A stretch of DNA of 52,133 nt from a phage. Shown here piece after piece: positions 1 through 52,133 of this stretch. The stretch lies in sequence record OZ470597.1. One strand, written 5' to 3'. The notes beneath the pieces are model-generated. The model ran no database searches, was not told the origin of the DNA, and saw nothing but the letters and a program-made list of their open reading frames with translations. The translations under genes and the position numbers were made by a program. Position 1 is the first letter of the stretch. Each line of letters begins with the position of its first letter.

Positions 1-1
1 T

Positions 2-523
2 ATGGCTAAAAACGTTGAGCCAGCAGTAAAGGCTTGCAATTTTAAAAAGCTATACAATAAGCAATATGGCGATATTGCAAAAATGACAAAGGCGCACAAG
101 TACACGCCGGAACAGGTGTTTGATCTGGCTGTACGTTACTTTACGTGGGCCGAGGAAAACCATATACAGGCTGCGGAAACTGCATCCTTTCAGGGTAATG
201 TATACGAAAGCAAGATTCACAAGCCGCGCGTGTTCACCTTAAATGGATTCCGCTTATTCGCTGGCCTTTCTGCTTCCGTGCTTGAAAAATGGCGACGCGA
301 GCCAGGATTCAGCGATGTTATGGACTTTATCGACGGAGTTGTTTACGAGCAAAAATTCCAGCTTGCTGCAAACAATATTGTTAACGCTGGATTCATTGGT
401 AAAGAGATCGGCATTGAAAAGCCAGCCACCGTTACCATTGAGAATAACACAAGCGCCAGCGTTGACGCTGTAACGGCGGAGGAAGTCAAAGAGGCGGTAA
501 TTGACATTCTGGAGAAGATATAA
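2..523 (+). CDS. terminase small subunit (putative)
   Basis: ATG at 2; 173 aa ORF whose stop overlaps the start of the large terminase (TAATG at 521-525); assigned by position only. Confidence 0.5.
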   Translation: MAKNVEPAVKACNFKKLYNKQYGDIAKMTKAHKYTPEQVFDLAVRYFTWAEENHIQAAETASFQGNVYESKIHKPRVFTLNGFRLFAGLSASVLEKWRREPGFSDVMDFIDGVVYEQKFQLAANNIVNAGFIGKEIGIEKPATVTIENNTSASVDAVTAEEVKEAVIDILEKI

Positions 524-2091
524 TGCTGATTTGGGAAGACTTAACAGCGGCGCAAAAACGCGCCATTAAGGAAATGAGCGAATATTCATTCGAAAAGATG
601 ATCCGCATTTGGTTCCAACTTCTCCAGGGACAAAGGTTCTTAGGAAACTGGCATTTCAGTTACCTATGCAGCGAAGTTGAAAAAATCATCAAAGGCGAGT
701 CACAAAACGTAATTTTCAACATAACGCCAGGCAGCGGTAAAACAGAGATATTCTCGATCCATATGTCACCTTATGCGTCATTGAAAAGTAAGAAGGTGCG
801 AAATCTTAATCTTTCGTTTAGTGATGGCCTTGTCCAGCAGAATAGCAACCGAATTAAGGAGATTATCGGTTCTCCAGAATGGCAGGAGCTATGGCCTGGA
901 AAACTGGCAAAGGCGAGCGCAAAGGATCTGATCGTAACCGATGGCGGCAAGGTTAAATTGCAAGTTAACTCGCGATCTATAGGTGGTCAGGTTACTGGTC
1001 TGCGTGGCGGCTACATGGACGATGGATTTACTGGTATGCTGGTTCTTGATGATCCAGACAAACCGGATGACATGCTTTCTAAGGTAAAGCGCGAAGCCGG
1101 ACACATGCGCCTAAAGAACACGGTGCGATCGCGTCGAATGAAGGACACAACGCCCATCGTAATGGTCCAGCAACGGCTACACGTCAATGATTCAACATGG
1201 TTCATGACAAACGGAGGTATGGGCGGCATCCAGTTTAAGGTTGTTAGCATTCCGGCGCTCGTTACTAAGGAATATCGCGAAACGCTTCCTGATTGGTTAA
1301 GGCATGAGTTTGATCGCGATGTTTTGTCCAGCAAGCCAGTAATGATTGATGGAGTTGCTCATTATTCATTCTGGCCTGCTAAGGAAAGCGCGGAGGAATT
1401 ACTTGCACTTCGCAATGCTGATCCGTACACGTTCGCTAGTCAGTACCAGCAACAGCCTGTTGCGCTTGGCGGTAACGTGTTTAAAACAGAGTGGTTTCAG
1501 TATTACGGCAGCAGCGAGAAATGCACGCTACCAAAACCGGATCGCTTTGAATATACATTTATCACGGTTGATACCGCGCAGAAAACAGGTGAGCTTAACG
1601 ACTACTCCGTGATCTGTTATTGGGGGATGTATAAAGATCGCGTTTACTTCATTGATGGTGTTCGCGGAAAATGGGAAGCACCAGACCTTGAGACTAATTT
1701 TGTTGCGTTCGTTAATCAGTGCTGGAAGCGCAATAAAGAATGCGGAACGTTGAGAAGGATTCATGTTGAAGATAAGTCATCTGGTACTGGCTTGATTCAG
1801 AGCGCAGCGAAAAAAATCATGATCAAGATCAATCCCGTTCAGCGAGATAAAGATAAGGTTACGCGAGCAATGGACGCAGCACCAGTAATGCGCGCCGGAC
1901 GCGTGGCACTTCCAGAATCTCATCCTATGCTGGCTGAGATACTCGCTGAAGTTGCGGCGTTTACATTCGATGATAGCCATCCTCATGATGATATTGTTGA
2001 TAACATCATTGATGCGGTTAACATTGAAATGAACATGGCAGATGATCCGGTTGGAAGAATGAAAAAATTGGCAGGTTTGCGGAACAAATAG
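523..2091 (+). CDS. terminase large subunit
   Basis: 522 aa; P-loop-like TPGSGKTE, Walker B-like MLVLDDPD, C-terminal nuclease-type acidic motifs (ITVDTAQ, HVEDKSSGTG); followed by terminator. Confidence 0.8.
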   Translation: MLIWEDLTAAQKRAIKEMSEYSFEKMIRIWFQLLQGQRFLGNWHFSYLCSEVEKIIKGESQNVIFNITPGSGKTEIFSIHMSPYASLKSKKVRNLNLSFSDGLVQQNSNRIKEIIGSPEWQELWPGKLAKASAKDLIVTDGGKVKLQVNSRSIGGQVTGLRGGYMDDGFTGMLVLDDPDKPDDMLSKVKREAGHMRLKNTVRSRRMKDTTPIVMVQQRLHVNDSTWFMTNGGMGGIQFKVVSIPALVTKEYRETLPDWLRHEFDRDVLSSKPVMIDGVAHYSFWPAKESAEELLALRNADPYTFASQYQQQPVALGGNVFKTEWFQYYGSSEKCTLPKPDRFEYTFITVDTAQKTGELNDYSVICYWGMYKDRVYFIDGVRGKWEAPDLETNFVAFVNQCWKRNKECGTLRRIHVEDKSSGTGLIQSAAKKIMIKINPVQRDKDKVTRAMDAAPVMRAGRVALPESHPMLAEILAEVAAFTFDDSHPHDDIVDNIIDAVNIEMNMADDPVGRMKKLAGLRNK

Positions 2092-2118
2092 ACGAATCGA
2101 CAAACCAATATATAATCA

Positions 2119-2146
2119 AAGGCTGGTAAATCCAGCCTTTTTTATT
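2119..2146 (+). terminator. intrinsic terminator after large terminase gene
   Basis: hairpin AGGCTGG...CCAGCCT followed by TTTTTT, then RBS GGAGG. Confidence 0.6.
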
Positions 2147-2158
2147 GGAGGAAAGATA

Positions 2159-3439
2159 ATGAGTAAATCACGAATCGTTAAGGCTGATGGCTATAACGAG
2201 ATCTTTAAAGGCGAGAATTGCAAATCGCGAGTAGAGCAACCATTCTACATGCAATCAATGCCATACAAGACACTTGCTGACTTTTACGAAAAAGACGGCT
2301 TGGCAAAAAGGATTATTGACGTAGTACCAGAGGAAATGGTTTCCCCTGGCTTTACTGTTGACGGCGTGGCAGACGAGGCAGCATTCCGTTCTTTGTGGGA
2401 TGAGAAGCGATTGAATGCAAAAATCATTGATGCGCTTTGCTGGTCGCGTTTGTTTGGCGGATCTGCAATCATTGCTCTTGTTCAGGATGGGCGAGCGCTC
2501 AAATCACCTGTAAAGCATGGAGCTATTCTGGAAGATGTGCGCGTTTACGATCGCTATCAGATTCGCGTTGAAGCGCGCGAAACTAATCCCCGCAAAGTTC
2601 GCTATGGTGAGCCAGTGCTTTACACTGTAACACCAGGCGGAGATTTGCCGGAATACCAGGTACACTACACGCGCGTTTGCATTATCGACGGTGAGCGGAT
2701 ACCTAACGCAAAGCGACGCAGCAATGATGGATGGGGTGAGTCAGTTCTTAACAAGCGACTTGTTGAGGCTATTGTTGATTATAACTATTGTGAAACATTA
2801 GCCACGCAATTATTGCGCAGGAAACAACAGGCGGTATGGAAGGCTAAAGGACTCGCTGACTTGTGCGATGATGAAGAAGGTGTTAGCGCGGCACGTCTGA
2901 GGCTTGCGCAGGTTGACGATGAGGGCGGCGTAGGCAAGGCCATTGGTATTGATGCTGAGGATGAGGAATATGATGTTCTTAACTCTGACATTAGCGGCGT
3001 TGATTCTTTTCTGGAAAAGAAAATGGATCGCATCGTTTCCCTTTCAGGTATTCATGAAATCATCCTGAAAAATAAAAACGTTGGCGGCGTTAGCGCAAGC
3101 CAAAACACGGCGCTTGAAACATTCTATAAACTTATTGAGCGAAAACGCGTTGAGGATTACAAGCCAATCCTTGAATTTCTATTGCCGTTCATCATTAGTG
3201 AGCAGGAGTGGAGCATTGAGTTTTCACCTTTGAGCGTACCTAGCGATAAAGATCAGGCTGAAATTCTGAATAAGAATATCGACTCAATCAGCAAGGCTAT
3301 TGATGGTCAGTTCCTTGATGTTGAAGAAGCGCGAGACACGTTGCGAGCAATCGCCCCAAGCGTTAAACTAAAGGACACTAATAAAATCAAGCTGCCGGAG
3401 CCAGTGGAGCCGGAGCCAGGCACACAGGGGAATGAGTAA
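2159..3439 (+). CDS. portal protein
   Basis: 426 aa ORF directly after terminase with GGAGG RBS; position and size typical of portal. Confidence 0.65.
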   Translation: MSKSRIVKADGYNEIFKGENCKSRVEQPFYMQSMPYKTLADFYEKDGLAKRIIDVVPEEMVSPGFTVDGVADEAAFRSLWDEKRLNAKIIDALCWSRLFGGSAIIALVQDGRALKSPVKHGAILEDVRVYDRYQIRVEARETNPRKVRYGEPVLYTVTPGGDLPEYQVHYTRVCIIDGERIPNAKRRSNDGWGESVLNKRLVEAIVDYNYCETLATQLLRRKQQAVWKAKGLADLCDDEEGVSAARLRLAQVDDEGGVGKAIGIDAEDEEYDVLNSDISGVDSFLEKKMDRIVSLSGIHEIILKNKNVGGVSASQNTALETFYKLIERKRVEDYKPILEFLLPFIISEQEWSIEFSPLSVPSDKDQAEILNKNIDSISKAIDGQFLDVEEARDTLRAIAPSVKLKDTNKIKLPEPVEPEPGTQGNE

Positions 3440-4203
3440 TGAAAGTGAAGGGCGTCGTTAAACAATGGCGCTTTCCTGAAGCAAGCGAGCGGCAACTTAG
3501 CCGCTCAATTCAGGAGGCAATTAGAGATCTTGTAATTCTCATGCGCAAGCGAACAAAAGCGATGAAGTTTGACGCAACAGATAATGAGATCAACAGCGCA
3601 GAAGATGAGATTAACAGCCTGGCAACTGACCTTATAGCTGGCATTGTTTCCACCCTTCCTGCAATCGCGTTAACCATCTATAAATTCAATGCGAAGCAGT
3701 TCATAAATGTTGCCAAGTCAACTGGAGGAAAGGATAACACGGCGGTAATTGTTTTGATCGCGGTTGGAGCTAACGCTAGCGAGGAATGGTATCAGACGCT
3801 TTACGGGCAATGGCACGGACTCACAGAATCATCGCTAAGGAAGTTGTTCACAAATATTGTGTCTGACTGGTCAACAAAAATTCGCAATGCAAACTTTCGC
3901 GGAAGCAATGATAAACAGGTTAATGATCTTGCAGAAAAGAGATTTGCTGTTTATAGCTCATGGGGCAAAACAAGATCAGAAAACATTATCGGCGCGTGGA
4001 ATAGTCGCCTGATGCGCCAGCGCCTTTATGATGCTAAGGTGACTCATTATTTCTGGCATGGAATGTTAGATGATAGAGAGCGCTTGCAGCATGTGTTATG
4101 GGAAGGTAAAAGAATAGCGCTTGATGCAATTCATGATTTCCCTGGTGAGCCGTGGGGTTGCCGTTGCTGGGCGATTCCAGATTGGAATAATAAAGGAGAG
4201 TAA
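3439..4203 (+). CDS. head morphogenesis protein (Mu F / SPP1 gp7-like minor capsid protein)
   Basis: 254 aa, start overlaps portal stop; position after portal and conserved C-terminal region typical of MuF-like proteins. Confidence 0.55.
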   Translation: MKVKGVVKQWRFPEASERQLSRSIQEAIRDLVILMRKRTKAMKFDATDNEINSAEDEINSLATDLIAGIVSTLPAIALTIYKFNAKQFINVAKSTGGKDNTAVIVLIAVGANASEEWYQTLYGQWHGLTESSLRKLFTNIVSDWSTKIRNANFRGSNDKQVNDLAEKRFAVYSSWGKTRSENIIGAWNSRLMRQRLYDAKVTHYFWHGMLDDRERLQHVLWEGKRIALDAIHDFPGEPWGCRCWAIPDWNNKGE

Positions 4204-4206
4204 TTA

Positions 4207-5319
4207 ATGAAGGCAAAACAAAGATTTGATAGCGTCCAGGTTAAGGCGCATTTTGATGATAATGGATTTTTAGTGGATCGCCCAATTGTGGCGCGAATTG
4301 GTTTGCAGGAGTACCGCACACCGTATGGAATCAGACGAGAGTTCCGACCAGCGTCAGAGGTGTTTAAGGCTGATTCGCTTGCTACGTTCGCAGGCAAGCC
4401 GATCACTATCGGTCACGTCACAGTGACGCCAGATAATGCGGATCAGGTTGTTGTTGGTTCATGCGCTGGCGCTGGTGTTCCTAATGGGATTGGCGTTGAA
4501 GTTCCGTTAAGCATTTACTCAAAGCGAGCAATTGAGAGCGCAAAAAAGAAAGACACGGCGGAAATTTCAGTTGGTTACACATCGGTTGATATTGACAAGC
4601 CAGGCTGGGGTAATAATAAAACTGGTGATTACTTATTTGATGAAGACCTTAAAGAAGACTGGAAGCCTGATTCTCCTGATTGGGTCAAATTTGACGCCAT
4701 TCAGACGAATATCCGTGTTAATCACATTGCGCTTGTCTTTCGTGGTCGTGCTGGCATTGCCAAATTAAATCTTGATAGTGAACAAGATTTTCCGTATAGT
4801 GACGAGGTTCTAAATGACAAAGGAGATGAGGAAATGACAGTAAAAATTAAACTTGATGGCGCGGTAGAATTTGATGTTCCAAAGGCCGTTGCTGATCATA
4901 TTGAGGCGTTAAAGGCAGATGCAAAAGCTGCAACCGAAAAAGCTGATGGCCTTGAGGCCGAGCGCGACGCCCTGAAAACTAAAGTCGATGGCATTCCGGC
5001 GCAGATTGCAGAAGCTGTTAAGAAGGCAAAGACTGACGCAGAAGAACATGCCAAGCTGGTTGCAGATGCAACTGAAATTGGCATCAAGTGTGACGGCTTG
5101 GACGCTAAAGCGATCAAGGTTGCTTACGTCAAAGAAGTCACTGGCGCTGATATTTCAGAAAAAGCCGATGCATATATTGAAACAGCTTTTGACCTTGCGA
5201 AGCAGTCTGATAAAATGGCGGCGCAGCGTAAATCTGTTAAGGGCGATTCTTTCGAATCTGGCAAGAGTGAAAAAACCGACTCCCTTGATCCTACTGCGCG
5301 TTTGAAAAAACTTAAATAA
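4207..5319 (+). CDS. capsid scaffolding protein (DUF2213-like)
   Basis: 370 aa between MuF-like and capsid genes; C-terminal half Ala/Lys/Glu-rich coiled-coil (KADAKAATEKADGLEAERDALKTKVDG); AAGGAG RBS. Confidence 0.5.
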   Translation: MKAKQRFDSVQVKAHFDDNGFLVDRPIVARIGLQEYRTPYGIRREFRPASEVFKADSLATFAGKPITIGHVTVTPDNADQVVVGSCAGAGVPNGIGVEVPLSIYSKRAIESAKKKDTAEISVGYTSVDIDKPGWGNNKTGDYLFDEDLKEDWKPDSPDWVKFDAIQTNIRVNHIALVFRGRAGIAKLNLDSEQDFPYSDEVLNDKGDEEMTVKIKLDGAVEFDVPKAVADHIEALKADAKAATEKADGLEAERDALKTKVDGIPAQIAEAVKKAKTDAEEHAKLVADATEIGIKCDGLDAKAIKVAYVKEVTGADISEKADAYIETAFDLAKQSDKMAAQRKSVKGDSFESGKSEKTDSLDPTARLKKLK

Positions 5320-5331
5320 GGAGAAATAAAC

Positions 5332-5844
5332 ATGGCTACAATTGGAGCAAGCTACTTTGCTGTAATGTCTCGTGCGTTACCTGGTCAAGTTTCTGACACT
5401 TCAGCTTATAATATTGATGGCGCTTGTGTTCTTGAGAATGCGGCAGGCAATCAGAATCAGTCTGTTTTTGTTGGTGTGGCGGTCCAGCATGGCGGCGTTG
5501 ACGCTATGGGCAATAAGCTAATTAAGCCGATGGCGGCAAGCGGCAAGGCTTACGGCGTTGCAATTCGATCTCACTTTCAGACAACTTCGTCTGACGGTCG
5601 AATGATTTATGAATCTGGCGGCGGAATCAACGTAATGACTGAAGGGCGTGTTTGGATGTTGGCTAAAGACGCTTCCGCGCCAGCTTTCGGCACTGCAATC
5701 AAACTGTCTGATGATGGTCAGGTCGATACCACGTCTGGCACTATCGAAACAAACTGGATCGCGACTGGTGATTTCACCAAGTTTCAAGACTTGAAGCTGG
5801 TAGAGGTTCAGGTGCAAAAAGTTCCGGCAGTTTCAGCAGGTTAA
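5332..5844 (+). CDS. putative head decoration/auxiliary capsid protein (DUF2190-like), paralog 1
   Basis: 170 aa, strong RBS, followed by strong terminator; shares GVAV...G..VW.L...P..G pattern with the next ORF. Confidence 0.35.
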   Translation: MATIGASYFAVMSRALPGQVSDTSAYNIDGACVLENAAGNQNQSVFVGVAVQHGGVDAMGNKLIKPMAASGKAYGVAIRSHFQTTSSDGRMIYESGGGINVMTEGRVWMLAKDASAPAFGTAIKLSDDGQVDTTSGTIETNWIATGDFTKFQDLKLVEVQVQKVPAVSAG

Positions 5845-5851
5845 TAAATAT

Positions 5852-5875
5852 GGCGCTCACTGAGCGCCTTTTTTA
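5852..5875 (+). terminator. intrinsic terminator
   Basis: GGCGCTCA-C-TGAGCGCC hairpin followed by TTTTTT. Confidence 0.7.
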
Positions 5876-5889
5876 TATTTGGAGTTCTC

Positions 5890-6324
5890 ATGAGTGATTA
5901 TTCAGTCATTGTTGGCGCTGAGTCGCCAGGGTGCATGGTCGATTCTTCAATAATGGTGATTAACGGATCTTTCGTGTGCGGAGATGAATTTATTGCGCCA
6001 GGTAAGATTGTGCGACTATCACATATAACAAATGGATACAAAATAGCAAGTGTTAATGGGGATCTCGTTATTGGCGTGGCAGTAAGGCCGCCGGACTCGT
6101 GCATATATGAAGAGGGCGATCCAGTTAATGTGGTTAGTCGAGGTAATGTTTGGTGCTTAACTTCTGAGAGCGAAGCGCCAGAATATGGAGATAAAGTATT
6201 TGTAACGCAAGATGGAGATGTGGCATACAGTGAAGGCGACTTGCTGATTGGTTGGATCTTTACTGGCGAACATGTAAAGGTTGATCATGATTCATATATT
6301 GTCGGGGTAAGCATTAGCGCATAA
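5890..6324 (+). CDS. putative head decoration/auxiliary capsid protein (DUF2190-like), paralog 2
   Basis: 144 aa; paralogous to 5332..5844 (IGVAVRP...SRGNVWCL...APEYGDKV). Confidence 0.35.
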   Translation: MSDYSVIVGAESPGCMVDSSIMVINGSFVCGDEFIAPGKIVRLSHITNGYKIASVNGDLVIGVAVRPPDSCIYEEGDPVNVVSRGNVWCLTSESEAPEYGDKVFVTQDGDVAYSEGDLLIGWIFTGEHVKVDHDSYIVGVSISA

Positions 6325-6336
6325 CACAAAATTATG

Positions 6337-6364
6337 TTGCACGTTTAACAAAAAATGCTATCAT
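6337..6364 (+). promoter_or_regulatory. sigma70-like promoter upstream of major capsid gene (TTGCAC-16-TATCAT), overlapping a reversed copy of the conserved element
   Basis: -35 at 6337-6342, -10 at 6359-6364; conserved element gtttaacaaaaaatgctat at 6343-6361. Confidence 0.4.
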
Positions 6365-6407
6365 TGTGGCGTTACATACTAACAGCCTTTATATATGGAG
6401 GAAGAAA

Positions 6408-7382
6408 ATGGAAAAAGAAAAATTTGATCAGCTAGATGCGGATATTGTTTCTAGCTATCTGGCTACTCGCGGCGTTAAGGGTGATGCTTCTGATATGGGT
6501 ATCTGGACGGCGCAAGAGCTTCACAAGATCCGCTCAACTGCTTACGAGAAAGAATATCCGGCAGGTTCAGCGCTTCGTGTATTCCCTGTAACTAATGAGC
6601 TTTCTGATACTGATAAGACTTTTGAATATCAGATGTTTGACAAGGTTGGTTACGCAAAAATTATCGCTGATTACACCGACGATCTGCCGACCGTTGACGC
6701 GCTGATGTCCAGCGAATTTGGTAAAGTGTTCCGCTTGGGTAACGCGTTCTTGATCTCCATTGACGAAATCAAGGCTGGTCAGCGCACTGGTAAGAGCCTT
6801 TCCACTCGCAAGGCAAACGCAGCGCAAAACGCTCATGATCAGGAAGTTAACCGCCTGGTGTTTAAGGGTTCAAAGCCGCATAAGATTCTTTCGGTGTTTG
6901 AACATCCTAACCTGACAAAGATCGTGTCAACTGGCTGGTTAAGTGCTGATGAAAACACTAAGTTCCCGCAGGCAGCATCTGATGAACTGGAAAAGGCTAT
7001 TGAAACCATTCAGACCATCACCAATGGTCAGCACCGCGCAACCAATATCCTGATTCCGCCGTCTATGCGCAAGGTTCTTTCCGTTCGAATGGAAAACACC
7101 ACTGAAAGTTATCTGGAATACTTCCAGAAACAAAACAGCGGAATCACCATCGATTCAATCGCAGAGCTTGAGGATATTGATGGCGCTGGAACGAAAGGTT
7201 GCCTGGTATATGAGAAAGACCCAATGAACATGTCGATCGAAATTCCAGAAGCATTTAACATGCTTCCGGCGCAACCAAAAGATCTGCATTTCAAAGTTCC
7301 GTGCACTTCAAAATGTACTGGCCTGACTATTTACCGTCCATTTACGCTGGTGCTTATTACTGGCTTGAAAAAATCCGGTTAA
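6408..7382 (+). CDS. major capsid protein
   Basis: 324 aa from ATG 6408 with GGAGG RBS (the listed ORF start 6366 is a GTG upstream); own promoter TTGCAC-16-TATCAT; strong terminator after stop; position after scaffold/decoration genes. Confidence 0.65.
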   Translation: MEKEKFDQLDADIVSSYLATRGVKGDASDMGIWTAQELHKIRSTAYEKEYPAGSALRVFPVTNELSDTDKTFEYQMFDKVGYAKIIADYTDDLPTVDALMSSEFGKVFRLGNAFLISIDEIKAGQRTGKSLSTRKANAAQNAHDQEVNRLVFKGSKPHKILSVFEHPNLTKIVSTGWLSADENTKFPQAASDELEKAIETIQTITNGQHRATNILIPPSMRKVLSVRMENTTESYLEYFQKQNSGITIDSIAELEDIDGAGTKGCLVYEKDPMNMSIEIPEAFNMLPAQPKDLHFKVPCTSKCTGLTIYRPFTLVLITGLKKSG

Positions 7383-7395
7383 TCGTATAACATTT

Positions 7396-7426
7396 GGGAA
7401 TCCTTAATTGGATTCCCTTTTTTATT
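7396..7426 (+). terminator. intrinsic terminator after major capsid gene
   Basis: GGGAATCC...GGATTCCC hairpin followed by TTTTTT. Confidence 0.7.
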
Positions 7427-7438
7427 GGAGGTTATAAA

Positions 7439-7711
7439 ATGGCTAAAGAAAAAACTGTAACGTTAAAGGTTTCCGGTGTGTGCCTTATCATTGTTGATGG
7501 CGAGCATTATCATCCAGGCAAAGAGTTTGACGTAGAAGAATCAAAATTGAAAACAAGCGCGTTTGAATATCTAATTGCAAAAGGCGATCTGGAGGTTAAA
7601 GACAACTCCGCATTGAACGAAGAAATCAAACAGAGCGCAGCAAGCAAGCGTAAAAAAGACCCGCGAGAGGGCAAGAGCAAAGCCGAACTTGAAGACGGCG
7701 GCATCTATTAA
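7439..7711 (+). CDS. hypothetical protein (head-tail region)
   Basis: ATG 7439 with GGAGG RBS immediately after terminator 7396-7426; 90 aa. Confidence 0.45.
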
Positions 7712-7758
7712 TAAAGAGGGCGCTTATAGCGCCCTTTGTCATATCTGGAGGAAACACA

Positions 7759-8175
7759 ATGGTTGATGAATTTTTCACTGACACAGAAATCACGCAGCAA
7801 ATCGTGAAATTAGCTCCACCGATGAAGCAGATTGATCCAGATTTAATGGTGGCATGGATTGAGCTTGCAAAGGAATTTGTTTGCAAGAAGCGGTTTAAAG
7901 AATCATATCCTAAAGCTGTTGCTCTTTATACGTTGCACCTTATGACGCTTGACGGAGCGATGAAACAGGAAGGTGAAAGCGTAGAGAGTTACTCACGGCG
8001 CGTGGCGTCATTTTCCCTGACTGGTGAATTTAGCCAGGCATTTGATCGTGTGTCCGGCGATTCAAGCGGAAAAGAGATCAGGCAAACTCCGTGGGGTAAA
8101 ATGTACGAAACGCTAAATCGCAAGAAAGGTGGTGGATTTGGCCTTGTTACTGGATTTCGGAGGCGCTGCAAATGA
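7759..8175 (+). CDS. putative head-tail connector protein
   Basis: 138 aa, GGAGG RBS, position between capsid and tail genes. Confidence 0.4.
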
Positions 8176-8543
8176 ACTATAACGAGATCGCAAGAATGGC
8201 AACCGAAGGAATTAACTTCTTTAGTGATGGCAACGGTGAGTTTAAGTGCATAACGCAGCGAGGAAGCGTTGAAATAATCGGAGGCGAAGAAGTAGAAAAG
8301 CCAGAGATTAGTGTAATGATTAAGGGTTTAATTCGATCCCCAAAAGTTCGAGAGGTTGACGGCGAGACAATACGAGTAACCGATAAGTTGGGAGTTTTTA
8401 ACAATAAAGTTGAAATTAAGAACGGGTATCATATTGATGTTGATGGTGAATTATATGTTGTAGTTGAAGCAAGACCAATCAGACAAACCAATGTCACTGT
8501 TGCTTATCGGCCTATTTTGAGAAGGATTTCTGTGCATGGCTAA
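8172..8543 (+). CDS. putative head closure/head-tail joining protein
   Basis: 123 aa, start overlaps upstream stop (ATGA); position. Confidence 0.4.
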
Positions 8544-8979
8544 AAACTACACGATAAGGGAATTTCACGGCAACATTGATGCGTGGATAAACGCCGTTGA
8601 TAATGGCCTGAAAGATTGCGTGGAGTTGTTCGCCGAAAAAGTGCATACAGATCTTGTTAAGCGTTCTCCGGTAGATACTGGTCGTTACCGTGGAAACTGG
8701 CAGGTAACAGCAAATAAGCCGCCATTGTATGCGCTTAACCAGTACGATAAGCACGGCGACAAAACGATCGCGGAAGGCAAGCGAGCCATATACGCAATAT
8801 TACGAGGCGGCGGCGCAGTAAGGGCCATTTATTTTTCTAACATGCTTATTTATGCTAACGCGCTTGAATACGGTCATTCAAAACAAGCGCCAGCGGGTGT
8901 GCTTGGTATTGTTGCCGTGAAGTTGCGTTCATATATGGCTGAAGCAATAAAAGAGTCGAGGGCTAAAAATGCACTATGA
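8536..8979 (+). CDS. neck/tail completion protein (HK97 gp10-like)
   Basis: 147 aa with VDTGRYRGNW motif typical of HK97 gp10-family head-tail proteins. Confidence 0.55.
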   Translation: MAKNYTIREFHGNIDAWINAVDNGLKDCVELFAEKVHTDLVKRSPVDTGRYRGNWQVTANKPPLYALNQYDKHGDKTIAEGKRAIYAILRGGGAVRAIYFSNMLIYANALEYGHSKQAPAGVLGIVAVKLRSYMAEAIKESRAKNAL

Positions 8980-9367
8980 ATTAATGCTATCGGCGCGTAA
9001 GGCGCTGGCGACTGAATACGAGAGCAGATTCACGATCGCTTATGAAAACGTAGAGTTTACGCCACCTGGTGACGGTTCGCCGTGGTTGAAGTTTGACTAT
9101 GCCGAAGTTGACACAGAATACTTGTCATTGGATCGAAAATGCGTTTCATATATCGGAATGATTCAGGTTGGCATTGTTTTTCCACCAGGTTACGGAACTG
9201 ACAGGCCGCGCGTTCTAGCTAAAGAGATTGCGCAATTCTTTTACGATGGTAAAATGCTGGAGCATGGTTATATATATGAGGGTGCAAGAGTTCACAAGCC
9301 GCTCAAGAGTGAAAGCGGTTGGATTCTCCCAATAAGGTTTTATGTTCGAATTGAAACAAAGGAGTAA
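8969..9367 (+). CDS. putative tail terminator protein (lambda U-like by size and position)
   Basis: 132 aa immediately upstream of the major tail protein gene. Confidence 0.45.
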   Translation: MHYELMLSARKALATEYESRFTIAYENVEFTPPGDGSPWLKFDYAEVDTEYLSLDRKCVSYIGMIQVGIVFPPGYGTDRPRVLAKEIAQFFYDGKMLEHGYIYEGARVHKPLKSESGWILPIRFYVRIETKE

Positions 9368-9372
9368 AAATT

Positions 9373-10035
9373 ATGCATTTACCAAATGGATCGCAAATTT
9401 TCGTTGAGAGCAATCGCGGAAGCGCTATTGAGGCAACGGCAGTATCAAACGCTAAAGATCCTGTATTCACCGTTGCATCTGGCGGTACTGCGTACAAGAA
9501 AGGTGATTATGTTATCATCACTGCGTCCTCCTGGGGCAAGCTGATTAATCGTGTTATGCGTGTAAAGACTAACGGTGAAGATACAAGCGTAACTCTTGAA
9601 GGTGTAGATACTACTGATCAGAACGTGTTCCCGACTGGCGGCACTGCATCTTTTGCCAAGATTGATGCATGGACTGAGATCCCTTGCGTTCAGGATTTGT
9701 CGCAGGACGGCGGAGAACAGCAATATTACACTTATCAGTGTTTGGCTGACGACCAGGAGCAGCAGTTACCTACCTATAAGAGCGCGGTTTCTCTTACCTA
9801 CACTTTTGCGCACGAATACGATAACGCGATCTATCCGTTACTTCGTGCAGCAGACGAATCCGGTGAAGTAACGGCGCTTCGCATGTATGTACCAAAAGCA
9901 AAAGAGATGCGTTGCTGGGCTGGTGTCCTTTCGTTTAACGAGATCCCACAAACGACCGTTAACGAAATGGAAACTGTTTCCCTGTCTGTATCCCTGAAAG
10001 GTCGATTCACCTTCCTACCTTCTCAAGTAGCATAA
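9373..10035 (+). CDS. major tail (tube) protein
   Basis: 220 aa, AAAGGAG RBS, followed by strong terminator and then the chaperone/tape-measure genes. Confidence 0.6.
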   Translation: MHLPNGSQIFVESNRGSAIEATAVSNAKDPVFTVASGGTAYKKGDYVIITASSWGKLINRVMRVKTNGEDTSVTLEGVDTTDQNVFPTGGTASFAKIDAWTEIPCVQDLSQDGGEQQYYTYQCLADDQEQQLPTYKSAVSLTYTFAHEYDNAIYPLLRAADESGEVTALRMYVPKAKEMRCWAGVLSFNEIPQTTVNEMETVSLSVSLKGRFTFLPSQVA

Positions 10036-10040
10036 TCACA

Positions 10041-10063
10041 AGGGGCGTTGCGCCCCTTTTTTT
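10041..10063 (+). terminator. intrinsic terminator after major tail gene
   Basis: AGGGGCG...CGCCCCT hairpin followed by TTTTTTT. Confidence 0.7.
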
Positions 10064-10101
10064 GTTACTGTACAATCATGCTACACGATTCATAATCAAT
10101 T

Positions 10102-10121
10102 CTTTTAACAAAAAGTGCTAT
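10102..10121 (+). promoter_or_regulatory. conserved element copy (reverse orientation) upstream of tail chaperone gene
   Basis: cttttaacaaaaagtgctat between terminator 10041-10063 and RBS of gene 10135. Confidence 0.35.
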
Positions 10122-10134
10122 CAAGGAGAAAGAA

Positions 10135-10452
10135 ATGTCAAAAATGAAATTGACGATTGGGCCGCTTCCTGACTTTAAATTACCAGTGAAATTTGCAATG
10201 CCTAACGGAGAAGATCAAACAATTATCTTCACAGTTCGCCACCGCAAAACAAGTGAGATTCACGAGCGCTACACGTCAGATACTCCAATGAGCGATGTTG
10301 AAATGATTACCTTCCTTGCTTCCGGTTGGAATCTTGATGATGAATTTAACGAAGAAAATATTAAACAGCTTCTTGATTACTACCCAGCAACAGCAATCGG
10401 ATTAACTAGCGCATACATGAAAGCGCTTGCGGGGCAGCGAGTAAAAAACTAA
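10135..10452 (+). CDS. tail assembly chaperone (lambda G-like)
   Basis: 105 aa between major tail and tape measure genes; ends just after slippery heptamer A_AAA_AAC. Confidence 0.65.
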   Translation: MSKMKLTIGPLPDFKLPVKFAMPNGEDQTIIFTVRHRKTSEIHERYTSDTPMSDVEMITFLASGWNLDDEFNEENIKQLLDYYPATAIGLTSAYMKALAGQRVKN

Positions 10453-10763
10453 AAAGGGCGGTTTACCTGTTTTATCAGAAACCGCCGACAGATGCAGAGC
10501 TTGAGGCCGTTGGGCTTACAAGGGCAGACTATGAAGGAGAAGATCCGCCAGAGGTTATATTTGATGAAAGCATGATGCAATCATGGGATATATTTTGCGC
10601 AATGCAAACGCAATGGAGATGTTCTGGCGGTGGCGCTTACGGATTTGATTATAATGTCTTGCCTATGCTTTTTGAGATTTACAAGGTTGAGGATCGCGAG
10701 ATGGCGCTAAACGACTTGCGAATCATGGAGCAAAAAGCACTTGAAATGATGCATTCAAAATAA
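10135..10763 (+). CDS. tail assembly chaperone GT-like fusion made by programmed -1 frameshift (shift near 10443-10449)
   Basis: -1 frame is open from the slippery site to stop at 10761-10763; slippery AAAAAAC followed 7 nt later by an 8-bp stem (10457-10464/10479-10486). Confidence 0.5.
10443..10486 (+). promoter_or_regulatory. programmed -1 ribosomal frameshift site (slippery A_AAA_AAC plus downstream stem-loop)
   Basis: heptamer 10443-10449 in X_XXY_YYZ register of the G-like ORF; 8-bp stem GGCGGTTT/AAACCGCC at 10457-10464/10479-10486. Confidence 0.5.
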
Positions 10764-10785
10764 GCGCCTACGGGCGCTTTTTTAT
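10763..10785 (+). terminator. intrinsic terminator upstream of tape measure gene
   Basis: AGCGCC...GGCGCT hairpin followed by TTTTTT. Confidence 0.6.
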
Positions 10786-10802
10786 TACCTGGAGGATTAA
10801 TA

Positions 10803-13475
10803 ATGTCAGAACAATACGCAGGCTTGACGCTTGGGGTTGACGTTTCTCAACTCAACAATGCTGTAAAGTCTTTGCAGCAATTCAAGAAGGCAAACGACGA
10901 CGCAAAGGGAAGCATTGAGAGTTTTGTTGATTCAGAGGTTGTTGCAAGACAAAGAGCCAAACAACTGGCTGAGGAATTGGCAAAGCAGAAGCAAGAATTT
11001 AAAGCAATTCAGTCGGCAATAGATCCGACAGCAAGCAAAATGGATAAGTTGCGCCAGGCTGCAACACAGCTTGATGCGCTTTGGAAAAAAGGAATTGTGC
11101 CGGATGATACATTCTTTGAGTTAGGATCAATTCTTGAGACGCAGCAAAATAAACTGATCGCAACTAAAAAGGCGCTAACTGAAGAAGGCCGCGCGGCTCT
11201 TGAGGAAGCAAAAAATAAGGCAAGAGCAGAGGCTGAGGCAAGAAAGTTTATTGCGGCATTGCAGGCGCAAGCTGACGCAGCAGAAAAAACAAAGTCAGAG
11301 CTTGTCGAAATGAGAGCCGCACAACTTGGAGTTAGTGCAGAGGCCGCGCCATTTATTGCAAAAATGAAGGAGCAGGAAAAACAAGCCTCAAAACTTGGCG
11401 TTTCTATGGGGCAGTACAAGCAAGCAATGGCGCAATTGCCAATGCAGATCACTGACGTTGTTACTTCTCTTGCTTCAGGTATGCCAGTATGGATGATCGC
11501 AATCCAGCAGGGCGGGCAAATCAAGGACTCATTCGGCGGTGTTGCTAATACGTTTAAAGCGCTAATGACATTTGTCACGCCTTTAAGTGTAGGAATGACG
11601 GCGCTGACTGGTGCTCTTGGTTATGCTGCATATAATGCATACAAAGCAAATGCACAACTGAAGGAGATCACAAAAACCGTTCAGGAGGCAACTGGTCTTT
11701 CTGGTGATTTTGCGGAGCGGATTGCAACTGGAATCCAGGCGCTATCTGACAAGACAGGTGAGAGCGCCGATAATCTGGCAAAGGCATACATAAGCACTAA
11801 GGATGGAGCAACCGAGGCCATACAAAAACTCGTCGATGTTGGGTTTACCTATGACGAAGCAAAGGTAAAGGTAAACGAATACAAGAATGCGTCAAGTTTT
11901 GTAAGTCTCAACAATGAGATTGCTGATCACAAAAACAAGGTTCTTGAGCTTGGAGATTCGTGGTATGAAGTCTTAAAAGCGAAGAATGATTATGCTTCAC
12001 CGTCCGGCGGGCTGTTGGGGAAAGAGCTTGGTTATGTAAATCCTATGTTGCAATTTGCGAAGAACACCTATGAGGATATAGGGAAGATCGTAAAAGATGC
12101 GAATAAGGATATGGCGGAACGAGCAGCACGCATCGACAGAGAAAATCTTTCCTTAAACAGAGTTCGAGCGGCGCAAGAGGCTTTAAACAAAGCCATAGAG
12201 GATCAGAAAAATGTAGCAAGGACAGCAGACGAAGAGTTGAAAAAACGAGCAGCCGAGAACGTTGAGTTCAGGCGAAAAGAGCTTGAAGAGGCGAAGAAGG
12301 CACAGCAGCAAAAGGAGAAAGTTGGCGGAGTTGTAAAAGCACCAACAGAGCAGCTTGATAAGGAGCTATATGTTCTCAAGGCGCAACTTGAAACGCTGAA
12401 AGAGCACCGAACTGTAAATGATGTTATTTCACGCCAGAGGCAATCTTTGTGGAGTGTTGAAAAGCAGATCCAGATCCTGGAGGAAGCGCAAAGCAAGCGT
12501 AAGCTGACAAGAGCGGAACAAGCGTTACTTAACGAGCAAAAAGCTGTTCTTGCTATGGCAAAAGAAAAGGCAGAGATAGGCGATCAGATTGTTTTGCAAC
12601 AGAGAAAGAATAAGCAATACCAAGAAGGGCTTAAATTCATTCAGCAAACATCAGATGCTATTGACGCTATGAACTTGCGACAGTCTGGAGCTACAGATCT
12701 GCAAATCCAGCGAGAGCTTGAGTTGAAGAAGTTGCGAACTGATTATGTTGCTGGCGGCGGTAGTATCGACGATGAAATTTATCAGCAGATGGAAGCAAAG
12801 CTAAAGGAGTATTACGCAACTGAGGATCAACTTAGAAATAACTGGATTGCAGGAGCAAAAAACGCATGGGAGGTTTACGGACAAGATGCAATGGATATGT
12901 ACGGCAACGTGCAAGATATTGCAAGCGAGGCGCTCAACGGTCTAACCAACCAAATGGCTACATTCCTTGCAACAGGCAAGGCAAACTTTAAGAGCTTCGC
13001 AACGTCAATCATCCAAATGATTATCCAGATGATCACGAAGATGGTTATCTTTAATGCCATATCTGGTGCGATTGGAGGTGACACTTGGACGATTGGAAGC
13101 CTTCTTAAAAATGTTGGATTTGCAACTGGTGGATACACTGGCGACGGCGGGAAGTATGAGCCAGCAGGTGTTGTTCATAAAGGCGAGTTTGTCATGACGA
13201 AGGAGGCCACGAAGCGGATCGGAGTTGGAAACCTTTACAAAATGATGCGCGGTTATGCAAATGGCGGCGTTGTTGGCGGCACTTCATACACTGGCGGCGG
13301 CGTTTCATCAGGAGCAACAAACCTTAATATTGGTGGGATTAGCGTTGATATTAACAACGGAAACGATCCGAAGGGGTTAGAGACTGGCGTAAAAATGATT
13401 TTCACTGATATGATTAAGCGTTCCTGTACGCAGGGTGGGGAAGTTTACGAATTTGTTATGTCTAAGCGGGGGTGA
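10803..13475 (+). CDS. tail tape measure protein
   Basis: 890 aa, coiled-coil-rich N-terminal half, hydrophobic segment, Gly-rich C-terminus; position after G/GT. Confidence 0.85.
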
Positions 13476-13828
13476 TAGTGAAACTTGAGCAATTCAAATG
13501 GTGCACGCAAACGCAAGGAGGCGGCGGCACTATGACCACATCAAATAACGACAGGGAAATCTCATTTGGTAATGGTTACACGCAGGTTGCGTCAGGAGGG
13601 TTTAACACTGTACGCAGGGAGTTTTCCATTGTCTATGTGGGTAATGATTACCGAGATGTTGTTGACTTCCTGAATGGTCACAGGTTGAAGCCGTTTTTAT
13701 GGTTTATGCCTGACGGTCAACCTGGTCTATTCAGGGTAAAATCTGGTAGCGTTGGGTTAACTCCAATATCAGCAACCGTTCAGGAAGTGAAAGCAACATT
13801 TACTGAGCAATTTACATCAATGCAATAA
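13472..13828 (+). CDS. minor tail protein (lambda M-like)
   Basis: FKW...[14 protein letters not shown] matches lambda M FRW...FGDGYSQRAPAGLN; GTG start overlapping tape-measure stop (alternative ATG 13532). Confidence 0.65.
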
Positions 13829-13832
13829 TTCA

Positions 13833-13857
13833 AGCCGCCTTTGTGCGGCTTTTTTAT
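13833..13857 (+). terminator. intrinsic terminator
   Basis: AGCCGC...GCGGCT hairpin followed by TTTTTT. Confidence 0.6.
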
Positions 13858-13889
13858 TGATGATACAATGCACGAAAGGAGGTGCAATT

Positions 13890-14651
13890 ATGGCTAATGA
13901 AACAACAGGTCGAGCGGATCTTGAAAACTGTCTGCAAAGCCTTTACCCTGGCGAGATTATCACGCTAATTGAGATTGACGGTACAAAGTTTGGCGCAAAC
14001 ATTTACCGCATACACAATGAGAACATCTCATACACTGCGGAAGAATTATTGCAGGCGCGAGAAACTGGAGTTCTCCCGCCGAAAGATATTACATTCCGTG
14101 GTGAGGTTTACGGCGCGCGACCGTTCGGAATATCTGGAATCAACTTCACAAGCAACGGAAAGGCTGATAAGCCACAATTGATACTGTCAAACCTTGATAG
14201 CCAGGTGAGCGCGATGATTCGCAACTTTAACGGCATGATGCAAGCTAAGGTTACAATCTGGATCACGCCAGCAGAATTAATGGGTAAAGATGGCAGCATT
14301 AAAGATGGCGCTTCAAGAAAGCTGGTTTATTACATTGAGCGCCCAAGCCATTACAATAGAATGATGGCAAAGTTTGATCTGACATCGCCTTATGATATGG
14401 ATGGAATAATGATTCCTCCGCGAATAACTCAAAGCGTTTGTTATTGGGCGCAGCGTGGATGGTATCGAAGCGGAAAAGGTTGCGGATACAATGGATCGCG
14501 AATGTTTGACAAAGACAACAATCCTGTAACCGATCCATCTCAAGACTTTTGCGCAGGAACTGTAACAGCGTGCAAACTTCGTTTTGGTGCAGATCAGCAG
14601 CTTGATTTTGGCGGTGCGCCAGTAGCAAGCCTGTTAAGGAGAAATCAGTGA
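13890..14651 (+). CDS. minor tail protein (lambda L-like)
   Basis: ATG 13890 with AAAGGAGG RBS; C-terminal Cys cluster (CYWAQ...GKGCGYNG...FCAGTVTAC) like lambda L. Confidence 0.75.
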   Translation: MANETTGRADLENCLQSLYPGEIITLIEIDGTKFGANIYRIHNENISYTAEELLQARETGVLPPKDITFRGEVYGARPFGISGINFTSNGKADKPQLILSNLDSQVSAMIRNFNGMMQAKVTIWITPAELMGKDGSIKDGASRKLVYYIERPSHYNRMMAKFDLTSPYDMDGIMIPPRITQSVCYWAQRGWYRSGKGCGYNGSRMFDKDNNPVTDPSQDFCAGTVTACKLRFGADQQLDFGGAPVASLLRRNQ

Positions 14652-15382
14652 TGATTAGTGCAAAAATAAAACTTGAAATAATGCAGCACGTAAAAGATGA
14701 ATACCCGCGCGAGGCGTGCGGTGTTATCACTCAAAAATCACGCGTGCAAAAATACCGCCGCATAACCAACGTACATGATGATCCTGAAAATCATTTTGAG
14801 ATGGACGCAATTGAATACGTTGAAGCGTGCGAAAGTGGCGAGCTTATTGCTGTTGTGCATAGCCACACTGGAGACGGGGCAAGTACAATTCCAAGCGCCC
14901 ATGATACATGCATGTGTGATGAAATGGGTGTTTCATGGGTTATTGTGTCATGGCCAGAAGGTGATATGAGGATCATTGAGCCTGAATCTCGTCCTCTGAT
15001 TGGTCGCCCGTGGTCGCTTGGGGCGTATGATTGCTGGGGGCTTATTATGGCATGGCACAAGCAACATGGAGTTATCCTGAATGATTTCAGGAAACCATAT
15101 GAATGGTGGAAGCCTGAGCACGGTGAAAATCTTTATCAAGAAAATTATCTGAAAGAGGGTTTTATTGAAACAGGAGAGCCGCCAAAACCTGGTGATATGG
15201 TTATCTTTCAGCTTTCCGCGCCAGTGTGGAATCATGCAGGCATTTATCTTGGCAACAATCAGTTGCTTCATCATGCCTTTGGTAAATTGTCGAGGGTTGA
15301 TTTGTATTCTGGATGGTATCAGGAACATGCAAAAATGGTTTGTAGACATAAGGATCTGAAATATGACTTTGAAGGTAATTAA
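14651..15382 (+). CDS. tail tip assembly protein (lambda K-like; JAB/MPN + NlpC/P60 domains)
   Basis: AVVHSHTGDGASTIPSAHD (JAMM-like) and YDCWGL...H (NlpC/P60 Cys/His) motifs, collinear with lambda K. Confidence 0.85.
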   Translation: MISAKIKLEIMQHVKDEYPREACGVITQKSRVQKYRRITNVHDDPENHFEMDAIEYVEACESGELIAVVHSHTGDGASTIPSAHDTCMCDEMGVSWVIVSWPEGDMRIIEPESRPLIGRPWSLGAYDCWGLIMAWHKQHGVILNDFRKPYEWWKPEHGENLYQENYLKEGFIETGEPPKPGDMVIFQLSAPVWNHAGIYLGNNQLLHHAFGKLSRVDLYSGWYQEHAKMVCRHKDLKYDFEGN

Positions 15383-15959
15383 ATTATCTGGATCTTTAGG
15401 GCGAAGATTTGGTGTATTTCATAAGATGGCTGTTGACTCATACCCTGAAGCAATCCGTGCGCTATCCTCGCAGGTGGAAGGATTCAAGGACTACATGCAA
15501 AGCGAAGTAGGATCACGAATGCGTTATGCTGTATTTGTTGACGGTAATAATGTAGGGCAGCACGATGAAAAAGCGTGGCAATGCGCAAAGGAAGTGCGGA
15601 TTATTCCAATCCCAACAGGTTCAAAGTCTGGTGGGTTGTTTCAGGTTGTTCTTGGGGCGGTTATTATGGCGACTGCATTTTTCACTGGCGGCGCTTCACT
15701 TGCGTTGATGGGTGCTTTTGCATCGTCTGCTTTCATGATGGGTGGCGCTATGGTGCTGGGTGGTGTAATGCAGATGATTTCACCACAGCAAGGCGGGTCG
15801 CGGTTATCATCCCAATCAGCAGAGAATAAGCCGTCTTACGCTTTTGGCGGTGCAGTTAACACAACGGCGGCAGGATACCCAATACCATTACCATACGGTC
15901 AAAGGACCGTCGGCGGAGCTATCTGGTCGGCTGGGAGTTATGCAGAAGATAAGGCTTAA
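15363..15959 (+). CDS. tail tip assembly protein (lambda I-like)
   Basis: SKSGGLFQVVLGAVIMATAFFTGGASLA matches lambda I AKSGGVFQIVLGAAAIAGSFFTAGATLA. Confidence 0.85.
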   Translation: MTLKVIKLSGSLGRRFGVFHKMAVDSYPEAIRALSSQVEGFKDYMQSEVGSRMRYAVFVDGNNVGQHDEKAWQCAKEVRIIPIPTGSKSGGLFQVVLGAVIMATAFFTGGASLALMGAFASSAFMMGGAMVLGGVMQMISPQQGGSRLSSQSAENKPSYAFGGAVNTTAAGYPIPLPYGQRTVGGAIWSAGSYAEDKA

Positions 15960-15967
15960 TATAAAAG

Positions 15968-15994
15968 AGTCGCGCGTTGCGCGGCTTTTTTTTT
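15968..15994 (+). terminator. intrinsic terminator upstream of J-like gene
   Basis: GC-rich hairpin followed by nine Ts; TATAAT at 16000-16005 just downstream. Confidence 0.6.
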
Positions 15995-16039
15995 GCCCGT
16001 ATAATTCAACAAATCAAATAGCACAAAAGGTGAAAAAGC

Positions 16040-19000
16040 ATGGCTGAAAATATGATAACGGGCAGTAAGGGTGGATCATCAAAACCTTATGTGCCGAAAG
16101 AGATGGAAGATAACCTGATCTCAATCAACAAAATCAAAATCCTTCTTGCCGTTTCCGATGGCGAGTGCGATCCAGATTTTACACTTCGCGATCTGTATCT
16201 TGATGATGTTCCGGTAATTGCAGACGACGGAACTGTTAACTACCAGGGTGTGAAAGCTGAATTTAGACCTGGAACGCAGACGCAAGATTACATCCAGGGG
16301 TTTACTGACACATCAAGCGAAGTGACGCTGGCGCGTGACATTACTACATCAAATCCTTATGTAATTTCTGTAACCAACAAAACATTATCGGCTATCAGAA
16401 TTAAAATGCTAATGCCAACAGGCATTAAGCAAGAAGATAACGGGGATCTTGTAGGTGTTAATGTCACTTATGCTGTTGATATGGCTGTTGACGGAGACTC
16501 TTACAAAGAAGTATTGCGAGACACTATCGAAGGTAAAACGCGTTCCGGTTACGACAGAAGCCGAAGGATTGACCTTCCTGCATTTAATGATCGCGTATTA
16601 CTTAGGGTTAGAAGGGTTACGGCAGACAGCGCATCTTCTCGCGTTACTGATCTGATTAAGCTACAAAGTTACGCTGAGGTTATTGATGCAAAATTCCGTT
16701 ATCCTCTGACTGGTCTTGTATACGTTGAATTTGACAGTGAGTTGTTCCCTAACCAGATCCCTAACATTTCAATCAAGAAGAAATGGAAGTTAATTAATGT
16801 TCCGAGCAATTACGATCCGGTAATGCGAGAGTATCACGGTTCATGGGATGGTACTTTCAAGAAAGCGTGGTCGAACAATCCGGCGTGGGTTCTTTATGAC
16901 ATTATCACAAACCAGCGATACGGATTAGATCAGCGAGAACTTGGTGTGCAGGTTGACAAATGGAGTCTTTACGAAGCGGCGCAATACTGCGATCAGAAAG
17001 TGCCGGATGGAAAAGGCGGTACAGAGCCGCGTTATCTATGCGACGTTGTGATTCAAAGCCAGATTGAGGCTTATCAGCTTATTCGTGATATTTGCTCAAT
17101 CTTCCGAGGCATGAGCTTTTGGAATGGCGAGAGCTTGTCAATCGTCATTGATAAGCCGCGCGATCCGTCGTACATCTTCACCAATGACAACGTTGTTGAT
17201 GGTGATTTTCAGTACACAACAGCAAGCGAAAAGAGCATGTACACGCAGTGCAACGTGACGTTCGACGACGAACAAAACATGTATCAACAGGACGTAGAGG
17301 GCGTATTCGACACCGAGGCAGCATTGCGCTTTGGATACAATCCTACAAGCATAACCGCGATCGGATGTACACGCAGGAGTGAGGCTAATCGGCGCGGTCG
17401 ATGGATACTAAAAACCAATTTGCGCAGCACTACGGTAAACTTTGCTACTGGACTGGAAGGCATGATCCCATCAATAGGTGATGTGATTGCTATTGCTGAC
17501 AATTTTCACAGCAGCAACCTTAAGTTAAACCTATCAGGGCGCGTGATGGAAGTTTCCGGCTTGCAGGTGTTCGTTCCGTTTAAGATTGACGCGCGACCAG
17601 GTGATTTCATTATCATCAACAAGCCGGACGGAAAGCCAGTTAAGCGCACAATCTCAAAAGTAAGCGGTGACGGAAAAACCATTGAGCTAAACATTGGGTT
17701 TGGGTTTGAAGTTAAGCCGGATACAGTTTTTGCAATCGACCGCACTGACATTGCGTTGCAGCAATATGTTGTAACGAGTATCGGAAAAGGTGATGATGAT
17801 GATGAATTTACATACTCCATCACGGCTGTTGAATATGACCCTAACAAATACGACGAGATTGATTACGGAGTAAACATTGACGACAGACCAACTTCAATTG
17901 TCCAGCCTGACACAATGGCAGCGCCTGAAAATGTGCAAATATCCTCATACTCGCGAATTGTCCAGGGTGCAAGCGTTGAAACAATGGTTGTGTCGTGGGA
18001 TAAAGTACCTTACGCATCGCTGTATGAAATGCAATGGCGAAAAGGTGATGGCAACTGGCTGAATACACCACAGACTGCAAACAAAGAAATTGAGGTTGAA
18101 GGTATTTATTCAGGAAACTACCAGGTAAGGGTTAGATCTGTTTCTGCTTCCGGTTCTACGTCTCCTTGGTCCAGAATTGTGACAGCTTCACTGACTGGTA
18201 AGGTAGGAGAGCCAGGCGCGCCAATTAACTTAACAGCATCCGACAATGAGGTGTTTGGCATTCGTGTTAAGTGGGGGATGCCAGAAGGGAGCGGAGACAC
18301 GGCATACATTGAGCTTCATCAGTCGCCAGATGGAACAGCGGAAAACTCAAGCCTGTTAACGCTGATCCCATATCCACAATATGAATACTGGCACGGTACG
18401 CTTCCGGCTGGTCATGTTGTATGGTATAGAATCCGCAGCGTTGACAGAATCGGCAACGTTTCCGGCTGGACTGATTTTGTTAGAGGCATGGCTTCAGATG
18501 ATGTGGAGGCTGTTTTAGGCGATATTCTTGATAAGATTTTTGATACCGAAGCAGGAAAGGATCTGAAAGAGAATGCCATTGATAGCGCAAACAAAATCAA
18601 GGATCAGGCACAAAGCATCATTCAAAACGCATTGGCGAATGATGCAGACGTCAGGATTATGAGGAAGGAAAACGGAAAACGCAAAGCCGAATTCAGGCAA
18701 TCAATCCAATTGATCGCAAGTGAAACTGAGGCGCGCGTTACCGCAATGACGCAACTCAAGGCTGAATTTGACGAGGAAATAACTAGCGAAGTAACGAGGC
18801 TTGATCAGGCAATTGCAACAGAATCGGAAACGCGAGCAACAGCCATTGAGGAATTGAAATCACAGATTGGTGATGATATTCAGGGGCAATTAACGCGGGT
18901 TGAGGAAGCGATTGCAAACGAAACAGAGGCGCGCGTTTCGGCTGATACAGCATTAACAGCGAAGTTTGGAGATGTTGAATCGGCGCTGACTGAAAAACTT

Positions 19001-19465
19001 GATTCATGGGCTGGCGTTAATGGCGTTGGCGCACAGTACGCAATGAAACTTGGATTGACATACAACGGGCAGAAGTACAGCGCCGGAATGGTCATGCAGT
19101 TATCAAACAGCAATCAAGGGTTGATCTCACAAATCCTGTTTGATGCTGGCAGATTTGCGATCATGACGAGTTCTACTGGAGGATCGTATACATTGCCTTT
19201 TGTGGCAGAAAATAACCAAGTTTTCATTAACAGCCTGTTAGTAAAAGACGGATCAATCACAAACGCCATGATCGGTAACTTCATCCAATCAAACAATTAC
19301 GTTTGGAATCAAACAGGATGGAGGCTGGATAAAAACGGAACGTTTGAAAATTATGGTTCTACTCCTGGAGAGGGGGCCATGAAAATGACAAACGAAACGA
19401 TCAGCGTTAGGGATGCAAACGGCGTTTTGCGTGTTCAGATTGGTAGGCTTACTGGTACGTGGTAA
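16040..19465 (+). CDS. central tail fiber / host specificity protein (lambda J-like)
   Basis: 1141 aa; long collinear match to lambda J (VPSNYDPVMREYHGSWDGTFK...YCDQKVPDGKGGTEPRY vs VPSNYNPQTRQYSGIWDGTFK...YCDQSVPDGFGGTEPRI); FN3-like repeats. Confidence 0.95.
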   Translation: MAENMITGSKGGSSKPYVPKEMEDNLISINKIKILLAVSDGECDPDFTLRDLYLDDVPVIADDGTVNYQGVKAEFRPGTQTQDYIQGFTDTSSEVTLARDITTSNPYVISVTNKTLSAIRIKMLMPTGIKQEDNGDLVGVNVTYAVDMAVDGDSYKEVLRDTIEGKTRSGYDRSRRIDLPAFNDRVLLRVRRVTADSASSRVTDLIKLQSYAEVIDAKFRYPLTGLVYVEFDSELFPNQIPNISIKKKWKLINVPSNYDPVMREYHGSWDGTFKKAWSNNPAWVLYDIITNQRYGLDQRELGVQVDKWSLYEAAQYCDQKVPDGKGGTEPRYLCDVVIQSQIEAYQLIRDICSIFRGMSFWNGESLSIVIDKPRDPSYIFTNDNVVDGDFQYTTASEKSMYTQCNVTFDDEQNMYQQDVEGVFDTEAALRFGYNPTSITAIGCTRRSEANRRGRWILKTNLRSTTVNFATGLEGMIPSIGDVIAIADNFHSSNLKLNLSGRVMEVSGLQVFVPFKIDARPGDFIIINKPDGKPVKRTISKVSGDGKTIELNIGFGFEVKPDTVFAIDRTDIALQQYVVTSIGKGDDDDEFTYSITAVEYDPNKYDEIDYGVNIDDRPTSIVQPDTMAAPENVQISSYSRIVQGASVETMVVSWDKVPYASLYEMQWRKGDGNWLNTPQTANKEIEVEGIYSGNYQVRVRSVSASGSTSPWSRIVTASLTGKVGEPGAPINLTASDNEVFGIRVKWGMPEGSGDTAYIELHQSPDGTAENSSLLTLIPYPQYEYWHGTLPAGHVVWYRIRSVDRIGNVSGWTDFVRGMASDDVEAVLGDILDKIFDTEAGKDLKENAIDSANKIKDQAQSIIQNALANDADVRIMRKENGKRKAEFRQSIQLIASETEARVTAMTQLKAEFDEEITSEVTRLDQAIATESETRATAIEELKSQIGDDIQGQLTRVEEAIANETEARVSADTALTAKFGDVESALTEKLDSWAGVNGVGAQYAMKLGLTYNGQKYSAGMVMQLSNSNQGLISQILFDAGRFAIMTSSTGGSYTLPFVAENNQVFINSLLVKDGSITNAMIGNFIQSNNYVWNQTGWRLDKNGTFENYGSTPGEGAMKMTNETISVRDANGVLRVQIGRLTGTW

Positions 19466-19508
19466 AATCAAAGCGGGGCGTTTGCCCCGCATTTATGGAG
19501 GTTTAATA

Positions 19509-19814
19509 ATGGCTGAATATGGGATCTCAACTTGGGATGCAAACGGAAAATATAATAACTACGGTATTAAGCCGGTTTCCGTTGTTGGTGTTATCAGTCT
19601 TTCCGCTGGTCAGACAAGCGGATCGTGGAGTTTTAACATTCCAAGTGGTTTTAAGGTTGGGTATGTTGTTTCACTTGATGAAGGCGCTAGAGGAGTTGGA
19701 AGGGAAATAGTGGCATCTGGAAATACAATAAGAATTAGTCCTACATCGTCAGTTGGTCCAAATAGGTATTCTTCTTCAAAGTGCGAGTTAGTTGTTTTTC
19801 TTGAGAGGGTTTAA
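19509..19814 (+). CDS. hypothetical protein downstream of J (MAEYG family, short paralog)
   Basis: ATG 19509 with GGAGG RBS; N-terminus MAEYGISTWDANGK is shared with the next gene. Confidence 0.45.
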   Translation: MAEYGISTWDANGKYNNYGIKPVSVVGVISLSAGQTSGSWSFNIPSGFKVGYVVSLDEGARGVGREIVASGNTIRISPTSSVGPNRYSSSKCELVVFLERV

Positions 19815-19815
19815 A

Positions 19816-20454
19816 ATGGCTGAATATGGAGCAATGTTATCTTTATCAAATGGGAATCCATTTATCACACCAAAATCAACGCCATTTTGCTTGTATGGTA
19901 AGTACACTTATTCATCTTCTGGCACTTCAGCATATCATAGCGCAAGCGCAAATATACCATTAAATCAATCTTATCCATGCATGGTATTTATAAAAACAAC
20001 AAACACACAACAGCCAACCGCATTAATAGCTTACAGGAATGGTGGTAACATTTATGTAAACGGAGGCAATCCATACGGGCAATCATTTACAATGACTGTT
20101 TATATATTTGCTATATTCCCTCAAACTCTACCAAAATATGGTATGGCTATATGGGATGCAAGCGGAAAGTTGGTTTTAACTAATGAAAGCAGGGTGCTAA
20201 CAGACCTTGTGACAATTGGTACTCCTGGCTCTTCAGGTGGGACGAATATAGATCAGACATTATCTGGTTCTTATGCCGTTTGCCCATCAAGGCTTGGTGC
20301 GGTTATAGGTATGGGTGCGTCTGACATATATACATCATGCAGGTATGATGGTTCAAACACAAGGATAGGTGCGGCAAGGACAACTCCAGGGACGGGGTCT
20401 ATAACAAATAACGGAAATTCAATAATTGCAATAAAGACTGATATTTACGACTAA
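19816..20454 (+). CDS. putative receptor-binding protein (MAEYG family, long paralog)
   Basis: 213 aa directly after J-like gene; contains internal repeat of YGMAIWDASGK; followed by bidirectional terminator and convergent lipoprotein gene. Confidence 0.45.
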   Translation: MAEYGAMLSLSNGNPFITPKSTPFCLYGKYTYSSSGTSAYHSASANIPLNQSYPCMVFIKTTNTQQPTALIAYRNGGNIYVNGGNPYGQSFTMTVYIFAIFPQTLPKYGMAIWDASGKLVLTNESRVLTDLVTIGTPGSSGGTNIDQTLSGSYAVCPSRLGAVIGMGASDIYTSCRYDGSNTRIGAARTTPGTGSITNNGNSIIAIKTDIYD

Positions 20455-20460
20455 TTAAAA

Positions 20461-20485
20461 AGGGGCTTTGGCCCCTTTGTTTTTA
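20461..20485. terminator. bidirectional intrinsic terminator between RBP gene and convergent lipoprotein gene
   Basis: AGGGGC...GCCCCT hairpin flanked by A-run upstream and T-run downstream. Confidence 0.65.
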
Positions 20486-20486
20486 T

Positions 20487-20714
20487 TTACATGCTGCAAT
20501 CAGCGTTTTTAAAGTTATCAATGCTTACCCACTGAAAATTAAATGGATAGCCAGCCTTAACAAGAGTGCGGTCGCCAACTCGTTTTACTCCAAAGATAGC
20601 AACTGAATACTGCATTCCGCTATTTTCATAAATAGCGGTGCATTCACGTTTAGGCATATTTGCACAACCAGTCAGAGCAACGGCTGCAATCAAAACGGCG
20701 ATTAATTTTTTCAT
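20487..20714 (-). CDS. small outer-membrane lipoprotein, putative superinfection exclusion protein (Cor-like)
   Basis: 75 aa; signal peptide with lipobox LTGC (MKKLIAVLIAAVALTGCA); AAGGAG RBS; own promoter carrying the conserved motif; convergent to RBP gene. Confidence 0.55.
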   Translation of the reverse strand: MKKLIAVLIAAVALTGCANMPKRECTAIYENSGMQYSVAIFGVKRVGDRTLVKAGYPFNFQWVSIDNFKNADCSM

Positions 20715-20745
20715 CTTGGTATCTCCTTCGTTGTTGTTGGTTGCA

Positions 20746-20788
20746 ACTATACACGATCTTACAGCATGCGTTTAGCAAAAAGTGCTAT
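20746..20788 (-). promoter_or_regulatory. conserved-element promoter (ATAGCACTTTTTGCTAAAC + extended -10 TGTATAGT) for Cor-like lipoprotein gene
   Basis: element 20769-20788 on minus strand, -10 at 20746-20751. Confidence 0.5.
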
Positions 20789-20859
20789 TATGTTCTTTTT
20801 GTTCTCGCGTGTTCTCAAATCTGCGGAGTCTTAAATTTAGCTCAAAAAGTGAACAATAA

Positions 20860-21030
20860 TAGAGCACAATACATACAGATAAATATATATACATACATAT
20901 AAATCAATAAGTTAGTAGTATATATATTTATATTCGTTCTTTATTGTTATCTATGTTCTGTGTGATTTTGCGTGTCCGGTGATTTTTATTGTGATTATGC
21001 ATGTGTCAGTGGTTATGTGTGTCTATATAT
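20860..21030. repeat. AT-rich / GT-rich iteron-like noncoding region
   Basis: ATACATACA repeats (20870-20899) and GTGATT(T/A)T repeats at 20962, 20979, 20991 plus GGTTATGTGTG at 21011-21021. Confidence 0.5.
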
Positions 21031-21159
21031 CTATATCCGGCGCAAGTTGAGGAACAAGAGAACAAAAAGACAACAAAGATATTTATCAATCACTTACATG
21101 TAAGTTTTGTTATCTAAGTTGGTTATAACGTTGTTAGAACAGAAAAAACAAAATAACTA

Positions 21160-21187
21160 TTGACTAAACGCATCAAATAGCTACAAT
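21160..21187 (+). promoter_or_regulatory. sigma70-like promoter of recombination module (TTGACT-16-TACAAT)
   Basis: -35 TTGACT 21160-21165, 16-nt spacer, -10 TACAAT 21182-21187, about 30 nt upstream of exonuclease ATG. Confidence 0.5.
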
Positions 21188-21216
21188 GCAGACATACCAA
21201 CCAATGAGGGTAAATC

Positions 21217-22278
21217 ATGAATAAGTTTATGGCGTACACCAGCGAAGAAATGAGCAATGAGCTTTATCACGATCCAGAAGCGTGGACGGCTGATTATGTT
21301 AGTGGATCAAGCCTTGCAGAGATTTACAGCACATGCCCGGCGGCGTGGAAGTTCAAGCCGCGTGAAGATAAGAGCAAGGCGCTAGTTTTCGGTACGCAGT
21401 CGCATACCAACTTTGAAAGCAAGGAGCTTTTCGAAAAAACATATCGCCGTGCGCCAGCGCCAGAAGACTTTAAGGATCTGATAACTAGCCAAACGGCGCT
21501 TGCTGCAAAACTGAAATCATTTGGCCTGAAAGGTACAACCGGAAAGACTTATCCAGACCTTATCAAAATGATGGTGGATTGCGGAGAAGACCTTAACGTT
21601 ATGTGGTTGATTGAGATGATCGCAGAAAGCCAGGCCAGGGCTGACGGCGTACAGCTAATCGAATCTAAAGATTACGATGCGTGCGTTGCAATGCGCCAGG
21701 TTCTGGAATCAATACCGGAACATAACGCATGTATGAATAGCAAGACGGCACAACGTGAATTATCGTTGTTCGGTGAAATTAACGGCGTAAAAGTCAAAGT
21801 GCGATGCGATCACGTTGACGTAACAAAGAACGTCACCGCAACGCTGATTGATGGTTACGATGAAAAAGGTCAGCCGATTTGCCGAGATATTATTTATCCA
21901 GAGGCCATTGTGATCACAGACTACAAAACTACAATGAGCGCGAATCCGGCTGAGTTTATGCGCCTGGCTTACAATCACGGCTATTATTTGAAAATGGCGT
22001 TGCAATGTGATTTATTCAGAAAAGCGTATCCAGAAGAAAAGCGACCTATAGTTGTGCGACTGTTAGCGCAAGAGAAGAAAGAGCCTTATTTGCCGTTGGC
22101 TTTCCGCATGAATAGCGAGCAATTGAAGATCGGGCGCATTCAGTACATGAGCGTAATTAACCAGTTTGCCATGTGCCAGCAACATGACGTTTGGCCTTCG
22201 TATTCAAACGGTGAGCCTGAGGTTTGCCTTGATACTCCTGATTGGGTGCGCCGCCAGTTTAAGCAATATCTTATTTAA
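21217..22278 (+). CDS. recombination exonuclease (PD-(D/E)XK family)
   Basis: 353 aa; RCDHVD and ITDYKTT motifs consistent with PD-(D/E)XK nuclease; sigma70-like promoter TTGACT-16-TACAAT upstream; precedes ERF and SSB. Confidence 0.6.
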   Translation: MNKFMAYTSEEMSNELYHDPEAWTADYVSGSSLAEIYSTCPAAWKFKPREDKSKALVFGTQSHTNFESKELFEKTYRRAPAPEDFKDLITSQTALAAKLKSFGLKGTTGKTYPDLIKMMVDCGEDLNVMWLIEMIAESQARADGVQLIESKDYDACVAMRQVLESIPEHNACMNSKTAQRELSLFGEINGVKVKVRCDHVDVTKNVTATLIDGYDEKGQPICRDIIYPEAIVITDYKTTMSANPAEFMRLAYNHGYYLKMALQCDLFRKAYPEEKRPIVVRLLAQEKKEPYLPLAFRMNSEQLKIGRIQYMSVINQFAMCQQHDVWPSYSNGEPEVCLDTPDWVRRQFKQYLI

Positions 22279-22359
22279 ACAGCACAAATAGCTAAACAAA
22301 TGAAAAATACGGTGTTATAATTCAACGCATAAGTTAACAACAAGAGTAAGGAAATAAGC

Positions 22360-22638
22360 ATGGAAAACAAACAAGTGTCAGAGGTAGCAGTTCATATCAA
22401 TAATTTTGCAACTGGCATGGCTATGTTGCTTCGTGATTTTGTAGCGCCTCTTGATCCAACGGCAGGCGAAGAAGAAATGGAGTACATCAGAAAAGTAATG
22501 GATGCAGTCGATAACGTCGTACTTATTGCAACAATGAGCGAAGACAACGAGGAAGCAATCAAGGCGGTAAAAGAAAGTTCTGATCGCATGATGGAAAATC
22601 TGATTAAATTACACACCAAAGAAGAAACAAAGCATTAA
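22360..22638 (+). CDS. hypothetical protein
   Basis: 92 aa acidic protein between exonuclease and ERF; RBS AAGGAA. Confidence 0.45.
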   Translation: MENKQVSEVAVHINNFATGMAMLLRDFVAPLDPTAGEEEMEYIRKVMDAVDNVVLIATMSEDNEEAIKAVKESSDRMMENLIKLHTKEETKH

Positions 22639-22683
22639 TAGCAATAAGGCGGCGAAAGCCGCCATGAATTACGGGAATTAATC

Positions 22684-23340
22684 ATGAAACTATCAGAGCA
22701 ATTCGACAAAGTTTTACCAGCACTGCATAAGGCGCGCAGTTTGTTTGTAAAGGTTAAGAAGGATAAGCAAAATACACACTTAAAAAATCGTTACGCAACA
22801 CTTGATGCCGTACTTGATGCAATCACTCCAGCATTGAATGATAATGAGCTAATGTTGATGCAGGATATGATTGAAAGCGAACAACCTAACCGAATCAAGG
22901 TTGAAACTACAGTCCTGCATGTTTCCGGTCAGTGGGTTAAATTCTATGCTGAATTACCAATCGTTAAAAACGATCCTCAAGGTGTCGGATCTGCATTCAC
23001 ATACGCGCGTCGTTATGCAGCCGCCGCAGCATTTGGCTTAAGCCAGGCAGACGATGACGCACAGATTGCCGTTAAATCTGCAAACGACTGGAAGCGTGAC
23101 ATTGAGAAATGCGAAAGCGTAAACGAATTGCAAGAAGTGCTTAAATCAGCATGGAAGGCAAGCGATCCGGCAAGCAAGCAGGTAATTAAAGGGCATTACG
23201 AGAAGCGCAAGGCAGAGCTTGAGATCGGCAAAGCGCGAGGATTTAATCCAGCGCAACCAAAGCAAAATCTTGCATCGCCAGAAGTTGACACAAAAAACGA
23301 CGAGCAAGTAAAATCGCAAAGTATCACTGATTTTGAATGA
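22684..23340 (+). CDS. ERF-family single-strand annealing protein
   Basis: 218 aa; [17 protein letters not shown] and [15 protein letters not shown] motifs characteristic of ERF recombinases; terminator after. Confidence 0.75.
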
Positions 23341-23345
23341 TTGAC

Positions 23346-23368
23346 AGGGGCGATTGCGCCCCTTTTTT
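23346..23368 (+). terminator. intrinsic terminator after ERF gene
   Basis: AGGGGCG...CGCCCCT hairpin followed by TTTTTT. Confidence 0.65.
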
Positions 23369-23383
23369 ACAGGAGAATAAAAC

Positions 23384-23842
23384 ATGCATATTATTACTGG
23401 TGAGATCCGAAAAGAGCCGCGAGTAAAGCAAATGCCTAACGGCAGCACACTTTATGTGGTTGAGCTTTCAGAGCGATACAAAGATAAAGATGGAAACTGG
23501 CAATATACAAACTACAGTTTCTTTTTTAATGCTAAAACAGAAGGTCTTAAGGGTTGGTATGATGAGGCATTCCAGGTTGGCAAGGTTATTTCTGTATCTT
23601 GCGACACGCTGCGCATTGAAACGCGTGAATATAACGGAAAGATGTATTCAAGTTTAATGCCAGGAGGATTTGCAAATCTTATCTTCAGTCAGCGCGGGGA
23701 AAGCCAGCAACAATATCAGCAGCGAACGCAAGGAGGATGGGGCCAACCACAACAACAGAATCAACCGCAACAACAGCAACAGCAACAGCCAAGACAAAAC
23801 AATCAGCCTCCTATGGACTTTGACGACGACATCCCTTTCTGA
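23384..23842 (+). CDS. ssb: single-stranded DNA-binding protein
   Basis: 152 aa; Gln/Gly-rich linker and C-terminal tail PPMDFDDDIPF identical to the E. coli SSB tip. Confidence 0.9.
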   Translation: MHIITGEIRKEPRVKQMPNGSTLYVVELSERYKDKDGNWQYTNYSFFFNAKTEGLKGWYDEAFQVGKVISVSCDTLRIETREYNGKMYSSLMPGGFANLIFSQRGESQQQYQQRTQGGWGQPQQQNQPQQQQQQQPRQNNQPPMDFDDDIPF

Positions 23843-23847
23843 TCAAC

Positions 23848-23871
23848 AAAGGGGCATTACGCCCCTTTTTC
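23848..23871. terminator. bidirectional terminator after ssb
   Basis: AGGGGC...GCCCCT hairpin with A-run before and T-run after. Confidence 0.6.
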
Positions 23872-24114
23872 ACTTTCAGCCATACCAAGCACGGCAATAA
23901 CCTTAACAGCAATTCGCTTTGCAAGTTCAGTTTGATGAGCGTTCAGCTTTCCTGTTGTCATTATTGACAACATTCCGCTCATGCTTCCAAGCCCGTTAAA
24001 ATCTGACATTGCAGATTTCATTATTGATATTGGTGAATGACCATCATCAGCTATTGTGTGTGCTCTCTCTGACAGGTCTTTAACTACCTGATCTATTCCT
24101 TCACTTTTCGTCAT
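23857..24114 (-). CDS. hypothetical protein
   Basis: 85 aa ORF; 3' end overlaps bidirectional terminator hairpin. Confidence 0.35.
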   Translation of the reverse strand: MTKSEGIDQVVKDLSERAHTIADDGHSPISIMKSAMSDFNGLGSMSGMLSIMTTGKLNAHQTELAKRIAVKVIAVLGMAESEKGA

Positions 24115-24592
24115 TTGCTTTTCCTTCAGGAGTTGATTGTTGTTCTGGCATTACAGGCCATGGGCTAATTGACTCCCTTTCTGCGACTGGCTTTTCAGGT
24201 TCAATTCCTAAAAACTTTCCTACAAACTCACCAACAAAATTTGAGCTATCGCTTACATAAACATGCATCCTGTCCAGATCTGCAACAGTAACGCTATTTG
24301 GTGCAATCATAATCCTCTGTTGGTGAAAACCGATATACATCACATTAGCCGGACGCTCAAGAGTCCCCATATTTGGCGCAATTACGCCCATTATCCAACA
24401 ATAATGAATGTTGCCATCAAGCGGCTCACATCCAGCGTTAAGCCAGTTTACTTTCTGGTGAGGAAACGCCATTGATGAATCAGTAGCATCACGCCGTAAC
24501 GACCATTTAACGCCGCCAATCTCAATGATTTGTTTCGGCCTCATCCCGTTGAATTGAGTCACGCCAGCGCCATTTTGATTAATGTTTTGCAT
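24101..24592 (-). CDS. hypothetical protein
   Basis: 163 aa ORF with AAGG RBS. Confidence 0.45.
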   Translation of the reverse strand: MQNINQNGAGVTQFNGMRPKQIIEIGGVKWSLRRDATDSSMAFPHQKVNWLNAGCEPLDGNIHYCWIMGVIAPNMGTLERPANVMYIGFHQQRIMIAPNSVTVADLDRMHVYVSDSSNFVGEFVGKFLGIEPEKPVAERESISPWPVMPEQQSTPEGKANDEK

Positions 24593-24606
24593 ATCGGTTA
24601 ACCTTT

Positions 24607-24930
24607 TTACATTGATTTCATTTTACGCAATGCGCAGATACAAGCGGCAGCAAGATCGGTTAATTCTTTCTCAATGCCATGATGCGAGCCGTCTGCCTTT
24701 TCGGTCATTAGCTCTTTGTATTCCATTTCTACAATCGACATTAAGCCGCCTGGCTTGTCAATGTGCGCGTCCCAGGTTTTAGGATAGTGCTTAGTTCTTT
24801 CCATAACACTTCCCATAACTGAATCATGTTTGCTATCTCGCTCATAATCATCATCATGATCATCACTCCCGATTGAAACTCGCGGCAAATGAATGCGCGG
24901 TATTTTATAGCCAGCATAACGGATCTTCAT
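24607..24930 (-). CDS. hypothetical protein
   Basis: start set at ATG 24930 (GAGGG RBS); the listed ORF start 24987 is GTG. Confidence 0.4.
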   Translation of the reverse strand: MKIRYAGYKIPRIHLPRVSIGSDDHDDDYERDSKHDSVMGSVMERTKHYPKTWDAHIDKPGGLMSIVEMEYKELMTEKADGSHHGIEKELTDLAAACICALRKMKSM

Positions 24931-24976
24931 TATCTCGCCCTCTTGATGAAAAGCGCCCCGAAAGGCGCTTGATTTA

Positions 24977-25681
24977 TTAGCAACCACAGCAACCAGTCGG
25001 CGGAGTCGCCGGAGTTGGTAGCTTGAAGTTTACCAGTTGATTGACTTGGTTGATTTTGCAGTTGAGTTCCGAAGTCTGCTTCTCTTGAGAAAGAGCAAAG
25101 CGCGCTTCCTGCAACTGAGCTTTCATATCGCAAATCAAAACAGCCTGAGCATCAGCGAACTGTTGACGCATCAGATCTCGAGTTGCGTTACCTTGTCGCT
25201 CAATGTTCAGGTTAGTCTCGCAGCAACATCTTTCGGCTGCAATCTGTGCCTGATAGGAACGCTCAAGAGCATTAACATCAGCAGCATTAATCGCAGCAAC
25301 TGTCTGGTTAGTACCGCTAACAATCGCGGTATTCAGTCCGGCGAAACCTTGCACCGATGCAAGCAGGTTTTGCGTATTCTGGCTGGTAATGCCGTTAAAT
25401 GTTGATGCGGCGGAGCGCTCAACGGCAAGGTTTGTGGAGTTTTGGCCTTGCAGAGTTTGCAGTCCCAGGTTGTTTACGCCCGTCTGGATGTTATTAATAC
25501 CATCAAGAACAGCGTTAGCACCGACAGCAACAGCAGCACCATCACCACCATAACCACCACGACCATTAAAGCCGTTACCAAACCATGACCCAATCAGGCC
25601 GCCAACAGCACCACCAAGACCAGCCGCGCCAGCTTCGCCACCAAAACCACCACCAGTAGGGAGTAAAGTCATATCTGACAT
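24977..25681 (-). CDS. glycine-rich protein with Cys clusters (possible fiber-associated protein)
   Basis: start at ATG 25681 (MSDMTLLPTGGG) with RBS; Gly-rich N-terminus, coiled-coil middle, CCC and CCGC Cys clusters. Confidence 0.5.
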   Translation of the reverse strand: MSDMTLLPTGGGFGGEAGAAGLGGAVGGLIGSWFGNGFNGRGGYGGDGAAVAVGANAVLDGINNIQTGVNNLGLQTLQGQNSTNLAVERSAASTFNGITSQNTQNLLASVQGFAGLNTAIVSGTNQTVAAINAADVNALERSYQAQIAAERCCCETNLNIERQGNATRDLMRQQFADAQAVLICDMKAQLQEARFALSQEKQTSELNCKINQVNQLVNFKLPTPATPPTGCCGC

Positions 25682-25815
25682 AGTAAATTCCTCTTTGACG
25701 TTAAAAAAAACAAAAAAAGTTTGCAACATTTATGTTACGACAAAGAGTATGCGCCTAACTGTCAGGAATAGATATAAAACATTTGTCAACGATATGTAAG
25801 CAACTGGCATAAAGA

Positions 25816-25848
25816 CGAAAAAAGCGCAGCCGGAGCCGCGCTTGAGTT
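25816..25848 (-). terminator. putative terminator after lateral tail fiber gene
   Basis: imperfect GC-rich hairpin followed by T-run on minus strand. Confidence 0.4.
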
Positions 25849-25858
25849 AAAAAGATTG

Positions 25859-27976
25859 TTATTTATTGAGCAGTGCAGCAACAGCCGCCTTTAATTCGTC
25901 TATCTCCTTTTGCTGTTTTTCGATCATTCCTCCCATGTAAACCATAGCGCAAGCCATATCTGTTAGCATAACATTGCTATCTAGCGCCAATGTATCATCA
26001 TTTCTGTCAGTTTCAATCTGGCGATCAATGTATTCCTCGCCATTTTCATCAACCCCGATCACATCTTCAAATACTGGTGAGCCTGGGACAAGTTTCACGT
26101 ATTGCGGATCGATTTTTAACAGGTCTTGAGCTATCAGGCCAAAACGCTGGATGTCAGATCCATTGTATTTAAACATGGTTGGCAACCATTGCATCACGCG
26201 ATCATAGCTTTCCTTTCCGTCCGTGTACTGAATATCGTGCTTCAAATCACGATCAGATGTTGGGTTTTTTGCAAAGTCATAGTTTCCACCCCACGGATCA
26301 TTACCCCAAGAATAAATGTCACCAGACTTACTAAAATTATATGCGCGATGATAACGACCATCACCTAACATGTGAATAGCAACCTGAGGCCAATCAGTAG
26401 TGCCGCCTGAAATAATACCTAAAGACGTTCTCATATAGTAACCACCGTCAGACATAGACCCACCTGACACTATCGGAGACCAGCCGCTGTTATTTCTAGT
26501 AACGGTGTCAGCCCAAAACGGCGTTAACCTGTTATTTGCATCGGCGTCCCAGCCACCCATATAGCAACGACCCATAAAACCACGTGGCGACCTTACATAA
26601 CCGCTAGCCTGAACGTCATTCGGCTCAGGTATGAAGTTAAAATTTATGCCGGAGTATCCTGATTTATTTGGATTAATGTATAACTGTAAATTGTTTAGAT
26701 CCGTTCCTTCGCCCCTAACACCTCCTAACTGCCAGTATCCATCGTGCCAGTAGCCTTGCAGCAAGTTCACCCAGCCACCAGGAGATGAATCGCCAGTAAT
26801 ATTTAAAAGACTTATGTCTTTATTTCCACCGCTAGACGTCCCAACACCTACTCGATTTCCCTGCCCTGCGGTAACATTACCATTTGACTCAATGCCCCCA
26901 AATGCAACGACCTGACCAGTTCCAAGCCCAAAATTATTGCGAGCACCCTCAACAGTAGTTGCACCAGTACCGCCAGTGCTAATTTCAAACGGTTTGGTAT
27001 CATTTCCGTCGCCGGTCTGATATACAAGAAGCCCGTCATTTTTGATCACCAGCCTATATGATTTATTTGGCGAGTAAATAAACGAATGAACACCATCGGT
27101 ATCGTAAGGGGCAACTCGCATGTTCTCGCGAGCAATTTCAAGGTTAGACAGATCTGAAAGGTTCGCATTTTTTCTAAGCAGATTTTCAGCATTAAGGCTT
27201 TTAGCAAATTCTTCAGCCTCATTGCGCGCCATAACAGCGCCGTTTTTTGCAGTTTCAGCGGCGTTATTTGCAGATTGAGCGCCAGTCATGTATTGCTGGG
27301 CTGAATCCCTTGCTGAAATAGCTTCGTTTTTCAGATTAGAAACATCACCCTTTATCTGATTCATTTCTGAAACAGCCTGATCTTTAGTCTGGTTTACAGC
27401 TAAAACACCTTGATCGCGTGCGGAATTAACTTCCGTTATCGCAGAATCTTTAATCTGTTGCGTTTGCGCCTTGATTGCGTCAGTGTCTGCTTTAATCTGG
27501 TTTGTTTCAGCAACAGCAGAATCCTTTATCTGTTGAGTGTCGTTTTTCAGTTGTTCAGTAGCAGCACGATAATCTGCCGTTTTCTCTGCATCGCCTTTAA
27601 CCTGATTAGCCAGATCTTGCAATTGTTTCAGGTCAAAGTTTTTGAAAAATTCAATAGCTTCCTCGATCTGAGTTTCTTTGCTTTGATAGTAACGCAGCGT
27701 TTCAGCAACATCTTGCGCCAGGCCGTCAACAGTTATTGAGTCATGCAGCAAAATAATGTAGTTGCTTCTCCCAATTTCAGCGCCGCCAGTTGTGATTGCG
27801 CGGATTTGTGTATCGCTGATAACTTCACTAATCACAGCCGCTTGAAATGGTGCGTCAATAAAAAAGATTGTTGCGCCAGGACGAATGAGAGTTAGTTGCT
27901 CTCGCCATTTCGTGTCGTATCCAGTGATATAACCTTGAGCGTCCATTGACGCCTGTCCGGTTCTGTAAATTGCCAT
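25859..27976 (-). CDS. lateral tail fiber protein with C-terminal intramolecular chaperone (peptidase S74-like) domain
   Basis: start at ATG 27976 with GGGAG RBS (ORF extends to 28075 in frame); coiled-coil stalk, Gly-rich beta region, C-terminal DRDLKHDIQY...FGLIAQDL chaperone-type domain. Confidence 0.8.
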   Translation of the reverse strand: MAIYRTGQASMDAQGYITGYDTKWREQLTLIRPGATIFFIDAPFQAAVISEVISDTQIRAITTGGAEIGRSNYIILLHDSITVDGLAQDVAETLRYYQSKETQIEEAIEFFKNFDLKQLQDLANQVKGDAEKTADYRAATEQLKNDTQQIKDSAVAETNQIKADTDAIKAQTQQIKDSAITEVNSARDQGVLAVNQTKDQAVSEMNQIKGDVSNLKNEAISARDSAQQYMTGAQSANNAAETAKNGAVMARNEAEEFAKSLNAENLLRKNANLSDLSNLEIARENMRVAPYDTDGVHSFIYSPNKSYRLVIKNDGLLVYQTGDGNDTKPFEISTGGTGATTVEGARNNFGLGTGQVVAFGGIESNGNVTAGQGNRVGVGTSSGGNKDISLLNITGDSSPGGWVNLLQGYWHDGYWQLGGVRGEGTDLNNLQLYINPNKSGYSGINFNFIPEPNDVQASGYVRSPRGFMGRCYMGGWDADANNRLTPFWADTVTRNNSGWSPIVSGGSMSDGGYYMRTSLGIISGGTTDWPQVAIHMLGDGRYHRAYNFSKSGDIYSWGNDPWGGNYDFAKNPTSDRDLKHDIQYTDGKESYDRVMQWLPTMFKYNGSDIQRFGLIAQDLLKIDPQYVKLVPGSPVFEDVIGVDENGEEYIDRQIETDRNDDTLALDSNVMLTDMACAMVYMGGMIEKQQKEIDELKAAVAALLNK

Positions 27977-28075
27977 GCGTTTTCTCCCATGTTGCATGTT
28001 AATGTCAATGCAGATAATAGCATTTGATAAGGCAAAAAAAAACCCCGCAATGCAGGGTAAAAGTAGCAGTGACAT

Positions 28076-29008
28076 TTAGAGAAGAGATTCAGGTTTGTAA
28101 ACCTTCCTCTCTATCCCTTGCCTGTAATTATCATTAATCGGCATCATAATTTCAAGACCTCTTTCCTCTGCGGCAATGATAGCGTCACGATCTGTGCTCT
28201 TACAGACAACTCGCATTCTTCTGTTGCCTTTATACCTGTAAGCCACAATCTCAATGTTAGTTGCATCAAAACAGGCCCAAACCTCTTGACCAGTTGCAAG
28301 GTGAATATGTTGCGCATCAATCCAGTCAACGCAAAGATAGATTGTCTTATCTGTGCTTCCGGTTCTAACAATCGACCCTCGCGTGTAGTCCTTTGCGATA
28401 AAAGACTGTTTACCCTCCTCATCAATGAAAAGCACATTGCACATTTCATCATCAATATCATCTGAGTGTACCAGGTGACAAGGTAGCGCGTGAATGTATC
28501 TACCATCTTTTACGCCGCAATCATAATGACCATCTTCAGGCGGGTATATTCCTTCATATGTGCTTAACGGCGTGCGATCAAATTTTAGTGTTTTTGACAT
28601 AACGCGCTCGCAGCATTCATGGCTTGCCTGTTTCCCAAACGAATAACCAGAATCACGAGATACTCGCTTATTTGCCTTGATCCTATAGTCCTGCGGAACT
28701 TTTCCAAGAAAACGGCCCAAAATATTGATCACTTCGCTGTAAGGTTCTCCGGTTAGCTTCATGATCCAACCAATTCCGGTGTCATTACCGCACACGTTGC
28801 AGATCGCACCGCCATCGCCTTTTTTATCGCCAAGTTTATCCGTCCATCTGAAGCGATCCTTTCCGCCGCAGTGTGGGCAAGATTGATGCTTGCCGTTAAA
28901 AACTTCATTTGGAAGACCGCAAATACTTTGTAGCGCCTCACGCCATAGTCCCTGCATATATGGGAGAACATCTTCCTTTTGATAAACCATAAAGTTTTCG
29001 TTGTTCAT
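28076..29008 (-). CDS. DNA primase (CHC2 zinc-finger type)
   Basis: ATG 29008 with GAGG RBS; zinc-binding CPHCGGKDRFRW...CNVCGN motif. Confidence 0.7.
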   Translation of the reverse strand: MNNENFMVYQKEDVLPYMQGLWREALQSICGLPNEVFNGKHQSCPHCGGKDRFRWTDKLGDKKGDGGAICNVCGNDTGIGWIMKLTGEPYSEVINILGRFLGKVPQDYRIKANKRVSRDSGYSFGKQASHECCERVMSKTLKFDRTPLSTYEGIYPPEDGHYDCGVKDGRYIHALPCHLVHSDDIDDEMCNVLFIDEEGKQSFIAKDYTRGSIVRTGSTDKTIYLCVDWIDAQHIHLATGQEVWACFDATNIEIVAYRYKGNRRMRVVCKSTDRDAIIAAEERGLEIMMPINDNYRQGIERKVYKPESLL

Positions 29009-29062
29009 ATGCACCTCAAACAAAAAGCCTGACAGATGATAACATCATGCCAGGCATTGTTT

Positions 29063-29536
29063 TTAGCAATTAGTGCTTTCAGGTTTATACAGGAATCCGC
29101 CAGGTTCATAATCTGACATTCTTACCACTCGCAACATTTCACGCTTATCACATCTCTTTGTGAGCGGTTTGCCATTGGAATCAAATCGCAGATCTGGACG
29201 GCAGAATGAAGCTCGATAGCCTTGACAGCCATACTTTTTGTAATCGTTATGCACCTTTTGAGCGCCAGCGGCTGAAATCATACCGCGAACACGCCACTGA
29301 TTTACGGTTTGCTGGCTAACGTTAAGACGTTTTGCCATTGCTGACACGCTTCCGTAATACTCAATAAGGATGTCAAGTCGCGCTTTTAGTCCGGCGCGCA
29401 CTTCATCTTTTAAAACATAGTATCCTGTAGGGCGCTTGCGCTTTTTCTTATCTTTACCCCGTCGAGTTCCGTTATTGCCATTAATTGTGCGCTTGTCAAT
29501 CTTGCCTGTTGATACTGCGATTCGCTGTTCTTTCAT
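29063..29536 (-). CDS. HTH-domain DNA-binding protein (putative transcriptional regulator)
   Basis: 157 aa; basic N-terminus and helix-turn-helix SVSAMAKRLNVSQQTVNQW; divergent from helicase gene. Confidence 0.55.
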   Translation of the reverse strand: MKEQRIAVSTGKIDKRTINGNNGTRRGKDKKKRKRPTGYYVLKDEVRAGLKARLDILIEYYGSVSAMAKRLNVSQQTVNQWRVRGMISAAGAQKVHNDYKKYGCQGYRASFCRPDLRFDSNGKPLTKRCDKREMLRVVRMSDYEPGGFLYKPESTNC

Positions 29537-29549
29537 TATTCATTCTCCA

Positions 29550-29592
29550 ATAGCATTTTTTGTTAAACGATGATTTAATGATTGTGTATTAT
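29550..29592 (+). promoter_or_regulatory. conserved-element promoter upstream of helicase gene
   Basis: ATAGCATTTTTTGTTAAAC 29550-29568, 18-nt spacer, -10 TATTAT 29587-29592. Confidence 0.5.
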
Positions 29593-29625
29593 ACACGCCA
29601 AATGGCATTACTCAAAGGTTTTAGA

Positions 29626-31665
29626 ATGATTCCAAACATTGAAAAGCAAATATCAGCACTTGGTGAAGCGGTAATTAAATCCATTCAGGAGCGTTTCACT
29701 GTTGGCGAGATTGTGCCTTACCCTTACCAGTGCGTTGCATACGCTGAGATCGCAAAGCGTATGAAAAATTATGAGCATCCATTCTTTGTTAAAGCGTCCG
29801 TATCGGCTGGCAAAACATTGATGTTTGCAATGGTTGCTCACCAGTGCCGGAAAATGGGCTTAAAAATGATGGTTCTTGCTCGCCAAGCTGAGATTGTGGA
29901 TCAAGATTCTGAAGAGATAACAAATCTTGGCGTGCCGAACTCAATCTATTGCGCAGGGCTGAAGACAAAGAGCGCATACTTTCCGATCGTTGTTGGTTCT
30001 GAGGGAACTGTAGTTAATGGACTCTTTAAAGCGCTTAGCGACTATGTTCCTCACGTTATCGGGATTGACGAGTGTCACCAGGTGGATTGGGAAGACCTTG
30101 CCGACGCAATAGAGAAAGACGAGTCATTTTTACAAATGACGACAAAGAAAGGCGAAAAAGTACCAAATCCAGATTATGACGTAGCGAGCGATAACGAATG
30201 CGAAGAGTTCCTGATTGGTGAGGATGGCTTGCCAATGGAGGGAACAGGCCGCACACAATACACTGTCATTATTATGGAAATGATGCGCCGTTGCCGGAAA
30301 ACATATGGTCATGAACTACGCATATTTGGCATGACTGGATCAGAGTTTCGCGGTGTAGTCCCAATACTGGTAGAAGATAAAAAGCAAAAAGGATTCTGGC
30401 GTGAGCAGGTTACTAATATTGACACCAACTACCTGATCAAGTTCGGATCTGTTGTTCCGACTAATTTTGGCGACGTTGGCGATCTCGGGTATGACCTTTC
30501 AGAGTTTGAGGCATCAAGCGAGGATGGCGTTGCAGACTTTGACGCTAAAACGCTTCGCAGGATGGAACAAAAAATTCATGAAGAAGCGACCATGACAAAG
30601 CGCATCATGGCGAAAGTGCACGAGATATGTAAAAACCGTAACGGCGTACTTGTGACATGTGCAGGCGAAAGGCACTGTAAAGAGGCAGCGGCAGCATTGC
30701 CACCTGGAACGACTTACAGGATCATTACTGGTAAGACTGGCGATAACCAGCGCAAGGAGTGGTTGAAGGAGGCATACGAAGGGAAGGTAAAATACATCTT
30801 CCAGGTTCAGGCGCTAACAACTGGCGTTAACGTGCCTTTTTGGGATACGTCGGTTATATTGCGCAAGATTGGATCTCTTACGTTGCTGATTCAGCTTTTA
30901 GGGCGCGGAATGCGACTACTTAAGAAGTGGCATAAGGAGCAAGGATTCCAGAAAGATGATCATCTCGTCATGGATTTTTCAGGAACGATGGACGAGTTAG
31001 GGGAACTTTATTTTGATCCGATACTTGAACAGGCGCAACACAAGAAGCGATTCAGGAACGGTAAAGATCCGAAGCCTTGTCCTATTTGTGGAACTCTTAA
31101 CAGCTATTATGCTCGTCGTTGTATGCACGTAGACGAAAACGACAACAGATGCGAGTGGTTCTTTAAATTCAGGACATGTGATGATCAGATTGACCCGCGC
31201 ACTAAAAAGATTATTCATCGCGGTTGCGGCACGAAGAATGATATTGCGGCCAGGGTATGCAGACATTGCGACATGTCATTAATTGACCCTAACGAGAAGT
31301 TAAGCGGAAAGCACTACACAAAAAACGACTGGTTCAAGGTGCAATCTTTCTCGGTTGACATGACGAAAAACCAGAAAGGGATAATATTTAATTATGAGCT
31401 TTCCGATGGCATAGACACTTTCAGGGCGAGAGAGATATTTTTCCCTGAATCTGAAAGCCAAATTTGCCGCGCAAAATGGCGAAGCGTTGCCCTTAAGCAC
31501 ATACCAGATCGCCGCATCGCTGGTATGGTGGCGAGCTATCGCAATGCGCGTAAAATCATGCAATATGTGAATCACATCATGCCGCCATCGCGCGTGACTC
31601 ACCGCAAGACTAGCAAGGGCGAAGATAATTTGTACAAAAAGGAATTTAATTATGGCAATGACTGA
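29626..31665 (+). CDS. SF2 DEAD/DEAH-box ATP-dependent helicase
   Basis: Walker A SAGKT and DECH box; start set at ATG 29626, downstream of the conserved promoter at 29550-29592. Confidence 0.8.
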   Translation: MIPNIEKQISALGEAVIKSIQERFTVGEIVPYPYQCVAYAEIAKRMKNYEHPFFVKASVSAGKTLMFAMVAHQCRKMGLKMMVLARQAEIVDQDSEEITNLGVPNSIYCAGLKTKSAYFPIVVGSEGTVVNGLFKALSDYVPHVIGIDECHQVDWEDLADAIEKDESFLQMTTKKGEKVPNPDYDVASDNECEEFLIGEDGLPMEGTGRTQYTVIIMEMMRRCRKTYGHELRIFGMTGSEFRGVVPILVEDKKQKGFWREQVTNIDTNYLIKFGSVVPTNFGDVGDLGYDLSEFEASSEDGVADFDAKTLRRMEQKIHEEATMTKRIMAKVHEICKNRNGVLVTCAGERHCKEAAAALPPGTTYRIITGKTGDNQRKEWLKEAYEGKVKYIFQVQALTTGVNVPFWDTSVILRKIGSLTLLIQLLGRGMRLLKKWHKEQGFQKDDHLVMDFSGTMDELGELYFDPILEQAQHKKRFRNGKDPKPCPICGTLNSYYARRCMHVDENDNRCEWFFKFRTCDDQIDPRTKKIIHRGCGTKNDIAARVCRHCDMSLIDPNEKLSGKHYTKNDWFKVQSFSVDMTKNQKGIIFNYELSDGIDTFRAREIFFPESESQICRAKWRSVALKHIPDRRIAGMVASYRNARKIMQYVNHIMPPSRVTHRKTSKGEDNLYKKEFNYGND

Positions 31666-32071
31666 TAAAGGCGATTATCTGGAGTTTTACGAAAGAGATC
31701 CGACAGATACGCTAAAAGAGGAATCGCACCAGATCGGGGCGTTTCAATGGTTGACTTATGCTCATCCTGAATTACTGGCATGGCATACGAAAAACGAGGG
31801 CGACAAGGGGATCGCCACCGCAATGATGGATCAGCAAGCTGGGCTTGTTAAGGGCGTAAGTGATTTTATCATCCTGATTGGATTAAAAGGTCGTTACCCG
31901 TTCGCGGCAATTGAGATGAAGCGCGTCAATAAGTCCGGCAAGGGTAAGGCTTCACCAGTCAGCAAGGACCAAAAAGCCTTCTTGCGTCGTGTGCGTGAGC
32001 TTGGCGGATTCGCTGCCGTAACATACGGATATAAGCAATTCATGATCGCTGTAGAATACATGATGAAATAG
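31652..32071 (+). CDS. VRR-NUC domain nuclease
   Basis: 139 aa; PD-(D/E)XK-type SDFIILI...AAIEMKR motif typical of VRR-NUC. Confidence 0.6.
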   Translation: MAMTDKGDYLEFYERDPTDTLKEESHQIGAFQWLTYAHPELLAWHTKNEGDKGIATAMMDQQAGLVKGVSDFIILIGLKGRYPFAAIEMKRVNKSGKGKASPVSKDQKAFLRRVRELGGFAAVTYGYKQFMIAVEYMMK

Positions 32072-32111
32072 CACTTTTTGTTAAAACAGGCGCGAAGGAT
32101 TGCGCCATAAT
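32068..32111 (+). promoter_or_regulatory. conserved-element promoter upstream of dam
   Basis: ATAGCACTTTTTGTTAAAAC 32068-32087 overlapping upstream stop TAG; GC-rich inverted repeat spacer; -10 CATAAT 32106-32111. Confidence 0.55.
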
Positions 32112-32145
32112 AACGCCAGTTCAACAAGCAACAGGTAATTAAGAA

Positions 32146-32847
32146 ATGAGTAAAGAAACTGAAGTGACATTTGAACAAATAGAACGCGAAACATTCATTG
32201 GCAATGCTCTTGCTACTGGTGGTCATTACCAGGCTGTTAAACCAAATCAATATTTCAAAGTGACTGGCAACCGCTATAACGGCAGCAATACGCCGGACAT
32301 TGTGCGCGATTTGTGGTCTACTCCGCATGAGCTTGTCGCATGGATGGAAAGTGAATACGGTGATTATGACATCGACGCGGCTGCAAGCAAAGAAAATGCT
32401 GTATGTGAAAAATTCTACAGCAAGGAAACAAATTGCTTAAAGCGTTGGTGGGGTAGTAACAAGCATATATGGCTTAATCCACCGTACAGCAATATTACGC
32501 CATTTGTTAAGAAGGCGATTGAGCAAATGGAGCACAACAACCAGATCGACATGCTGTTACCTTGCGACACATCAACAGGATGGTTTTATGAAGCGCAGCA
32601 GCGCGCAGCGGAAATCATCTGGATCACTGGCGAAGTTTACCAGGAGGACGGAACAGAATATTCCCGCACAGGACGCCTTGCGTTTACCTCTGCTCTTACA
32701 GGTAAACCAGTTCAGGGAAACAACAAAGGCAGCGTTATTTTCATCATGCGCGAACTGAAGGAAGGTGAGCAGCAGAAAACTCGATACGTTAAAATCAGCG
32801 ACATTTGCCCTTCGGTGGCAGACCGTCGCGCACGGAAACGGAGCTAA
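32146..32847 (+). CDS. dam: DNA N6-adenine methyltransferase (phage T1 Dam type)
   Basis: 233 aa; catalytic NPPY motif (WLNPPYSNI); conserved promoter element upstream. Confidence 0.85.
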   Translation: MSKETEVTFEQIERETFIGNALATGGHYQAVKPNQYFKVTGNRYNGSNTPDIVRDLWSTPHELVAWMESEYGDYDIDAAASKENAVCEKFYSKETNCLKRWWGSNKHIWLNPPYSNITPFVKKAIEQMEHNNQIDMLLPCDTSTGWFYEAQQRAAEIIWITGEVYQEDGTEYSRTGRLAFTSALTGKPVQGNNKGSVIFIMRELKEGEQQKTRYVKISDICPSVADRRARKRS

Positions 32848-32851
32848 AACA

Positions 32852-33091
32852 ATGCAGAAAGAAAGAAGCGTTTATTTAAATGAAACTGGAGAGTGGTTGT
32901 TATTTCGCGCTATGGTTTGCGAGGCGCTTGATAAAAACGATTTCATAAAACCGCTATTAGGTTGCGATCCGTGGGAATTTACAAGCGCGCTTGACATGAG
33001 CTTCGAGGAAACAAGAAAACTACCGCTTGAAAAATGGCATGAGCAGATCGGTAAAGACTTGCAAGAGTTTTACGAATCAGCATCAAAATAG
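32852..33091 (+). CDS. hypothetical protein
   Basis: ATG 32852 (the listed ORF start 32765 overlaps dam); 79 aa; stop TAG lies inside the next conserved promoter element. Confidence 0.45.
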   Translation: MQKERSVYLNETGEWLLFRAMVCEALDKNDFIKPLLGCDPWEFTSALDMSFEETRKLPLEKWHEQIGKDLQEFYESASK

Positions 33092-33131
33092 CACTTTTTG
33101 TTAAAACGCCCGGCCTTGTGTCGGGCATAAT
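33088..33131 (+). promoter_or_regulatory. conserved-element promoter
   Basis: ATAGCACTTTTTGTTAAAAC 33088-33107 overlapping stop TAG; spacer hairpin GCCCGGCCTTGTGTCGGGC; -10 CATAAT 33126-33131. Confidence 0.55.
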
Positions 33132-33163
33132 TATTTCATCAAAACGAACAAGAGGAAAACAAA

Positions 33164-33343
33164 ATGGTTGTTTACGATCCACGCGCTTTTAAAATTGCTC
33201 AAGAAGTTTCACGCGAATCTGTTGCTGGCGGTTCGGTTAACGGCTATCAGTTTGATTGGTCGGCAGCAATGACCTTGCTTAAGGTTGCATATGGTCACGC
33301 GCCAATTGAAACAGCGGAGGAATATTATAAGCATGAAGGTTGA
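33164..33343 (+). CDS. hypothetical small protein
   Basis: 59 aa ORF with AGAGGA RBS downstream of promoter 33088-33131. Confidence 0.3.
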   Translation: MVVYDPRAFKIAQEVSRESVAGGSVNGYQFDWSAAMTLLKVAYGHAPIETAEEYYKHEG

Positions 33344-33575
33344 GCAAGGTAGGCAGGCTGTATGGGATCACGCAAAGGAATGCGGGATCGCAGAAGACAT
33401 ATCCAGGATAGCGAAATATTTTGATATTGCTGACATAAGCATTATCAGCGGCGACAAAATGACATTTCTCAATGAACGCCCGCGCAAGATGCATCGCGTC
33501 CCAGCAATACCAACAAAGATTGATTTCAAAGAGGCTATGGCGAAAATTCGCGAGCCGCGCAAATACTACAAATGA
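33333..33575 (+). CDS. hypothetical protein
   Basis: ATG 33333 with GGAGG RBS; 80 aa. Confidence 0.4.
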   Translation: MKVEQGRQAVWDHAKECGIAEDISRIAKYFDIADISIISGDKMTFLNERPRKMHRVPAIPTKIDFKEAMAKIREPRKYYK

Positions 33576-33674
33576 GGATTATTATCATGTGGCGTTTGTT
33601 ACTTTTGCCCTTACCTGTTATGATGGCGATCTCTATTGTATACGTTGTCATAATGAGATAAGGAGAATTTTTTG

Positions 33675-34790
33675 ATGAAGCAAATCAAAATCACAGATGA
33701 ACAATTTATCAATGAGCGCAAGCAGGGAAAGACATATAAGCAGATCGCTAATGAGTATGGCATGAACGTTCGAAGCATTGAGCGACGCGCGGCACGATTA
33801 GCAAAGCAGGGTAAAGTTACAACCATCGGATCACCTGGTTTTGGTGTTACTGGAGAATCAAAGCTAATTGATAAAGATGGCAATGTGGTTATGACATGGA
33901 TTAAGACAAGCAAAGACCGCGAACAGTTAGAAGCATTAATGCATGCCGCTATGGATGCATTTAGCGAAGAAGTTCCGCGACTTGATCCGCAGCCAGAATC
34001 ACAAAAGGATTATAGCGAGACGTTATCACTGTATCCGATCTTTGACATGCACTTGGGCGCAATGGCGCATAAGCATGAATGCGGCGAGAATTGGGATACA
34101 GCAACAGCAGAGCGCGTAATGAATAATTTCATTGATTATTCCATCCAGTGCGCACCTGATAGTGAGAATGCTGTTTTGCTGATTGGCGGTGATATGCTTC
34201 ACAGTGACGGACTGGAAGCGGTAACACCTGCAAGCGGTCACGTATTGGATCAAGATAGTCGATACGCAAAACTTGTTTATGTTGCCATCCGGTCAGTGCG
34301 TCGAGCAATTACAAAGCTGTTATCAAAACACAAAAACGTCGAGATTCAGATCATTGAAGGCAACCACGACCAAAGCGGCATGATCTGGTTGCGCGCAGCA
34401 ATGGCGGCAGCATATGAGAATGAGCCGCGAGTGCATGTTGATGTGTCTCCGCGAGTAGTTCATCACACACAATATGGCAAAACGTTCCTGGCATACCATC
34501 ACGGGCATACTATCCGCAAACCTGAAACATTGCTAATGATGTGCGCGGCAGACTGGCGCGAAGACTTCGGCAATTCAAAAATGATGTATGCTCACGTAGG
34601 GCACTGGCATCATCAAACAGTAACTGAAACAAGCCTGGGCATTGTTGAAGTGCATAGCACTATGGCGGCAAAAGATGCATATGCGGCGCGCGGTGGATGG
34701 CGTTCTCGTCGCCGTGCGGCTGTTATTGTTTATGATAAAGAATACGGAGAAGTAGGGCGATTTATGCATTATCCAGAAATGTCTGGTTGA
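33675..34790 (+). CDS. metallophosphoesterase (calcineurin-like) with N-terminal HTH region
   Basis: phosphoesterase motifs GDMLH, GNHD, GHWHH; N-terminal TYKQIANEYGMNVRSIERRAARL helix-turn-helix. Confidence 0.65.
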   Translation: MKQIKITDEQFINERKQGKTYKQIANEYGMNVRSIERRAARLAKQGKVTTIGSPGFGVTGESKLIDKDGNVVMTWIKTSKDREQLEALMHAAMDAFSEEVPRLDPQPESQKDYSETLSLYPIFDMHLGAMAHKHECGENWDTATAERVMNNFIDYSIQCAPDSENAVLLIGGDMLHSDGLEAVTPASGHVLDQDSRYAKLVYVAIRSVRRAITKLLSKHKNVEIQIIEGNHDQSGMIWLRAAMAAAYENEPRVHVDVSPRVVHHTQYGKTFLAYHHGHTIRKPETLLMMCAADWREDFGNSKMMYAHVGHWHHQTVTETSLGIVEVHSTMAAKDAYAARGGWRSRRRAAVIVYDKEYGEVGRFMHYPEMSG

Positions 34791-34833
34791 ACTTTTAATC
34801 ATTAAAATATAAATATAAATCATCAATTTAATT

Positions 34834-34864
34834 GGGCGTGGCATTTTGCTTCGCCCTTTTTTTA
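34834..34864 (+). terminator. intrinsic terminator upstream of lysis cassette
   Basis: GGGCG...CGCCC hairpin followed by TTTTTTT. Confidence 0.6.
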
Positions 34865-34936
34865 TTCCTTTTTATTCGTTCAATGGTTAGGATACAGTCA
34901 ATTAATTGTTGACTTTTATCTACAGGAGATCTAATC

Positions 34937-35152
34937 ATGAAAGATTTTTTAAACGCTGCAACTTCCGGCACTGGCGGCGCGTCAATCACTGGCGCGGTAA
35001 CTGGTCAAACAACTATTGCAATAGCCAGCTTCGTTTTGATGGCTGCATTTGGTATGTGGGGCGCTTATCTTCGCTGGCGTGATAGTAAGGCGCTACGTGA
35101 CGCGCTTGAATGCGGTGATATTAAGAAAGCTATTGAGATCAGAGGTAAATAA
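34937..35152 (+). CDS. holin (pinholin-like, two predicted TMDs)
   Basis: 71 aa, weak Gly/Ala-rich TMD1 and hydrophobic TMD2, charged C-terminus; directly upstream of SAR endolysin with TAATG overlap. Confidence 0.6.
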
Positions 35153-35640
35153 TGAGTATAAAACAAAGAGTGACAGCTGCGGCTTTTGGCGTTGCTCTTG
35201 CCCTTACTTCTCCGCTACTGGAGGAAATAGAAGGAGTAAAACATAAGCCGTACAAAGATATTGCTGGGATATGGACGGTTTGCGCCGGAATAACTGGACC
35301 TGACGTAATACCAGGCAAAACGTACACACAGAGAGAGTGCGATGCGCTACTGGCAAAGCATATCAAGATCGCAAAGGATGAAGTTGATAAACGTGTGAAG
35401 GTTGATATTCCTGATACAATGCGCGCAGCGATGTATTCATTCACATACAATGCTGGCACTGGTGCTTTTAGAAATTCAACCATGCTTAAGCTGATTAATA
35501 ACGGTCGTTATATGGAAGCGTGCAATCAGTTATGGCGATGGACAAAATACACCAACCCAAAAACAGGAAATAAAGAAACGTCTAAAGGACTGCGCAACCG
35601 CCGCGCCGTGGAATTTAAATATTGCATTAAGGATCTGTAA
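35152..35640 (+). CDS. SAR endolysin (T4-lysozyme fold, phage 21 R-like)
   Basis: N-terminal SAR domain [17 protein letters not shown] then [25 protein letters not shown], matching R21 [24 protein letters not shown] catalytic region. Confidence 0.85.
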
Positions 35641-35642
35641 TT

Positions 35643-36041
35643 ATGAGAAAGTTATCGGCAATCGCGATCGCTGTTATCTTGTCTGGATGTTCAAGCGTTA
35701 TGCCACTGACCGGATTAATCGGCAGTAAGCCGGAAATCACAGCACAGGCTGGCGCGGAGAACGTTAAGCAGACAGTTGGCGTTACCGCAAAGCAGGACGC
35801 CAGCACAAAACAGGAAACCACAATAAAGGAATCTGCGGTTGATAAGGTGGACACTTCCAGCAAGAAGGATTTCACTACGTCAACCATTCAGGCTAACACC
35901 ATCAAGGCTGATAAAATCCAGGTTGTGCAGGGTGGGCAAAGGAAGTGGTACGATCCTATAATCTATTGCGCTGCAATTTTTAGTGGTCTTTTGTTAATGA
36001 CTTACTTTTCCTACCGCAAAGGCAACAAAAAGGAGGCTTAA
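35643..36041 (+). CDS. unimolecular spanin (lipoprotein with C-terminal TMD)
   Basis: lipobox ILSGCSS at N-terminus and C-terminal TMD IIYCAAIFSGLLLMTYF; last gene of lysis cassette; terminator after. Confidence 0.7.
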   Translation: MRKLSAIAIAVILSGCSSVMPLTGLIGSKPEITAQAGAENVKQTVGVTAKQDASTKQETTIKESAVDKVDTSSKKDFTTSTIQANTIKADKIQVVQGGQRKWYDPIIYCAAIFSGLLLMTYFSYRKGNKKEA

Positions 36042-36055
36042 CGCCTCCTTTGTTA
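36027..36055. terminator. bidirectional terminator after spanin gene
   Basis: GGAGGC...GCCTCC hairpin flanked by A-run and T-run. Confidence 0.6.
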
Positions 36056-36247
36056 TTCAATTCTCTTTACAGTAACCAACAAAACGCCGTCATCATCACA
36101 CAAATTATGCTCTGATATGTTAAACGCTCGCATGTCAGAATGAATTAGCGTTAACATTGCGTGCATGAAGTCTTCATGTGAGATTGAACTTACGGCGCAG
36201 AACTTCAATATTTTGTCTATTAGCATTTGACGCAAACAATTCTTCAT
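36053..36247 (-). CDS. hypothetical protein
   Basis: 64 aa ORF with GGAG RBS; overlaps 3' end of 36174..36572 by 74 nt, so uncertain. Confidence 0.25.
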   Translation of the reverse strand: MKNCLRQMLIDKILKFCAVSSISHEDFMHAMLTLIHSDMRAFNISEHNLCDDDGVLLVTVKRIE

Positions 36248-36572
36248 CGCTCATTTCTCCGATCCTTAAAACATCCCTTACCCATTCGTTTTGCATACCT
36301 TCCAGGCTGTAAAGTTCAAACGAGAAAGGGCGATTTGCGGATCCTTTCTTACACCAGAACTTTCCACCAACTCCATCAAGATAACCAGCGGTCATCATTC
36401 TTGCGCAAAACTCTTTTGAAACGGCAGTCGCAAACATTCTCGGCGTAAATCCTGCGGCCCTTGCGAGCCGCTCACATTCTCTATGCTGAAATATAAATTT
36501 CGCTATATGTTGACGTGTAAACCATTCGAATGACTCACACCAGCGATACAGATCCAGAAGAAACATAATCAC
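36174..36572 (-). CDS. hypothetical protein
   Basis: 132 aa; start overlaps stop of upstream large gene (ATGA). Confidence 0.45.
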   Translation of the reverse strand: MIMFLLDLYRWCESFEWFTRQHIAKFIFQHRECERLARAAGFTPRMFATAVSKEFCARMMTAGYLDGVGGKFWCKKGSANRPFSFELYSLEGMQNEWVRDVLRIGEMSDEELFASNANRQNIEVLRRKFNLT

Positions 36573-38152
36573 CCCAGCAATGTTGGATTTACAAAAACAA
36601 CGCCATTAATCACACAAATATAATTTCTTTCTTCAAGCATCGGCAGCAGTTGCGTTTCCATACGCTTCATTACGCCAGCCTGACCAACAAAAGGCTTAAC
36701 TTTTCGTGCAGCCTCATATATGGCGCGCACATTCAAGATCCCCTTGTTAGCCTTACCGTGTCGAGTGATAATCTCGATTAGTTTACCCATTTCAGCATCA
36801 TCACCAGCATAGCCAGAAGCGTTGGCGGCGCTAATGTATGTTTTGCTCAACTCGCTAAACATCAGCAGTGCTTCTTGAACGGTTTCAACTTCAATCTCTT
36901 TCGACTTCTGAGGGTATCCACCAGGATTAAACCAGTTGCGGATAGTGTGCAAAACTGAAGCAATCCTGATCACCTGCTTATCCATTTTGCCAAGCGCGCC
37001 GCGCAGCATTGTATGCGAATACTTTCCGCCATCAGCAAGGTGCGGTTCCATCTCCTGACGAGCCATGTTAAGGACTCGCATTGCTGATTTGCTGATCTTA
37101 AGCTGTATGTTTGATTCACTCATGATGTTATGGATCAGCTTAAAATATTGGCTTTTCAGTTCTCCATCAACAGGCTCATAAGTAGAATCACCGTTATCAT
37201 CAACAAATTTTCGACGACCTAAAAATGATTCTTCACGCACAAGCAAATAACGCTCACTCACACCGATACCGCGCGATCCTGCATCCATGATGGCATTAAT
37301 TGTTTCATCCTGGGCAATTACTGCCATACAGCCAAGAGCTTTAAAACTCATGTTATTGTCTGCGTTTGCGCGAGCTATAGAAACATGACCGTGATCCCAT
37401 GCTTTCAGCACAAGTTCGCTGTTGGTTTTACGTTCGCTATTGGCATATGTCAGACCTAAAAGGCTGTTAATACTCGTTGCCTCGTCTGAAATCACAGCAA
37501 AGTTACCCTGGCGATTGTTGATTCTTGCAAGTCCTTCCGGCGTGGTGTCTGACACAGGGAAAACGATGTCACACATCTTTTCCAGTTTTTCTTCCAGATC
37601 TTCTTTCTCCTGGTATAGCGATTCCATATCAGCACCAGATCGCTCGCTCTTCATCTCTTTTGCAAGACCTGCCAACTTTGCCTGAATCTTTTTCCGCTCC
37701 TTCTTTCGCTGATCATTAATTCTTTCCACTTCAGCAACCATAGGAGCAAGAGCCAGGCTGTTAACGGCAGATTTACCAGTTGAAGGAGGCTGGCTTGTGA
37801 CAACGTAAAGAGCGGTTGGCTGATCCGTTCCGTGATACTCAACCGTGAAGCGTCCAAGCATTGCAGCAGACACGCAGCCGATAAAATGCATATAGGCCGA
37901 TGATTCAGGGAATTGAACAGAGCGAGCAATGTTTCGCGCCAACTTACCAACAACATCAACATCATTGCCAAGAGAAATTACAGGGTAGCGATCGTTTCCG
38001 TTATTAACATCATTAACCTCACCCCAAAAGCTGGACGATTGACGGTATCCGTTAGCCTGAATGGACACGCGCACCGGAGACAATCCTTGTGCATCAGCTA
38101 ATTCGATAATTTGTTTTGGTGTTAGTTTATTGGTTTCAAACGAAAAATTCAT
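36569..38152 (-). CDS. large hypothetical protein (possible DUF3987-like replication-associated protein)
   Basis: 527 aa from ATG 38152 (AAAGGAG RBS; ORF extends to 38212); conserved promoter element immediately upstream; P-loop-like PPSTGKS is non-canonical. Confidence 0.5.
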   Translation of the reverse strand: MNFSFETNKLTPKQIIELADAQGLSPVRVSIQANGYRQSSSFWGEVNDVNNGNDRYPVISLGNDVDVVGKLARNIARSVQFPESSAYMHFIGCVSAAMLGRFTVEYHGTDQPTALYVVTSQPPSTGKSAVNSLALAPMVAEVERINDQRKKERKKIQAKLAGLAKEMKSERSGADMESLYQEKEDLEEKLEKMCDIVFPVSDTTPEGLARINNRQGNFAVISDEATSINSLLGLTYANSERKTNSELVLKAWDHGHVSIARANADNNMSFKALGCMAVIAQDETINAIMDAGSRGIGVSERYLLVREESFLGRRKFVDDNGDSTYEPVDGELKSQYFKLIHNIMSESNIQLKISKSAMRVLNMARQEMEPHLADGGKYSHTMLRGALGKMDKQVIRIASVLHTIRNWFNPGGYPQKSKEIEVETVQEALLMFSELSKTYISAANASGYAGDDAEMGKLIEIITRHGKANKGILNVRAIYEAARKVKPFVGQAGVMKRMETQLLPMLEERNYICVINGVVFVNPTLLG

Positions 38153-38177
38153 TGATGATAACTCCTTTTGATGCGGC

Positions 38178-38221
38178 AATAATACCGCACCAATGCTACC
38201 CGCATTTAACAAAAAATGCTA
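38178..38221 (-). promoter_or_regulatory. conserved-element promoter for 36569..38152 gene
   Basis: minus-strand ATAGCATTTTTTGTTAAAT (38204-38221) and -10 TATTAT (38178-38183). Confidence 0.5.
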
Positions 38222-38440
38222 TTTTATCCGCTCTATGCTAACTAGGATTTTTTCTGGTTCCCTTGCGCTATGGCAATGCGCGGTTACGGAATCAACAAAA
38301 TCAAAATAAAGTGATTTGTGGTAAGAAAGACCAATCAGCCATCCAACCATCGTTTTCTTTATTGGCCTGACTATATCGCCAGGCTTGAAGGTTTTTGTTG
38401 CTGAATGAGTCACCTTATAGCGATATTCAGTCTTGATCAT
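38219..38440 (-). CDS. hypothetical protein
   Basis: start tentatively at ATG 38440 just downstream of the HNH stop. Confidence 0.3.
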   Translation of the reverse strand: MIKTEYRYKVTHSATKTFKPGDIVRPIKKTMVGWLIGLSYHKSLYFDFVDSVTAHCHSAREPEKILVSIERIK

Positions 38441-38447
38441 AATGCTT

Positions 38448-38945
38448 CTATTTCCCGTGGTTTTCATGGAATCCATAATCAATCAACAATCTATCTCTTT
38501 CTGATATAGCCGACTCCAAGCATGTGTGCCACCCGCCATAAATCAATCTACCATCAACCCTCACATTAACCTTGTATTTACCCCTATTTTCGTACCAGAT
38601 AATACCTATATGACCGCTTGTATTGTTAGACCGCATGGATAAATTTCGTCCGTTTATCGACCTTGTAACCAGCCTCAAGTTTTCTATCCTGTTATCAGTT
38701 CTGTCATGGTTTAAGTGATCAACCTCCATGTTTGGCGGAATATCTCCGTTATGCATAATCCAAACAACCCTGTGAGCATAAATCTGCACACCTTCTATAG
38801 TTAGCTTTACATACCCTTTGCTGTTTACGGTTCCAGCCTCAAGACTACGTTTTCTACCCTTTCTCCATTCCTTCCAGTAAAGAATCCCGTCGTCGTATCT
38901 TAGTTGACTTAGAAGTATTTCGCTTGAAATTTTGCAGTTGCACAT
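38448..38945 (-). CDS. HNH homing endonuclease
   Basis: 165 aa; MEVDHLNHDRTDNRIENLRL HNH motif, C-terminal DYGFHENHGK; GGAGG RBS; 5' end overlaps upstream gene by 37 nt. Confidence 0.8.
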   Translation of the reverse strand: MCNCKISSEILLSQLRYDDGILYWKEWRKGRKRSLEAGTVNSKGYVKLTIEGVQIYAHRVVWIMHNGDIPPNMEVDHLNHDRTDNRIENLRLVTRSINGRNLSMRSNNTSGHIGIIWYENRGKYKVNVRVDGRLIYGGWHTCLESAISERDRLLIDYGFHENHGK

Positions 38946-39292
38946 TCGAAACCCTCCTCGCAGCGATATAGAGTAAAACGATCACCTTGTTCGTCGTAAA
39001 CATACCCAGCAACAGCGCCAAGAACTCTACCACTTTCCACTTGATATCTCTTTCCTTTCTTGAAAGTTTTCTTAACGCTAAGAGAATGGTCAACGCAAGT
39101 GCAAAGTATTGTTTTTGTCTTGATATGACGATAGTCAGACTCAACAGCGTTTTGCCACTTGCTACCCTTTGTAATGCTCTTTACCTGGAATTGTTCCAAC
39201 TCGATCACATCATCGCTACCAGCAATTTTTTCGTATACAGCTTTATAACGACCGTTCATCAAAACGTTGGTTTTATTGCAGATAACTTTCAT
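38909..39292 (-). CDS. hypothetical protein
   Basis: 127 aa, AAGGAG RBS, conserved promoter element upstream. Confidence 0.5.
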   Translation of the reverse strand: MKVICNKTNVLMNGRYKAVYEKIAGSDDVIELEQFQVKSITKGSKWQNAVESDYRHIKTKTILCTCVDHSLSVKKTFKKGKRYQVESGRVLGAVAGYVYDEQGDRFTLYRCEEGFECATAKFQAKYF

Positions 39293-39323
39293 CGTTTATT
39301 TCTCCTTTCGTTTCGGTGAAGTG

Positions 39324-39367
39324 ATTATGCCAGGCTTTTACACCTGGCTTTTAACAAAAAGTGCTAT
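39324..39367 (-). promoter_or_regulatory. conserved-element promoter for 38909..39292 gene
   Basis: minus-strand ATAGCACTTTTTGTTAAAAG (39348-39367), spacer hairpin GCCAGGTGTAAAAGCCTGGC, -10 CATAAT (39324-39329). Confidence 0.55.
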
Positions 39368-40050
39368 TTTGCGTTAGCTTCAAAGACGGCGCGAGCAAAA
39401 CCGCGCGGTGTGAGGGAGCGGAGTTGCTTTGTTCTGGCAGACTTACCGCCTAAAAACTTCCAACCCCAAAAGAACATTACGCCCTCATCATTGCATAACG
39501 GCTTGCGTTCCGGTTCGGTAAATCCGTTGCCGCACCAGATAGCCGTCCTTTTTGTGTAGCCATCCTTTAGCGGCATCTTGGGGTGAAAAGATCCATCGGA
39601 TTCGTCCAGGTAGTTACCAAAATCGCGCGGATTGAAATAAAAATCAGGCTTGCGCCATAGCGTTGATAGTCGGCCTACAGGATTCTCAGCCATCCAGGGA
39701 ACACCGAAATGATTCCCGACAGTTTCAACCATGATTGCATTTTTGAGCGCGACCTGAACATCATCATCGCTTCGCGCGTGCTTGATTCCTGATTGGGCAA
39801 ACATGGTGCAGTCTGGAAATCCAAATACAATATCTGGTTTTGGAATATCCATCTTACTGATTCTTTCAATGAAATTTTCATCAATCCACATATTCACATA
39901 ATGCAGATTTTCATGCTTCATCTTGATGAAATATTCGCCGTGATTTCCTTCATCAGCGTTAAAGCAATAGCATTGATAGCCAGCCTTAGCATATTCAAGC
40001 AGCATGATTCCAGATCCATCAAACATTGAGTAAGCAACTTTATTTCCCAT
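39364..40050 (-). CDS. C5-cytosine methyltransferase-like protein (divergent, compact)
   Basis: FDGSG (motif I-like), GFPDC (motif IV PC-like), ENP (ENV-like) at spacing typical of C5-MTases; start uncertain (ORF extends to 40110, overlapping the HNH gene). Confidence 0.4.
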   Translation of the reverse strand: MGNKVAYSMFDGSGIMLLEYAKAGYQCYCFNADEGNHGEYFIKMKHENLHYVNMWIDENFIERISKMDIPKPDIVFGFPDCTMFAQSGIKHARSDDDVQVALKNAIMVETVGNHFGVPWMAENPVGRLSTLWRKPDFYFNPRDFGNYLDESDGSFHPKMPLKDGYTKRTAIWCGNGFTEPERKPLCNDEGVMFFWGWKFLGGKSARTKQLRSLTPRGFARAVFEANAK

Positions 40051-40567
40051 GATTTTTATGATACCCCAATTCATTCTCGGCTTTACGTTTTGCGGCAACA
40101 GCATCTCCAAAACTGGAGAAACAACCTATATAAATCCTACATCCTCGCTTTCCGCTTCCAACCCTTACAACCCATTTTCCATGTTTATTTTTATGCACAC
40201 CTGGTATGCCACTTGTATTGTTTTTCTGCTTTGATGTGTTTCGCATATTTCCTTTGTGATCTTTTAATTCAAAGTTTATTGCTCTGTTATCAGTAGTAAT
40301 GTGATTTACGTGATCAACCTCCATTCCTTCCGGTATAGGCCCATAGTGCATTTCATAGCATATTCTATGAACTTTCAGATTATAACGCTTTCCATTTACA
40401 GTAAGTGCGGTTTCTAAATATCGACCACCACTACCCAAAGAGCCAACCTCATTACCAGCATTGCAAGCATTCCATTGTTTAACTCTTGATTGGTGAATAT
40501 CTTTTCTTTCTTTCCAGAACAGCTTTCCAGTTTCTGGATTGTATGTAAAGTAATCGTGCCAATTCAT
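40040..40567 (-). CDS. HNH homing endonuclease (paralog)
   Basis: 175 aa; MEVDHVNHITTDNRAINFEL HNH motif, C-terminal ELGYHKNHGK; GAGGTGA RBS. Confidence 0.8.
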   Translation of the reverse strand: MNWHDYFTYNPETGKLFWKERKDIHQSRVKQWNACNAGNEVGSLGSGGRYLETALTVNGKRYNLKVHRICYEMHYGPIPEGMEVDHVNHITTDNRAINFELKDHKGNMRNTSKQKNNTSGIPGVHKNKHGKWVVRVGSGKRGCRIYIGCFSSFGDAVAAKRKAENELGYHKNHGK

Positions 40568-40575
40568 TCATCACC

Positions 40576-40800
40576 TCAAAACGGAAAGCATCGCGCACAG
40601 TTAGGATCAAAATTGCAGCCGCAATCATTGACAATCATCGTTGGATCTGCAAATGCAGCGCCGCATTCATGATCCATATCCATATCACCTAACGCATCAT
40701 CAAGCGTCCTGATCTTATATGCAACTTCAAGCGCTGCCTCTTTATTTAATCCGGCATCTTCAGCCATTTGCAGGCGCTCAAAAAATCCGTCCTGACTCAT
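40576..40800 (-). CDS. hypothetical Cys-rich protein
   Basis: start at ATG 40800 with AAGGAG RBS; C-terminal Cys/His cluster (HECG...CGCNFDPNCARC). Confidence 0.45.
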   Translation of the reverse strand: MSQDGFFERLQMAEDAGLNKEAALEVAYKIRTLDDALGDMDMDHECGAAFADPTMIVNDCGCNFDPNCARCFPF

Positions 40801-40910
40801 TTCATAAACTCCTTGATAGCAACCAGAACAATAGCAAGACCAGCAGTGACAACCCAAAGACCCATAAGGCCAATCATCACTCCCAATAAAATATCAAGAA
40901 ATTTCATCAT
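40797..40910 (-). CDS. hypothetical small membrane peptide
   Basis: 37 aa hydrophobic ORF (MMKFLDILLGVMIGLMGLWVVTAGLAIVLVAIKEFMK), AAGGTGA RBS, stop overlaps next start (ATGA). Confidence 0.3.
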   Translation of the reverse strand: MMKFLDILLGVMIGLMGLWVVTAGLAIVLVAIKEFMK

Positions 40911-40957
40911 TATTATCACCTTTATTTAAAGGGAGGCGAAAACCTCCCATTGATTAA

Positions 40958-41185
40958 TCAGACAGCCTTCCAGCTTTCAATAAACATGCTGTTTTCTTCC
41001 AGCAGTTTAATCAATTCTTCGCGTGTATATTTTCGGATTTTACTACCAGGATGCGAGCCAACAACAAACACACCTTTACCGCTTGTGATTGTTAACTGGT
41101 TGATTCCACAAGATTTATCCATTTTCACAGCGACGCGGTGATGTGCATCAATAGTGTGCATGATGTTAGTGACTTTAGCTTTCAT
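40958..41185 (-). CDS. hypothetical protein
   Basis: start at ATG 41185 with GAGG RBS. Confidence 0.45.
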   Translation of the reverse strand: MKAKVTNIMHTIDAHHRVAVKMDKSCGINQLTITSGKGVFVVGSHPGSKIRKYTREELIKLLEENSMFIESWKAV

Positions 41186-41359
41186 TATGCAATCCTCATT
41201 ATATTTGGTGTGGTAACTATACCAGGTTTGAGAAATATTGTTTATCAATTATTGCTATCAGTTGAAATAGCTATGGCGCTTTGCTCGCTTTCCGCCTCCG
41301 CCATAATGATCATTTGCAACAGCTACCATCCAGGAATTATGGAATATTATTAGCTTCAT

Positions 41360-41641
41360 CTAATTAATGCCAACAACGTTAAAACTTACAGCTTTTGTTG
41401 CGCTAAACACATACGCTTCAACAGCCTCACCAAATACACGAATTTTTCCATAGCCGTACTGCGCATTCATATTGCGCCAAACCGTCCTGTTAGAGCAGAA
41501 CGCGCTACCAGTCTTGATGAGATTATCCATCTCTTTTCTTATGTCATGATAATCAAGCCAGAATCTATAAGCGCGTTGTTTAATGAGTTTCGCCTTGATT
41601 GTTTCGGCTGAGTTTTTAAAATCGCTGTTTTTGTAGGCCAT
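41360..41641 (-). CDS. hypothetical protein
   Basis: 93 aa, GGAGG RBS, start overlaps upstream stop (TAATG). Confidence 0.5.
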   Translation of the reverse strand: MAYKNSDFKNSAETIKAKLIKQRAYRFWLDYHDIRKEMDNLIKTGSAFCSNRTVWRNMNAQYGYGKIRVFGEAVEAYVFSATKAVSFNVVGIN

Positions 41642-41835
41642 TACACAACCTCCATAAAAGTATTGAATCCACGCAGTTTGAAAGCGTTGCCATGTTTAAC
41701 AACGTTCCATGTCAGGCCGGAGTGATACGCAACCATATCATCAAGATCAATGGTGATGATAGCGCCTTTCTTAAAGATTCCTTTCTCGTGAGTGGTGTCA
41801 CGCTGTGCAACTTTAACATCAACCTGTGTTTCCAT
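41641..41835 (-). CDS. hypothetical protein
   Basis: 64 aa; conserved promoter element and conserved leader upstream. Confidence 0.5.
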   Translation of the reverse strand: METQVDVKVAQRDTTHEKGIFKKGAIITIDLDDMVAYHSGLTWNVVKHGNAFKLRGFNTFMEVV

Positions 41836-41866
41836 TTTTAAATCCTAGTTCGTTGTCGATGCGCTT

Positions 41867-41910
41867 AATATACCAATCAGAGGCGCATCGGTTTTAACAA
41901 AAAGTGCTAT
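41867..41910 (-). promoter_or_regulatory. conserved-element promoter for 41641..41835 gene
   Basis: minus-strand ATAGCACTTTTTGTTAAAAC (41891-41910), -10 TATATT (41867-41872). Confidence 0.5.
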
Positions 41911-42197
41911 TCAACAACAGATCCAGTTAAAGAGATAAGCTGCCTTGTGCTCTTGTGTCTGCGATACTGACGCGCAACAACCGGAAGATTTTCACCGCTC
42001 TGATGACCAAAACAGATCGGCAACTCACCCTCAAGAGAGCGGAAGCCGCCAAATTCAAGATCCCGAACTGGCTTCGTGCGCCAGGCTTCAATAAATCCGC
42101 GCTCGTCACGAGTGATATAGCGGTATATGTTCGGGAGTGGCAATTGTATCCCCTCAAAATCCACGGTATCGGTATAGCTGTAAAACTTAGAACTCAT
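41907..42197 (-). CDS. hypothetical protein
   Basis: start at ATG 42197 with GGAG RBS (the listed ORF start 42212 lies further upstream). Confidence 0.45.
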   Translation of the reverse strand: MSSKFYSYTDTVDFEGIQLPLPNIYRYITRDERGFIEAWRTKPVRDLEFGGFRSLEGELPICFGHQSGENLPVVARQYRRHKSTRQLISLTGSVVE

Positions 42198-42339
42198 AGT
42201 CAACAACTCCAAATTCGTTTACGATTTGCGCCTTGTAGAAGCCGCCATTTTTCGCAAGGTTGTAGCATGCCGCCACAGTTTCAAATTCGCGCACTTCCGG
42301 CTGGCTGTTTTCGTGTTCCCAGGTAATCAGAGTAACCAT
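42187..42339 (-). CDS. hypothetical small protein
   Basis: 50 aa ORF (MVTLITWEHENSQ...) behind a duplicated promoter-leader module. Confidence 0.35.
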   Translation of the reverse strand: MVTLITWEHENSQPEVREFETVAACYNLAKNGGFYKAQIVNEFGVVDYEF

Positions 42340-42372
42340 TTTCAAATCCTCGCATTCGTTGTCGATGTGTGT

Positions 42373-42416
42373 AATGTACAGTAATACGATGATTGAGTTT
42401 TAACAAAAAGTGCTAT
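42373..42416 (-). promoter_or_regulatory. conserved-element promoter for 42187..42339 gene
   Basis: minus-strand ATAGCACTTTTTGTTAAAAC (42397-42416), -10-like TACATT (42373-42378); leader conserved with the 41867-41910 copy. Confidence 0.45.
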
Positions 42417-42683
42417 TTAGTCCAGGAATTCGATTTCGCGCTCGCCAGTTAACGGATCTTTAATCCAGAATCCAAGCGCCTCACCGTAAATACCGCCATA
42501 GAATCCAAGCGCCGACAGATCCTCACCGTTAACAAATACCAGATCCCCGCTACGGCTTACGTGAGACACGTTAACGATAACCGGAAATGTACGATCCTTA
42601 AATGCAGGCCGCAGGGCGTAACACCCGTTATTGAGCAAACGTGCTTTGCGCTTAACTGGAATAGGTGCATTGATTCGCGCCAT
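42417..42683 (-). CDS. hypothetical protein
   Basis: start at ATG 42683 with AAGGAG RBS. Confidence 0.5.
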   Translation of the reverse strand: MARINAPIPVKRKARLLNNGCYALRPAFKDRTFPVIVNVSHVSRSGDLVFVNGEDLSALGFYGGIYGEALGFWIKDPLTGEREIEFLD

Positions 42684-42696
42684 CTTTATTTCTCCT

Positions 42697-42942
42697 TCAT
42701 TGTTGATCGTGTTTAACCGCACTCAGAACATCACATGATTCGTTAATAAATTTTGCCATGCGCTTATCATCACCAACAGGGATTAGCGCGTTAAACTCGC
42801 GTTTGCTACTGAATACCGTCACTTTATGAAACGATGCGAACGGCATCGACGGGAACTCGACTGTTTGCCTCAAGATCCGCAATCCCATCTTTTTGGCCCT
42901 TACCTGGGCCTCTGCAAGTTCAAAATCCACTTCATTAATCAT
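42697..42942 (-). CDS. hypothetical protein
   Basis: 81 aa, GAGGAG RBS. Confidence 0.5.
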   Translation of the reverse strand: MINEVDFELAEAQVRAKKMGLRILRQTVEFPSMPFASFHKVTVFSSKREFNALIPVGDDKRMAKFINESCDVLSAVKHDQQ

Positions 42943-43210
42943 TTCTTGATCTCCTCGGAAATAAACTTCAGGACTTTGCGCAAAAACACTTCGTTATTGA
43001 TGGTCGCTGGCAATTCCTCTTTCACCTCTTGCGGCAGGTAAACGTTGTTATGCCAGGTTAAGCAATCGTAGTTGATACGATAAGAGCAAAGCCACTCGCA
43101 ATCGTTATCTGCTTCCCAAATGCAGAGTTGCAGAACATCACCGAAATCCTCAACAGTCAGATCCAGACCGTGACGCTTTGCAAAGTTGAAAGTGGTTTTG
43201 CTGATGTTCA
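42939..43210 (-). CDS. hypothetical protein (first gene of leftward early arm)
   Basis: start at ATG 43210 with AGGAG RBS, downstream of conserved promoter 43249-43292. Confidence 0.5.
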
Positions 43211-43248
43211 TTGCTATCTCCTGATGGGTATCTCGTTTCGATGTGTGC

Positions 43249-43292
43249 ATTATGCCAAATCCAGTCAGGCACGTTTTAACAAAAAGTGCCAT
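43249..43292 (-). promoter_or_regulatory. conserved-element promoter for 42939..43210 gene
   Basis: minus-strand ATGGCACTTTTTGTTAAAAC (43273-43292), -10 CATAAT (43249-43254). Confidence 0.55.
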
Positions 43293-43611
43293 TTGCTGAC
43301 TGGTCATTATTCCATCTATTCCATTAATCAGGAATAACAGGAATAACTCATTCTCGATCACCTGGATTGTGAGACTTTGAGTTTGATCAATTTTAATCAG
43401 TTGATTAACTTTTTGTGTGGAGGGGATAGAGAAACGCGATCCTCTCGCATCCTTTCCGGCAATCCTGGTGAGCGCAACTGTTGTCTTCTGTTATCGCTGT
43501 TGTGCGTGTTATTCCGGCGTGGAATCGCATAACAAAAAATAACAAGAAAAATCCATATAACATACTAAAAAATAAGGATTATTTATTTATATGTATCTAT
43601 AAATTATTATC

Positions 43612-43690
43612 TGTTATGTGTGTTATGTGGTTATATTGATACCTGGTGTATTTTTGGTGGTTGTGTGTGGTTGTGTGTTGGTTGGTGTGT
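43612..43690. repeat. GT-rich tandem repeats in divergent early control region
   Basis: TGTTATGTG x2 (43612-43629) and GGTTGTGTG x2 (43659-43677); shares GGTTATGTG-type motif with 20860-21030. Confidence 0.5.
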
Positions 43691-43890
43691 ATATATGGGG
43701 TGTGGGGCGTATCCGCGCATTTTTAGATAACACGCAAAAACAACATTGATTTATAAGAAAAAAAAACGCGAATCTTGTTATGTTATGAAAAGATAACATC
43801 GGAAAACCGCCGGTAACAATAAAAAACAGTTGACACACCAGGTGGCGGTAAATGATGATGCAGTCACTGAGTCACGAGGAGGTATAAAGC

Positions 43891-44361
43891 ATGAGTGAAT
43901 CTGTATTTACAAATGAGCTTCGCAAGGTTGCGATTGCGCTCGCATCTGGATTGCACGAATCGATCCAGATACCTGAAAGATGGGTAAGGCAGCACCTGGA
44001 GGGTAAGAAGTCAGCCAGCAATGCTGGATCATATATCCGTCAGATTATGGGGCGCGTTCCAGAAGTGGCGGAGAAGGGGAGAGTTTCAGTCTCAAAGAAA
44101 CCTTACGGCCCTGATAGCGAATATTTCGGAGAAAATTACTTTGATGTGGCGATTGTTAGTGCGCCGAATCGCAGGGTGTACAACAAGGCCGCGCTTGAGA
44201 AGGCTGTAGCGAAAGCAAAACGCCAGGTTGCTGAGTCGATGCTTAAAGTCTCACCAAACCTAGCGAACTACTCGCCAGATGAATATGAAACACTTGCTAA
44301 GGCGATCGCAGACTTTCACGCGATCATTAAAGAAACATATCTTAACGATGAGGAACAATAA
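43891..44361 (+). CDS. hypothetical protein (first gene of rightward early arm)
   Basis: 156 aa, GAGGAGG RBS. Confidence 0.5.
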   Translation: MSESVFTNELRKVAIALASGLHESIQIPERWVRQHLEGKKSASNAGSYIRQIMGRVPEVAEKGRVSVSKKPYGPDSEYFGENYFDVAIVSAPNRRVYNKAALEKAVAKAKRQVAESMLKVSPNLANYSPDEYETLAKAIADFHAIIKETYLNDEEQ

Positions 44362-44362
44362 A

Positions 44363-44611
44363 ATGAGCAAACTTACTCTTGATGAACTGATGGAAAAAAT
44401 TGATGAAGTTGGCTTTAACAAACTGGTTGATTTCCACTTGACCGCATGTGAAATCACCGCGCAGGAGTTTAGCGACATGCTATCTGATGCGAGCGAGATT
44501 TACACAAGCCTATGCGGAAGAGAAATCAAAGTCATTGAAATTGAAATGCCTGGAGATCCGGTATTTGCAAGGCTTGTGGCTGCATTCGATGAGGAGAATG
44601 TTGGACTCTGA
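44363..44611 (+). CDS. hypothetical protein
   Basis: ATG 44363 with GAGGAA RBS; 82 aa acidic. Confidence 0.45.
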   Translation: MSKLTLDELMEKIDEVGFNKLVDFHLTACEITAQEFSDMLSDASEIYTSLCGREIKVIEIEMPGDPVFARLVAAFDEENVGL

Positions 44612-44617
44612 GCGGAA

Positions 44618-44661
44618 ATAGCACTTTTTGTTAAAACGCCAGGCGCAAAACCTGGCATAAT
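44618..44661 (+). promoter_or_regulatory. conserved-element promoter
   Basis: ATAGCACTTTTTGTTAAAAC 44618-44637 overlapping stop; spacer hairpin GCCAGGCGCAAAACCTGGC; -10 CATAAT 44656-44661. Confidence 0.55.
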
Positions 44662-44694
44662 AGCCTCATCGAAACGAGATTGAGGAAAACAAAA

Positions 44695-44880
44695 ATGGCA
44701 CGTCGCATCACTAAAGACCTTAAAGTCCTGAACAAAGAAAACGTAGTTAAAATTCTGGTTATCTGGGGCTACAACGAAGAAACAGCAAAGCAGAAGGTAG
44801 ATGCAGGTTATGACCTGGCTGTAAAAGCAATGCCAAACGACGACGCCAAAGGCATTGCAAACTATGTAGCTTTCTTTTAA
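44695..44880 (+). CDS. hypothetical protein
   Basis: 61 aa; downstream of conserved promoter 44618-44661. Confidence 0.45.
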   Translation: MARRITKDLKVLNKENVVKILVIWGYNEETAKQKVDAGYDLAVKAMPNDDAKGIANYVAFF

Positions 44881-44895
44881 TTAGCAGGTGAATAA

Positions 44896-45081
44896 ATGAA
44901 AACGAAATTAGTCCATAAATCAGAAATCAAGATCGGCGATACTGTGATTCACAACGGAGAGCTTAGAACTGTTGGCAAAGAGTCAATAAGCCACGATGAA
45001 TTTATGGGGATCTTGTTGTTCGGTGACTCTTATCGTCTTGGTTATAAAATGGTTGAGCTTGTGGAAGAGGTAAAATTCTAA
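44896..45081 (+). CDS. hypothetical protein
   Basis: 61 aa; AGGTG RBS. Confidence 0.45.
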   Translation: MKTKLVHKSEIKIGDTVIHNGELRTVGKESISHDEFMGILLFGDSYRLGYKMVELVEEVKF

Positions 45082-45125
45082 ATAGCACTTTTTGTTAAAA
45101 CTCAAAAACGATAACCAGGCATAAT
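45082..45125 (+). promoter_or_regulatory. conserved-element promoter
   Basis: ATAGCACTTTTTGTTAAAAC 45082-45101; -10 CATAAT 45120-45125. Confidence 0.55.
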
Positions 45126-45180
45126 GCATCATATAGGGCGGCACGGCGTCGCCCACTAAAACCAATCAGGAGAAAGCACC

Positions 45181-46068
45181 ATGTTAAAACTTGCTGACAT
45201 TAAATTCCCGATCACCTTCGAATCTCGCGGCGTTGGTCATTTCATGTTTACCGACGAGAAGACATGCACTAAGTTTAACGAATACGGAAGTCCAAACGCT
45301 TCAACAATGGAGATTGAATACTTCATTGAAGCGCACAATAAACACTACAACTCACTCAGAGACTACGGTTACGCAATGCCAGGCTACACATGTTTGCACT
45401 ATGAGCCATATAAGGGCCAGGTGTTACCAGTGCGCTCACCGGAACGCGCAGAGATTCATACGGTCGATATGAAAACCTGCGACTACAAAAAATTGTGGTG
45501 CTTAAGCGTGGATAACATCAAGTATCCGATTGTTTTTCATTGTGGCGGTTCAACAATCAGGTTCACATCACGCGACAATGGCGTTTATAGCGATGGTACG
45601 AAATCAGAGTTGAAAGTTGATTTATTTGTTAATGGTCACAACAAATTCAATCCACACAATGAAGAGGATAAGGTGTACTACGTGGAAGATGTTACAAAAC
45701 ACTTGTTTGGAGAAACACCATTCGGCGGCGGAAAGACGTCAATTCAGAAAATCATTGGCGAGGAGATCCACAAAGCTGCTACCGAAATGAAAGCGCCTGG
45801 ACGCTGGCGTATTGATAAGAGCGCCTTTGCAAATCAAGAAATCGTAACGCAGGGCGCTATTGAAGACATGCCAGTTGCCGCCACGCTAAAAGGAGTTCAG
45901 CTTGATGATGGTATGTGGTTTGAAGTAACGGCAAAACCAAAGACGATCGAGATTCATGATGATGTTGTTATTCTTCTACTTCATTACGGTAGCGCAAAAA
46001 ACCGTACCGTTGCGGGTGAGATTAGCATCAAGCGCGGAACGATGGTTAAGTGGAAGGTGAAAGTGTAA
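45181..46068 (+). CDS. hypothetical protein with internal duplication
   Basis: 295 aa; repeated segments IKFPITFESRGVGHFMFTDEKT and IKYPIVFHCGGSTIRFTSRDNG; CAGGAG RBS. Confidence 0.55.
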   Translation: MLKLADIKFPITFESRGVGHFMFTDEKTCTKFNEYGSPNASTMEIEYFIEAHNKHYNSLRDYGYAMPGYTCLHYEPYKGQVLPVRSPERAEIHTVDMKTCDYKKLWCLSVDNIKYPIVFHCGGSTIRFTSRDNGVYSDGTKSELKVDLFVNGHNKFNPHNEEDKVYYVEDVTKHLFGETPFGGGKTSIQKIIGEEIHKAATEMKAPGRWRIDKSAFANQEIVTQGAIEDMPVAATLKGVQLDDGMWFEVTAKPKTIEIHDDVVILLLHYGSAKNRTVAGEISIKRGTMVKWKVKV

Positions 46069-46111
46069 ATAGCACGAATTGTTAAAACTCAAATGTGGGG
46101 CCAAGTATAAT
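46069..46111 (+). promoter_or_regulatory. conserved-element promoter (variant)
   Basis: ATAGCACGAATTGTTAAAAC 46069-46088; -10 TATAAT 46106-46111. Confidence 0.5.
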
Positions 46112-46141
46112 GGCCTCACTTTCAACGAAGGAGATAAAACG

Positions 46142-46372
46142 ATGTACATTAACAAGAAGATGAAATGCATTTCCGTTAACTATGGTTGCTCTGTCATGTT
46201 CAAGCCTGGCGAAATCTATATGGCGCAAAAGTTGAAATCATCAACCGGATCTTTTTACGTGAGCAATAGTAAGGGGCATCGCATGTTCCTGAACGGTGGT
46301 GAAGGCACTAAGGTTATGGCACACGCTATGGTAATTGCTGAATTTGAAGAGGTGAAAGATGGAAACAAATAA
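46142..46372 (+). CDS. hypothetical protein
   Basis: ATG 46142 with GAAGGAG RBS downstream of promoter 46069-46111. Confidence 0.45.
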   Translation: MYINKKMKCISVNYGCSVMFKPGEIYMAQKLKSSTGSFYVSNSKGHRMFLNGGEGTKVMAHAMVIAEFEEVKDGNK

Positions 46373-46580
46373 GCGCGTTAAGCACAAGTTTATTGATAAT
46401 TATGGAGATGCACTTGAAGTATATAAGTTCGGCGATAGAGTTTTTATTGATGGCACGTTTGAAGGTGGTCGCAGGCCGGATTTTAGGTCGATACTCACCA
46501 TTGACCAGGTGCGCAAGCTGGCGGATAAGTTAAATGATCTGGCAGATGAAATCGAATGCAAGCAAATTCATTTTAATTGA
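46359..46580 (+). CDS. hypothetical protein
   Basis: 73 aa; GAGGTG RBS; overlaps upstream stop. Confidence 0.45.
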   Translation: METNKRVKHKFIDNYGDALEVYKFGDRVFIDGTFEGGRRPDFRSILTIDQVRKLADKLNDLADEIECKQIHFN

Positions 46581-46591
46581 TAGGTTTGATA

Positions 46592-47131
46592 ATGAAAAAA
46601 TACGAATTTGAACTTTGGGGCAGCAAATACCATTTTTCCACGAGCAAGCCGATTGTTATCGTTGACCTGGACGGAACGTTATCAGACGGAACGCATCGCT
46701 TGCACCTGCTTCCGACAGAAGATTTGCACCTTACAGAAAGCTGGTCTGAGTTCAACAAAGCGGCTGTTGGCGATTCTCCGATTAAGAGCACGGTTTCAGT
46801 GGTTAACGGATTGTGGATGTCAGGATTTGCCGTGGTTATCCTGACCGGACGTAGCGATGAAGTGATGGAGGACACCTGCAAATGGCTTAACGAAAACGGC
46901 ATCAAGTACGATGCGTTAATCATGCGCCGCAAGGAAGACAACCGCAAAGACACAATCATCAAAGAAGAAGTCTTGCGCGCTATCGGACTGGAAAACATTG
47001 TGTGCGCTTTTGATGATTCGCCGAACGTGGTTAAGCACTTCCGCAGCCTGGGAATCACAACCTATCAGGTCACGGAATACGACAATCCACATAATCATAT
47101 CCAATCGCATGGCGTGGAGGAATTGAAATGA
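46592..47131 (+). CDS. HAD-superfamily phosphatase (polynucleotide 3'-phosphatase-like)
   Basis: HAD motif I VIVDLDGTL, motif II ILTGRS, motif IV AFDDSPN. Confidence 0.6.
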   Translation: MKKYEFELWGSKYHFSTSKPIVIVDLDGTLSDGTHRLHLLPTEDLHLTESWSEFNKAAVGDSPIKSTVSVVNGLWMSGFAVVILTGRSDEVMEDTCKWLNENGIKYDALIMRRKEDNRKDTIIKEEVLRAIGLENIVCAFDDSPNVVKHFRSLGITTYQVTEYDNPHNHIQSHGVEELK

Positions 47132-47289
47132 CCTGGTTACTTTTAATCTTTGTCACAAGTTACAATTCCGCCGCTATTGAATCGCAAGAGTTCCACGGCG
47201 AATCAAGATGCCAGGAAGCACGAAAACAAGTTGTTCTCCACATGTCAGATAGTGGGAAAGATGTAACAGCGCTATGCGTTCGTAAATAG
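47128..47289 (+). CDS. hypothetical small protein with signal-peptide-like N-terminus
   Basis: 53 aa ORF, start overlaps upstream stop (ATGA); stop TAG inside conserved promoter element. Confidence 0.3.
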   Translation: MTWLLLIFVTSYNSAAIESQEFHGESRCQEARKQVVLHMSDSGKDVTALCVRK

Positions 47290-47329
47290 CACTTTTTGCA
47301 AAAACACATTATCGGGCTTGCGGTATAGT
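47286..47329 (+). promoter_or_regulatory. conserved-element promoter (variant)
   Basis: ATAGCACTTTTTGCAAAAAC 47286-47305; -10 TATAGT 47324-47329. Confidence 0.5.
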
Positions 47330-47360
47330 AAGCCAATCGACAACAAGCGAGGATTAAATC

Positions 47361-47624
47361 ATGGTTAATAAAGTTGAGTTTTTCAAAGCGGTAGACAAGA
47401 TTGACGGCGCGCCAAGTTTCTTTGCTATCCATTCCATTGACGGCGAAGACGTTGCATACAACGTGATTAGTCGAGACGGTATATCAAAACTTAGTGATCT
47501 GGTGGGTTATATTGTGGCAAACGGGAAATGTGCATGGCCAGATTCGCCACGAGAGCCGCGCCGCCGCGACATGCAAAATCCAGTCCTGCTTTACACGCTG
47601 GTAATTGAAGGAGTCAACAAATGA
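47361..47624 (+). CDS. hypothetical protein
   Basis: 87 aa; GAGGA RBS; downstream of promoter 47286-47329. Confidence 0.45.
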   Translation: MVNKVEFFKAVDKIDGAPSFFAIHSIDGEDVAYNVISRDGISKLSDLVGYIVANGKCAWPDSPREPRRRDMQNPVLLYTLVIEGVNK

Positions 47625-47806
47625 TTTGGTTACTTGTATTTTTGGTTGTTTTCTTTTATATTTCAGGCTTATTCATCTTCCGTGCGCTGGTGAAAACATG
47701 CGATTGCACGGATAAAGATCAGCCTCTTGTTCTGATGTTCTGGTTTGTGTGGTTTTGGGTTGCGCTTTATCAGATTGTACGGGATAAAAGCGGATTCAAG
47801 TGGTGA
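47621..47806 (+). CDS. hypothetical membrane protein (two predicted TMDs)
   Basis: 61 aa, GAAGGAG RBS, two hydrophobic helices (IWLLVFLVVFFYISGLFIF; LVLMFWFVWFWVALYQI). Confidence 0.45.
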   Translation: MIWLLVFLVVFFYISGLFIFRALVKTCDCTDKDQPLVLMFWFVWFWVALYQIVRDKSGFKW

Positions 47807-48000
47807 TTCTTACTATAGCGCATTCACGCAGTGCGCTATGTTGAGATAACAACATGAGATCATGAAGATGCGAAACTTCGAAAAAATCGTATCCAAAAAG
47901 AAGCGATACAGCTACCACGAGCACCAAGAGATGAATCAACGCTATCGCAATAAGCGCCAGCGCAAAGGTAAACATTCCGGTAAACATGGAGAAAATCAAT

Positions 48001-48591
48001 ATGAAACGAGACATTATCATCCTTAACGGACCGCCAGGAGTTGGCAAAGATACGCTTGCGGCATACTTAACGGGCCATCGTTACGCAGCGGTTAAAGCGT
48101 CATTTAAACAGCCTATGTTCGATATTGCATTCTCCATGCTTGGCGTTTACCGATATGACGAGTTCATTGATCTGTATAACGACCGTGAGCAGAAAGAAAA
48201 GCCTCAAGCAATCTTGCAAGGCAAGTCTCCGCGACAATTCATGATCTGGATTAGCGAAGAAGTCATGAAGCCAGCTTTTGGCGAGCAATATTTTGGGAAT
48301 CGCATGGTTGAGCAAGTACACGAGATGTACAGAGATTTAGCTGTTGTAATTAGTGATGGAGGATTCCCTGAAGAAATCAAGCCGCTCGTTAAGGCAGGCC
48401 ATGAAGTTCACATTTGCCGACTGCATCGCGAAGGCTTCACGTTTGATGGCGATTCACGAAACTATATTGACCTGAGCGGATACCATCACCGAGTAAAACA
48501 TTACGACTTCACAATGATTGATGGCGATCCAGAAAAGACTGTTGACGAGATCATCAAAACTGTCAAGTGGAAACACATTAAGATCAAATAG
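48001..48591 (+). CDS. P-loop kinase (polynucleotide kinase / dNMP kinase-like)
   Basis: Walker A GPPGVGKDT at N-terminus; start at ATG 48001 with GGAG RBS (ORF extends to 47986). Confidence 0.6.
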   Translation: MKRDIIILNGPPGVGKDTLAAYLTGHRYAAVKASFKQPMFDIAFSMLGVYRYDEFIDLYNDREQKEKPQAILQGKSPRQFMIWISEEVMKPAFGEQYFGNRMVEQVHEMYRDLAVVISDGGFPEEIKPLVKAGHEVHICRLHREGFTFDGDSRNYIDLSGYHHRVKHYDFTMIDGDPEKTVDEIIKTVKWKHIKIK

Positions 48592-48631
48592 CACGAATTG
48601 CTAAAAGCGGGGCGCAATGCCTCGCTATAAT
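48588..48631 (+). promoter_or_regulatory. conserved-element promoter (variant)
   Basis: ATAGCACGAATTGCTAAAAG 48588-48607; -10 TATAAT 48626-48631. Confidence 0.5.
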
Positions 48632-48661
48632 GCAAAAACCAATCAACGAAAGGACTTGGAT

Positions 48662-49066
48662 ATGTTAGATCTTCACAAAATCCGCGTAGGCACAAAATTT
48701 GTTGTAACCTGGGTATATGATGAGCGATGCGGCATTCGTAAAGGTGAGATTGTAACGGCTTCCGATCGCTATATCGGATCGTTAAAAGAGTTTAACCGAC
48801 CGCGCATTAAGAATGGCTATATCATTACTCGACGACTTGGCTTTGATCATTATTGCGTAGTGGCAACTCAAGGCTTTTTGATTGAGCTTAAGCGAATCAG
48901 AGATCATCGCGGCTGCCATGTTAAGACAATGAAGATACCATTTCAGCAAGCGCGATACGATGCGCGACGTATGCGCCGACTTGCGCGAAATGCGATCAAG
49001 TTCAAAAAGCCTGATAATGTTTTTTACGGCATGTACAAGGGGATTGCGCGAAATGCTGGGAAATAA
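48662..49066 (+). CDS. hypothetical protein
   Basis: ATG 48662 with AAGGA RBS downstream of promoter 48588-48631. Confidence 0.45.
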   Translation: MLDLHKIRVGTKFVVTWVYDERCGIRKGEIVTASDRYIGSLKEFNRPRIKNGYIITRRLGFDHYCVVATQGFLIELKRIRDHRGCHVKTMKIPFQQARYDARRMRRLARNAIKFKKPDNVFYGMYKGIARNAGK

Positions 49067-49165
49067 CAACAACGCAACAAATCCAAAGCCGCCATTTAAT
49101 TTTCATGAAATCATGATTGTGTTATTCTTGATTCTCTTAGTTGTTTATTCAGTGAGGGCCGCAAT

Positions 49166-49429
49166 ATGGTTTTTAATGCACTAAAACGAATCTTTAAACC
49201 TGAATACCGGATCGTTGCTTGCACAGAATGCAAGATTTATTACCTGCAACGCCGCCGCGTTATTAGTGGCGATTGGGAATACCTAACGGATGATGCTTTC
49301 GGCTTTTGGGTTATGGAGTTCAATAGCTACAGTGAAGCGCGTGAGTACGCTAAAAAGTTGCACAAGTTCCGACCTTACAAACTGCGTTTACTGGTTGTTA
49401 AAAAATGCGATGTGTGGGATCACGAATGA
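49166..49429 (+). CDS. hypothetical protein
   Basis: 87 aa; GAGGG RBS. Confidence 0.45.
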   Translation: MVFNALKRIFKPEYRIVACTECKIYYLQRRRVISGDWEYLTDDAFGFWVMEFNSYSEAREYAKKLHKFRPYKLRLLVVKKCDVWDHE

Positions 49430-49554
49430 AAAGAGTAATTATCATTTTTATTGCCGTTATCGCTGGTTGCTACCTGGCTTATAATTATCCGTTATTGCTG
49501 GTTGCTACCTGGCTTATAATTATAGCGGCATTGTTGAGTCAATCGGCGGGTTGA
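49426..49554 (+). CDS. hypothetical small membrane peptide containing a 35-bp tandem repeat
   Basis: 42 aa hydrophobic ORF overlapping upstream stop (ATGA); coding status uncertain. Confidence 0.25.
   Translation: MKRVIIIFIAVIAGCYLAYNYPLLLVATWLIIIAALLSQSAG
49454..49523 (+). repeat. tandem direct repeat, 2 x 35 bp
   Basis: CCGTTAT(C/T)GCTGGTTGCTACCTGGCTTATAATTAT at 49454-49488 and 49489-49523, one mismatch. Confidence 0.85.
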
Positions 49555-49683
49555 TTATCTTCATGGCTGGCGGGTATGCTGGCTATTGTGATGGATTCGA
49601 AAACGGTAAGCGTTACATGCTGACCGAAAAAAAAGAAGTAATGTTAACCGCGCCGCTTCGGTGGCGCTAAAAGGAGGAAGCAA

Positions 49684-49971
49684 ATGGCTAAAAGCTATCG
49701 TAAAATGTTGATTAACGCATTCGAAAAGGCAGCGCTTGAGCGTGGTTGGAATGACTCATTTCACACAGCAAACTGTATCCGCCGTTACGGATTCAAGAAT
49801 TGCCGCTCATGGGCGCGTCAAATGGCTTCATGGTATGATCTTGATGCGCATTACCTTGATATGGATTGCGCGCTGGTTGAAATGATTGAGCAGGCAGCGC
49901 TAGAGGATCGACCATTGACGCAATCTGATTTTGACGATTTTGTTCGCGATGAAATCTATTACATGAGCTAA
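49684..49971 (+). CDS. hypothetical protein
   Basis: 95 aa; AAAGGAGG RBS. Confidence 0.5.
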   Translation: MAKSYRKMLINAFEKAALERGWNDSFHTANCIRRYGFKNCRSWARQMASWYDLDAHYLDMDCALVEMIEQAALEDRPLTQSDFDDFVRDEIYYMS

Positions 49972-50013
49972 TAGCACTTTTTGTTAAAACTTCCGCGAGG
50001 GCATTTGTTAAAG
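49971..50013 (+). promoter_or_regulatory. conserved-element promoter
   Basis: ATAGCACTTTTTGTTAAAAC 49971-49990; extended -10-like TGTTAAAGT 50005-50013. Confidence 0.45.
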
Positions 50014-50046
50014 TGTCCTCATTGAAGCGAAACAGAGGAAAGAGCA

Positions 50047-50304
50047 ATGTCAACCTTAAAAGATAAAAATTTTATCGGTCATGTTAGAGTTAAGTTAATC
50101 AATGTTGACTACAGACCAGATCCAGAATCGCCAACATTGCGCGAGTGGGCCGGATTCGAAAACGTAAAGGAAATGGTTGTAGAGCTTTACAAAGATGGTG
50201 AGATGTGGGCGATGGCTGGCATTAATCACAACGGCGAATTTGGCGAAGTAAAAGAAACAGATTGGTTTAGTCTTACAGATAATGAAGCGGAGATTATCGA
50301 ATGA
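50047..50304 (+). CDS. hypothetical protein
   Basis: 85 aa; AGAGGAA RBS; first of three translationally coupled genes. Confidence 0.45.
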   Translation: MSTLKDKNFIGHVRVKLINVDYRPDPESPTLREWAGFENVKEMVVELYKDGEMWAMAGINHNGEFGEVKETDWFSLTDNEAEIIE

Positions 50305-50564
50305 TCACGATTAACCTGTCAGAGCAGCAAGCGCGCATTATGTTAGCGGCCTTCGGTTGGCGAGATGATAACGGTATTCAGTCAACGGTTAAAATTCCTG
50401 AGCCAGTGGCGCGTGAAGTTTTCAGCCAGCTAGAACACGCATTTGATCCGGCTGGGGCTGAGCAAGCGGAAACTGCCGCATGGTTCGGTGAGAACGGATA
50501 CCGCGATCATCAGATTGAAGAATGGAAGCGCAAAAACGAAACGGCGGAGGATGCTGGATTATGA
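50301..50564 (+). CDS. hypothetical protein
   Basis: 87 aa; start overlaps upstream stop (ATGA). Confidence 0.45.
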   Translation: MITINLSEQQARIMLAAFGWRDDNGIQSTVKIPEPVAREVFSQLEHAFDPAGAEQAETAAWFGENGYRDHQIEEWKRKNETAEDAGL

Positions 50565-50875
50565 TTTACATTCACTACTACCAGATCGGGACAAACGAAA
50601 ACAAGCAGGAGCGCAGAGCAATTTGTGACACGCTCGACGATGCGAAAGCACAGCAACGCGTTTTGGGTGGTGTAATTCAGGCTTTTGAGCCAGTGGAAGA
50701 TATAGAGCACCGAGAGCATTTGAAAGAGATTGTTGTTGATGAAATTTCATCACTAATCGACGACATGACAAATCACGGACCTGGTTCTCCGTGGGAAGAA
50801 GATGGATCGACGGAGTGGGATTGCGCTAAAGTTGCAACACTTAACAACTTTCGTGAGTTGCTCGACGATTTTTAA
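50561..50875 (+). CDS. hypothetical protein
   Basis: 104 aa; start overlaps upstream stop (ATGA). Confidence 0.45.
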   Translation: MIYIHYYQIGTNENKQERRAICDTLDDAKAQQRVLGGVIQAFEPVEDIEHREHLKEIVVDEISSLIDDMTNHGPGSPWEEDGSTEWDCAKVATLNNFRELLDDF

Positions 50876-50945
50876 TTAAAATTGAATGCCTCATACAGCG
50901 AACAGGACGCATTTTGACGAGGAATTTTTTAGGTAAGGTGATTCA

Positions 50946-51074
50946 ATGGATAACTACATAAAACCGTCGCAGTGGTGCGCACAGAAGCAAGAGGAAGCAT
51001 TAGAACGCGGCGACACTGAAACGGCAATGCACTATTTCGAAATGTACAACTTGTGGAAGGGCAGAGGTCTGTAA
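50946..51074 (+). CDS. hypothetical small protein
   Basis: 42 aa ORF with AGGTAAGGTG RBS. Confidence 0.3.
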   Translation: MDNYIKPSQWCAQKQEEALERGDTETAMHYFEMYNLWKGRGL

Positions 51075-51304
51075 TGTTTGGAATGAACGAGGCACAATTC
51101 AACGCTGCAAAACGCCAGGCTAAGAAGTGCGGCGAGGCAATGAAGGCGGATGTTGAAAAGCGCGGGAAGTATGTTGATGAAGTTATGAAGGGCATTATTG
51201 CCGAACATTATCAGCCAGTTGCGCCAATGCTGACAATCACTCAATTCATCTGGTTGTGTGGTTATCTTCGTGGGAGATGGGGAAACGCATTTGACCGCGA
51301 ATGA
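51074..51304 (+). CDS. hypothetical protein
   Basis: 76 aa; start overlaps upstream stop (TAATG). Confidence 0.4.
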   Translation: MFGMNEAQFNAAKRQAKKCGEAMKADVEKRGKYVDEVMKGIIAEHYQPVAPMLTITQFIWLCGYLRGRWGNAFDRE

Positions 51305-51448
51305 TTGACAACGATTTCCTGATTGGATAGCATATCAATCGTTTACATAAGAGCGGCTAAGGCCGAACGGGTGGCGCGGTTGCCACGCAACAACGGCGAT
51401 ATGCAGGTTTTTACCGTAAGACGTATCGCCTTCTTTATAGGTGAATAT

Positions 51449-51682
51449 ATGGAAAAATACAAATTAACTTTCATGTTTGACAGTATGGTGATGAATCCAT
51501 TAAATGGTTACGCTTGCAATAGCTTTTCTGTTACCGTTAATGAGGATGAAATTGATGATGATGGTAAATTTATTCGAATAGGTGATTACATTTATCCTAT
51601 TCACAATATCAATTGCATCAAGCGCGAGATTGTTAAGGATGAAGTACAAAGTAAAGCTGACAATCAGACGAATGGGGCGTAA
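51449..51682 (+). CDS. hypothetical protein
   Basis: ATG 51449 with AGGTGA RBS. Confidence 0.4.
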   Translation: MEKYKLTFMFDSMVMNPLNGYACNSFSVTVNEDEIDDDGKFIRIGDYIYPIHNINCIKREIVKDEVQSKADNQTNGA

Positions 51683-51827
51683 TTGCCAGTCATGTAGGCA
51701 GGATTTTGAATGCGAGATTTCAGCGCAAAATCCTGTTGACGCGATTCAATGCGCTAAAGTTATATCAGGTGCAGATCCAGAGACGCATCAATTTTCAATC
51801 AACTTTGTAAGGGAAGTATCATGTTAA
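51639..51827 (+). CDS. hypothetical Cys-rich small protein
   Basis: overlapping ORF with CQSCRQDFEC motif; start uncertain. Confidence 0.25.
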   Translation: MKYKVKLTIRRMGRNCQSCRQDFECEISAQNPVDAIQCAKVISGADPETHQFSINFVREVSC

Positions 51828-52054
51828 ACTTAATTTCTGCTTTTGTTATTGGTTTTGTTTTTGCTGTAATTATTCTGCTTATCGCGTCGGAAAAGATTTG
51901 CAAATTTCTTGCTAAGAACGGGAAGTTTGCAAGCGCGACATGGAATAACAAGAAGCAGCGATGGGATGTGCGCGGTCACTACCTGACGATTGGTAGCAAA
52001 ATCCATCAACATCTGAAGAATCAAGAAGATGAAAAAGTAAAATACAAGTGTTGA
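51821..52054 (+). CDS. hypothetical membrane protein
   Basis: 77 aa; N-terminal TMD LISAFVIGFVFAVIILLIA; terminator after. Confidence 0.45.
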   Translation: MLNLISAFVIGFVFAVIILLIASEKICKFLAKNGKFASATWNNKKQRWDVRGHYLTIGSKIHQHLKNQEDEKVKYKC

Positions 52055-52060
52055 ACAACT

Positions 52061-52085
52061 ACCCGCCAAATGGCGGGTTTTTTAT
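52061..52085 (+). terminator. intrinsic terminator at end of rightward early arm
   Basis: CCCGCC...GGCGGG hairpin followed by TTTTTT; TATAAT at 52101-52106 downstream. Confidence 0.65.
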
Positions 52086-52133
52086 TGTCTGCAATTTGTC
52101 TATAATGAGGCTTTGTTATAAAGGAGGGCGCAT

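Follow-up and report, generated by a model that had tools for sequence, protein, structure and literature searches.

Genome content and taxonomic position

The whole stretch of DNA analysed here (52,133 bp; hereafter the window) begins with the two terminase genes and ends, on the same strand, with the last gene of an early arm followed by a terminator, a -10-like hexamer and a ribosome-binding site (RBS). The features on which the analysis turns are listed below.

1..52133, + strand: unit-length Hanrivervirus genome, 44.0% G+C, opened 1 nt before the ATG of terS
2..523, + strand: terS, small terminase of the P22 gp3 type (PF16677 GP3_package, phrog_606, PDB 3P9A)
523..2091, + strand: terL, large terminase (PF17289 Terminase_6C; phrog_38, E = 2.5e-106)
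29063..29536, - strand: Cro/YdaS-like helix-turn-helix (HTH) transcriptional regulator (phrog_2856 'transcriptional regulator', E = 3.3e-78)
43296..43890, no strand: large non-coding region between the divergent early arms, predicted to hold pac and the first-headful end (~43357-43430)
51821..52054, + strand: last gene of the rightward early arm (77 aa, from the ORF list), adjoining the junction on its upstream side
52061..52085, + strand: rho-independent terminator, with stem ACCCGCC/GGCGGGT (52061-52078) and loop AAAT, then the T run TTTTTT
52101..52106, + strand: putative -10 box TATAAT of a terS/late-operon promoter, a perfect hexamer match without a -35 element
52121..52127, + strand: Shine-Dalgarno sequence AAGGAGG, separated from the terS ATG by 7 nt across the joined ends

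The gene order is kept (terS-terL-portal-head-tail-J, recE/erf/ssb, leftward tail fibre-primase, helicase-dam-lysis and the divergent early arms), and the ORF map agrees with the annotation of JakobBernoulli, pSf-1 and T1, thus showing the gene order of Hanrivervirus. Over collinear blocks, nucleotide identity to SFP17, vojen, egaa, G29-2, damhaus, pSf-1 and JakobBernoulli is 94-97%, and the first three of these cover 100% of the first 25 kb of the window (96-97% identity). Both pSf-1 (51,821 bp; 47,115 of the 52,133 bp of the window covered at 84.7-96.5% identity) and JakobBernoulli (51,129 bp; 46,944 bp of the window covered at 85-96% identity) are collinear with it as circles; about 90% of each is covered, with 91-96.5% identity in most blocks and values down to about 85% in short replaced blocks. 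T1 is collinear with the window over the whole length, gene for gene. The window contains neither N letters nor a terminal repeat, and no tRNA genes were found.

These comparisons identify the window as a single complete genome of unit length, that of a virulent T1-like coliphage of the genus Hanrivervirus (family Drexlerviridae, subfamily Tempevirinae), opened just before terS. Membership of this genus is defined by more than 70% genome-wide nucleotide similarity to its members, including the type species pSf-1, and the window exceeds this value. The initial annotation had proposed a complete genome of T1-like type; completeness is borne out by the circular collinearity with JakobBernoulli and pSf-1, the whole-length collinearity with T1 and a size inside the genus range of 46-53 kb, and the likeness to T1 by the whole-genome comparison with T1 and its relatives in the Drexlerviridae. 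The August 2025 phage collection holds no record identical to the window, and its overall similarity to pSf-1 and JakobBernoulli, the two relatives compared in full, is ~85%, under the species line of 95% overall similarity. The genome probably represents a new species in a genus of virulent coliphages that has been well sampled. It is otherwise ordinary and already understood, adding at most one member to an established genus.

Joining the two ends of the window

The window ends in GCGCAT and starts with T-ATG, which upon joining gives a spacer of 7 nt (GCGCATT) between the RBS and the terS ATG at position 2. The positions originally reported for TATAAT (52101-52106) and AAGGAGG (52121-52127) proved exact, as did the distance of about 7 nt between RBS and start codon. 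A 3-kb probe running from the end into the start was matched by BLAST in a single piece at internal sites of damhaus, aalborv, vojen, aaroes, vB_Eco-B1.3 and G29-2, while at least 80% of a 344-nt junction probe was covered by 110 records, and two metagenome contigs have the same junction internally. In pSf-1 the last base of the window corresponds to 25052 and the first to 25053. Compared with the internal sequence of the relatives, no base is missing or duplicated at the joined ends, which have no 15-mers in common. The claim that the ends join is upheld by these alignments, and no missing sequence was found between end and start, the junction being base-for-base collinear with the relatives.

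The region upstream of terS

The annotations of damhaus, aalborv and grams show homologues of the early gene at 51821..52054 in the corresponding position, and the homologue in the two metagenome contigs carries PF23973 DUF7299. The terminator behind this gene has a stem of 7 pairs, six of them G-C, and the -10 box lies 22 nt after its T run. This intrinsic terminator is strong and was overlooked in the initial annotation. Neither its stem nor its T run varies among Hanrivervirus, Warwickvirus, TLS and T1, and in the T1 record a terminator is annotated at the same site (8322-8344), directly upstream of terS. In the junction alignment of Hanrivervirus and Warwickvirus, the terminator stem, T run, TATAAT, AAGGAG and ATGGC are all invariant while the spacers diverge. 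The hexamer TATAAT is also unchanged in TLS and reads TAAAAT in T1, and TA(T/A)AAT keeps the same position after the terminator in both of these phages. Moreover, Warwickvirus and T1 possess the full extended -10 motif, TGnTA(T/A)AAT. The succession of terminator, -10 box and RBS is, by sequence comparison, conserved over four genera of Drexlerviridae.

The + strand carries 15 copies of TATAAT against ~25 expected from base composition, i.e. fewer than expected, and 9 copies of AAGGAGG against ~4 expected. On the circularised genome the combination TATAAT-(8-40 nt)-AAGGAG-(4-10 nt)-start occurs only twice, at 46106 and 52101. We consider the junction motifs to be real because they are conserved, and not because of these copy counts.

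TATAAT in front of terS likely works as a promoter. A consensus promoter scan made no call at 52101-52106 because a usable -35 hexamer is absent; the best candidate 16-18 nt upstream is TTTTTA, which matches at 3 of 6 positions with a 16-nt spacer. The TG of an extended -10 motif is expected at -15/-14 and is found in the window 1 nt off, at -16/-15 (TGTC-TATAAT). The missing -35, the misplaced TG and the silent scan would all be accommodated if TATAAT were not a working promoter and terS and the late genes were read through the terminator from upstream promoters, for instance ones associated with the 21-nt repeats. Conservation of the box would then have another cause, such as the context of the terminator, a site bound by a protein or slow divergence. 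The under-representation of TATAAT in the genome points the same way, and the authors of the TLS study found only three convincing intergenic sigma-70 promoters genome-wide and could not confirm transcriptons. We regard this explanation as possible if somewhat doubtful, however, as it has to account for a TA(T/A)AAT whose spacing from the terminator is constant over four genera while the adjoining spacer bases vary, and for the extended -10 of Warwickvirus and T1, which needs no -35. The terminase promoter and RBS initially placed at the joined ends therefore stand as real and conserved motifs, whereas promoter function is something we infer for a -10 box without a -35.

Rejoining the ends restores a normal intergenic region with the stop of the last rightward early gene, an intrinsic terminator, a conserved -10-type element and a strong RBS 7 nt before terS. 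If the box is a promoter, transcripts of the early arm would likely halt at the terminator, and the host sigma-70 RNA polymerase would re-initiate at the -10 box, presumably a weak or activator-dependent promoter of the extended -10 type. Transcription of terS, terL and the morphogenesis genes behind them would come from this promoter, which would fit the 'transcripton' layout described for T1, whose late region is cited in the TLS paper as transcriptons flanked by terminators and with RpoD promoters inside. A more speculative idea, which we hold to be rather unlikely, is that the couple of terminator and -10 box forms an early-to-late switch of the Drexlerviridae and not a plain constitutive promoter, i.e. 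a -35-less promoter in the wake of the terminator that fires only with a phage factor. Such a factor might be the conserved Cro-like regulator or a protein reading the 21-nt repeats. If this were true, together with a TerS acting more than 8 kb from its own gene, T1-like phages would be tractable for two questions raised by the TLS authors.

Packaging mode and the origin of the window ends

The terS ORF scores 37.3 bits against PF16677 GP3_package (cut-off 29.4), and its product matches phrog_606 (E = 4.6e-53) and P22 gp3 (PDB 3P9A; E = 8.7e-15), a family of pac-recognising small terminases. It is 53% identical to the TerS of T1 and 49% to that of TLS. TerL is 65% identical over 520 aa to its orthologue in T1, an experimentally shown headful phage. 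Both T1 and TLS are pac/headful phages with limited permutation. Restriction mapping established headful packaging and located pac in TLS, and position 1 of the TLS record is that pac, with terS at 8792. The T1 record starts, by synteny, in the window's 43296..43890 region, with a repeat_region at 1-2800 and terS at 8396. Within Hanrivervirus itself, vB_EcoS-149_4M was classified as 'Headful (pac)' by PhageTermVirome.

By analogy with T1 and TLS, the most likely source of virion DNA is headful packaging of concatemers that begins at pac. In this scheme pac, recognised by the P22-gp3-like TerS, would sit in the 600 nt of non-coding DNA that separate the divergent early arms (~43.36-43.43 kb). 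The first cut would be made there, and the following headfuls, each exceeding 100% of the genome length, would yield molecules with terminal redundancy and partial permutation. Synteny accordingly predicts the first-headful (pac) end ~8.7 kb upstream of terS, near 43.36-43.43 kb, and not at the window ends. A semi-defined physical end probably lies near 43.4 kb because the first packaging cut of T1 and TLS gives a defined pac end 8.4-8.8 kb upstream of terS. For the isolate behind the window, it is from homology that we infer packaging mode, redundancy and pac position. GC skew changes sign in the 43296..43890 region. The records of G29-2 and haarsle start at window positions 43428 and 43420, 8 nt apart and inside the predicted pac region, a coincidence recognised afterwards; the G29-2 sequence was opened either at an abrupt end of its reads or according to the organisation of its relatives, and T1 may simply have served as the model for its arrangement. 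Because alignment of the non-coding region with T1 and TLS is weak (short GATT/TGAT-rich stretches and the motif GAGGGGAT), the pac coordinate is approximate.

The membership of TerS in the P22 gp3 family would also suit a pac inside or beside terS, as in P22 (where it lies inside gene 3), Sf6 and SPP1, and the opening of the window would then nearly coincide with the first-headful end. The TLS pac sequence itself, moreover, was assigned by a 6-nt resemblance to P22 pac only. Such a position seems very unlikely, however, given the 2.8-kb redundancy region at 1-2800 of the T1 record with terS at 8396, the restriction mapping of TLS, the starts of G29-2 and haarsle near 43.42 kb, and the fact that none of the records without deliberate re-orientation starts at terS.

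The ends of the window are artificial, a matter of annotation convention and not real ends of the virus DNA, because the assembled circle was opened by convention one base before the terS start. The assembly closes into this circle without a fixed repeat. The cut falls 1 nt before the start codon, between RBS and gene, and therefore speaks for deliberate re-orientation. Records of relatives open at scattered positions, and those of JakobBernoulli, KarlJaspers and EC147 at the same terS ATG. The circular permutation and arbitrary opening proposed at first find support by analogy, in these scattered starts, in the limited permutation of T1 and TLS and in the one 'Headful (pac)' Hanrivervirus. 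Nothing in the sequence speaks for real termini at the window ends, whether cos ends or fixed direct terminal repeats that the assembler collapsed, nor for sequence missing at the junction; both are extremely improbable in view of a seamless junction collinear with many independently assembled relatives and two metagenome contigs, the position of the cut, the three records opened at the identical ATG and the absence of a terminal repeat.

Lifestyle

No integrase-like ORF is annotated in the relatives that cover ~90% of the window, and none was detected in Pfam and PHROG scans of 20 ORFs, including the larger ORFs of window-specific segments. Across the relatives' annotation and these 20 ORFs, no integrase, recombinase or partition system indicative of a temperate phage was seen, and all ORFs of at least 150 aa are accounted for by one or the other. 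The regulator at 29063-29536 (- strand) matches Pfam YdaS_toxin and P22_Cro just under the cut-offs and a repressor PHROG with E = 5.4e-6, in each case over the HTH only. Its orthologue is annotated in T1 (ST23), pSf-1 and JakobBernoulli. A Hanrivervirus was scored as virulent (1.00) by PhaTYP. The initial statement that neither integrase nor repressor is encoded thus holds for the integrase; for the repressor it has to be qualified by this Cro/YdaS-like protein, whose orthologue also occurs in virulent T1. The virulent lifestyle deduced from it agrees with the lack of an integrase-like ORF in the annotation and scans and with the virulent score of a relative. A temperate or prophage-derived phage, for which the regulator and the genes for a RecE-like exonuclease and Erf could be cited, is hardly credible with no integrase-like ORF found, every ORF of at least 150 aa accounted for, the same regulator and recombination genes in virulent T1, and relatives isolated as lytic phages and scored virulent.

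Building on the observed identity, collinearity, seamless junction, motif conservation and terminase families, we give a probability of roughly 0.88 to the window being a complete virulent Hanrivervirus genome with artificial ends, a -10-driven late operon and pac headful packaging. This carries little weight beyond correct bookkeeping. The window is usable as a complete, circularly closed genome and there is hence nothing to seek beyond its ends; the features close to them (terminator, -10 box, RBS and terS) need to be read with the ends joined. As the window ends are not virion ends, work on termini, transduction or genome engineering should seek pac near 43.4 kb.

Comparison with known phages

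Members of Hanrivervirus (type Shigella phage pSf-1; SFP17, vojen, egaa, damhaus, G29-2 and JakobBernoulli/Bas07) resemble the window in gene order, size (46-53 kb) and G+C content (44%), and have the same terminator, -10 box and RBS upstream of terS. About 10% of the window is replaced or inserted compared with JakobBernoulli and pSf-1, and the differences concern the distal lateral tail fibre, several small early genes and two HNH endonuclease genes around a cytosine-type methyltransferase.

Escherichia phage T1 (Tunavirus, Drexlerviridae), a pac/headful phage with a 2.8-kb redundancy region, shares whole-genome synteny, divergent early arms with 21-nt repeats, and TGnTAAAAT after the terminator upstream of terS. 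However, its DNA is only 63-72% identical to the window in conserved genes, its non-coding pac region is barely alignable, and one 21-nt repeat, lacking in the window, lies between its -10 box and the terS RBS. Escherichia phage TLS (Tlsvirus, Tempevirinae) belongs to the same subfamily and has the same layout, 21-nt repeat family and terminator-TATAAT-RBS succession before terS, with pac mapped experimentally in a non-coding region 8.8 kb upstream of that gene. It differs in genus, in its own receptor TolC and in a TerS of 49% identity. The TerS of the window is a sequence homologue of gp3 of Salmonella phage P22 (gp3/gp2), in which packaging is sequential, headful and starts from pac. In P22, pac lies inside gene 3, whereas in T1 and TLS, and presumably in the window, it is situated more than 8 kb upstream of terS, and the TerL of the window belongs to another lineage (Terminase_6C / phrog_38).

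Junction and probably artificial ends of the window

The two motifs that the initial annotation read, with the ends rejoined, as a terminase promoter and ribosome-binding site (RBS) are both present in the last 50 bases of the window at precisely the stated positions, TATAAT at 52101-52106 and AAGGAGG at 52121-52127. The window ends in ...AAGGAGGGCGCAT and starts with T-ATG-GCT; therefore, on joining, the Shine-Dalgarno sequence precedes the start codon of the small terminase gene (terS), the ATG at position 2, by 7 nt, as had been proposed.

The ends join with nothing missing or duplicated, as several lines of evidence indicate. A 3-kb junction probe, composed of the last 1.5 kb and the first 1.5 kb of the window, gives a single unbroken alignment (94-97%) inside damhaus, aalborv, vojen, aaroes, vB_Eco-B1.3 and G29-2, and a 344-nt junction probe is at least 80% covered in 110 records, Warwickvirus genomes among them (~73% identity). 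In pSf-1 the window's last and first bases are neighbours (25052 and 25053), and two metagenome/read-archive contigs (51.8 and 48.3 kb) with an identical TerS have the same junction internally. Moreover, the first 3 kb and the last 6 kb of the window have no 15-mer in common, and terminal direct repeats or an assembler k-mer overlap were rejected on this ground. Five contigs on record encode this TerS protein; they come from other relatives (~96% identical).

The opening point falls between the RBS and the start codon of terS, and such a cut is the signature of deliberate re-orientation. The JakobBernoulli, KarlJaspers and EC147 records are opened at the same ATG, and other relatives at scattered positions. 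We infer that the ends of the window carry no physical meaning.

Terminator, candidate promoter and RBS upstream of terS

A strong intrinsic terminator, absent from the initial annotation, is found at 52061-52085 (ACCCGCC-AAAT-GGCGGGT followed by TTTTTT). Taken alone, the downstream motifs are not statistically striking; on the + strand of the window TATAAT occurs 15 times (~25 expected) and AAGGAGG 9 times (~4 expected), and the combined TATAAT...AAGGAG...start pattern has only two occurrences on the circularised genome. For want of an acceptable -35 hexamer, a consensus scan called no canonical -35/-10 promoter there.

In an alignment of four Hanrivervirus and four Warwickvirus junctions, the stem and T run of the terminator are invariant, as are TATAAT, AAGGAG and ATGGC, while the spacers differ, and with TLS (Tlsvirus) and T1 (Tunavirinae) added, TA(T/A)AAT still lies at the same distance past the terminator. 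Warwickvirus and T1 possess the full extended -10 element TGnTA(T/A)AAT, whereas the window and the other Hanriverviruses have TGTC-TATAAT, in which the TG is displaced by one base. The T1 record has a terminator annotated at the same place. The TLS paper summarises the T1 late region as 'transcriptons' with RpoD promoters inside and terminators on either side, a layout that its authors could not rigorously confirm in TLS. On this evidence the RBS half of the earlier proposal is secure, while TATAAT is probably, though not certainly, the -10 box of a promoter. Judged against the consensus, this candidate terS promoter is weak, and it may depend on an activator. TRF also reports a degenerate 17-nt tandem repeat at 52095-52127 (score 43), which is not conserved in Warwickvirus and is taken as chance.

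Packaging mode and the putative pac region

TerS is a homologue of P22 gp3 (PF16677; PDB 3P9A, E = 8.7e-15) and is 53% identical to TerS of T1 and 49% to that of TLS; TerL, the large terminase, is 65% identical to its T1 counterpart. TLS packages by headfuls initiated at pac, the packaging start site, as shown by restriction analysis, and the mapped pac (AGATTT...) opens its record, in which terS lies at 8792. In the T1 reference record a 2,800-bp repeat_region comes first, and terS lies at 8396. Within Hanrivervirus, the 52.0-kb vB_EcoS-149_4M was classified as 'Headful (pac)' by PhageTermVirome; the papers on 2019SD1 and the Danish wastewater phages hold no terminus analysis for the genus. 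A resemblance to the P22 pac (GAAGAT...ATG) at the terS/terL overlap was set aside, since pac lies elsewhere according to the data on T1 and TLS.

The place in the window syntenic to the pac end of T1 and TLS is a 600-nt non-coding region (43296-43890) between the two divergent arms of early genes, where the GC skew changes sign. Position 1 of T1 aligns weakly to ~43357. Direct alignment of the non-coding region (43.0-44.1 kb) with the ends of the T1 and TLS records gave only short weak matches (E 0.001 or worse), and the position of pac is therefore only approximate. The records of G29-2 and haarsle, two independent assemblies, start 8 nt apart, at window positions 43428 and 43420, respectively. 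The G29-2 authors state that they opened the genome at the point of abrupt ending of most reads or, failing such a point, after related phages; the neighbouring starts are possibly the trace of a real packaging terminus in read data. We suggest a first packaging cut at around 43.36-43.43 kb, which is ~8.7 kb upstream of terS, with moderate confidence in the coordinate (probability roughly 0.5-0.6).

The same non-coding region holds a strongly G/T-rich, C-poor block at 43575-43724 (GC skew +0.66, AT skew -0.49) with 3.3 copies of GTGGTTGTGT. The alignments of many relatives stop at ~43492, which marks this part as variable among Hanriverviruses. The block could be related to pac, an origin or early promoters.

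Repeats and genes of the early arms

A 21-nt repeat, AATAGCACTTTTTGTTAAAA, has 16 copies in the window at up to 3 mismatches (0.01 expected).

Positions of the 21-nt repeat in the window
6343, 10103, 20770, 29549, 32067, 33087, 38204, 39349, 41892, 42398, 43274: mostly - strand
44617, 45081, 46068, 47285, 49970: + strand

The majority of the copies lie between genes and point in the direction of transcription of the early arms, which diverge from ~43.3-43.9 kb, and several are followed ~25 nt further on by GGCATAAT. The same repeat, aaATAGCACnnnTTGnTAAAA, has been described in TLS, T1 and Rtp, and its function is among the open questions named by the TLS authors. In T1, but not in the window, one copy separates the -10 box from the RBS of terS. 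Two genes of the rightward arm are as follows.

43891-44361, +, DUF7174 protein (phrog_4841), first rightward early gene, within a segment (43502-44615) unaligned with JakobBernoulli
45181-46068, +, 295-aa early protein (phrog_7116) of no known function

A 35-bp tandem duplication (2.0 copies, 97% identical) was also observed at 49454-49523, each copy holding a short hairpin (GCTGGTTGCTACCTGGC) and then TTATAATTAT. As the collinear JakobBernoulli block is ~38 bp shorter, this genome may be alone in having the duplication.

Variable cassettes and lifestyle

38448-38945, 39364-40110 and 40040-40567, all -, HNH (HNH_3, phrog_99) paralogue pair flanking a DNA methyltransferase (phrog_757)
25859-28075, -, lateral tail fibre, 738 aa
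29063-29536, -, Cro/YdaS-like helix-turn-helix regulator

The segment 38440-40566 mostly lacks alignment with JakobBernoulli and pSf-1, in which the methyltransferase region is shorter; only ~0.5 kb at 38.95-39.45 kb aligns (85-87%). The HNH genes look like homing-endonuclease insertions. In the tail fibre, 25842-27148 is unaligned with JakobBernoulli and 26290-27435 with pSf-1, and the public protein/contig collection has no record of this exact protein; the difference is the usual exchange of a host-range cassette.

No integrase-like gene is annotated in the relatives covering ~90% of the window, and none was found when 20 ORFs, among them the larger ones of the window-specific segments, were scanned against Pfam and PHROG, in keeping with the initial annotation. 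Its statement that no repressor is present is slightly too strong, since the Cro/YdaS-like regulator is encoded; the virulent T1 carries the same gene, and a virulent lifestyle remains well supported.

Relationship to other T1-like phages

Megablast of the two halves of the window against 50,697 phage records matched members of Hanrivervirus (Drexlerviridae, Tempevirinae) at 94-97% identity. The first 25 kb are 100% covered by SFP17, vojen, egaa and G29-2, and the last 25 kb to 83-87% by pSf-1, damhaus and JakobBernoulli. Around 20 unannotated 'Campylobacter phage ...' records (MG065636-MG065687, host Campylobacter jejuni) match most of the window at 90-94% identity; these are apparently coliphage genomes that were mislabelled or entered as contamination.

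The following gene content was read from the curated annotation of relatives and the ORF map of the window, in which searches for tRNA genes and Rfam families found none.

Packaging and head: terS, terL, portal, head protease, decoration protein, major capsid protein
Tail: tail genes, tape measure, J-like tip
Recombination and replication: RecE-like exonuclease, Erf, SSB, primase, two helicases, Dam, second methyltransferase
Other: lateral tail fibre, holin/endolysin/spanin, polynucleotide kinase, two divergent arms of small early genes

The window is identical to no record in the August 2025 phage collection. As a circle it is collinear with the complete genomes of JakobBernoulli (51,129 bp) and pSf-1 (51,821 bp), ~47 kb of each being aligned and the other 10% representing cassette replacements, not missing ends. 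With ~10% replaced content and 4-6% divergence from both, it probably represents a new species within Hanrivervirus, but nothing beyond that. Collinearity with T1 extends over its entire length (63-72% identity); this whole-genome comparison, one of the checks proposed in the initial annotation, bears out the T1-like assignment, and all features of the window agree with existing descriptions of T1-like phages.

Follow-up and report, generated by a model that had tools for sequence, protein, structure and literature searches.

Late-region terminators

Four elements in the late region of a T1-like phage genome are predicted to be canonical intrinsic (Rho-independent) terminators, of a type that is ordinary for T1-like coliphages and conserved in the family. 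They are found in the window (the whole stretch of record OZ470597.1 that was analyzed, 52,133 nt), where co-directional terminators in the late region number at least nine; the preliminary description gave four. The best explanation, with a probability of roughly 55%, is that terminators read by the host polymerase divide the late region and that the genes downstream are fed by leak-through together with re-initiation. The terminators and associated promoters are characterized here by their sequence anatomy, by conservation with changed stems and by the geometry of the promoter motifs.

The window is a complete genome (Drexlerviridae, Hanrivervirus) with 96–97% identity to Hanrivervirus phages. 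Each of the four sites has a GC hairpin and a U-tract (positions 2118–2146, 7396–7426, 10762–10786 and 13832–13858). The stems span positions 2118–2140, 7396–7417, 10762–10779 and 13832–13851, and each is followed by TTTTTTATT. All are on the plus strand, 0–26 nt past the stop codons of the large terminase gene (TerL), the capsid gene, the T frame and the M-like gene. A terminator stem was defined as G+C-rich, about 5–12 bp, with a loop of 3–8 nt and a stability well above that of shuffled sequence, and a U-tract as at least 5 U in 8 nt, beginning directly 3' of the stem. The four stems, with 7–9 pairs, and the U-tract TTTTTTAT found at all four sites come within these definitions. Folding energies are -11 to -14.6 kcal/mol (z -3.6 to -4.7 relative to shuffles), and equal stability was seen in 0 of 200 shuffles at every site. 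These features, and their conservation across the family, support the prediction that all four are intrinsic terminators.

The additional co-directional terminators are at 5852, 7715, 10040, 15963 and 19473, with a further one at 20459. The hairpins at 7715 (TTTGTCAT) and 19473 (ATTTATGG) fall short of the U-tract definition. All junction hairpins are co-directional and 3' of stop codons, with energies of -11 to -16.9 kcal/mol (z -3.1 to -5.7). There are 8 copies of TTTTTTATT compared with 2.6 expected, and 5 of the 8 are 3' of co-directional GC hairpins. The U-tract UUUUUUAU is common to five terminators with stems of similar stability, and two terminators have degenerate U-tracts.

Conservation in related phages

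Nine junctions were compared in 169 related loci, with percentages calculated over unique junction sequences. The junctions are terminator-like in 63–99% of unique sequences compared with 0.7% of 1707 coding control windows; related sequences are mutually dependent, and these percentages therefore overstate the count of independent events. There are 17–35 distinct stems per junction, and compensatory changes are present. The stem sequences also differ from those of T1, which implies that the conserved feature is the structure. In the tight class, the Shine-Dalgarno (SD) sequence begins 8–13 nt past the last G-C pair, and TTTTTTATT is the most frequent spacer.

An identical junction had been reported at two of the sites. 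There is an exact 16-mer, CCTTTTTTATTGGAGG, at positions 2136–2151 and 7416–7431 only, although the ends first quoted overshoot it by 2 nt. This identity could suggest a dispersed repeat copied to several places, and the elements might otherwise be attributed to chance or base composition. Such an origin is extremely improbable and is refuted by the comparisons of stems, positions and coding controls. The identity stops before the stems (GGCTGG.. in one, GGGAATCC.. in the other), so this is not a duplication; stems vary by site and by phage while positions are conserved. Only 0.06 matches to CCTTTTTTATTGGAGG are expected by chance with up to 2 mismatches allowed, and the coding windows give the 0.7% cited above. 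The presence of TTTTTATTGGAG at the junctions at 2118, 5852, 7396, 7715 and 13832 in different lineages points to convergence. No Rfam family was found for the terminator elements.

The hairpins might instead be mainly RNA stability or processing elements (3' ends for upstream RNAs, cleaved 5' ends for downstream RNAs), with termination secondary. This is very unlikely, although there are stable hairpins without a U-tract at the TerL/portal junction of Webervirus and of L065 and L067, as well as at 7715 and 19473 in the window, and on read-through RNA the hairpin would be 6–9 nt from the SD. The lack of a U-tract in Webervirus suggests that the hairpin may have a non-termination role. However, most junction hairpins have 5–9 U directly past the stem, a placement that is termination-specific. 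The sense strand is terminator-like in the proportions given above (63–99% versus 0.7% of coding controls), and 3' protection comes as a normal side effect with any intrinsic terminator.

TerL/portal junction

The terminator between TerL and the portal gene (positions 2118–2146, plus strand) consists of the hairpin AAAGGCTGG-TAAAT-CCAGCCTTT and the U-tract TTTTTTATT (-14.1 kcal/mol, z -4.7). The SD sequence GGAGG (2147–2151) begins 0 nt past the 9-nt U-rich stretch, and the portal start codon is at 2159, so that SD and start codon occupy 2147–2161 on the plus strand. The T1 homologue of this terminator is annotated at 10545–10573, and 73% of 63 unique sequences from relatives are terminator-like.

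A TATAAT -10-like box (2111–2116, plus strand) is 1 nt 5' of the hairpin as extended by A-U pairs. It is the best promoter-like match of a generic scan of positions 1–20000. Upstream of it, a degenerate DR-like element overlaps the stop codon of TerL. TATAAT is perfect in 53% of unique sequences from relatives and matches at 5 or more of 6 positions in 93%; at the other junctions perfect boxes are found in 0–7%. A TTG-type -35 is present in only 2 of 42 related flanks. The predicted +1 is inside the 5' arm in 26–27 of 29 configurations. For some exact start positions, 5 bp of the hairpin could still pair beside the U-tract.

Cement, capsid and DUF7444 junctions

The major and minor cement genes both match Pfam Phage_cement. 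They are separated by a terminator (5852–5880, plus strand; GGCGCTC-ACT-GAGCGCC and TTTTTTATATTT; -12.8 kcal/mol) with GGAG at 5881, and this junction has a terminator in T1 as well. A sigma-70-type promoter of the major capsid gene is predicted at 6337–6364 on the plus strand (TTGCAC, 16 nt, TGcTATCAT). The spacer of this promoter consists of the DR element in inverted form (6344–6361). The promoter is kept in every lineage that was examined. T1, TLS and Kalemo have a hairpin 1–4 nt past it, then a U-tract and an SD; in the window this hairpin (6368–6387) is eroded (-5.6 kcal/mol).

The terminator that follows the major capsid gene (7396–7426, plus strand) is GGGAATCC-TTAATT-GGATTCCC with TTTTTTATT (-14.6 kcal/mol). 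GGAGG (7427–7431) begins 0 nt past the 9-nt U-rich stretch, and the ATG is at 7439. Relatives are terminator-like here in 99% of 74 unique sequences, with 35 distinct stems, and compensatory changes are found in 6 of 7 aligned pairs. A promoter-like element (7365–7393, plus strand; TTGAAA, 17 nt, TAACAT; 9/12 in the generic scan) extends from the last part of the capsid gene into the intergenic spacer. Its -35 is at 7365–7370, and its -10 (7388–7393) stops 2 nt short of the hairpin. The pattern TTGnnn-17-TAnnnT flush with the hairpin is present in 36 of 51 unique related flanks (71%) compared with 1.3% of shuffles. The 17-nt spacing between -35 and -10 is kept despite four different stop-codon placements in the spacer. 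The -35-like TTG is within coding sequence, and protein constraint could partly explain it.

The gene at 7439–7711 had been labeled head-tail. This assignment is rejected; the product is a DUF7444 protein rather than a recognized head-tail protein. The labels portal (2159), tape measure (10803) and L-like hub (13890) stand. Between the DUF7444 and adaptor genes is a hairpin (7715–7745, plus strand; -16.6 kcal/mol) with the degenerate U-tract TTTGTCAT and GGAGG at 7747. The U-tract is full in T1 and TLS, and 0% of related flanks have a -10 adjoining the hairpin.

Tail gene junctions

The terminator between the tail tube and chaperone G genes is followed by a -10-like TGTACAAT at 10069–10076 (10040–10076 together, plus strand). 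In relatives, a -10-like box follows 84% of the terminators at this junction, and the SD is approximately 43 nt away. The terminator between the G/T chaperone frame and the tape-measure gene (10762–10795 with its SD, plus strand) consists of AAGCGCC-TACG-GGCGCTT and the U-tract TTTTTTATT (-13.2 kcal/mol). Its hairpin overlaps the TAA stop codon, and its upstream flank is an A-tract. GGAGG (10791–10795) is 4 nt past the 9-nt U-rich stretch, and the tape-measure gene starts at 10803. No promoter-like element was found on either side, and a -10 adjoining the hairpin is seen in 0 of 37 related flanks. Among the four sites first described, only this one looks like a pure attenuator.

The junction of the distal tail protein (M-like) and hub (L-like) genes has the hairpin AAGCCGC-CTTTGT-GCGGCTT with TTTTTTATT (13832–13858, plus strand; -11.0 kcal/mol); the T1 terminator is at 22793–22816. 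All four terminators had been described as directly ahead of a ribosome binding site. There is a close SD at 2147, 7427 and 10791, but at this fourth site a gap of 18 nt separates the U-tract from AGGAGG (13877–13882). The gap holds an extended -10-like TGATACAAT (13861–13869), and the two together occupy 13861–13882 on the plus strand, ahead of the L-like gene at 13890. In relatives, a -10-like box follows 68% of terminators at this junction, and the tight TTTTTTTATTGGAG form accounts for the other 32%, e.g., Rtp and Rogue1. The I-like/J-like terminator (15963–16005 with its -10, plus strand; -16.9 kcal/mol) is followed by TATAAT at 16000–16005, and a -10-like box follows 100% of terminators in relatives. 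These two junctions and the tube/G junction are thus those followed by -10 boxes in 68–100% of relatives.

At the junction of J and the next gene (19440–19501, plus strand) are TTGGTA, 17 nt and TGgTAAAAT (to 19468; -10 at 19463–19468), then a hairpin (19473–19490) with a weak U-tract (ATTTAT) and GGAGG at 19497. As motifs only, promoter-like elements were found at the TerL/portal junction, at the capsid gene and at the junctions at 7396, 10040, 13832, 15963 and 19473; the units that begin at 5890, 7759 and 10803 showed none. Three of 21 plus-strand promoter-like matches in the generic scan end 1–4 nt 5' of a hairpin, compared with approximately 0.05 expected.

Comparison with other phages

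The T1 record (GenBank NC_005833) has rho-independent terminators annotated at all homologous junctions, 10–40 nt before the next gene and in the same orientation as in the window. The shared junctions are TerL/portal, cement/cement, capsid/gp46, gp46/adaptor, tube/G, T/tape measure, M/L, I/J and J/next gene. All four sites and five more map to T1-annotated junctions, as would a T1-type terminator set. T1 stems differ in sequence from those in the window. As a point of similarity, T1 has CCCTTTTTATTGGAGG at TerL/portal and TTTTTTTATTGGAG after the capsid gene. The record lists no promoters, and none flush with a hairpin is annotated. The record of Citrobacter phage Sazh (MH729819) has a terminator and then a ribosome_binding_site 0–4 nt further on at five of these junctions (TerL/portal, cement/cement, capsid/next, next/adaptor and T/tape measure), which is exactly the arrangement of the preliminary description. 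It is annotation only, with neither a functional claim nor promoters. The preliminary description read the arrangement correctly, but the trait is already known for the family: the T1 and Sazh records annotate terminators there, and the arrangement as first described adds nothing to what they show.

Nor is the idea of read-through for stoichiometry new, with precedents in the T1 transcriptons (cited in PMC11447400) and in T7 and LUZ7 (PMC9163698). Roberts et al. 2004, as cited in PMC11447400, described the T1 late region in terms of successive "transcriptons", which are flanked by terminators and have RpoD promoters. In a strict form, the terminators would be efficient full stops, each unit would have its own promoter and read-through would be negligible. 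The strong-looking stems and U-tracts and the promoter-like elements at most junctions are consistent with this. However, no promoter was detected for the tape-measure and M unit, the minor cement gene or the adaptor-to-tube unit, and a -10 adjoining the hairpin is found in 0% of related flanks at 7715 and 10762. In addition, a TLS re-annotation failed to confirm transcriptons and gave three intergenic sigma-70 promoters only. Strict full stops are distinctly unlikely.

Lambda has a homologous structural gene order, with intergenic late-region hairpins only after E, J and lom. Its late genes mostly overlap or abut without terminators and are expressed from one promoter by Q antitermination. 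Unlike lambda, the window has eight hairpin-bearing junctions from TerL to J, with a ninth 3' of J. A lambda-type late operon would have a Q-like antiterminator gene and a single late promoter with a qut site. The annotations of vojen, T1, TLS, Rtp and Rogue1 include no antiterminator gene. The scan took in some of the small ORFs, and the only regulator checked in the window is a Cro-like HTH protein (29063–29536). The accessible literature, when searched, yielded neither mapped transcript ends (5' or 3') nor measured termination efficiencies for T1-like phages.

In T7, the T-phi terminator is directly after major capsid gene 10, the most abundant structural gene, and partial read-through feeds lower-copy genes. 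T-phi acts on the phage's own RNA polymerase at essentially one site, whereas the window has nine sites for the host polymerase, several of which overlap predicted promoters; no polymerase gene was found in TLS. Inefficient T7 terminators balance expression, as cited in PMC9163698. In Pseudomonas phage LUZ7, ONT-cappable-seq revealed stepwise termination with nested structural-region transcripts and more than 60% of terminators leaky (PMC9163698). That read-through was measured experimentally, in an unrelated phage with its own polymerases.

Stoichiometry, read-through and re-initiation

The preliminary description proposed that graded read-through sets structural protein stoichiometry. As a pure cascade, this would require few late promoters, a long operon and a fixed leak at each terminator. 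T1 virions have 415 copies of capsid, 360 and 60 of the cement proteins, approximately 204 of tube, 3 of tape measure, 6 of DTP and 3 of hub (PMC11945409). On these numbers, the steps from cement 360 to 60, from capsid 415 to low-copy connectors and from chaperones to tape measure (3) are in the predicted direction. Placement of the T7 T-phi type is found at 7396, 5852, 10040 and 10762, and terminators are directly after the highest-copy genes (cement, capsid and tube). The sites at 10762, 5852 and 7715 have no promoter-like element, so read-through is required there, and the T7 and LUZ7 terminators are precedents (PMC9163698). The proposal thus agrees with the sites that follow the cement, capsid, tube and chaperone genes.

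It does not fit before the portal gene, where expression must rise: the unit of portal, scaffold/protease and cement (360 copies) needs more product than terminase, an up-step across a strong-looking terminator. T-phi-type placement is also lacking after the M-like gene (13832), and the 13832 and 15963 junctions separate proteins of equal copy number (6/3/3). The capsid gene needs the most product even though it is past two terminators, and it has its own conserved consensus promoter; the tube gene is downstream of the capsid terminator. Promoter geometry is conserved at 2118, 7396, 10040, 13832, 15963 and 19473. One U-tract is common to five terminators, which leaves little scope for grading; with two others degenerate, the pattern resembles a pair of levels more than a gradient. 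We regard a pure cascade as unlikely.

Division of the late region with both leak-through and re-initiation is the reading that we prefer, and partial termination, promoter firing and transcript start points are what we infer in it. Host RNA polymerase would read intrinsic terminators at the 3' ends of the large terminase, major capsid, G/GT chaperone and M-like genes, and at least nine co-directional terminators would cut the late region into short transcription units. The intergenic regions hold only a stop codon, a hairpin, a U-tract, an SD and the next start codon. Since the next SD begins where the U-rich stretch of approximately 9 nt ends, terminated RNAs would stop just short of the ribosome site. 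Leak-through would be the sole route before the tape-measure gene (10762–10795) and also at 5852 and 7715; there is neither room for a promoter nor a promoter-like element, so the downstream genes would be reachable only by read-through. At these sites the terminator would serve as an attenuator behind a gene whose product is required in greater quantity.

Promoter-like elements overlap the terminator at three of the four sites first described, which suggests that re-initiation, and not a graded leak, may feed the downstream genes. The sigma-70-type promoters involved would have two forms. In the first, the -10 is flush with the 5' side of the hairpin (2111–2116; 7388–7393, with its -35 at 7365–7370; 19463–19468). 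The predicted start is then inside the 5' arm, and the new RNA would be without a complete hairpin. In the second, the -10 is between the U-tract and the ribosome site (13861–13869, 10069–10076 and 16000–16005). A promoter that is crossed by incoming polymerases before they terminate is open to occlusion.

A promoter pressed against the hairpin at several sites is a possibly new detail, and the downstream genes may not depend on read-through. Tentatively, and at somewhat less than even odds, the Drexlerviridae terminators that abut ribosome binding sites may be composite "promoter-in-terminator" cassettes, in which local starts escape the hairpin and promoter strength sets protein ratios. The -10 would be flush with the hairpin, with a -35 17 nt upstream at the capsid junction and a DR-like element at the portal junction. 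Incoming transcripts would be stopped, while local ones would start in the 5' arm, lack the hairpin and enter the next gene. A single stretch of approximately 60 nt between genes would then terminate one unit, initiate the following one and supply the ribosome site of the latter. The literature searched, which covered the 2004 T1 paper as cited in PMC11447400, gave no account of such a geometry; the TLS re-annotation looked for promoters in intergenic regions only. If true, the overlapping geometry would explain how a 20-kb structural region is expressed despite nine terminators in a phage that depends on the host polymerase and has no known antiterminator, and it would supply E. coli engineers with compact expression cassettes that are naturally insulated. 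Records of the genus, e.g., vojen, are without regulatory features, and the nine terminators and the associated promoters could be transferred to them.

Genome and gene order

The first 20 kb of the window share 96-97% full-length identity with Shigella phage SFP17 and Escherichia phages vojen, aalborv and herni (Drexlerviridae, Tempevirinae, Hanrivervirus). The end of the window, AAAGGAGGGCGCAT, runs into its start, TATGGCT, which lies in the small terminase gene; the genome is thus complete and circularly permuted, with terS at its opening. Every gene from position 2 to 20454 is on the plus strand. The order is TerS, TerL, portal, MuF-like head protein, protease/scaffold, two cement proteins, major capsid protein, a DUF7444 protein, adaptor, stopper, completion protein, tail terminator, tail tube, chaperones G/GT, tape measure, the M-, L-, K-, I- and J-like tail-tip proteins and two membrane proteins. 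There are no matches to Rfam families across the whole window and no tRNA in it.

Hairpins at late gene junctions

Nine junctions in this region carry hairpins: TerL/portal (J1), cement/cement (J2), capsid/DUF7444 (J3), DUF7444/adaptor (J4), tube/chaperone G (J5), chaperone G/T/tape measure (J6), M-like/L-like hub (J7), I-like/J-like (J8) and J/next gene (J9). The preliminary description placed terminators directly ahead of ribosome binding sites at J1, J3, J6 and J7. All four sites have a G+C-rich plus-strand hairpin followed by TTTTTTATT: 2118-2140 at J1 (-14.1 kcal/mol), 7396-7417 at J3 (-14.6 kcal/mol), 10762-10779 at J6 (-13.2 kcal/mol) and 13832-13851 at J7 (-11.0 kcal/mol). None of 200 shuffled sequences folds as stably at any of the four. 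The repeated junction that had been pointed out, CCTTTTTTATTGGAGG, is present exactly twice, at 2136-2151 and 7416-7431, ending two positions earlier than first given; 0.06 matches are expected by chance, even with two mismatches. The ribosome site follows immediately at three of the junctions, with Shine-Dalgarno (SD) cores at 2147, 7427 and 10791 that lie 0-4 nt past a 9-nt U-rich stretch, but at J7 18 bases separate the U-tract from the ribosome site, and these contain TGATACAAT (13861-13869). The gene after the capsid terminator, taken for a head-tail gene, encodes the DUF7444 protein of unknown function. The four sites are real but not the full set: folding and scanning reveal six more co-directional plus-strand hairpins of similar type, at 5852, 7715, 10040, 15963, 19473 and 20459, and another upstream of terS at 52061.

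T1-like phages are already known to carry such hairpins as a family trait. In the GenBank record of T1, a "rho-independent transcriptional termination site" is annotated at each of J1-J9, 10-40 nt before the next gene, and the Sazh record lists terminator features with ribosome-binding-site features 0-4 nt further on. For TLS, 21 intergenic terminators are reported (PMC11447400), and papers on other T1-like genomes count 18-21 per genome (PMC4070988). In the lambda late region, by comparison, E, J and lom are the only genes with an intergenic hairpin behind them. Read-through is not a novel interpretation: T7 is documented to balance expression by means of leaky terminators, and such terminators have been measured in LUZ7 (PMC9163698). 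The sole potentially new element is a putative promoter pressed against the terminator hairpin; a phrase search of the literature for an earlier account of promoters overlapping terminators returned nothing relevant.

Conservation of the hairpins

The nine junctions were located by means of their flanking proteins in nine GenBank genomes of five lineages (Hanrivervirus, Tlsvirus, Tunavirinae, Braunvirinae plus Rogunavirinae, and Webervirus) and in 160 IMG/VR loci. A junction was counted as terminator-like, on unique sequences, when a stable hairpin was followed by at least 5 T in 8 nt. This holds for 63-99% of unique sequences at each junction, compared with 0.7% of 1707 control windows of equal length from coding sequence of the same loci. 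The percentages are lower bounds, since the minimum-free-energy hairpin caller can fuse an A-tract and the U-tract into one long stem and label a true terminator as hairpin only (e.g., L121 and L150 at J6); kinship among the compared sequences inflates the counts. Each junction has 17-35 distinct stem sequences. MAFFT/RNAalifold analysis of the J3 hairpins shows double compensatory changes at 6 of 7 pairs with a weak consensus energy, from an alignment that is poor because loop and stem lengths vary, and reliance was therefore placed on per-sequence folding with the coding-region control. It is the structure and position of the hairpin that are conserved, and not its sequence.

The junctions fall into two architectural classes. 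In the first (J5, J8 and most J7, including that of the window with TGATACAAT), a -10-like box follows the terminator in 68-100% of relatives, and the SD is approximately 30-45 nt away. In the second, tight class the SD adjoins the U-tract, and a promoter-like element is often found on the other side of the hairpin. Here the SD never starts less than 7-8 nt from the last G:C pair, most commonly at 9 or 12 nt, and the most frequent spacer is TTTTTTATT; the ribosome site starts where the terminator ends. Duplication or a mobile repeat as the source of the 16-mer common to J1 and J3 is ruled out, as sequence identity ends with the 16-mer and the stems bear no relation to each other. The composite TTTTTATTGGAG is found at J1, J2, J3, J4 and J7 in differing lineages, which argues that the 16-mer arose convergently, from the joint demands of a U-tract and a ribosome site following it.

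At TerL/portal in L006, L007, L074, L081 (Webervirus), L065 and L067 there is a stable hairpin without a U-tract (e.g., GTGGGCCTGACGGCCCAC ACTTAAAC). The U-tract-free hairpin of Webervirus is still directly preceded by CATAAT, and it suggests that the hairpins may also have a role in RNA stability.

Promoter-like elements adjoining the hairpins

Of the unique J1 flanks, 53% carry a perfect TATAAT and 93% a match of at least 5/6, located 0-4 nt from the G:C core; the perfect hexamer is seen at the other junctions in only 0-7%. The J1 box of the window (2111-2116, plus strand) is the best promoter-like match of a generic scan, and there is no TTG -35 element. In 26-27 of 29 distinct configurations the 5' arm contains the base 7 nt past the hexamer. 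A further -10-like signal at J1, between the U-tract and the ribosome site (43%), is an artefact of the TATTAT inside TTTTTTATTATGG.

J3 has TTGnnn-17 nt-TAnnnT flush with the hairpin in 36 of 51 unique flanks, compared with 1.3% after shuffling; in the window the -35-like element is at 7365-7370 and the -10-like element at 7388-7393 (plus strand). The -35 element sits in coding sequence, and the capsid stop codon occupies four positions within the spacer. Distances of 14, 17, 18 or 23 nt from TTG to stop are offset by intergenic parts of 9, 6, 5 or 0 nt, respectively, so that the 17-nt spacing is preserved through changes in both parts. At J9, the plus-strand element TTGGTA-17-TGgTAAAAT ends 4 nt before the hairpin. 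In the generic scan, 3 of 21 plus-strand promoter-like matches end 1-4 nt before a hairpin, where approximately 0.05 are expected. No promoter-like element lies beside the hairpin in any related flank (0%) at J4 and J6, where the upstream flanks are plain A-tracts. A -10 box could also be the antisense U-tract of a bidirectional terminator; this is rejected for J1 and J3, since junctions of that type (J2, J6 and J7) show plain A-tracts and not TAnnAT.

A consensus promoter sequence for the capsid gene (TTGACG/TTGCAC, 16 nt, TGn, TATTAT/TATCAT) is conserved across all lineages. A hairpin, U-tract and SD come after it within 1-4 nt in T1, TLS, Kalemo and others, the same order of parts as in the tight class; the hairpin is eroded in the window. 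Upstream of terS is a further terminator/-10/ribosome-site unit, kept in all nine reference genomes: the terminator at 52061-52078, TATAAT at 52101-52106 and AGGAGG at 52122-52127 serve the terS ATG at position 2.

In the model judged most likely here, anatomy, conservation and motif geometry are observed, while termination and its efficiency, promoter activity and start sites are predictions. The hairpins would act as intrinsic terminators on host polymerase and delimit conserved transcription units. RNA initiated locally, at a promoter overlapping a hairpin, would start in the 5' arm, reach the U-tract without a complete hairpin and continue into the adjacent gene. With a start at A7400, for example, AAUCC/GGAUU would remain, with CCC between it and the U-tract. 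Weak points are the location of the J3 -35 element in coding sequence and, at J1, the missing TTG -35 and the 5-bp stem that some start bases could leave behind. Another is that incoming polymerases must cross the promoter before terminating. Where no promoter is present, downstream genes would need leak-through and the terminator would be an attenuator, most clearly before the tape-measure gene. No transcriptome data for T1-like phages were found in the literature.

Read-through and protein stoichiometry

The preliminary description proposed that graded read-through sets structural protein stoichiometry. Copy numbers in the T1 virion are capsid 415, cement 360 and 60, portal 12, adaptor 12, tube about 34x6, tape measure 3, distal tail protein 6, hub 3 and J 3 (PMC11945409). 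A terminator lies behind the genes of the three most abundant proteins and behind those of the chaperones, where the proposal predicts a step down. However, the unit after terminase (portal, scaffold and cement protein) needs far more product, the capsid gene is itself downstream of two terminators, and the proteins encoded on either side of the hairpins at 13832 and 15963 have equal copy numbers. The U-tract is identical in five of the nine terminators, with similar stems, and degenerate in two (7715 and 19473), so that judged by sequence the strengths look like two levels and not a gradient. While the observation itself is confirmed, the proposal is partly supported.

A 19-nt repeat and -10 boxes

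The 19-nt repeat ATAGCACTTTTTGTTAAAA, the direct repeat of unknown role in the TLS paper, is present in 19-21 copies in the window, e.g., at 32068-32086, 33088-33106, 44618-44636, 45082-45100 and 48588-48606 (plus strand) and 39349-39367 (minus strand). Of 19 copies, 15 precede a -10 hexamer that matches at least 5/6 and begins 17-20 nt (mostly 19 nt) further downstream, compared with only 1.7% of random positions. These hexamers read CATAAT, TATAAT or TATTAT, in many cases with TGn. From this set distance the repeat looks like a fixed-position upstream promoter element spanning approximately -50 to -32, and its TTGTTA does not qualify as a canonical -35, with 22 nt between it and the -10. The repeat may be bound by an activator or by a factor of the sigma-appropriation type. 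In 6 of 19 repeat-associated promoters the 19-nt spacer between repeat and -10 folds into a strong GC hairpin (-10.8 to -13.9 kcal/mol), as at 33107-33126, 32088-32106, 39329-39348 (minus strand), 44638-44656 and 48607-48625. The stem differs at each site, and the hairpin ends directly at (C/T)ATAAT.

Inverted (minus-strand) copies occur in the plus-strand late region at 6344-6361 and 10103-10121, and also at 20770-20788. The copy at 6344-6361 makes up the spacer and TGn in the promoter of the capsid gene (TTGCAC-16-TGcTATCAT). That at 10103-10121 lies in the 5' leader of the gene for chaperone G, immediately ahead of the SD; it is conserved in T1 and Kalemo and absent from TLS, Webervirus and Rogue1. 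A full repeat overlaps the TerL stop codon (aaaTAGCACGAATTGCTAAAC) in L015, L016, L020, L031-L038, L040, L056 and Kalemo (L004), with only 5-7 nt between it and the downstream TATAAT adjoining the portal terminator; the copy in the window (2086-2110) is degenerate. The repeat thus occurs upstream of the -10 box, overlapping it, or inverted in the spacer, and these three geometries would suit an operator that serves in activation as well as in repression.

Rtp (L008; 8429-8912 and 16270-16784), Rogue1 (L009; 12049-12625 and 19332-19654) and Kalemo (18046-18660) carry inserts of additional genes, HNH endonucleases and small ORFs, precisely at these terminator junctions. Each insert carries its own repeat element and -10 box, and the original terminator/ribosome-site composite is kept downstream of it.

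Other features

A perfect 35-bp tandem duplication (49454-49523; 2.0 copies, 97% match) is found in what looks like a small hydrophobic ORF that starts at about 49427. It shifts the reading frame, 35 not being a multiple of three. The nearest relatives show mosaicism, as seen in L010/L096 (IMGVR_UViG_3300045988_032316) and L013/L090 (identifier ending in _017938). One of these contigs has a capsid protein that is 100% identical and an L-like hub protein that is only 83% identical, while the values for the other are 96% and 100%, which indicates that head and tail-tip modules have been exchanged.

What the first reader, a model, noticed from the sequence alone, without database searches (positions are those of the whole stretch)
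10443..10763. Programmed -1 frameshift in the tail assembly chaperone pair
The G-like ORF (10135-10452) ends just after a canonical slippery heptamer A_AAA_AAC at 10443-10449. Seven nt downstream is an 8-bp stem (GGCGGTTT at 10457-10464 pairing with AAACCGCC at 10479-10486). The -1 frame stays open from the slip site to 10763, so a G-T-like fusion would be made. This matches the conserved G/GT mechanism of long-tailed phages, but the site and structure here are read directly from the sequence.
Basis: partly seen in the sequence, partly recalled or inferred. Interest (0 to 1): 0.5.

Follow-up and report, generated by a model that had tools for sequence, protein, structure and literature searches.

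The report
Phage tail chaperone G/GT frameshift

Summary
These are the G ORF 10135-10452, an in-phase A_AAA_AAC at 10443-10449, the TAA at 10450-10452, a perfect 8-bp stem (10457-64 / 10479-86) 7 nt downstream, and a -1 frame open to 10763.

The window is a Hanrivervirus (Drexlerviridae, T1-like). The gene pair lies between the major tail tube and tape measure genes. G matches Pfam Phage_TAC_4 and the -1 extension matches DUF1799.

Comparison with about 90 distinct relatives supports a -1 frameshift at this heptamer:
- The three heptamer codons are almost frozen at synonymous sites.
- The DNA right after the site evolves as coding sequence in the -1 frame, yet has no conserved start codon.
- In Dhillonvirus the frame overlap is only 10 nt, which pins the shift to the heptamer.

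The hairpin is more stable than coding constraints explain (0 of 1000 synonymous recodings). It is limited to some clades and shows no real covariation, so a stimulatory role is plausible but unproven.

The frameshift is already reported for T1-like phages (Stevie, U136B, Solomon). It is annotated as a joined CDS at the homologous site in Stevie.

Verdict: supported, already known, low interest.

The parts
9373..10035 (+). Major tail tube protein gene (upstream neighbour, context)
   Evidence: Pfam PF08813 Phage_tail_3, E 2.9e-64; phrog_584 major tail protein
10040..10066 (+). Terminator-like GC hairpin plus T-run between the tail tube gene and G (context)
   Evidence: Terminator scan, 8-bp stem with 6 GC pairs, then TTTTTGTT; a terminator is annotated at the same place in phage Stevie
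10123..10128 (+). Shine-Dalgarno AAGGAG for G, 6 nt before the ATG
   Evidence: Read directly from the sequence
10135..10452 (+). G-like tail assembly (tape measure) chaperone ORF, 105 aa, 12.0 kDa, zero frame
   Evidence: ORF list; Pfam PF08748 Phage_TAC_4, E 1.8e-30, over residues 1-105; phrog_569 and phrog_17368; mass
10443..10449 (+). Slippery heptamer A_AAA_AAC in phase X_XXY_YYZ; the inferred -1 shift site
   Evidence: It is the only in-phase heptamer in the 43-nt overlap. It is conserved with an adjacent stop across most Drexlerviridae and Dhillonvirus. The identical-codon fraction among same-amino-acid pairs is 1.00/0.93/0.99 for G codons 103-105, against 0.48 overall.
10450..10452 (+). 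Zero-frame stop TAA directly after the heptamer
   Evidence: TAA or TGA sits at this position in all relatives that carry A_AAA_AAC
10457..10486 (+). RNA hairpin 7 nt 3' of the heptamer: 8-bp stem GGCGGUUU/AAACCGCC plus an inner CUG/CAG helix. Candidate frameshift stimulator.
   Evidence: MFE -15.1 kcal/mol, z -3.06; 0 of 1000 synonymous recodings of the T frame are as stable; positional rarity. It is absent in several lineages and has no convincing covariation.
10449..10763 (+). T segment, the -1 frame extension: 104 codons plus the TAA at 10761-10763. C10449 is read twice.
   Evidence: Pfam PF08809 DUF1799, E 3.5e-12, over GT residues 127-206; phrog_17368 positions 109-211 and phrog_680. Substitutions follow third-position periodicity in this frame, 0.23/0.17/0.57. 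The first start codon in this frame is ATG 10572.
10135..10763 (+). Predicted GT fusion product, join(10135..10449,10449..10763): 209 aa, 24.1 kDa, junction ...GQRVKN-LKRAVYL...
   Evidence: It is colinear with the 213-position phrog_17368. The homologous joined CDS is annotated in phage Stevie, KM236241 10144..10775, flag j2.
10762..10787 (+). Terminator-like hairpin plus T-run immediately after the T stop (context)
   Evidence: Terminator scan; a terminator is annotated at the homologous place in Stevie
10803..13475 (+). Tape measure protein gene (downstream neighbour, context)
   Evidence: Pfam PF06791 TMP_2 and PF09718 Tape_meas_lam_C; phrog_24, E 7e-194

Best explanation
Ribosomes start at ATG 10135 and mostly terminate at TAA 10450, giving the 105-aa chaperone G. 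A minority slip back one nucleotide on A_AAA_AAC (10443-10449). In that slip, tRNA-Lys moves from AAA to AAA and tRNA-Asn from AAC to AAA. Those ribosomes continue in the -1 frame from C10449 to TAA 10761-10763 and produce a 209-aa GT fusion with the junction ...VKN-LKRAVYL....

By analogy with lambda gpG/gpGT, both forms would bind the tape measure protein encoded just downstream. The rare T domain would recruit the tail tube protein encoded just upstream. The frameshift frequency would then fix the G:GT ratio.

The GC-rich hairpin 7 nt downstream most likely pauses the ribosome over the heptamer and raises slippage on a heptamer that is only moderately shifty in E. coli.

Shown here: the anatomy, the protein families, conservation of the site, and -1 frame coding without a start codon. 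Inferred: that the shift occurs, its efficiency, the role of the hairpin, and the chaperone mechanism.
For: Position and identity:
- The pair lies between the tail tube gene (PF08813) and the tape measure gene (PF06791/PF09718). G matches PF08748 Phage_TAC_4 and T matches PF08809 DUF1799.
- phrog_17368 is a single 213-position family that covers G and then T colinearly across the predicted junction.
- tblastn finds the G-then-T arrangement in 1144 phage records, and nearly all sampled rows match as two separate aligned pieces. The frame offset was confirmed directly in the loci analysed.

The shift site:
- Across about 90 distinct relatives the -1 extension is always 102-107 codons. A_AAA_AAC plus a stop is conserved in most Drexlerviridae genera and in Dhillonvirus.
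- In Dhillonvirus the overlap is 10 nt, so the shift must occur inside the heptamer.
- Other lineages carry different known shifty motifs at the same spot: G_GGA_AAC, A_AAA_G and A_AAG.
- The heptamer codons are frozen at synonymous sites: 1.00/0.93/0.99 against 0.48 background.

Translation in the -1 frame:
- T codons 2-31 vary 0.23/0.17/0.57 at codon positions 1/2/3 in the -1 frame.
- The first possible start codon ranges from codon 5 to codon 51 among lineages. It is codon 42 in the window.

The hairpin.

Precedent:
- Stevie annotates a joined CDS at the homologous site.
- Papers on T1-like phages state that the frameshift is conserved.
Against: - No experimental product is known for this phage or, as far as I could find, for T1 itself.
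- None of the closest GenBank or RefSeq records annotates a joined CDS.
- In E. coli, A_AAA_AAC is much less shift-prone than A_AAA_AAG (review PMC5009743), so efficiency may be low.
- The hairpin is absent from Rogunavirinae-like and some other lineages that keep the same heptamer or protein motif.
- On the full alignment, paired cells barely exceed the shuffled control (72.9% against 69.7%), and there is no clean compensatory change.
- The stem arms coincide with conserved Arg-Ala-Val and Pro-Pro codons.
Confidence: 0.9

Rival explanations
1. T is a separate small gene. A 63-aa protein would be initiated independently at ATG 10572, as several database records annotate it, and no fusion would be made.
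For: An ATG-started ORF exists at 10572-10763. The homologous ORF is annotated as a stand-alone CDS in pSf-1, Henu8 and T1.
Against: - The 41 codons upstream of that ATG (10449-10571) are conserved as protein and show -1 frame third-position periodicity.
- The DUF1799 match starts about 20 residues before that Met.
- The position of the first start codon is not conserved, ranging from codon 5 to codon 51.
- No Shine-Dalgarno sequence lies at the right distance before 10572.
- Annotators chose different internal starts in different phages.
Confidence: 0.04
2. The fusion arises by transcriptional slippage. RNA polymerase would add one extra A in the A6 run, so a subset of mRNAs carries G and T in one frame and is translated conventionally.
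For: The site is a homopolymer run of six A. One inserted A would place T in frame. Two database sequences differ in run length, with A5 in IMGVR_UViG_2974632794_000001 and in HCF1.
Against: - Documented bacterial transcriptional slippage involves runs of about 9 A or T (review PMC5009743). Six is short.
- Related lineages replace the run with G_GGA_AAC, A_AAA_G or A_AAG. These keep tRNA re-pairing in the codon phase but not a long homopolymer.
- A hairpin 6-7 nt 3' of the site is the classic geometry of a ribosomal stimulator.
- The A5 variants would shift to the wrong frame, and they look like homopolymer sequencing errors.
Confidence: 0.04
3. The frameshift is real, but the hairpin is incidental. 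Slippage would depend only on the heptamer, and perhaps on the adjacent stop, as in lambda where no 3' structure is needed. The stem would be a by-product of the Arg-Ala-Val ... Pro-Pro coding sequence and shared ancestry.
For: - Several lineages with the same heptamer or the same KRAVYL...KPP motif lack any stable structure: L064, the L019 group, L012 and L091, with z about 0.
- Covariation is not convincing.
- Synonymous conservation in the arm codons is unremarkable, except for the first Pro codon at 0.79.
Against: - In the window, 0 of 1000 synonymous recodings reach -15.1 kcal/mol.
- 16 of 32 representative lineages, which are not independent, have p < 0.05 in that test. They include distant Dhillonvirus, which has different arm sequences but the same 7-nt spacing.
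- The Arg codon is AGG or CGG, which keeps the GG needed for pairing. These are minority Arg codons in this phage: 30 of 126.
- Positional chance is about 0.3%.
Confidence: 0.4

Closest known systems
Bacteriophage lambda gpG/gpGT tail assembly chaperones (Levin, Hendrix & Casjens 1993; Xu, Hendrix & Duda 2004, 2013, 2014, as summarised in PMC5009743)
   Same: There are two overlapping ORFs between the major tail and tape measure genes. A -1 shift near the 3' end of G gives a G-T fusion, and the arrangement is a conserved feature of long-tailed phages.
   Different: - From my own knowledge, the lambda slip site is G_GGA_AAG and needs no downstream structure. Here the site is A_AAA_AAC, abutting the stop, with a hairpin 7 nt downstream.
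- The sequence families differ. This pair matches PF08748 and PF08809 and gives no Pfam hit to any other chaperone family.
Tape measure chaperone pair of T1-like phages, e.g. Citrobacter phage Stevie (KM236241, Tlsvirus, same subfamily Tempevirinae), E. coli phage U136B, Klebsiella phage Solomon
   Same: The genes are homologous and sit at the same position with the same heptamer and stop. Stevie's record carries a joined CDS 10144..10775 whose length fits a -1 shift at the homologous site. The papers state that the frameshift is conserved.
   Different: Nothing essential. The window's closest relatives (vojen, haarsle, damhaus, pSf-1, Henu8) simply lack the joined annotation.
E. coli dnaX gamma/tau -1 frameshift cassette
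   Same: It has an A-rich heptamer followed after a short spacer by a stable stem-loop that stimulates slippage (the spacing is from my own knowledge).
   Different: - dnaX uses A_AAA_AAG, which is far shiftier than A_AAA_AAC in E. coli.
- dnaX has an upstream Shine-Dalgarno-like stimulator and about 50% efficiency. Here no upstream SD-like element is conserved: G codons 99-102 show low synonymous conservation, and T1 has GCCGGACAC there.
- There is no Rfam match.
g-t frameshift of haloarchaeal virus HCTV-2, and IS1 insAB' (A6C; the latter from my own knowledge)
   Same: They use the same A_AAA_AAC heptamer for a low-level -1 shift (HCTV-2).
   Different: The hosts and genes are unrelated. The IS1 product is a transposase.

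Membership tests
G/GT-type tail assembly chaperone with programmed frameshift (Xu, Hendrix & Duda 2004) | Two ORFs located between the major tail protein gene and the tape measure protein gene | tested here: met
   The order is 9373-10035 (PF08813), 10135-10452, 10449-10763, then 10803-13475 (PF06791/PF09718)
G/GT-type tail assembly chaperone with programmed frameshift (Xu, Hendrix & Duda 2004) | The second ORF overlaps the end of the first in the -1 frame and lacks its own conserved start | tested here: met
   The overlap spans 10410-10452. The first start codon in the -1 frame is codon 42 here and ranges from 5 to 51 in relatives.
G/GT-type tail assembly chaperone with programmed frameshift (Xu, Hendrix & Duda 2004) | A slippery sequence in the correct phase inside the overlap, conserved among relatives | tested here: met
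   A_AAA_AAC is the only in-phase heptamer in the overlap. It is conserved or replaced by other shifty motifs. Synonymous conservation is 1.00/0.93/0.99.
G/GT-type tail assembly chaperone with programmed frameshift (Xu, Hendrix & Duda 2004) | The downstream segment is under purifying selection in the shifted frame | tested here: met
   Codon-position variability is 0.23/0.17/0.57 in the -1 frame for T codons 2-31; protein alignment
G/GT-type tail assembly chaperone with programmed frameshift (Xu, Hendrix & Duda 2004) | The fusion protein is actually produced at a low fixed ratio and is needed for tail assembly | not testable with these tools
   This needs a western blot or mass spectrometry of infected cells, plus genetics
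Pfam PF08748 Phage_TAC_4 (G part) and PF08809 DUF1799 (T part) | Score above the curated gathering threshold | tested here: met
   106.2 bits against a cut-off of 21.1, and 46.8 bits against a cut-off of 26
Lambda gpG / gpT sequence families | Detectable sequence homology to lambda gpG or gpT profiles | tested here: not met
   The Pfam scan at E <= 0.01 returned only PF08748 and PF08809. The pair works like lambda G/GT but does not belong to the same sequence family at this sensitivity.
dnaX-type frameshift cassette | A_AAA_AAG heptamer, a 3' stem-loop and a 5' Shine-Dalgarno-like stimulator | tested here: not met
   The heptamer ends in C. A 3' stem-loop is present. No upstream SD-like element is conserved. 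There is no Rfam hit.
Structured 3' frameshift stimulator (generic) | Base pairs supported by covariation across relatives | tested here: inconclusive
   72.9% of cells are paired against 69.7% when shuffled, and changes on both sides occur mainly in lineages that have lost the helix. However, stability is far beyond synonymous recodings in about half of the lineages.

The most novel reading that the evidence does not exclude
In one large clade of T1-like phages (Tempevirinae and Tunavirinae), and convergently in Dhillonvirus, the G/GT frameshift may not be lambda-like and structure-independent. It may instead depend on a dnaX-like hairpin 6-7 nt downstream that compensates for the weak A_AAA_AAC heptamer. 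Sister lineages (Rogunavirinae-like, Webervirus) that lost the hairpin would reach the needed G:GT ratio through other shifty motifs (A_AAG, A_AAA_G) or accept a lower rate. That would be a natural series for studying how frameshift efficiency is tuned.
Probability: 0.45. Interest if true: 0.25.

Novelty: already known. Interest (0 to 1): 0.1.

Why it matters
The main value is for annotation. In the closest GenBank and RefSeq genomes the GT fusion is missing. The T part is either not called or is called as a truncated 63-aa ORF, and the chaperone genes are mislabelled 'tail length tape measure protein'. Correcting this gives the right proteome for a widely used group of coliphages.

The biology is the textbook G/GT mechanism and holds no surprise. 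The only mildly interesting point is the clade-limited downstream hairpin, which could be used to study how frameshift efficiency is tuned.

Tried and rejected
- **Upstream SD-like stimulator.** GGGG at 10432-10435 is not conserved; T1 has GCCGGACAC there, and synonymous conservation of G codons 99-102 is low. Rejected.
- **Alternative slip site G_GGG at 10431-10434.** It is not conserved in relatives. Rejected.
- **Readthrough of TAA into the zero frame.** That frame stays open for 39 more codons, but substitutions there peak at codon position 2 of that phase. Rejected.
- **+1 frame.** Only 17 codons are open. Rejected.
- **Hairpin as an intrinsic terminator.** No T-run follows it, and the terminator scan did not call it. 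Rejected.
- **Rfam search of 10000-10900.** Only sub-threshold chance matches appeared.
- **PDB sequence search and NCBIfam with GT.** Nothing was found.
- **The search for related loci with the 14-sequence G alignment.** It failed for lack of a conserved stretch. A 9-sequence alignment worked.
- **Literature.** The Xu et al. 2004 Mol Cell paper is not held. Two literature searches failed on term syntax. A title search for a paper on tetra- and hepta-nucleotide frameshift motifs in E. coli found nothing. Two Drexlerviridae papers mentioning 'frameshift' were irrelevant. Sugarland turned out to be T5-like with no frameshift signal.
- **Not done.** I did not run the large protein searches or structure prediction, because they would not change the verdict.

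Full report
**1. The observation**

Reading 9900-11000 and translating all frames confirms every coordinate in the finding.
- The ORF 10135-10452 (ATG, 105 aa) follows an AAGGAG Shine-Dalgarno at 10123-10128. It ends ...CGA GTA AAA AAC TAA.
- AAAAAAC at 10443-10449 therefore lies in the phase X_XXY_YYZ, and the zero-frame stop follows directly at 10450-10452.
- GGCGGTTT (10457-10464) is the exact reverse complement of AAACCGCC (10479-10486). The spacer between heptamer and stem is 7 nt.
- The -1 frame is open from the TAG at 10407 to the TAA at 10761-10763. A -1 shift on the heptamer would add 104 residues and give a 209-aa, 24.1-kDa product, against 12.0 kDa for G alone.

**2. Is it more than chance?**

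- The heptamer alone is not unusual. The window holds 20 copies on both strands, against 21.5 expected from shuffles.
- The context is what is unusual. Among 42 in-phase X_XXY_YYZ sites in ORFs of at least 100 aa, the median -1 extension is 7 codons. This site gives 104.
- Perfect 8-bp hairpins with 3-20 nt loops start at 30 of 52,133 positions. That puts the chance of one starting 5-9 nt after a given site at about 0.3%. This is the only +-strand AAAAAAC with one.
- The hairpin, with an inner CUG/CAG helix, folds at -15.1 kcal/mol. Its z-score is -3.06 against dinucleotide shuffles.

**3. What the locus is**

- The window is 98% identical over 9300-13500 to Escherichia phage vojen. It is 96-98% identical to other Hanrivervirus genomes in Drexlerviridae, Tempevirinae, the T1-like phages.
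- The pair sits between the tail tube gene (9373-10035, PF08813) and the tape measure gene (10803-13475, PF06791 plus PF09718).
- G matches PF08748 Phage_TAC_4 (E 1.8e-30). The -1 extension matches PF08809 DUF1799 (E 3.5e-12).
- In PHROGs, phrog_17368 is a 213-position family. G aligns to its positions 1-107 and the T segment to positions 109-211. Fused proteins with this junction therefore already exist among annotated phage proteins.

**4. Comparative evidence for the shift**

- A tblastn search with the predicted fusion finds 1144 phage records, and 1077 of them cover at least 80% of the query. Nearly all sampled rows match as two separate aligned pieces. I confirmed the frame offset directly in the loci I fetched.
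- I collected about 90 distinct G-T loci from GenBank phages and IMG/VR.
- In every intact locus the -1 extension is 102-107 codons and the +1 frame closes quickly.
- A_AAA_AAC followed directly by TAA or TGA is present in Hanrivervirus, Warwickvirus, Tlsvirus, Tunavirus (T1 itself), Badaguanvirus, many uncultured relatives and Dhillonvirus.
- In Dhillonvirus (SO-1, Psq-1) a TGA in the -1 frame lies 10 nt before the G stop. The shift can therefore only happen within A_AAA_AAC.
- Other lineages carry different, equally recognisable shifty motifs at the same place. These are G_GGA_AAC (Ralstonia phages), A_AAA_G (Webervirus) and A_AAG (Rogunavirus, Serratia Smarc4, Pectobacterium Ymer).
- Among 27 representatives less than 93% identical in DNA, same-amino-acid pairs use the identical codon 48% of the time overall. 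For G codons 103, 104 and 105 (GTA, AAA, AAC) the figures are 100%, 93% and 99%. Whatever residue occupies position 103, its third base matches the X of the heptamer.
- The T-frame protein is conserved from its first codon, LKRAVYL....
- T codons 2-31 show pairwise differences of 0.23/0.17/0.57 at codon positions 1/2/3 in the -1 frame. That is the signature of translation in that frame.
- The first ATG, GTG or TTG in that frame falls anywhere from codon 5 to codon 51 depending on lineage. In the window it is codon 42, at ATG 10572.
- The DUF1799 match begins about 20 residues before that Met.
- Independent initiation therefore cannot explain the conserved first 41 codons.

**5. The hairpin**

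- I held the T-frame protein fixed and redrew synonymous codons from this phage's own usage. None of 1000 recodings reaches the observed -15.1 kcal/mol (mean -5.5, sd 2.6).
- The same test gives p <= 0.005 in the Warwickvirus, Badaguanvirus, T1, Tlsvirus and related lineages. Their stems vary slightly: G-U pairs, an extra G-C at the base, and a 3- or 4-bp inner helix.
- It gives p about 0.03 in Dhillonvirus, whose arms differ (GGCGGCG/CGCCGCC) but start at the same 7-nt spacing.
- Limits on this evidence:
  - Rogunavirinae-like lineages, the L019 group, L012 and L091 have no significant structure. Neither does L064, even though it encodes the same KRAVYLFYQKPP motif.
  - On the 47-sequence alignment, 72.9% of cells pair against 69.7% in the column shuffle. 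Changes on both sides occur mostly where the helix is otherwise broken.
  - The arms coincide with Arg-Ala-Val and Pro-Pro codons. Only the first Pro codon shows raised synonymous conservation, at 0.79.
- I conclude that the hairpin is a real, clade-limited feature in the right place for a stimulator. Its function is inferred, not shown.
- No upstream Shine-Dalgarno-like stimulator is conserved.
- Rfam has no matching family.

**6. Mechanism**

- The best reading is canonical tandem -1 slippage, with tRNA-Lys moving from AAA to AAA and tRNA-Asn from AAC to AAA. Decoding then continues at CUA (Leu).
[quoted passage not shown] A weaker heptamer fits a product needed in small amounts.
- The same review gives a lambda G:GT ratio of about 30:1 and notes that neither product is in virions.
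- The function of G and GT is carried over from lambda. It is not tested here.

**7. Rivals**

- Independent initiation at ATG 10572 is contradicted by point 4.
- Transcriptional slippage on A6 is unlikely for three reasons:
  - Documented bacterial cases use runs of about nine.
  - Related lineages replace the run by motifs that preserve tRNA re-pairing but not a homopolymer.
  - The 3' hairpin geometry is that of a ribosomal stimulator.
- An incidental hairpin remains a serious possibility, at about 0.4.

**8. Comparison with what is known, and novelty**

- This is the G/GT frameshift of long-tailed phages.
- For T1-like phages it is already in the literature. [quoted passage not shown] U136B (PMC8104045) and Solomon (PMC8407766) report it too.
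- Stevie belongs to the same subfamily. Its GenBank record carries a joined CDS 10144..10775. That is 632 nt, which makes 211 codons once one base is read twice, and it lies at the homologous heptamer.
- At the sequence level the pair belongs to PF08748/PF08809 and not to the lambda families. It works like lambda G/GT without belonging to the same sequence family.
- The closest relatives of the window do not annotate the fusion. They call either no T ORF or a truncated one.
- Verdict: the finding is correct, ordinary and already known. Its value is in annotation.

Noticed in passing
window 10105-10121, plus 14 further copies (6345, 20772, 38206, 39351, 41894, 42400, 43276 on +; 29550, 32068, 33088, 44618, 45082, 47286, 49971 on -): A repeat of about 21 nt, TTTTAACAAAAAGTGCTATTT, occurs 15 times with at most 2 mismatches, against 0.01 expected. 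One copy lies just upstream of the G gene's ribosome binding site. It probably corresponds to the 22-bp repeats annotated in phage Stevie, whose role the Stevie paper calls unknown (it compares them to L5 stoperators).
   Followed up: partly
window 10040-10066 and 10762-10787: Terminator-like GC hairpins with T-runs bracket the G-T unit: one after the tail tube gene, one directly after the T stop and before the tape measure gene. Related copies lie at 20458, 23344 and 23847. They may set the transcript ratios of tube, chaperone and tape measure genes.
   Followed up: partly
L006/L030 (IMGVR_UViG_2974632794_000001) around locus position 1809; L017 (Citrobacter phage HCF1, NC_054897.1) locus 690-710: Two deposited genomes have A5 instead of A6 in the slippery run. 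HCF1 also lacks one more base about 20 nt upstream. This changes the G reading frame and would make the normal -1 route to T impossible. The variants are most likely homopolymer sequencing errors, but they are not verified.
   Followed up: partly
L001-L003, L014, L021 (RefSeq and GenBank records of vojen, Henu8, pSf-1, T1, VAC7): The chaperone genes are labelled 'tail length tape measure protein' in RefSeq. The T part is missing or called from arbitrary internal starts; in VAC7 it is split into two tiny ORFs. These are systematic annotation errors for this family.
   Followed up: yes
L020, L021, L092-L107 (Webervirus); L018, L067-L073 (Rogunavirus): These lineages have replaced A_AAA_AAC-stop with GCA AAA GTT TAA or GCA AAG GTC TAA. 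The likely shift site becomes a single-tRNA A_AAA or A_AAG slip one codon before the stop, and the GGCGG/CCGCC hairpin is absent. Webervirus has a weaker GGGCUG/CAGCCU stem instead.
   Followed up: partly
window 13472-13828: The ORF after the tape measure gene starts at a GTG that overlaps the tape measure stop (13472-13475). Relatives annotate this minor tail protein with different starts (vojen 297 nt, pSf-1 351 nt), so the true start is uncertain.
   Followed up: no

Follow-up and report, generated by a model that had tools for sequence, protein, structure and literature searches.

A 20-bp box repeated through the genome of a T1-like coliphage is probably a marbox in class II promoter position

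The genome of a Hanrivervirus-type member of the Drexlerviridae, a virulent T1-like coliphage, raises the question of what reads a 20-bp box (ATAGCACnnnTTGnTAAAnn) that recurs in it, in 17 strong and 2 degenerate copies, where chance would give practically none (0.01 expected). The window analyzed here is the whole 52,133-nt stretch of OZ470597.1. A search with the 20-mer allowing up to 3 mismatches gave 16 matches against 0.01 expected, which confirms the recurring element described in the initial annotation, and a PWM scan recovered all 17 positions listed there, including the ‘GAA’ variant at 48588, with two starts (6343 and 38204) corrected to 6342 and 38203. The same scan added two degenerate copies that had been missed, at 29060(-) and 41239(-). 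The consensus, A-T-A-G-C-A-C-n-n-W-T-T-G-Y-T-A-A-A-n-n, is asymmetric: among the modules described below, GCAC and TTG carry about 2 bits at each position, as do A1, C7 and A17-18, and positions 8-10, 14, 19 and 20 are variable. A partial dyad, TAGCA-N5-TGCTA, lies inside the box with its center at about -42, and its mates are unequal, with G4 at 2.0 bits and C14 at 0.8, while A1, C7 and A17-18 have no symmetric partner.

The box forms part of an intergenic module of about 76 nt, in which the upstream stop codon, box, spacer, -10 hexamer, discriminator, +1, Shine-Dalgarno sequence and start codon follow one another. The gap between box and hexamer is 17-18 nt in 18 of the 19 window copies and exactly 18 nt in 14 of them, a narrower range than the 18-22 nt given earlier; across 91 modules from five genomes it is 18 nt in 67 (74%) and 17-19 nt in 80, and the 18-nt spacer is without sequence constraint. 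The hexamer, with the consensus TAtaaT (T 1.4, A 2.0, T 1.2, a, a, T 2.0 bits) and a G at -14, has the profile of the sigma70 -10 element, and a TG at -15/-14 accompanies it in 20 of 67 modules. A 6-nt discriminator leads to a conserved start region, A-TCGAAACGA, and the leader ATCGAAACGA, which would be transcribed, is conserved among modules. Placing the putative +1, an A, 7 nt after the hexamer puts the box, with an 18-nt spacer, at about -50..-31.

Orientation with the downstream gene, earlier reported for 15 copies, holds for 17 of the 19; in these the start codon follows the hexamer by about 26-37 nt, with an outlier of 55 nt at 45082. A Shine-Dalgarno sequence and start codon lie downstream of 75 of 80 modules at a median distance of 32 nt, and the 76 nt from box start to start codon match the report for phage TLS (PMC11447400). 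The genes concerned are early and DNA-metabolism genes. The view that in most copies the upstream gene ends at the TAG or TAA inside the box stands in part, as the internal TAG serves in just 7 of 19; elsewhere a TAA abuts or overlaps base 1 of the box (4 copies), a TGA lies 9 nt upstream (1 copy), or the stop falls within the 3' part of the box (1 copy).

A -35 element is absent from these modules. The non-canonical -35 noted in the initial annotation is borne out by a mean match to TTGACA of 1.59 of 6 at the canonical position, and a canonical sigma70 promoter was rejected, with no -35-like hexamer found 16-18 nt upstream of the -10. In the window as a whole, canonical -35/-10 pairs are not enriched over shuffles (25 vs 33 expected, and 33 vs 35 expected). 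A sigma54 promoter, defined by a GG-N10-GC arrangement in which GG stands at -24 and GC at -12, was also rejected: most copies have AG instead of GG, the -10 is of sigma70 type, and by inspection the TTGC variants fall 2 bp short in their G-to-GC spacing. These features support the earlier suggestion of a promoter class with a good -10 that probably depends on a factor.

Two early arms lie in the right part of the window. The leftward arm begins with a module of the ATGGCAC variant at 43212..43292(-). Further leftward modules lie at 42340..42416(-), which lacks a hairpin and precedes a small gene starting at 42339; at 41836..41910(-), where an 8-bp stem brackets the -10 ahead of gene 41641..41835; and at 41186..41258(-), a degenerate module (ATAGCAATAATTGATAAACA, 17 nt, TATAGT) before a small gene starting at 41185. 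The rightward arm begins at 44618..44694(+), whose orthologous spacer hairpin in G29-2 is annotated as an ARNOLD terminator. It is followed by modules at 45082..45180(+), with a longer leader that has its own hairpin, before gene 45181..46068; at 46069..46141(+), of the ‘GAA’ class (17 nt, TATAAT) with a 9-bp stem bracketing the -10; at 47286..47360(+), where the stem GGCTT/AAGCC brackets the -10 before gene 47361..47624; at 48588..48661(+), again of the ‘GAA’ class, before a gene starting at 48662; and at 49971..50046(+), where a stem brackets the -10 (TAAAGT) before gene 50047..50304.

Among the DNA-metabolism genes, the primase gene follows a degenerate module at 29009..29079(-) (AAAGCACTAATTGCTAAAAA, 18 nt, TATCAT), whose box overlaps the stop codon of a Cro-like regulator gene. 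The helicase gene follows the module at 29550..29625(+) (17 nt, TATTAT), the -10 of which overlaps that of the divergent, canonical sigma70-like promoter of the same regulator gene. The module at 32068..32145(+), with a hairpin within its spacer, precedes the Dam methyltransferase gene, and the VRR-NUC gene stops at the TAG inside this box; that at 33088..33163(+), with a spacer hairpin flagged as terminator-like, precedes 33164..33343 and the operon beyond. Leftward modules lie at 38153..38222(-), where a hairpin brackets the -10 before a DNA helicase gene with its real start at 38152; at 39293..39367(-), with a hairpin within the spacer, before a core gene without assigned product (38909..39292); and at 20715..20788(-) (17 nt, TATAGT, leader), before a cor-like gene (20487..20714).

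The two late-region copies point against their flanking genes, as previously observed for 6342(-) and 10102(-). The reversed box at 6342..6361(-) precedes the major capsid gene and lacks a same-strand -10 at 17-19 nt; read on the + strand, its reverse complement with 3 nt added makes TGCTATCAT, an extended -10 directed to the capsid gene, and this reversed box is conserved in G29-2, TH30 and Vc1. The other copy, with an 18-nt spacer and TAGCAT (10078..10121, -), lies in antisense direction, with the major tail gene on one side and the chaperone gene on the other, and transcription from it would run into a bidirectional terminator.

A GC-rich inverted repeat had been described in the spacer; it is real and statistically supported, and in about half of the cases it brackets the -10 instead. 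Folding energy of the region -33..+2 is -9.2 kcal/mol vs -3.8 for shuffles, and when modules exchange their discriminators the energy rises from -8.05 to -5.84 +/- 0.13; the hairpins co-vary within modules. A hairpin is absent in 12 of 76 modules, its position varies between the inside of the spacer and the surroundings of the -10, and Rfam gave no family match. An intrinsic terminator consists of a GC-rich stem-loop with a U-tract directly after it. Some spacer hairpins precede T-rich sequence and were called terminators, and two orthologues are annotated as ARNOLD terminators in G29-2; the hairpins that bracket the -10 are followed by ATCGAAACGA, which is not U-rich. The hairpins would occupy the sole free positions of the module, spacer and discriminator, and their most likely target is the read-through RNA of genes lying upstream, which they would stabilize at the 3' end or weakly terminate.

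A motif search of related genomes, proposed earlier as a check, found the box in 91 modules with the same consensus in six genera, in which TerL is just 50-69% identical. The modules are also retained in a Drexlerviridae phage recorded as infecting Vibrio cholerae. The repeat itself is already known: a 21-nt direct repeat, aaATAGCACnnnTTGnTAAAA, has been published for phage TLS and also for T1, Rtp and Rogue1 (Kropinski, Misra and co-workers 2024, PMC11447400), and its authors left the function open between a stoperator, an enhancer site and an UP-like element. What is new here is the match to the Escherichia coli marbox.

The marbox has been defined as gcannwwntgnnaaa or GCAC-N7-AAA (PMC12052159, PMC8811837). 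In a class II promoter it lies forward, with GCAC distal and AAA proximal, and overlaps the -35 position with its center between about -36 and -55, as the phage box would. Exact hits to the former number 19 in the window vs 1.9 in shuffles (maximum 5), and each of the 17 strong copies fits the definition at all 10 positions that it specifies; the positions at which the phage box varies are those at which the marbox is degenerate, and A3, T11 and T15 are conserved beyond it. The phage consensus is identical to the marRAB marbox at 16 of 20 positions and to the micF box at 14 of 20, and a PWM derived from the phage copies picks the true marboxes of micF and marRAB, with the mar box as top hit in the mar control region. 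The micF promoter has a forward box at -51..-32 (center -41.5), an 18-nt spacer, TAGAAT and no -35, which is the geometry of the phage module. RamA binds micF at about -41, and its CACT-7X-AAA pattern is that of the phage box. In Salmonella, class II marbox promoters have a mean TTGACA match of 1.9 (PMC10268841), close to the phage value. Taken together, the sequence, spacing and conservation of the box suggest that it is probably a consensus-grade marbox in class II position, and a candidate site for MarA, SoxS and Rob.

These stress regulators of the host, together with RamA in Klebsiella and Salmonella, are monomeric dual-HTH activators of the AraC family. We consider it reasonably probable that the modules are class II marbox promoters activated by host MarA, SoxS or Rob (RamA in Klebsiella); the sequence, its geometry and conservation and the missing -35 are what the data show, and the transcription start site, the binding of the protein and activation are inferred from them. 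A host activator, probably pre-bound to RNA polymerase, would dock on the box and replace -35 recognition via contacts with sigma region 4 and the alpha-CTD, and the sigma70 holoenzyme would then open the -10. The phage would thereby gain about 17 strong, uniform promoters for early and DNA-metabolism genes without a polymerase or sigma factor of its own. Neither an HMM search of the six-frame ORFs from five genomes nor Pfam on 30 ORFs turned up a MarA-like protein of phage origin. In a Keio screen with the TLS-like phage LL5, just LPS, tolC, secB and ppiB mutants were reported, with rob, marA and soxS unmentioned, so plating does not require any one factor at the threshold of an about 20-fold drop in plating efficiency. 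In addition, standard growth leaves Rob largely in aggregates and MarA and SoxS in short supply (PMC10268841), which makes the supply of activator at the start of infection uncertain.

The extra conservation at A3, T11 and T15 and the partial dyad count against host activation of the modules in that they leave room for a second, phage-encoded reader, and a conserved Cro-like regulator, a 132-aa core protein and the presence of modules in the Vibrio-labelled phage were also counted against it. The box might accordingly be read by a phage protein that activates in class II fashion or represses as an early shut-off, perhaps competing with host factors, with the likeness to the marbox coincidental or secondary; we hold this to be rather unlikely. 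In its uniformity the box is like phage-specific promoter systems, and no rob, marA or soxS phenotype was reported for LL5. A chance match at 10 of 10 marbox positions with the orientation and 18-nt spacing of micF would be very unlikely, and binding of such sites by the Rob, MarA and SoxS of the host would be expected in any case. The Cro-like regulator (29063..29536) is a core gene with 54-70% identity across genera, above TerL and above the major capsid protein and primase (both about 45-60%), and has its own canonical promoter (TTGAGT-16-TATAAT), with a box downstream of it. Its single HTH is of the Cro type, a kind that binds dyad operators as a dimer, whereas conservation of the box is asymmetric, and its recognition helix has no invariant residue in the first eight positions in six genomes with an identical box consensus; this fold and the unconserved helix make the regulator a poor candidate reader. 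The 132-aa winged-helix-like protein (36174..36572) has an invariant SKEF in its putative recognition helix and fold matches mostly to winged-helix proteins, but these are weak and not significant (E > 0.2), and its gene stands at the end of a box-driven operon, which speaks against a role as primary activator.

Two further explanations dispense with an activator. An UP element is an A/T tract at about -59..-38 without specific G/C requirement, and the box could be an UP-like or -35 substitute for the alpha-CTD or sigma region 4 in activator-independent sigma70 promoters with a strong -10, which we judge improbable. The hexamers are near consensus, some with the TG noted above, the box holds TTGnTA, TTAAAA and an A/T-rich center, the LL5 screen brought out no host factor, and a resemblance to UP elements was proposed by the TLS authors (PMC11447400). 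However, TTGnTA and TTAAAA lie 22 nt and 19-20 nt from the -10 in the window copies, beyond the working range of a -35, and the TTGACA match at the proper position is low. The UP-element-like reading of the initial annotation is not supported either, since the G/C-containing GCAC and TTG, not A/T tracts, are the most informative and the box sits 8-9 bp downstream of the place of an UP element; strict conservation of 20 bp across genera is likewise atypical for elements read by polymerase only. Less probable still, in our view, is that the repeats are no promoter determinant and act as stoperator-like roadblocks, or with the hairpin as an RNA signal for termination, processing or stability. They stand between genes and along transcription, as the TLS authors noted in likening them to L5 stoperators (PMC11447400), and the hairpins are significantly enriched and co-vary, with the two orthologous spacer hairpins annotated in G29-2 and the terminator-like one in the window. 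A register held at 18 nt from a hexamer that bears the sigma70 A-11/T-7 signature belongs to promoters at the DNA level and not to RNA elements or roadblocks, the box has no conserved pairing partner, and the variable and sometimes missing hairpins, without an Rfam family, are better explained as a second, nested function. An L5-type stoperator was rejected on the strict register to the -10.

If the modules are indeed read by host activators, the efficiency of infection would be tied to the antibiotic, oxidative or bile stress state of the host and to up-mutations of mar or ramA in strains with multidrug resistance. The reversed box over the extended -10 before the major capsid gene would repress, and hundreds of replicating genomes with about 19 boxes each could titrate a limited pool of activator and so set early-to-late timing. 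It is a speculative and, at present, doubtful extension that a whole family of virulent phages of enterobacteria (T1, TLS, Rtp, Klebsiella Webervirus and others) uses host MarA, SoxS, Rob and RamA for early-promoter recognition, which would link infection to the stress state, with capsid-box repression and activator titration timing the early-late switch.

Among known systems, the TLS repeat is the same element: its central triplet falls into the same T, G and A sub-classes, its orientation agrees, and the start codon likewise follows at about 76 nt, although its description did not include the fixed -10 partner, the co-variation of the hairpin or the identity with the marbox (PMC11447400). 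The stoperators of mycobacteriophage L5 are alike in being many, asymmetric, intergenic and all oriented along transcription, but they are repressor roadblocks of a temperate phage without fixed register to a -10, whereas the register here is strict and the phage virulent. The T4 middle promoters combine a good -10 with a box that replaces the -35 and is read by an activator acting together with sigma region 4; that box is 9 bp centered at -30 and is read by phage MotA with AsiA, whereas the present one spans 20 bp at -50..-31, and no MotA-, AsiA- or AraC-like protein was found among 30 phage ORFs scanned with Pfam. The marRAB marbox (ATGCCACGTTTTGCTAAATC), so similar in sequence to the phage family consensus, differs in its reverse, class I-type placement upstream of a -35 element. 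Finally, the class II promoters of Enterobacteriaceae that depend on MarA, SoxS, Rob or RamA (such as micF, fumC, rfaY and lpxL) share with the phage modules an asymmetric box of 20 bp that has GCAC-N7-(Y)AAA and a TG at 12-13, which lies forward over the -35 position with its center at about -41 and an 18-nt gap to a sigma70 -10, and in both a -35 cannot be recognized. Host marboxes are degenerate and serve one promoter each, whereas the 52 kb of the phage hold about 19 consensus-grade copies that are nearly identical, to which the phage adds A3, T11 and T15, the conserved leader and the nested hairpins.

Allowing up to 3 mismatches, the 20-mer ATAGCACTTTTTGTTAAAAC is found at sixteen sites in the window where chance predicts 0.01, and a weight-matrix scan returned 17 strong copies of the element (hereafter the box) with scores of 24–38, the maximum in shuffled sequence being 14.8. 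Every position that the initial annotation had assigned to a repeat family of about 17 copies was recovered by the matrix, which added two degenerate copies at 29060 (-) and 41239 (-), counted as real because the same spacing rule holds for them. In 18 of the 19 copies the box is followed, at a distance of 17 or 18 nt (18 nt in 14 copies), by a hexamer of type TAnnnT. Seventeen copies face a gene, and these have an SD sequence and a start codon about 26–37 nt further on, with one outlier at 55 nt. The consensus of the box is A-T-A-G-C-A-C-n-n-W-T-T-G-Y-T-A-A-A-n-n. The association with upstream stop codons noticed earlier stands in part: the internal TAG ends the upstream gene in 7 of the 19 copies, and 4 others have a TAA that adjoins or overlaps the first base of the box.

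The module, comprising box, spacer, -10 hexamer, leader, SD sequence and start codon, is conserved across the family. The 20-mer, which had been proposed for a search of related T1-like genomes, is present in 12–22 copies, with the same architecture as in the window, in each of five further genomes, namely TH30 (Nouzillyvirus), mtp9 (Klebsiella Webervirus), two Braunvirinae phages and Vc1 (Jhansiroadvirus); TerL identity to the window phage is 50–69% in these relatives, with the Vc1 TerL left out of the comparison. Fragments of T1, TLS and Rtp have the same architecture, and the consensus of the box is unchanged across six genera. Of 91 modules taken from five genomes, 67 have a spacer of exactly 18 nt and 80 one of 17–19 nt, and an SD sequence and start codon follow 75 of 80 modules, at a median of 32 nt past the hexamer. 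Information content is about 2 bits per position at -51 to -44 (aATAGCAC), with further informative box positions at -40 to -38 (TTG) and -36 to -33 (TAAA), and is essentially zero at the 18 spacer positions. The G at -14 is informative, and positions -12 to -7 read T (1.4 bits), A (2.0), T (1.2), a, a, T (2.0), which gives the A-11/T-7 signature of a sigma70 -10 element. Position +1 is an A of 1.3 bits, followed by TCGAAACGA at 0.6–0.9 bits.

This initial transcribed sequence, A-TCGAAACGA, is conserved about 7–18 nt past each -10 hexamer (e.g., 44668-44679), at 0.6–1.3 bits per position over 67 modules from five genomes, and promoter escape, mRNA 5'-end stability, translation and a second protein site are candidates for its role. 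Vc1, a Drexlerviridae phage recorded from Vibrio cholerae under a host label of uncertain reliability, keeps about 14 modules, which would speak against simple dependence on a host factor if the label is right and V. cholerae lacks MarA-like factors; about 20 records in the family bear implausible “Campylobacter phage” labels. These records and that of “Vibrio phage Vc1” are ordinary Drexlerviridae genomes, one Campylobacter-labeled record having a TerL 91% identical to that of the window coliphage, and host labels in Drexlerviridae should be treated with caution.

The consensus of the box suggested a marbox, the binding site of Escherichia coli MarA, SoxS and Rob, and this lead was checked on actual host promoters and on definitions from the literature. 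In the definition of the Grainger laboratory, a marbox is the non-palindromic sequence 5'-gcannwwntgnnaaa-3' (PMC12052159); the phage cores GCACTTTTTGTTAAA and GCACGAATTGCTAAA fit it at 10 of 10 specified positions. Exact matches to this definition number 19 in the window, compared with 1.9 in shuffles (maximum 5), and 12–18 per relative; the degenerate positions of the marbox are the variable positions of the phage box (8–10, 14, 19 and 20), and the asymmetric positions A1, C7 and A17–A18 carry about 2 bits each. A cryo-EM study of RamA gives the class II micF site as CACT-7X-AAA, centered at about -41 (PMC8811837), and the phage box similarly reads CAC(T/G)-7X-AAA. The micF promoter of MG1655 consists of ACAGCACTGAATGTCAAAAC, 18 nt and TAGAAT, with the box at -51 to -32 from the annotated 5' end (center -41.5), and a weight matrix built from phage boxes only ranks the micF marbox first in this promoter. 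Likewise, in the marRAB control region the phage matrix places the operon's own marbox, ATGCCACGTTTTGCTAAATC, first, with 16 of 20 positions identical to the phage family consensus. Class II marbox promoters have a forward box over the -35 position, a canonical -10 and start site, and an unrecognizable -35 (mean 1.9 matches), and the Rob–RNAP and SoxS–RNAP structures have sigma70 displaced from the -35 (PMC10268841). At the level of sequence, the phage box has every defining feature of a class II marbox that can be tested in this way.

The repeat itself has already been published. A 2024 re-annotation of phage TLS described a direct repeat of 21 nt (consensus aaATAGCACnnnTTGnTAAAA) that occurs 18 times between genes, co-oriented with transcription and about 76 nt 5' of start codons, the distance that also separates box start from start codon in our modules; it divided the repeats into sub-classes T, A and G, and noted comparable repeats in T1, Rtp and Rogue1 (PMC11447400). 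Its authors assigned no function, raised stoperators, enhancer-binding sites and UP elements, and counted the repeat among the open questions of T1-like phages (PMC11447400). The Rogue1 and AHP24 genome papers do not mention the repeat, and our literature search found no link between marboxes and phage promoters. What is added here is the identification of the repeat as a consensus marbox placed in the class II register, and this reading offers a specific, testable answer to the published question.

The combination of a good -10, the lack of a -35 (mean match to TTGACA at the canonical -35 position, 1.59 of 6) and a conserved 20-bp box in strict register suggests that these promoters are read by a factor contacting both the box and RNA polymerase. 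The initial annotation was right in kind in proposing a factor-dependent class with a non-canonical -35, and wrong in its option of an UP element, which the position and base content of the box rule out. Taking TTGnTA as the -35 would require a spacer of 22 nt; by inspection, sigma54 and sigma28 promoters have the wrong spacing and conserved bases, and a sigma70 -10 is present; and a reverse-strand promoter inside the box fails as a general explanation since the flanks are not conserved, the copy upstream of the capsid gene being the exception. Activator-independent initiation, for which the good -10 would speak, appears improbable given the lack of a -35, and the window shows no excess of canonical -35/-10 pairs (25 versus 33 expected; 33 versus 35 expected). 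Readings in which the box acts as a roadblock or only in RNA leave the promoter register aside and are very improbable; Rfam and tRNA scans gave no matches.

As to what reads the box, we consider it fairly likely that the phage promoters are activated by the host MarA/SoxS/Rob family, and host factors would be the simplest answer. MarA, SoxS and Rob recognize the marbox sequence, as does RamA in Klebsiella and Salmonella, and Rob has the highest affinity (PMC10268841). The known hosts of the phage family are Enterobacteriaceae, and a box without drift in six genera is expected if its reader is a conserved host protein. Phage polymerase–promoter pairs, such as those of T7, T3 and SP6, co-diverge. 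Against simple dependence on a host factor, a screen of the Keio collection with the TLS-like phage LL5 reported only LPS, tolC, secB and ppiB mutants, with rob, marA and soxS unmentioned (PMC7229145), which rules out that any single one of these three genes is essential for plating; its threshold was a drop of about 20-fold in plating efficiency, with redundancy of the three paralogs, basal activity and smaller burst-size effects outside its reach. On the same side, class II activation is reported at 2–4-fold (PMC8811837) up to about 10-fold, and Rob is mostly aggregated in standard growth (PMC10268841). A phage-encoded protein as the primary reader seems unlikely to us. An HMM of MarA, SoxS and the N-terminal domain of Rob, run on ORFs from all six frames of five genomes, gave no match (best E 0.048, with that hit on the wrong strand), and Pfam detected no AraC/HTH_18 domain in 30 ORFs, mostly from early regions. 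The sole annotated regulator, at 29063..29536 (-), carries one HTH of Cro type (matched by Foldseek to Xfaso-1 Cro, TM 0.73) and, contrary to expectation, is a core gene with 54–70% identity across genera, above the capsid protein and primase. However, its conserved part is an invariant N-terminal basic motif, DKRTxNGNNGTRRGxDKKxRKR, and the first eight positions of its recognition helix (SQQTVNQW, TRQAVEEW, SIQVVQQW, CVRLTNAY) have no invariant residue in genomes that share the box consensus; moreover, the partial dyad TAGCA-N5-TGCTA is conserved asymmetrically (G4 2.0 bits, its mate C14 0.8). The case for this Cro-like protein is thus weakened, though it may still read the box. A 132-aa core protein at 36174..36572 (-) (phrog_2794, “YdbL” in some records) has a confident AlphaFold model (pLDDT 83) with weak fold matches, mostly to winged-helix DNA-binding proteins; because SKEF is invariant in its putative recognition helix, it is kept as a candidate second reader, either of the box or of the conserved leader.

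Over an 8-kb stretch, the window shares 95–96.5% identity with the Hanrivervirus coliphages haarsle, damhaus, G29-2 and pSf-1 (Drexlerviridae, Tempevirinae), and its genes are arranged as in T1-like phages. From 1 to ~20.4 kb the + strand carries the late structural operon. It is followed by recombination genes (21–24 kb), a leftward block of tail fiber, primase and regulator (24–29.5 kb), a rightward replication and lysis block (29.6–36 kb) and two early blocks, one leftward (36 to 43.4 kb) and the other rightward and made up of small genes (43.9 to 52.1 kb). Modules precede the helicase, Dam methylase, primase, second helicase and cor-like genes and small genes of both early arms, and no forward-orientation module occurs in the late structural operon of the window. 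The regulator has a canonical-looking promoter, TTGAGT-16-TATAAT, at 29615..29588 on the minus strand (within 29537-29626); its -10 overlaps that of the divergent helicase-gene box promoter, and the box sits at about +12 to +31 of the regulator transcript. The leftward early block contains two HNH endonuclease genes (Pfam HNH_3), at 38448-38945 (-) and 40040-40567 (-), which are missing from most relatives and are probably mobile homing-endonuclease insertions. Between the divergent early arms, about 600 bp with few genes (43293-43890) hold three A-rich direct repeats CATAACAAAAAATAA, long-range inverted repeats, a terminator-like hairpin at 43700-43718 and the best canonical sigma70-like promoter, TTGACA-18-GATGAT (43830-43859); the stretch might serve as an origin or in control or packaging. 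The DUF7174 protein behind that promoter was rejected as a candidate, not being core (only 5 homologs, missing from five relatives). In the rightward arm, 49454-49523 (+) is a tandem duplication in perfect register of a 35-nt unit, CCGTTAT(C/T)GCTGGTTGCTACCTGGCTTATAATTAT, each copy having a small hairpin and then TTATAATTAT.

The GC-rich inverted repeats reported in the spacers proved real, with -33 to +2 folding at -9.16 kcal/mol versus -3.78 in shuffles (mean z -2.7); of 76 unique modules, 20 contain a perfect stem of 6 bp or more, versus 2.4 expected. Exchanging the 8 nt past the hexamer between modules raised the mean energy from -8.05 to -5.84 ± 0.13, and the complementarity is therefore module-specific, that is, compensatory co-variation. 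The hairpin lies inside the spacer in 32 modules and brackets the -10 in 31, where the 5' half of the spacer pairs with the discriminator (e.g., GGGGTA...TATAGT...TACCCC); 12 modules have none. Such stems would be absent from RNA begun at +1 and can form only in DNA or in read-through RNA from the upstream gene, whose stop codon sits in or beside the box. In G29-2, ARNOLD terminators are annotated at two orthologous spacer hairpins, and one in the window is flagged as terminator-like. We tentatively suggest, with low confidence, that the hairpins are 3'-end stabilizers or weak terminators for the upstream message, placed in the sole unconstrained promoter positions; alternatively, they may affect promoter opening at the DNA level.

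If confirmed, activation by the MarA/SoxS/Rob family would mean that a lytic phage family runs its early program through a host stress and antibiotic-resistance regulon, in place of a polymerase, sigma factor or activator of its own; our literature search found no earlier case of a lytic phage family using such a regulon. Drexlerviridae, notably the Webervirus phages of Klebsiella, are frequent candidates for phage therapy, over-expressed MarA or RamA is common among multidrug-resistant isolates, and the regulon is induced by salicylate, bile salts and redox drugs; therefore, phage–antibiotic interactions and performance in the gut could depend on the marbox link. The 76-nt cassette would, in addition, be a compact, portable and stress-responsive promoter part.

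Two copies in the late region are reversed. The copy at 10102 (-) has TAGCAT as a -10 at 18 nt and, within 10040-10121 (-), is aimed at the bidirectional terminator aaaaaaaggggcgcaacgcccctt that follows the major tail gene; the arrangement is identical in G29-2 and could yield an antisense RNA of about 45 nt. The copy at 6342 (-), upstream of the major capsid gene, lacks its own -10. On the + strand (6342-6364), the reverse complement of the box with three flanking bases reads TGCTATCAT, compared with TGCTATTAT in TH30 and TGCTATATT in Vc1, and equivalents of this reversed box lie at 15244, 15118 and 5711 in the genomes of relatives L001, L122 and L130, respectively. As a lead rather than a finding, TGCTATCAT may be an extended -10 towards the capsid gene, and since the box overlaps it, a box-binding protein would repress, a repressor-type arrangement like that of MarA and SoxS at pbpG (PMC12052159).
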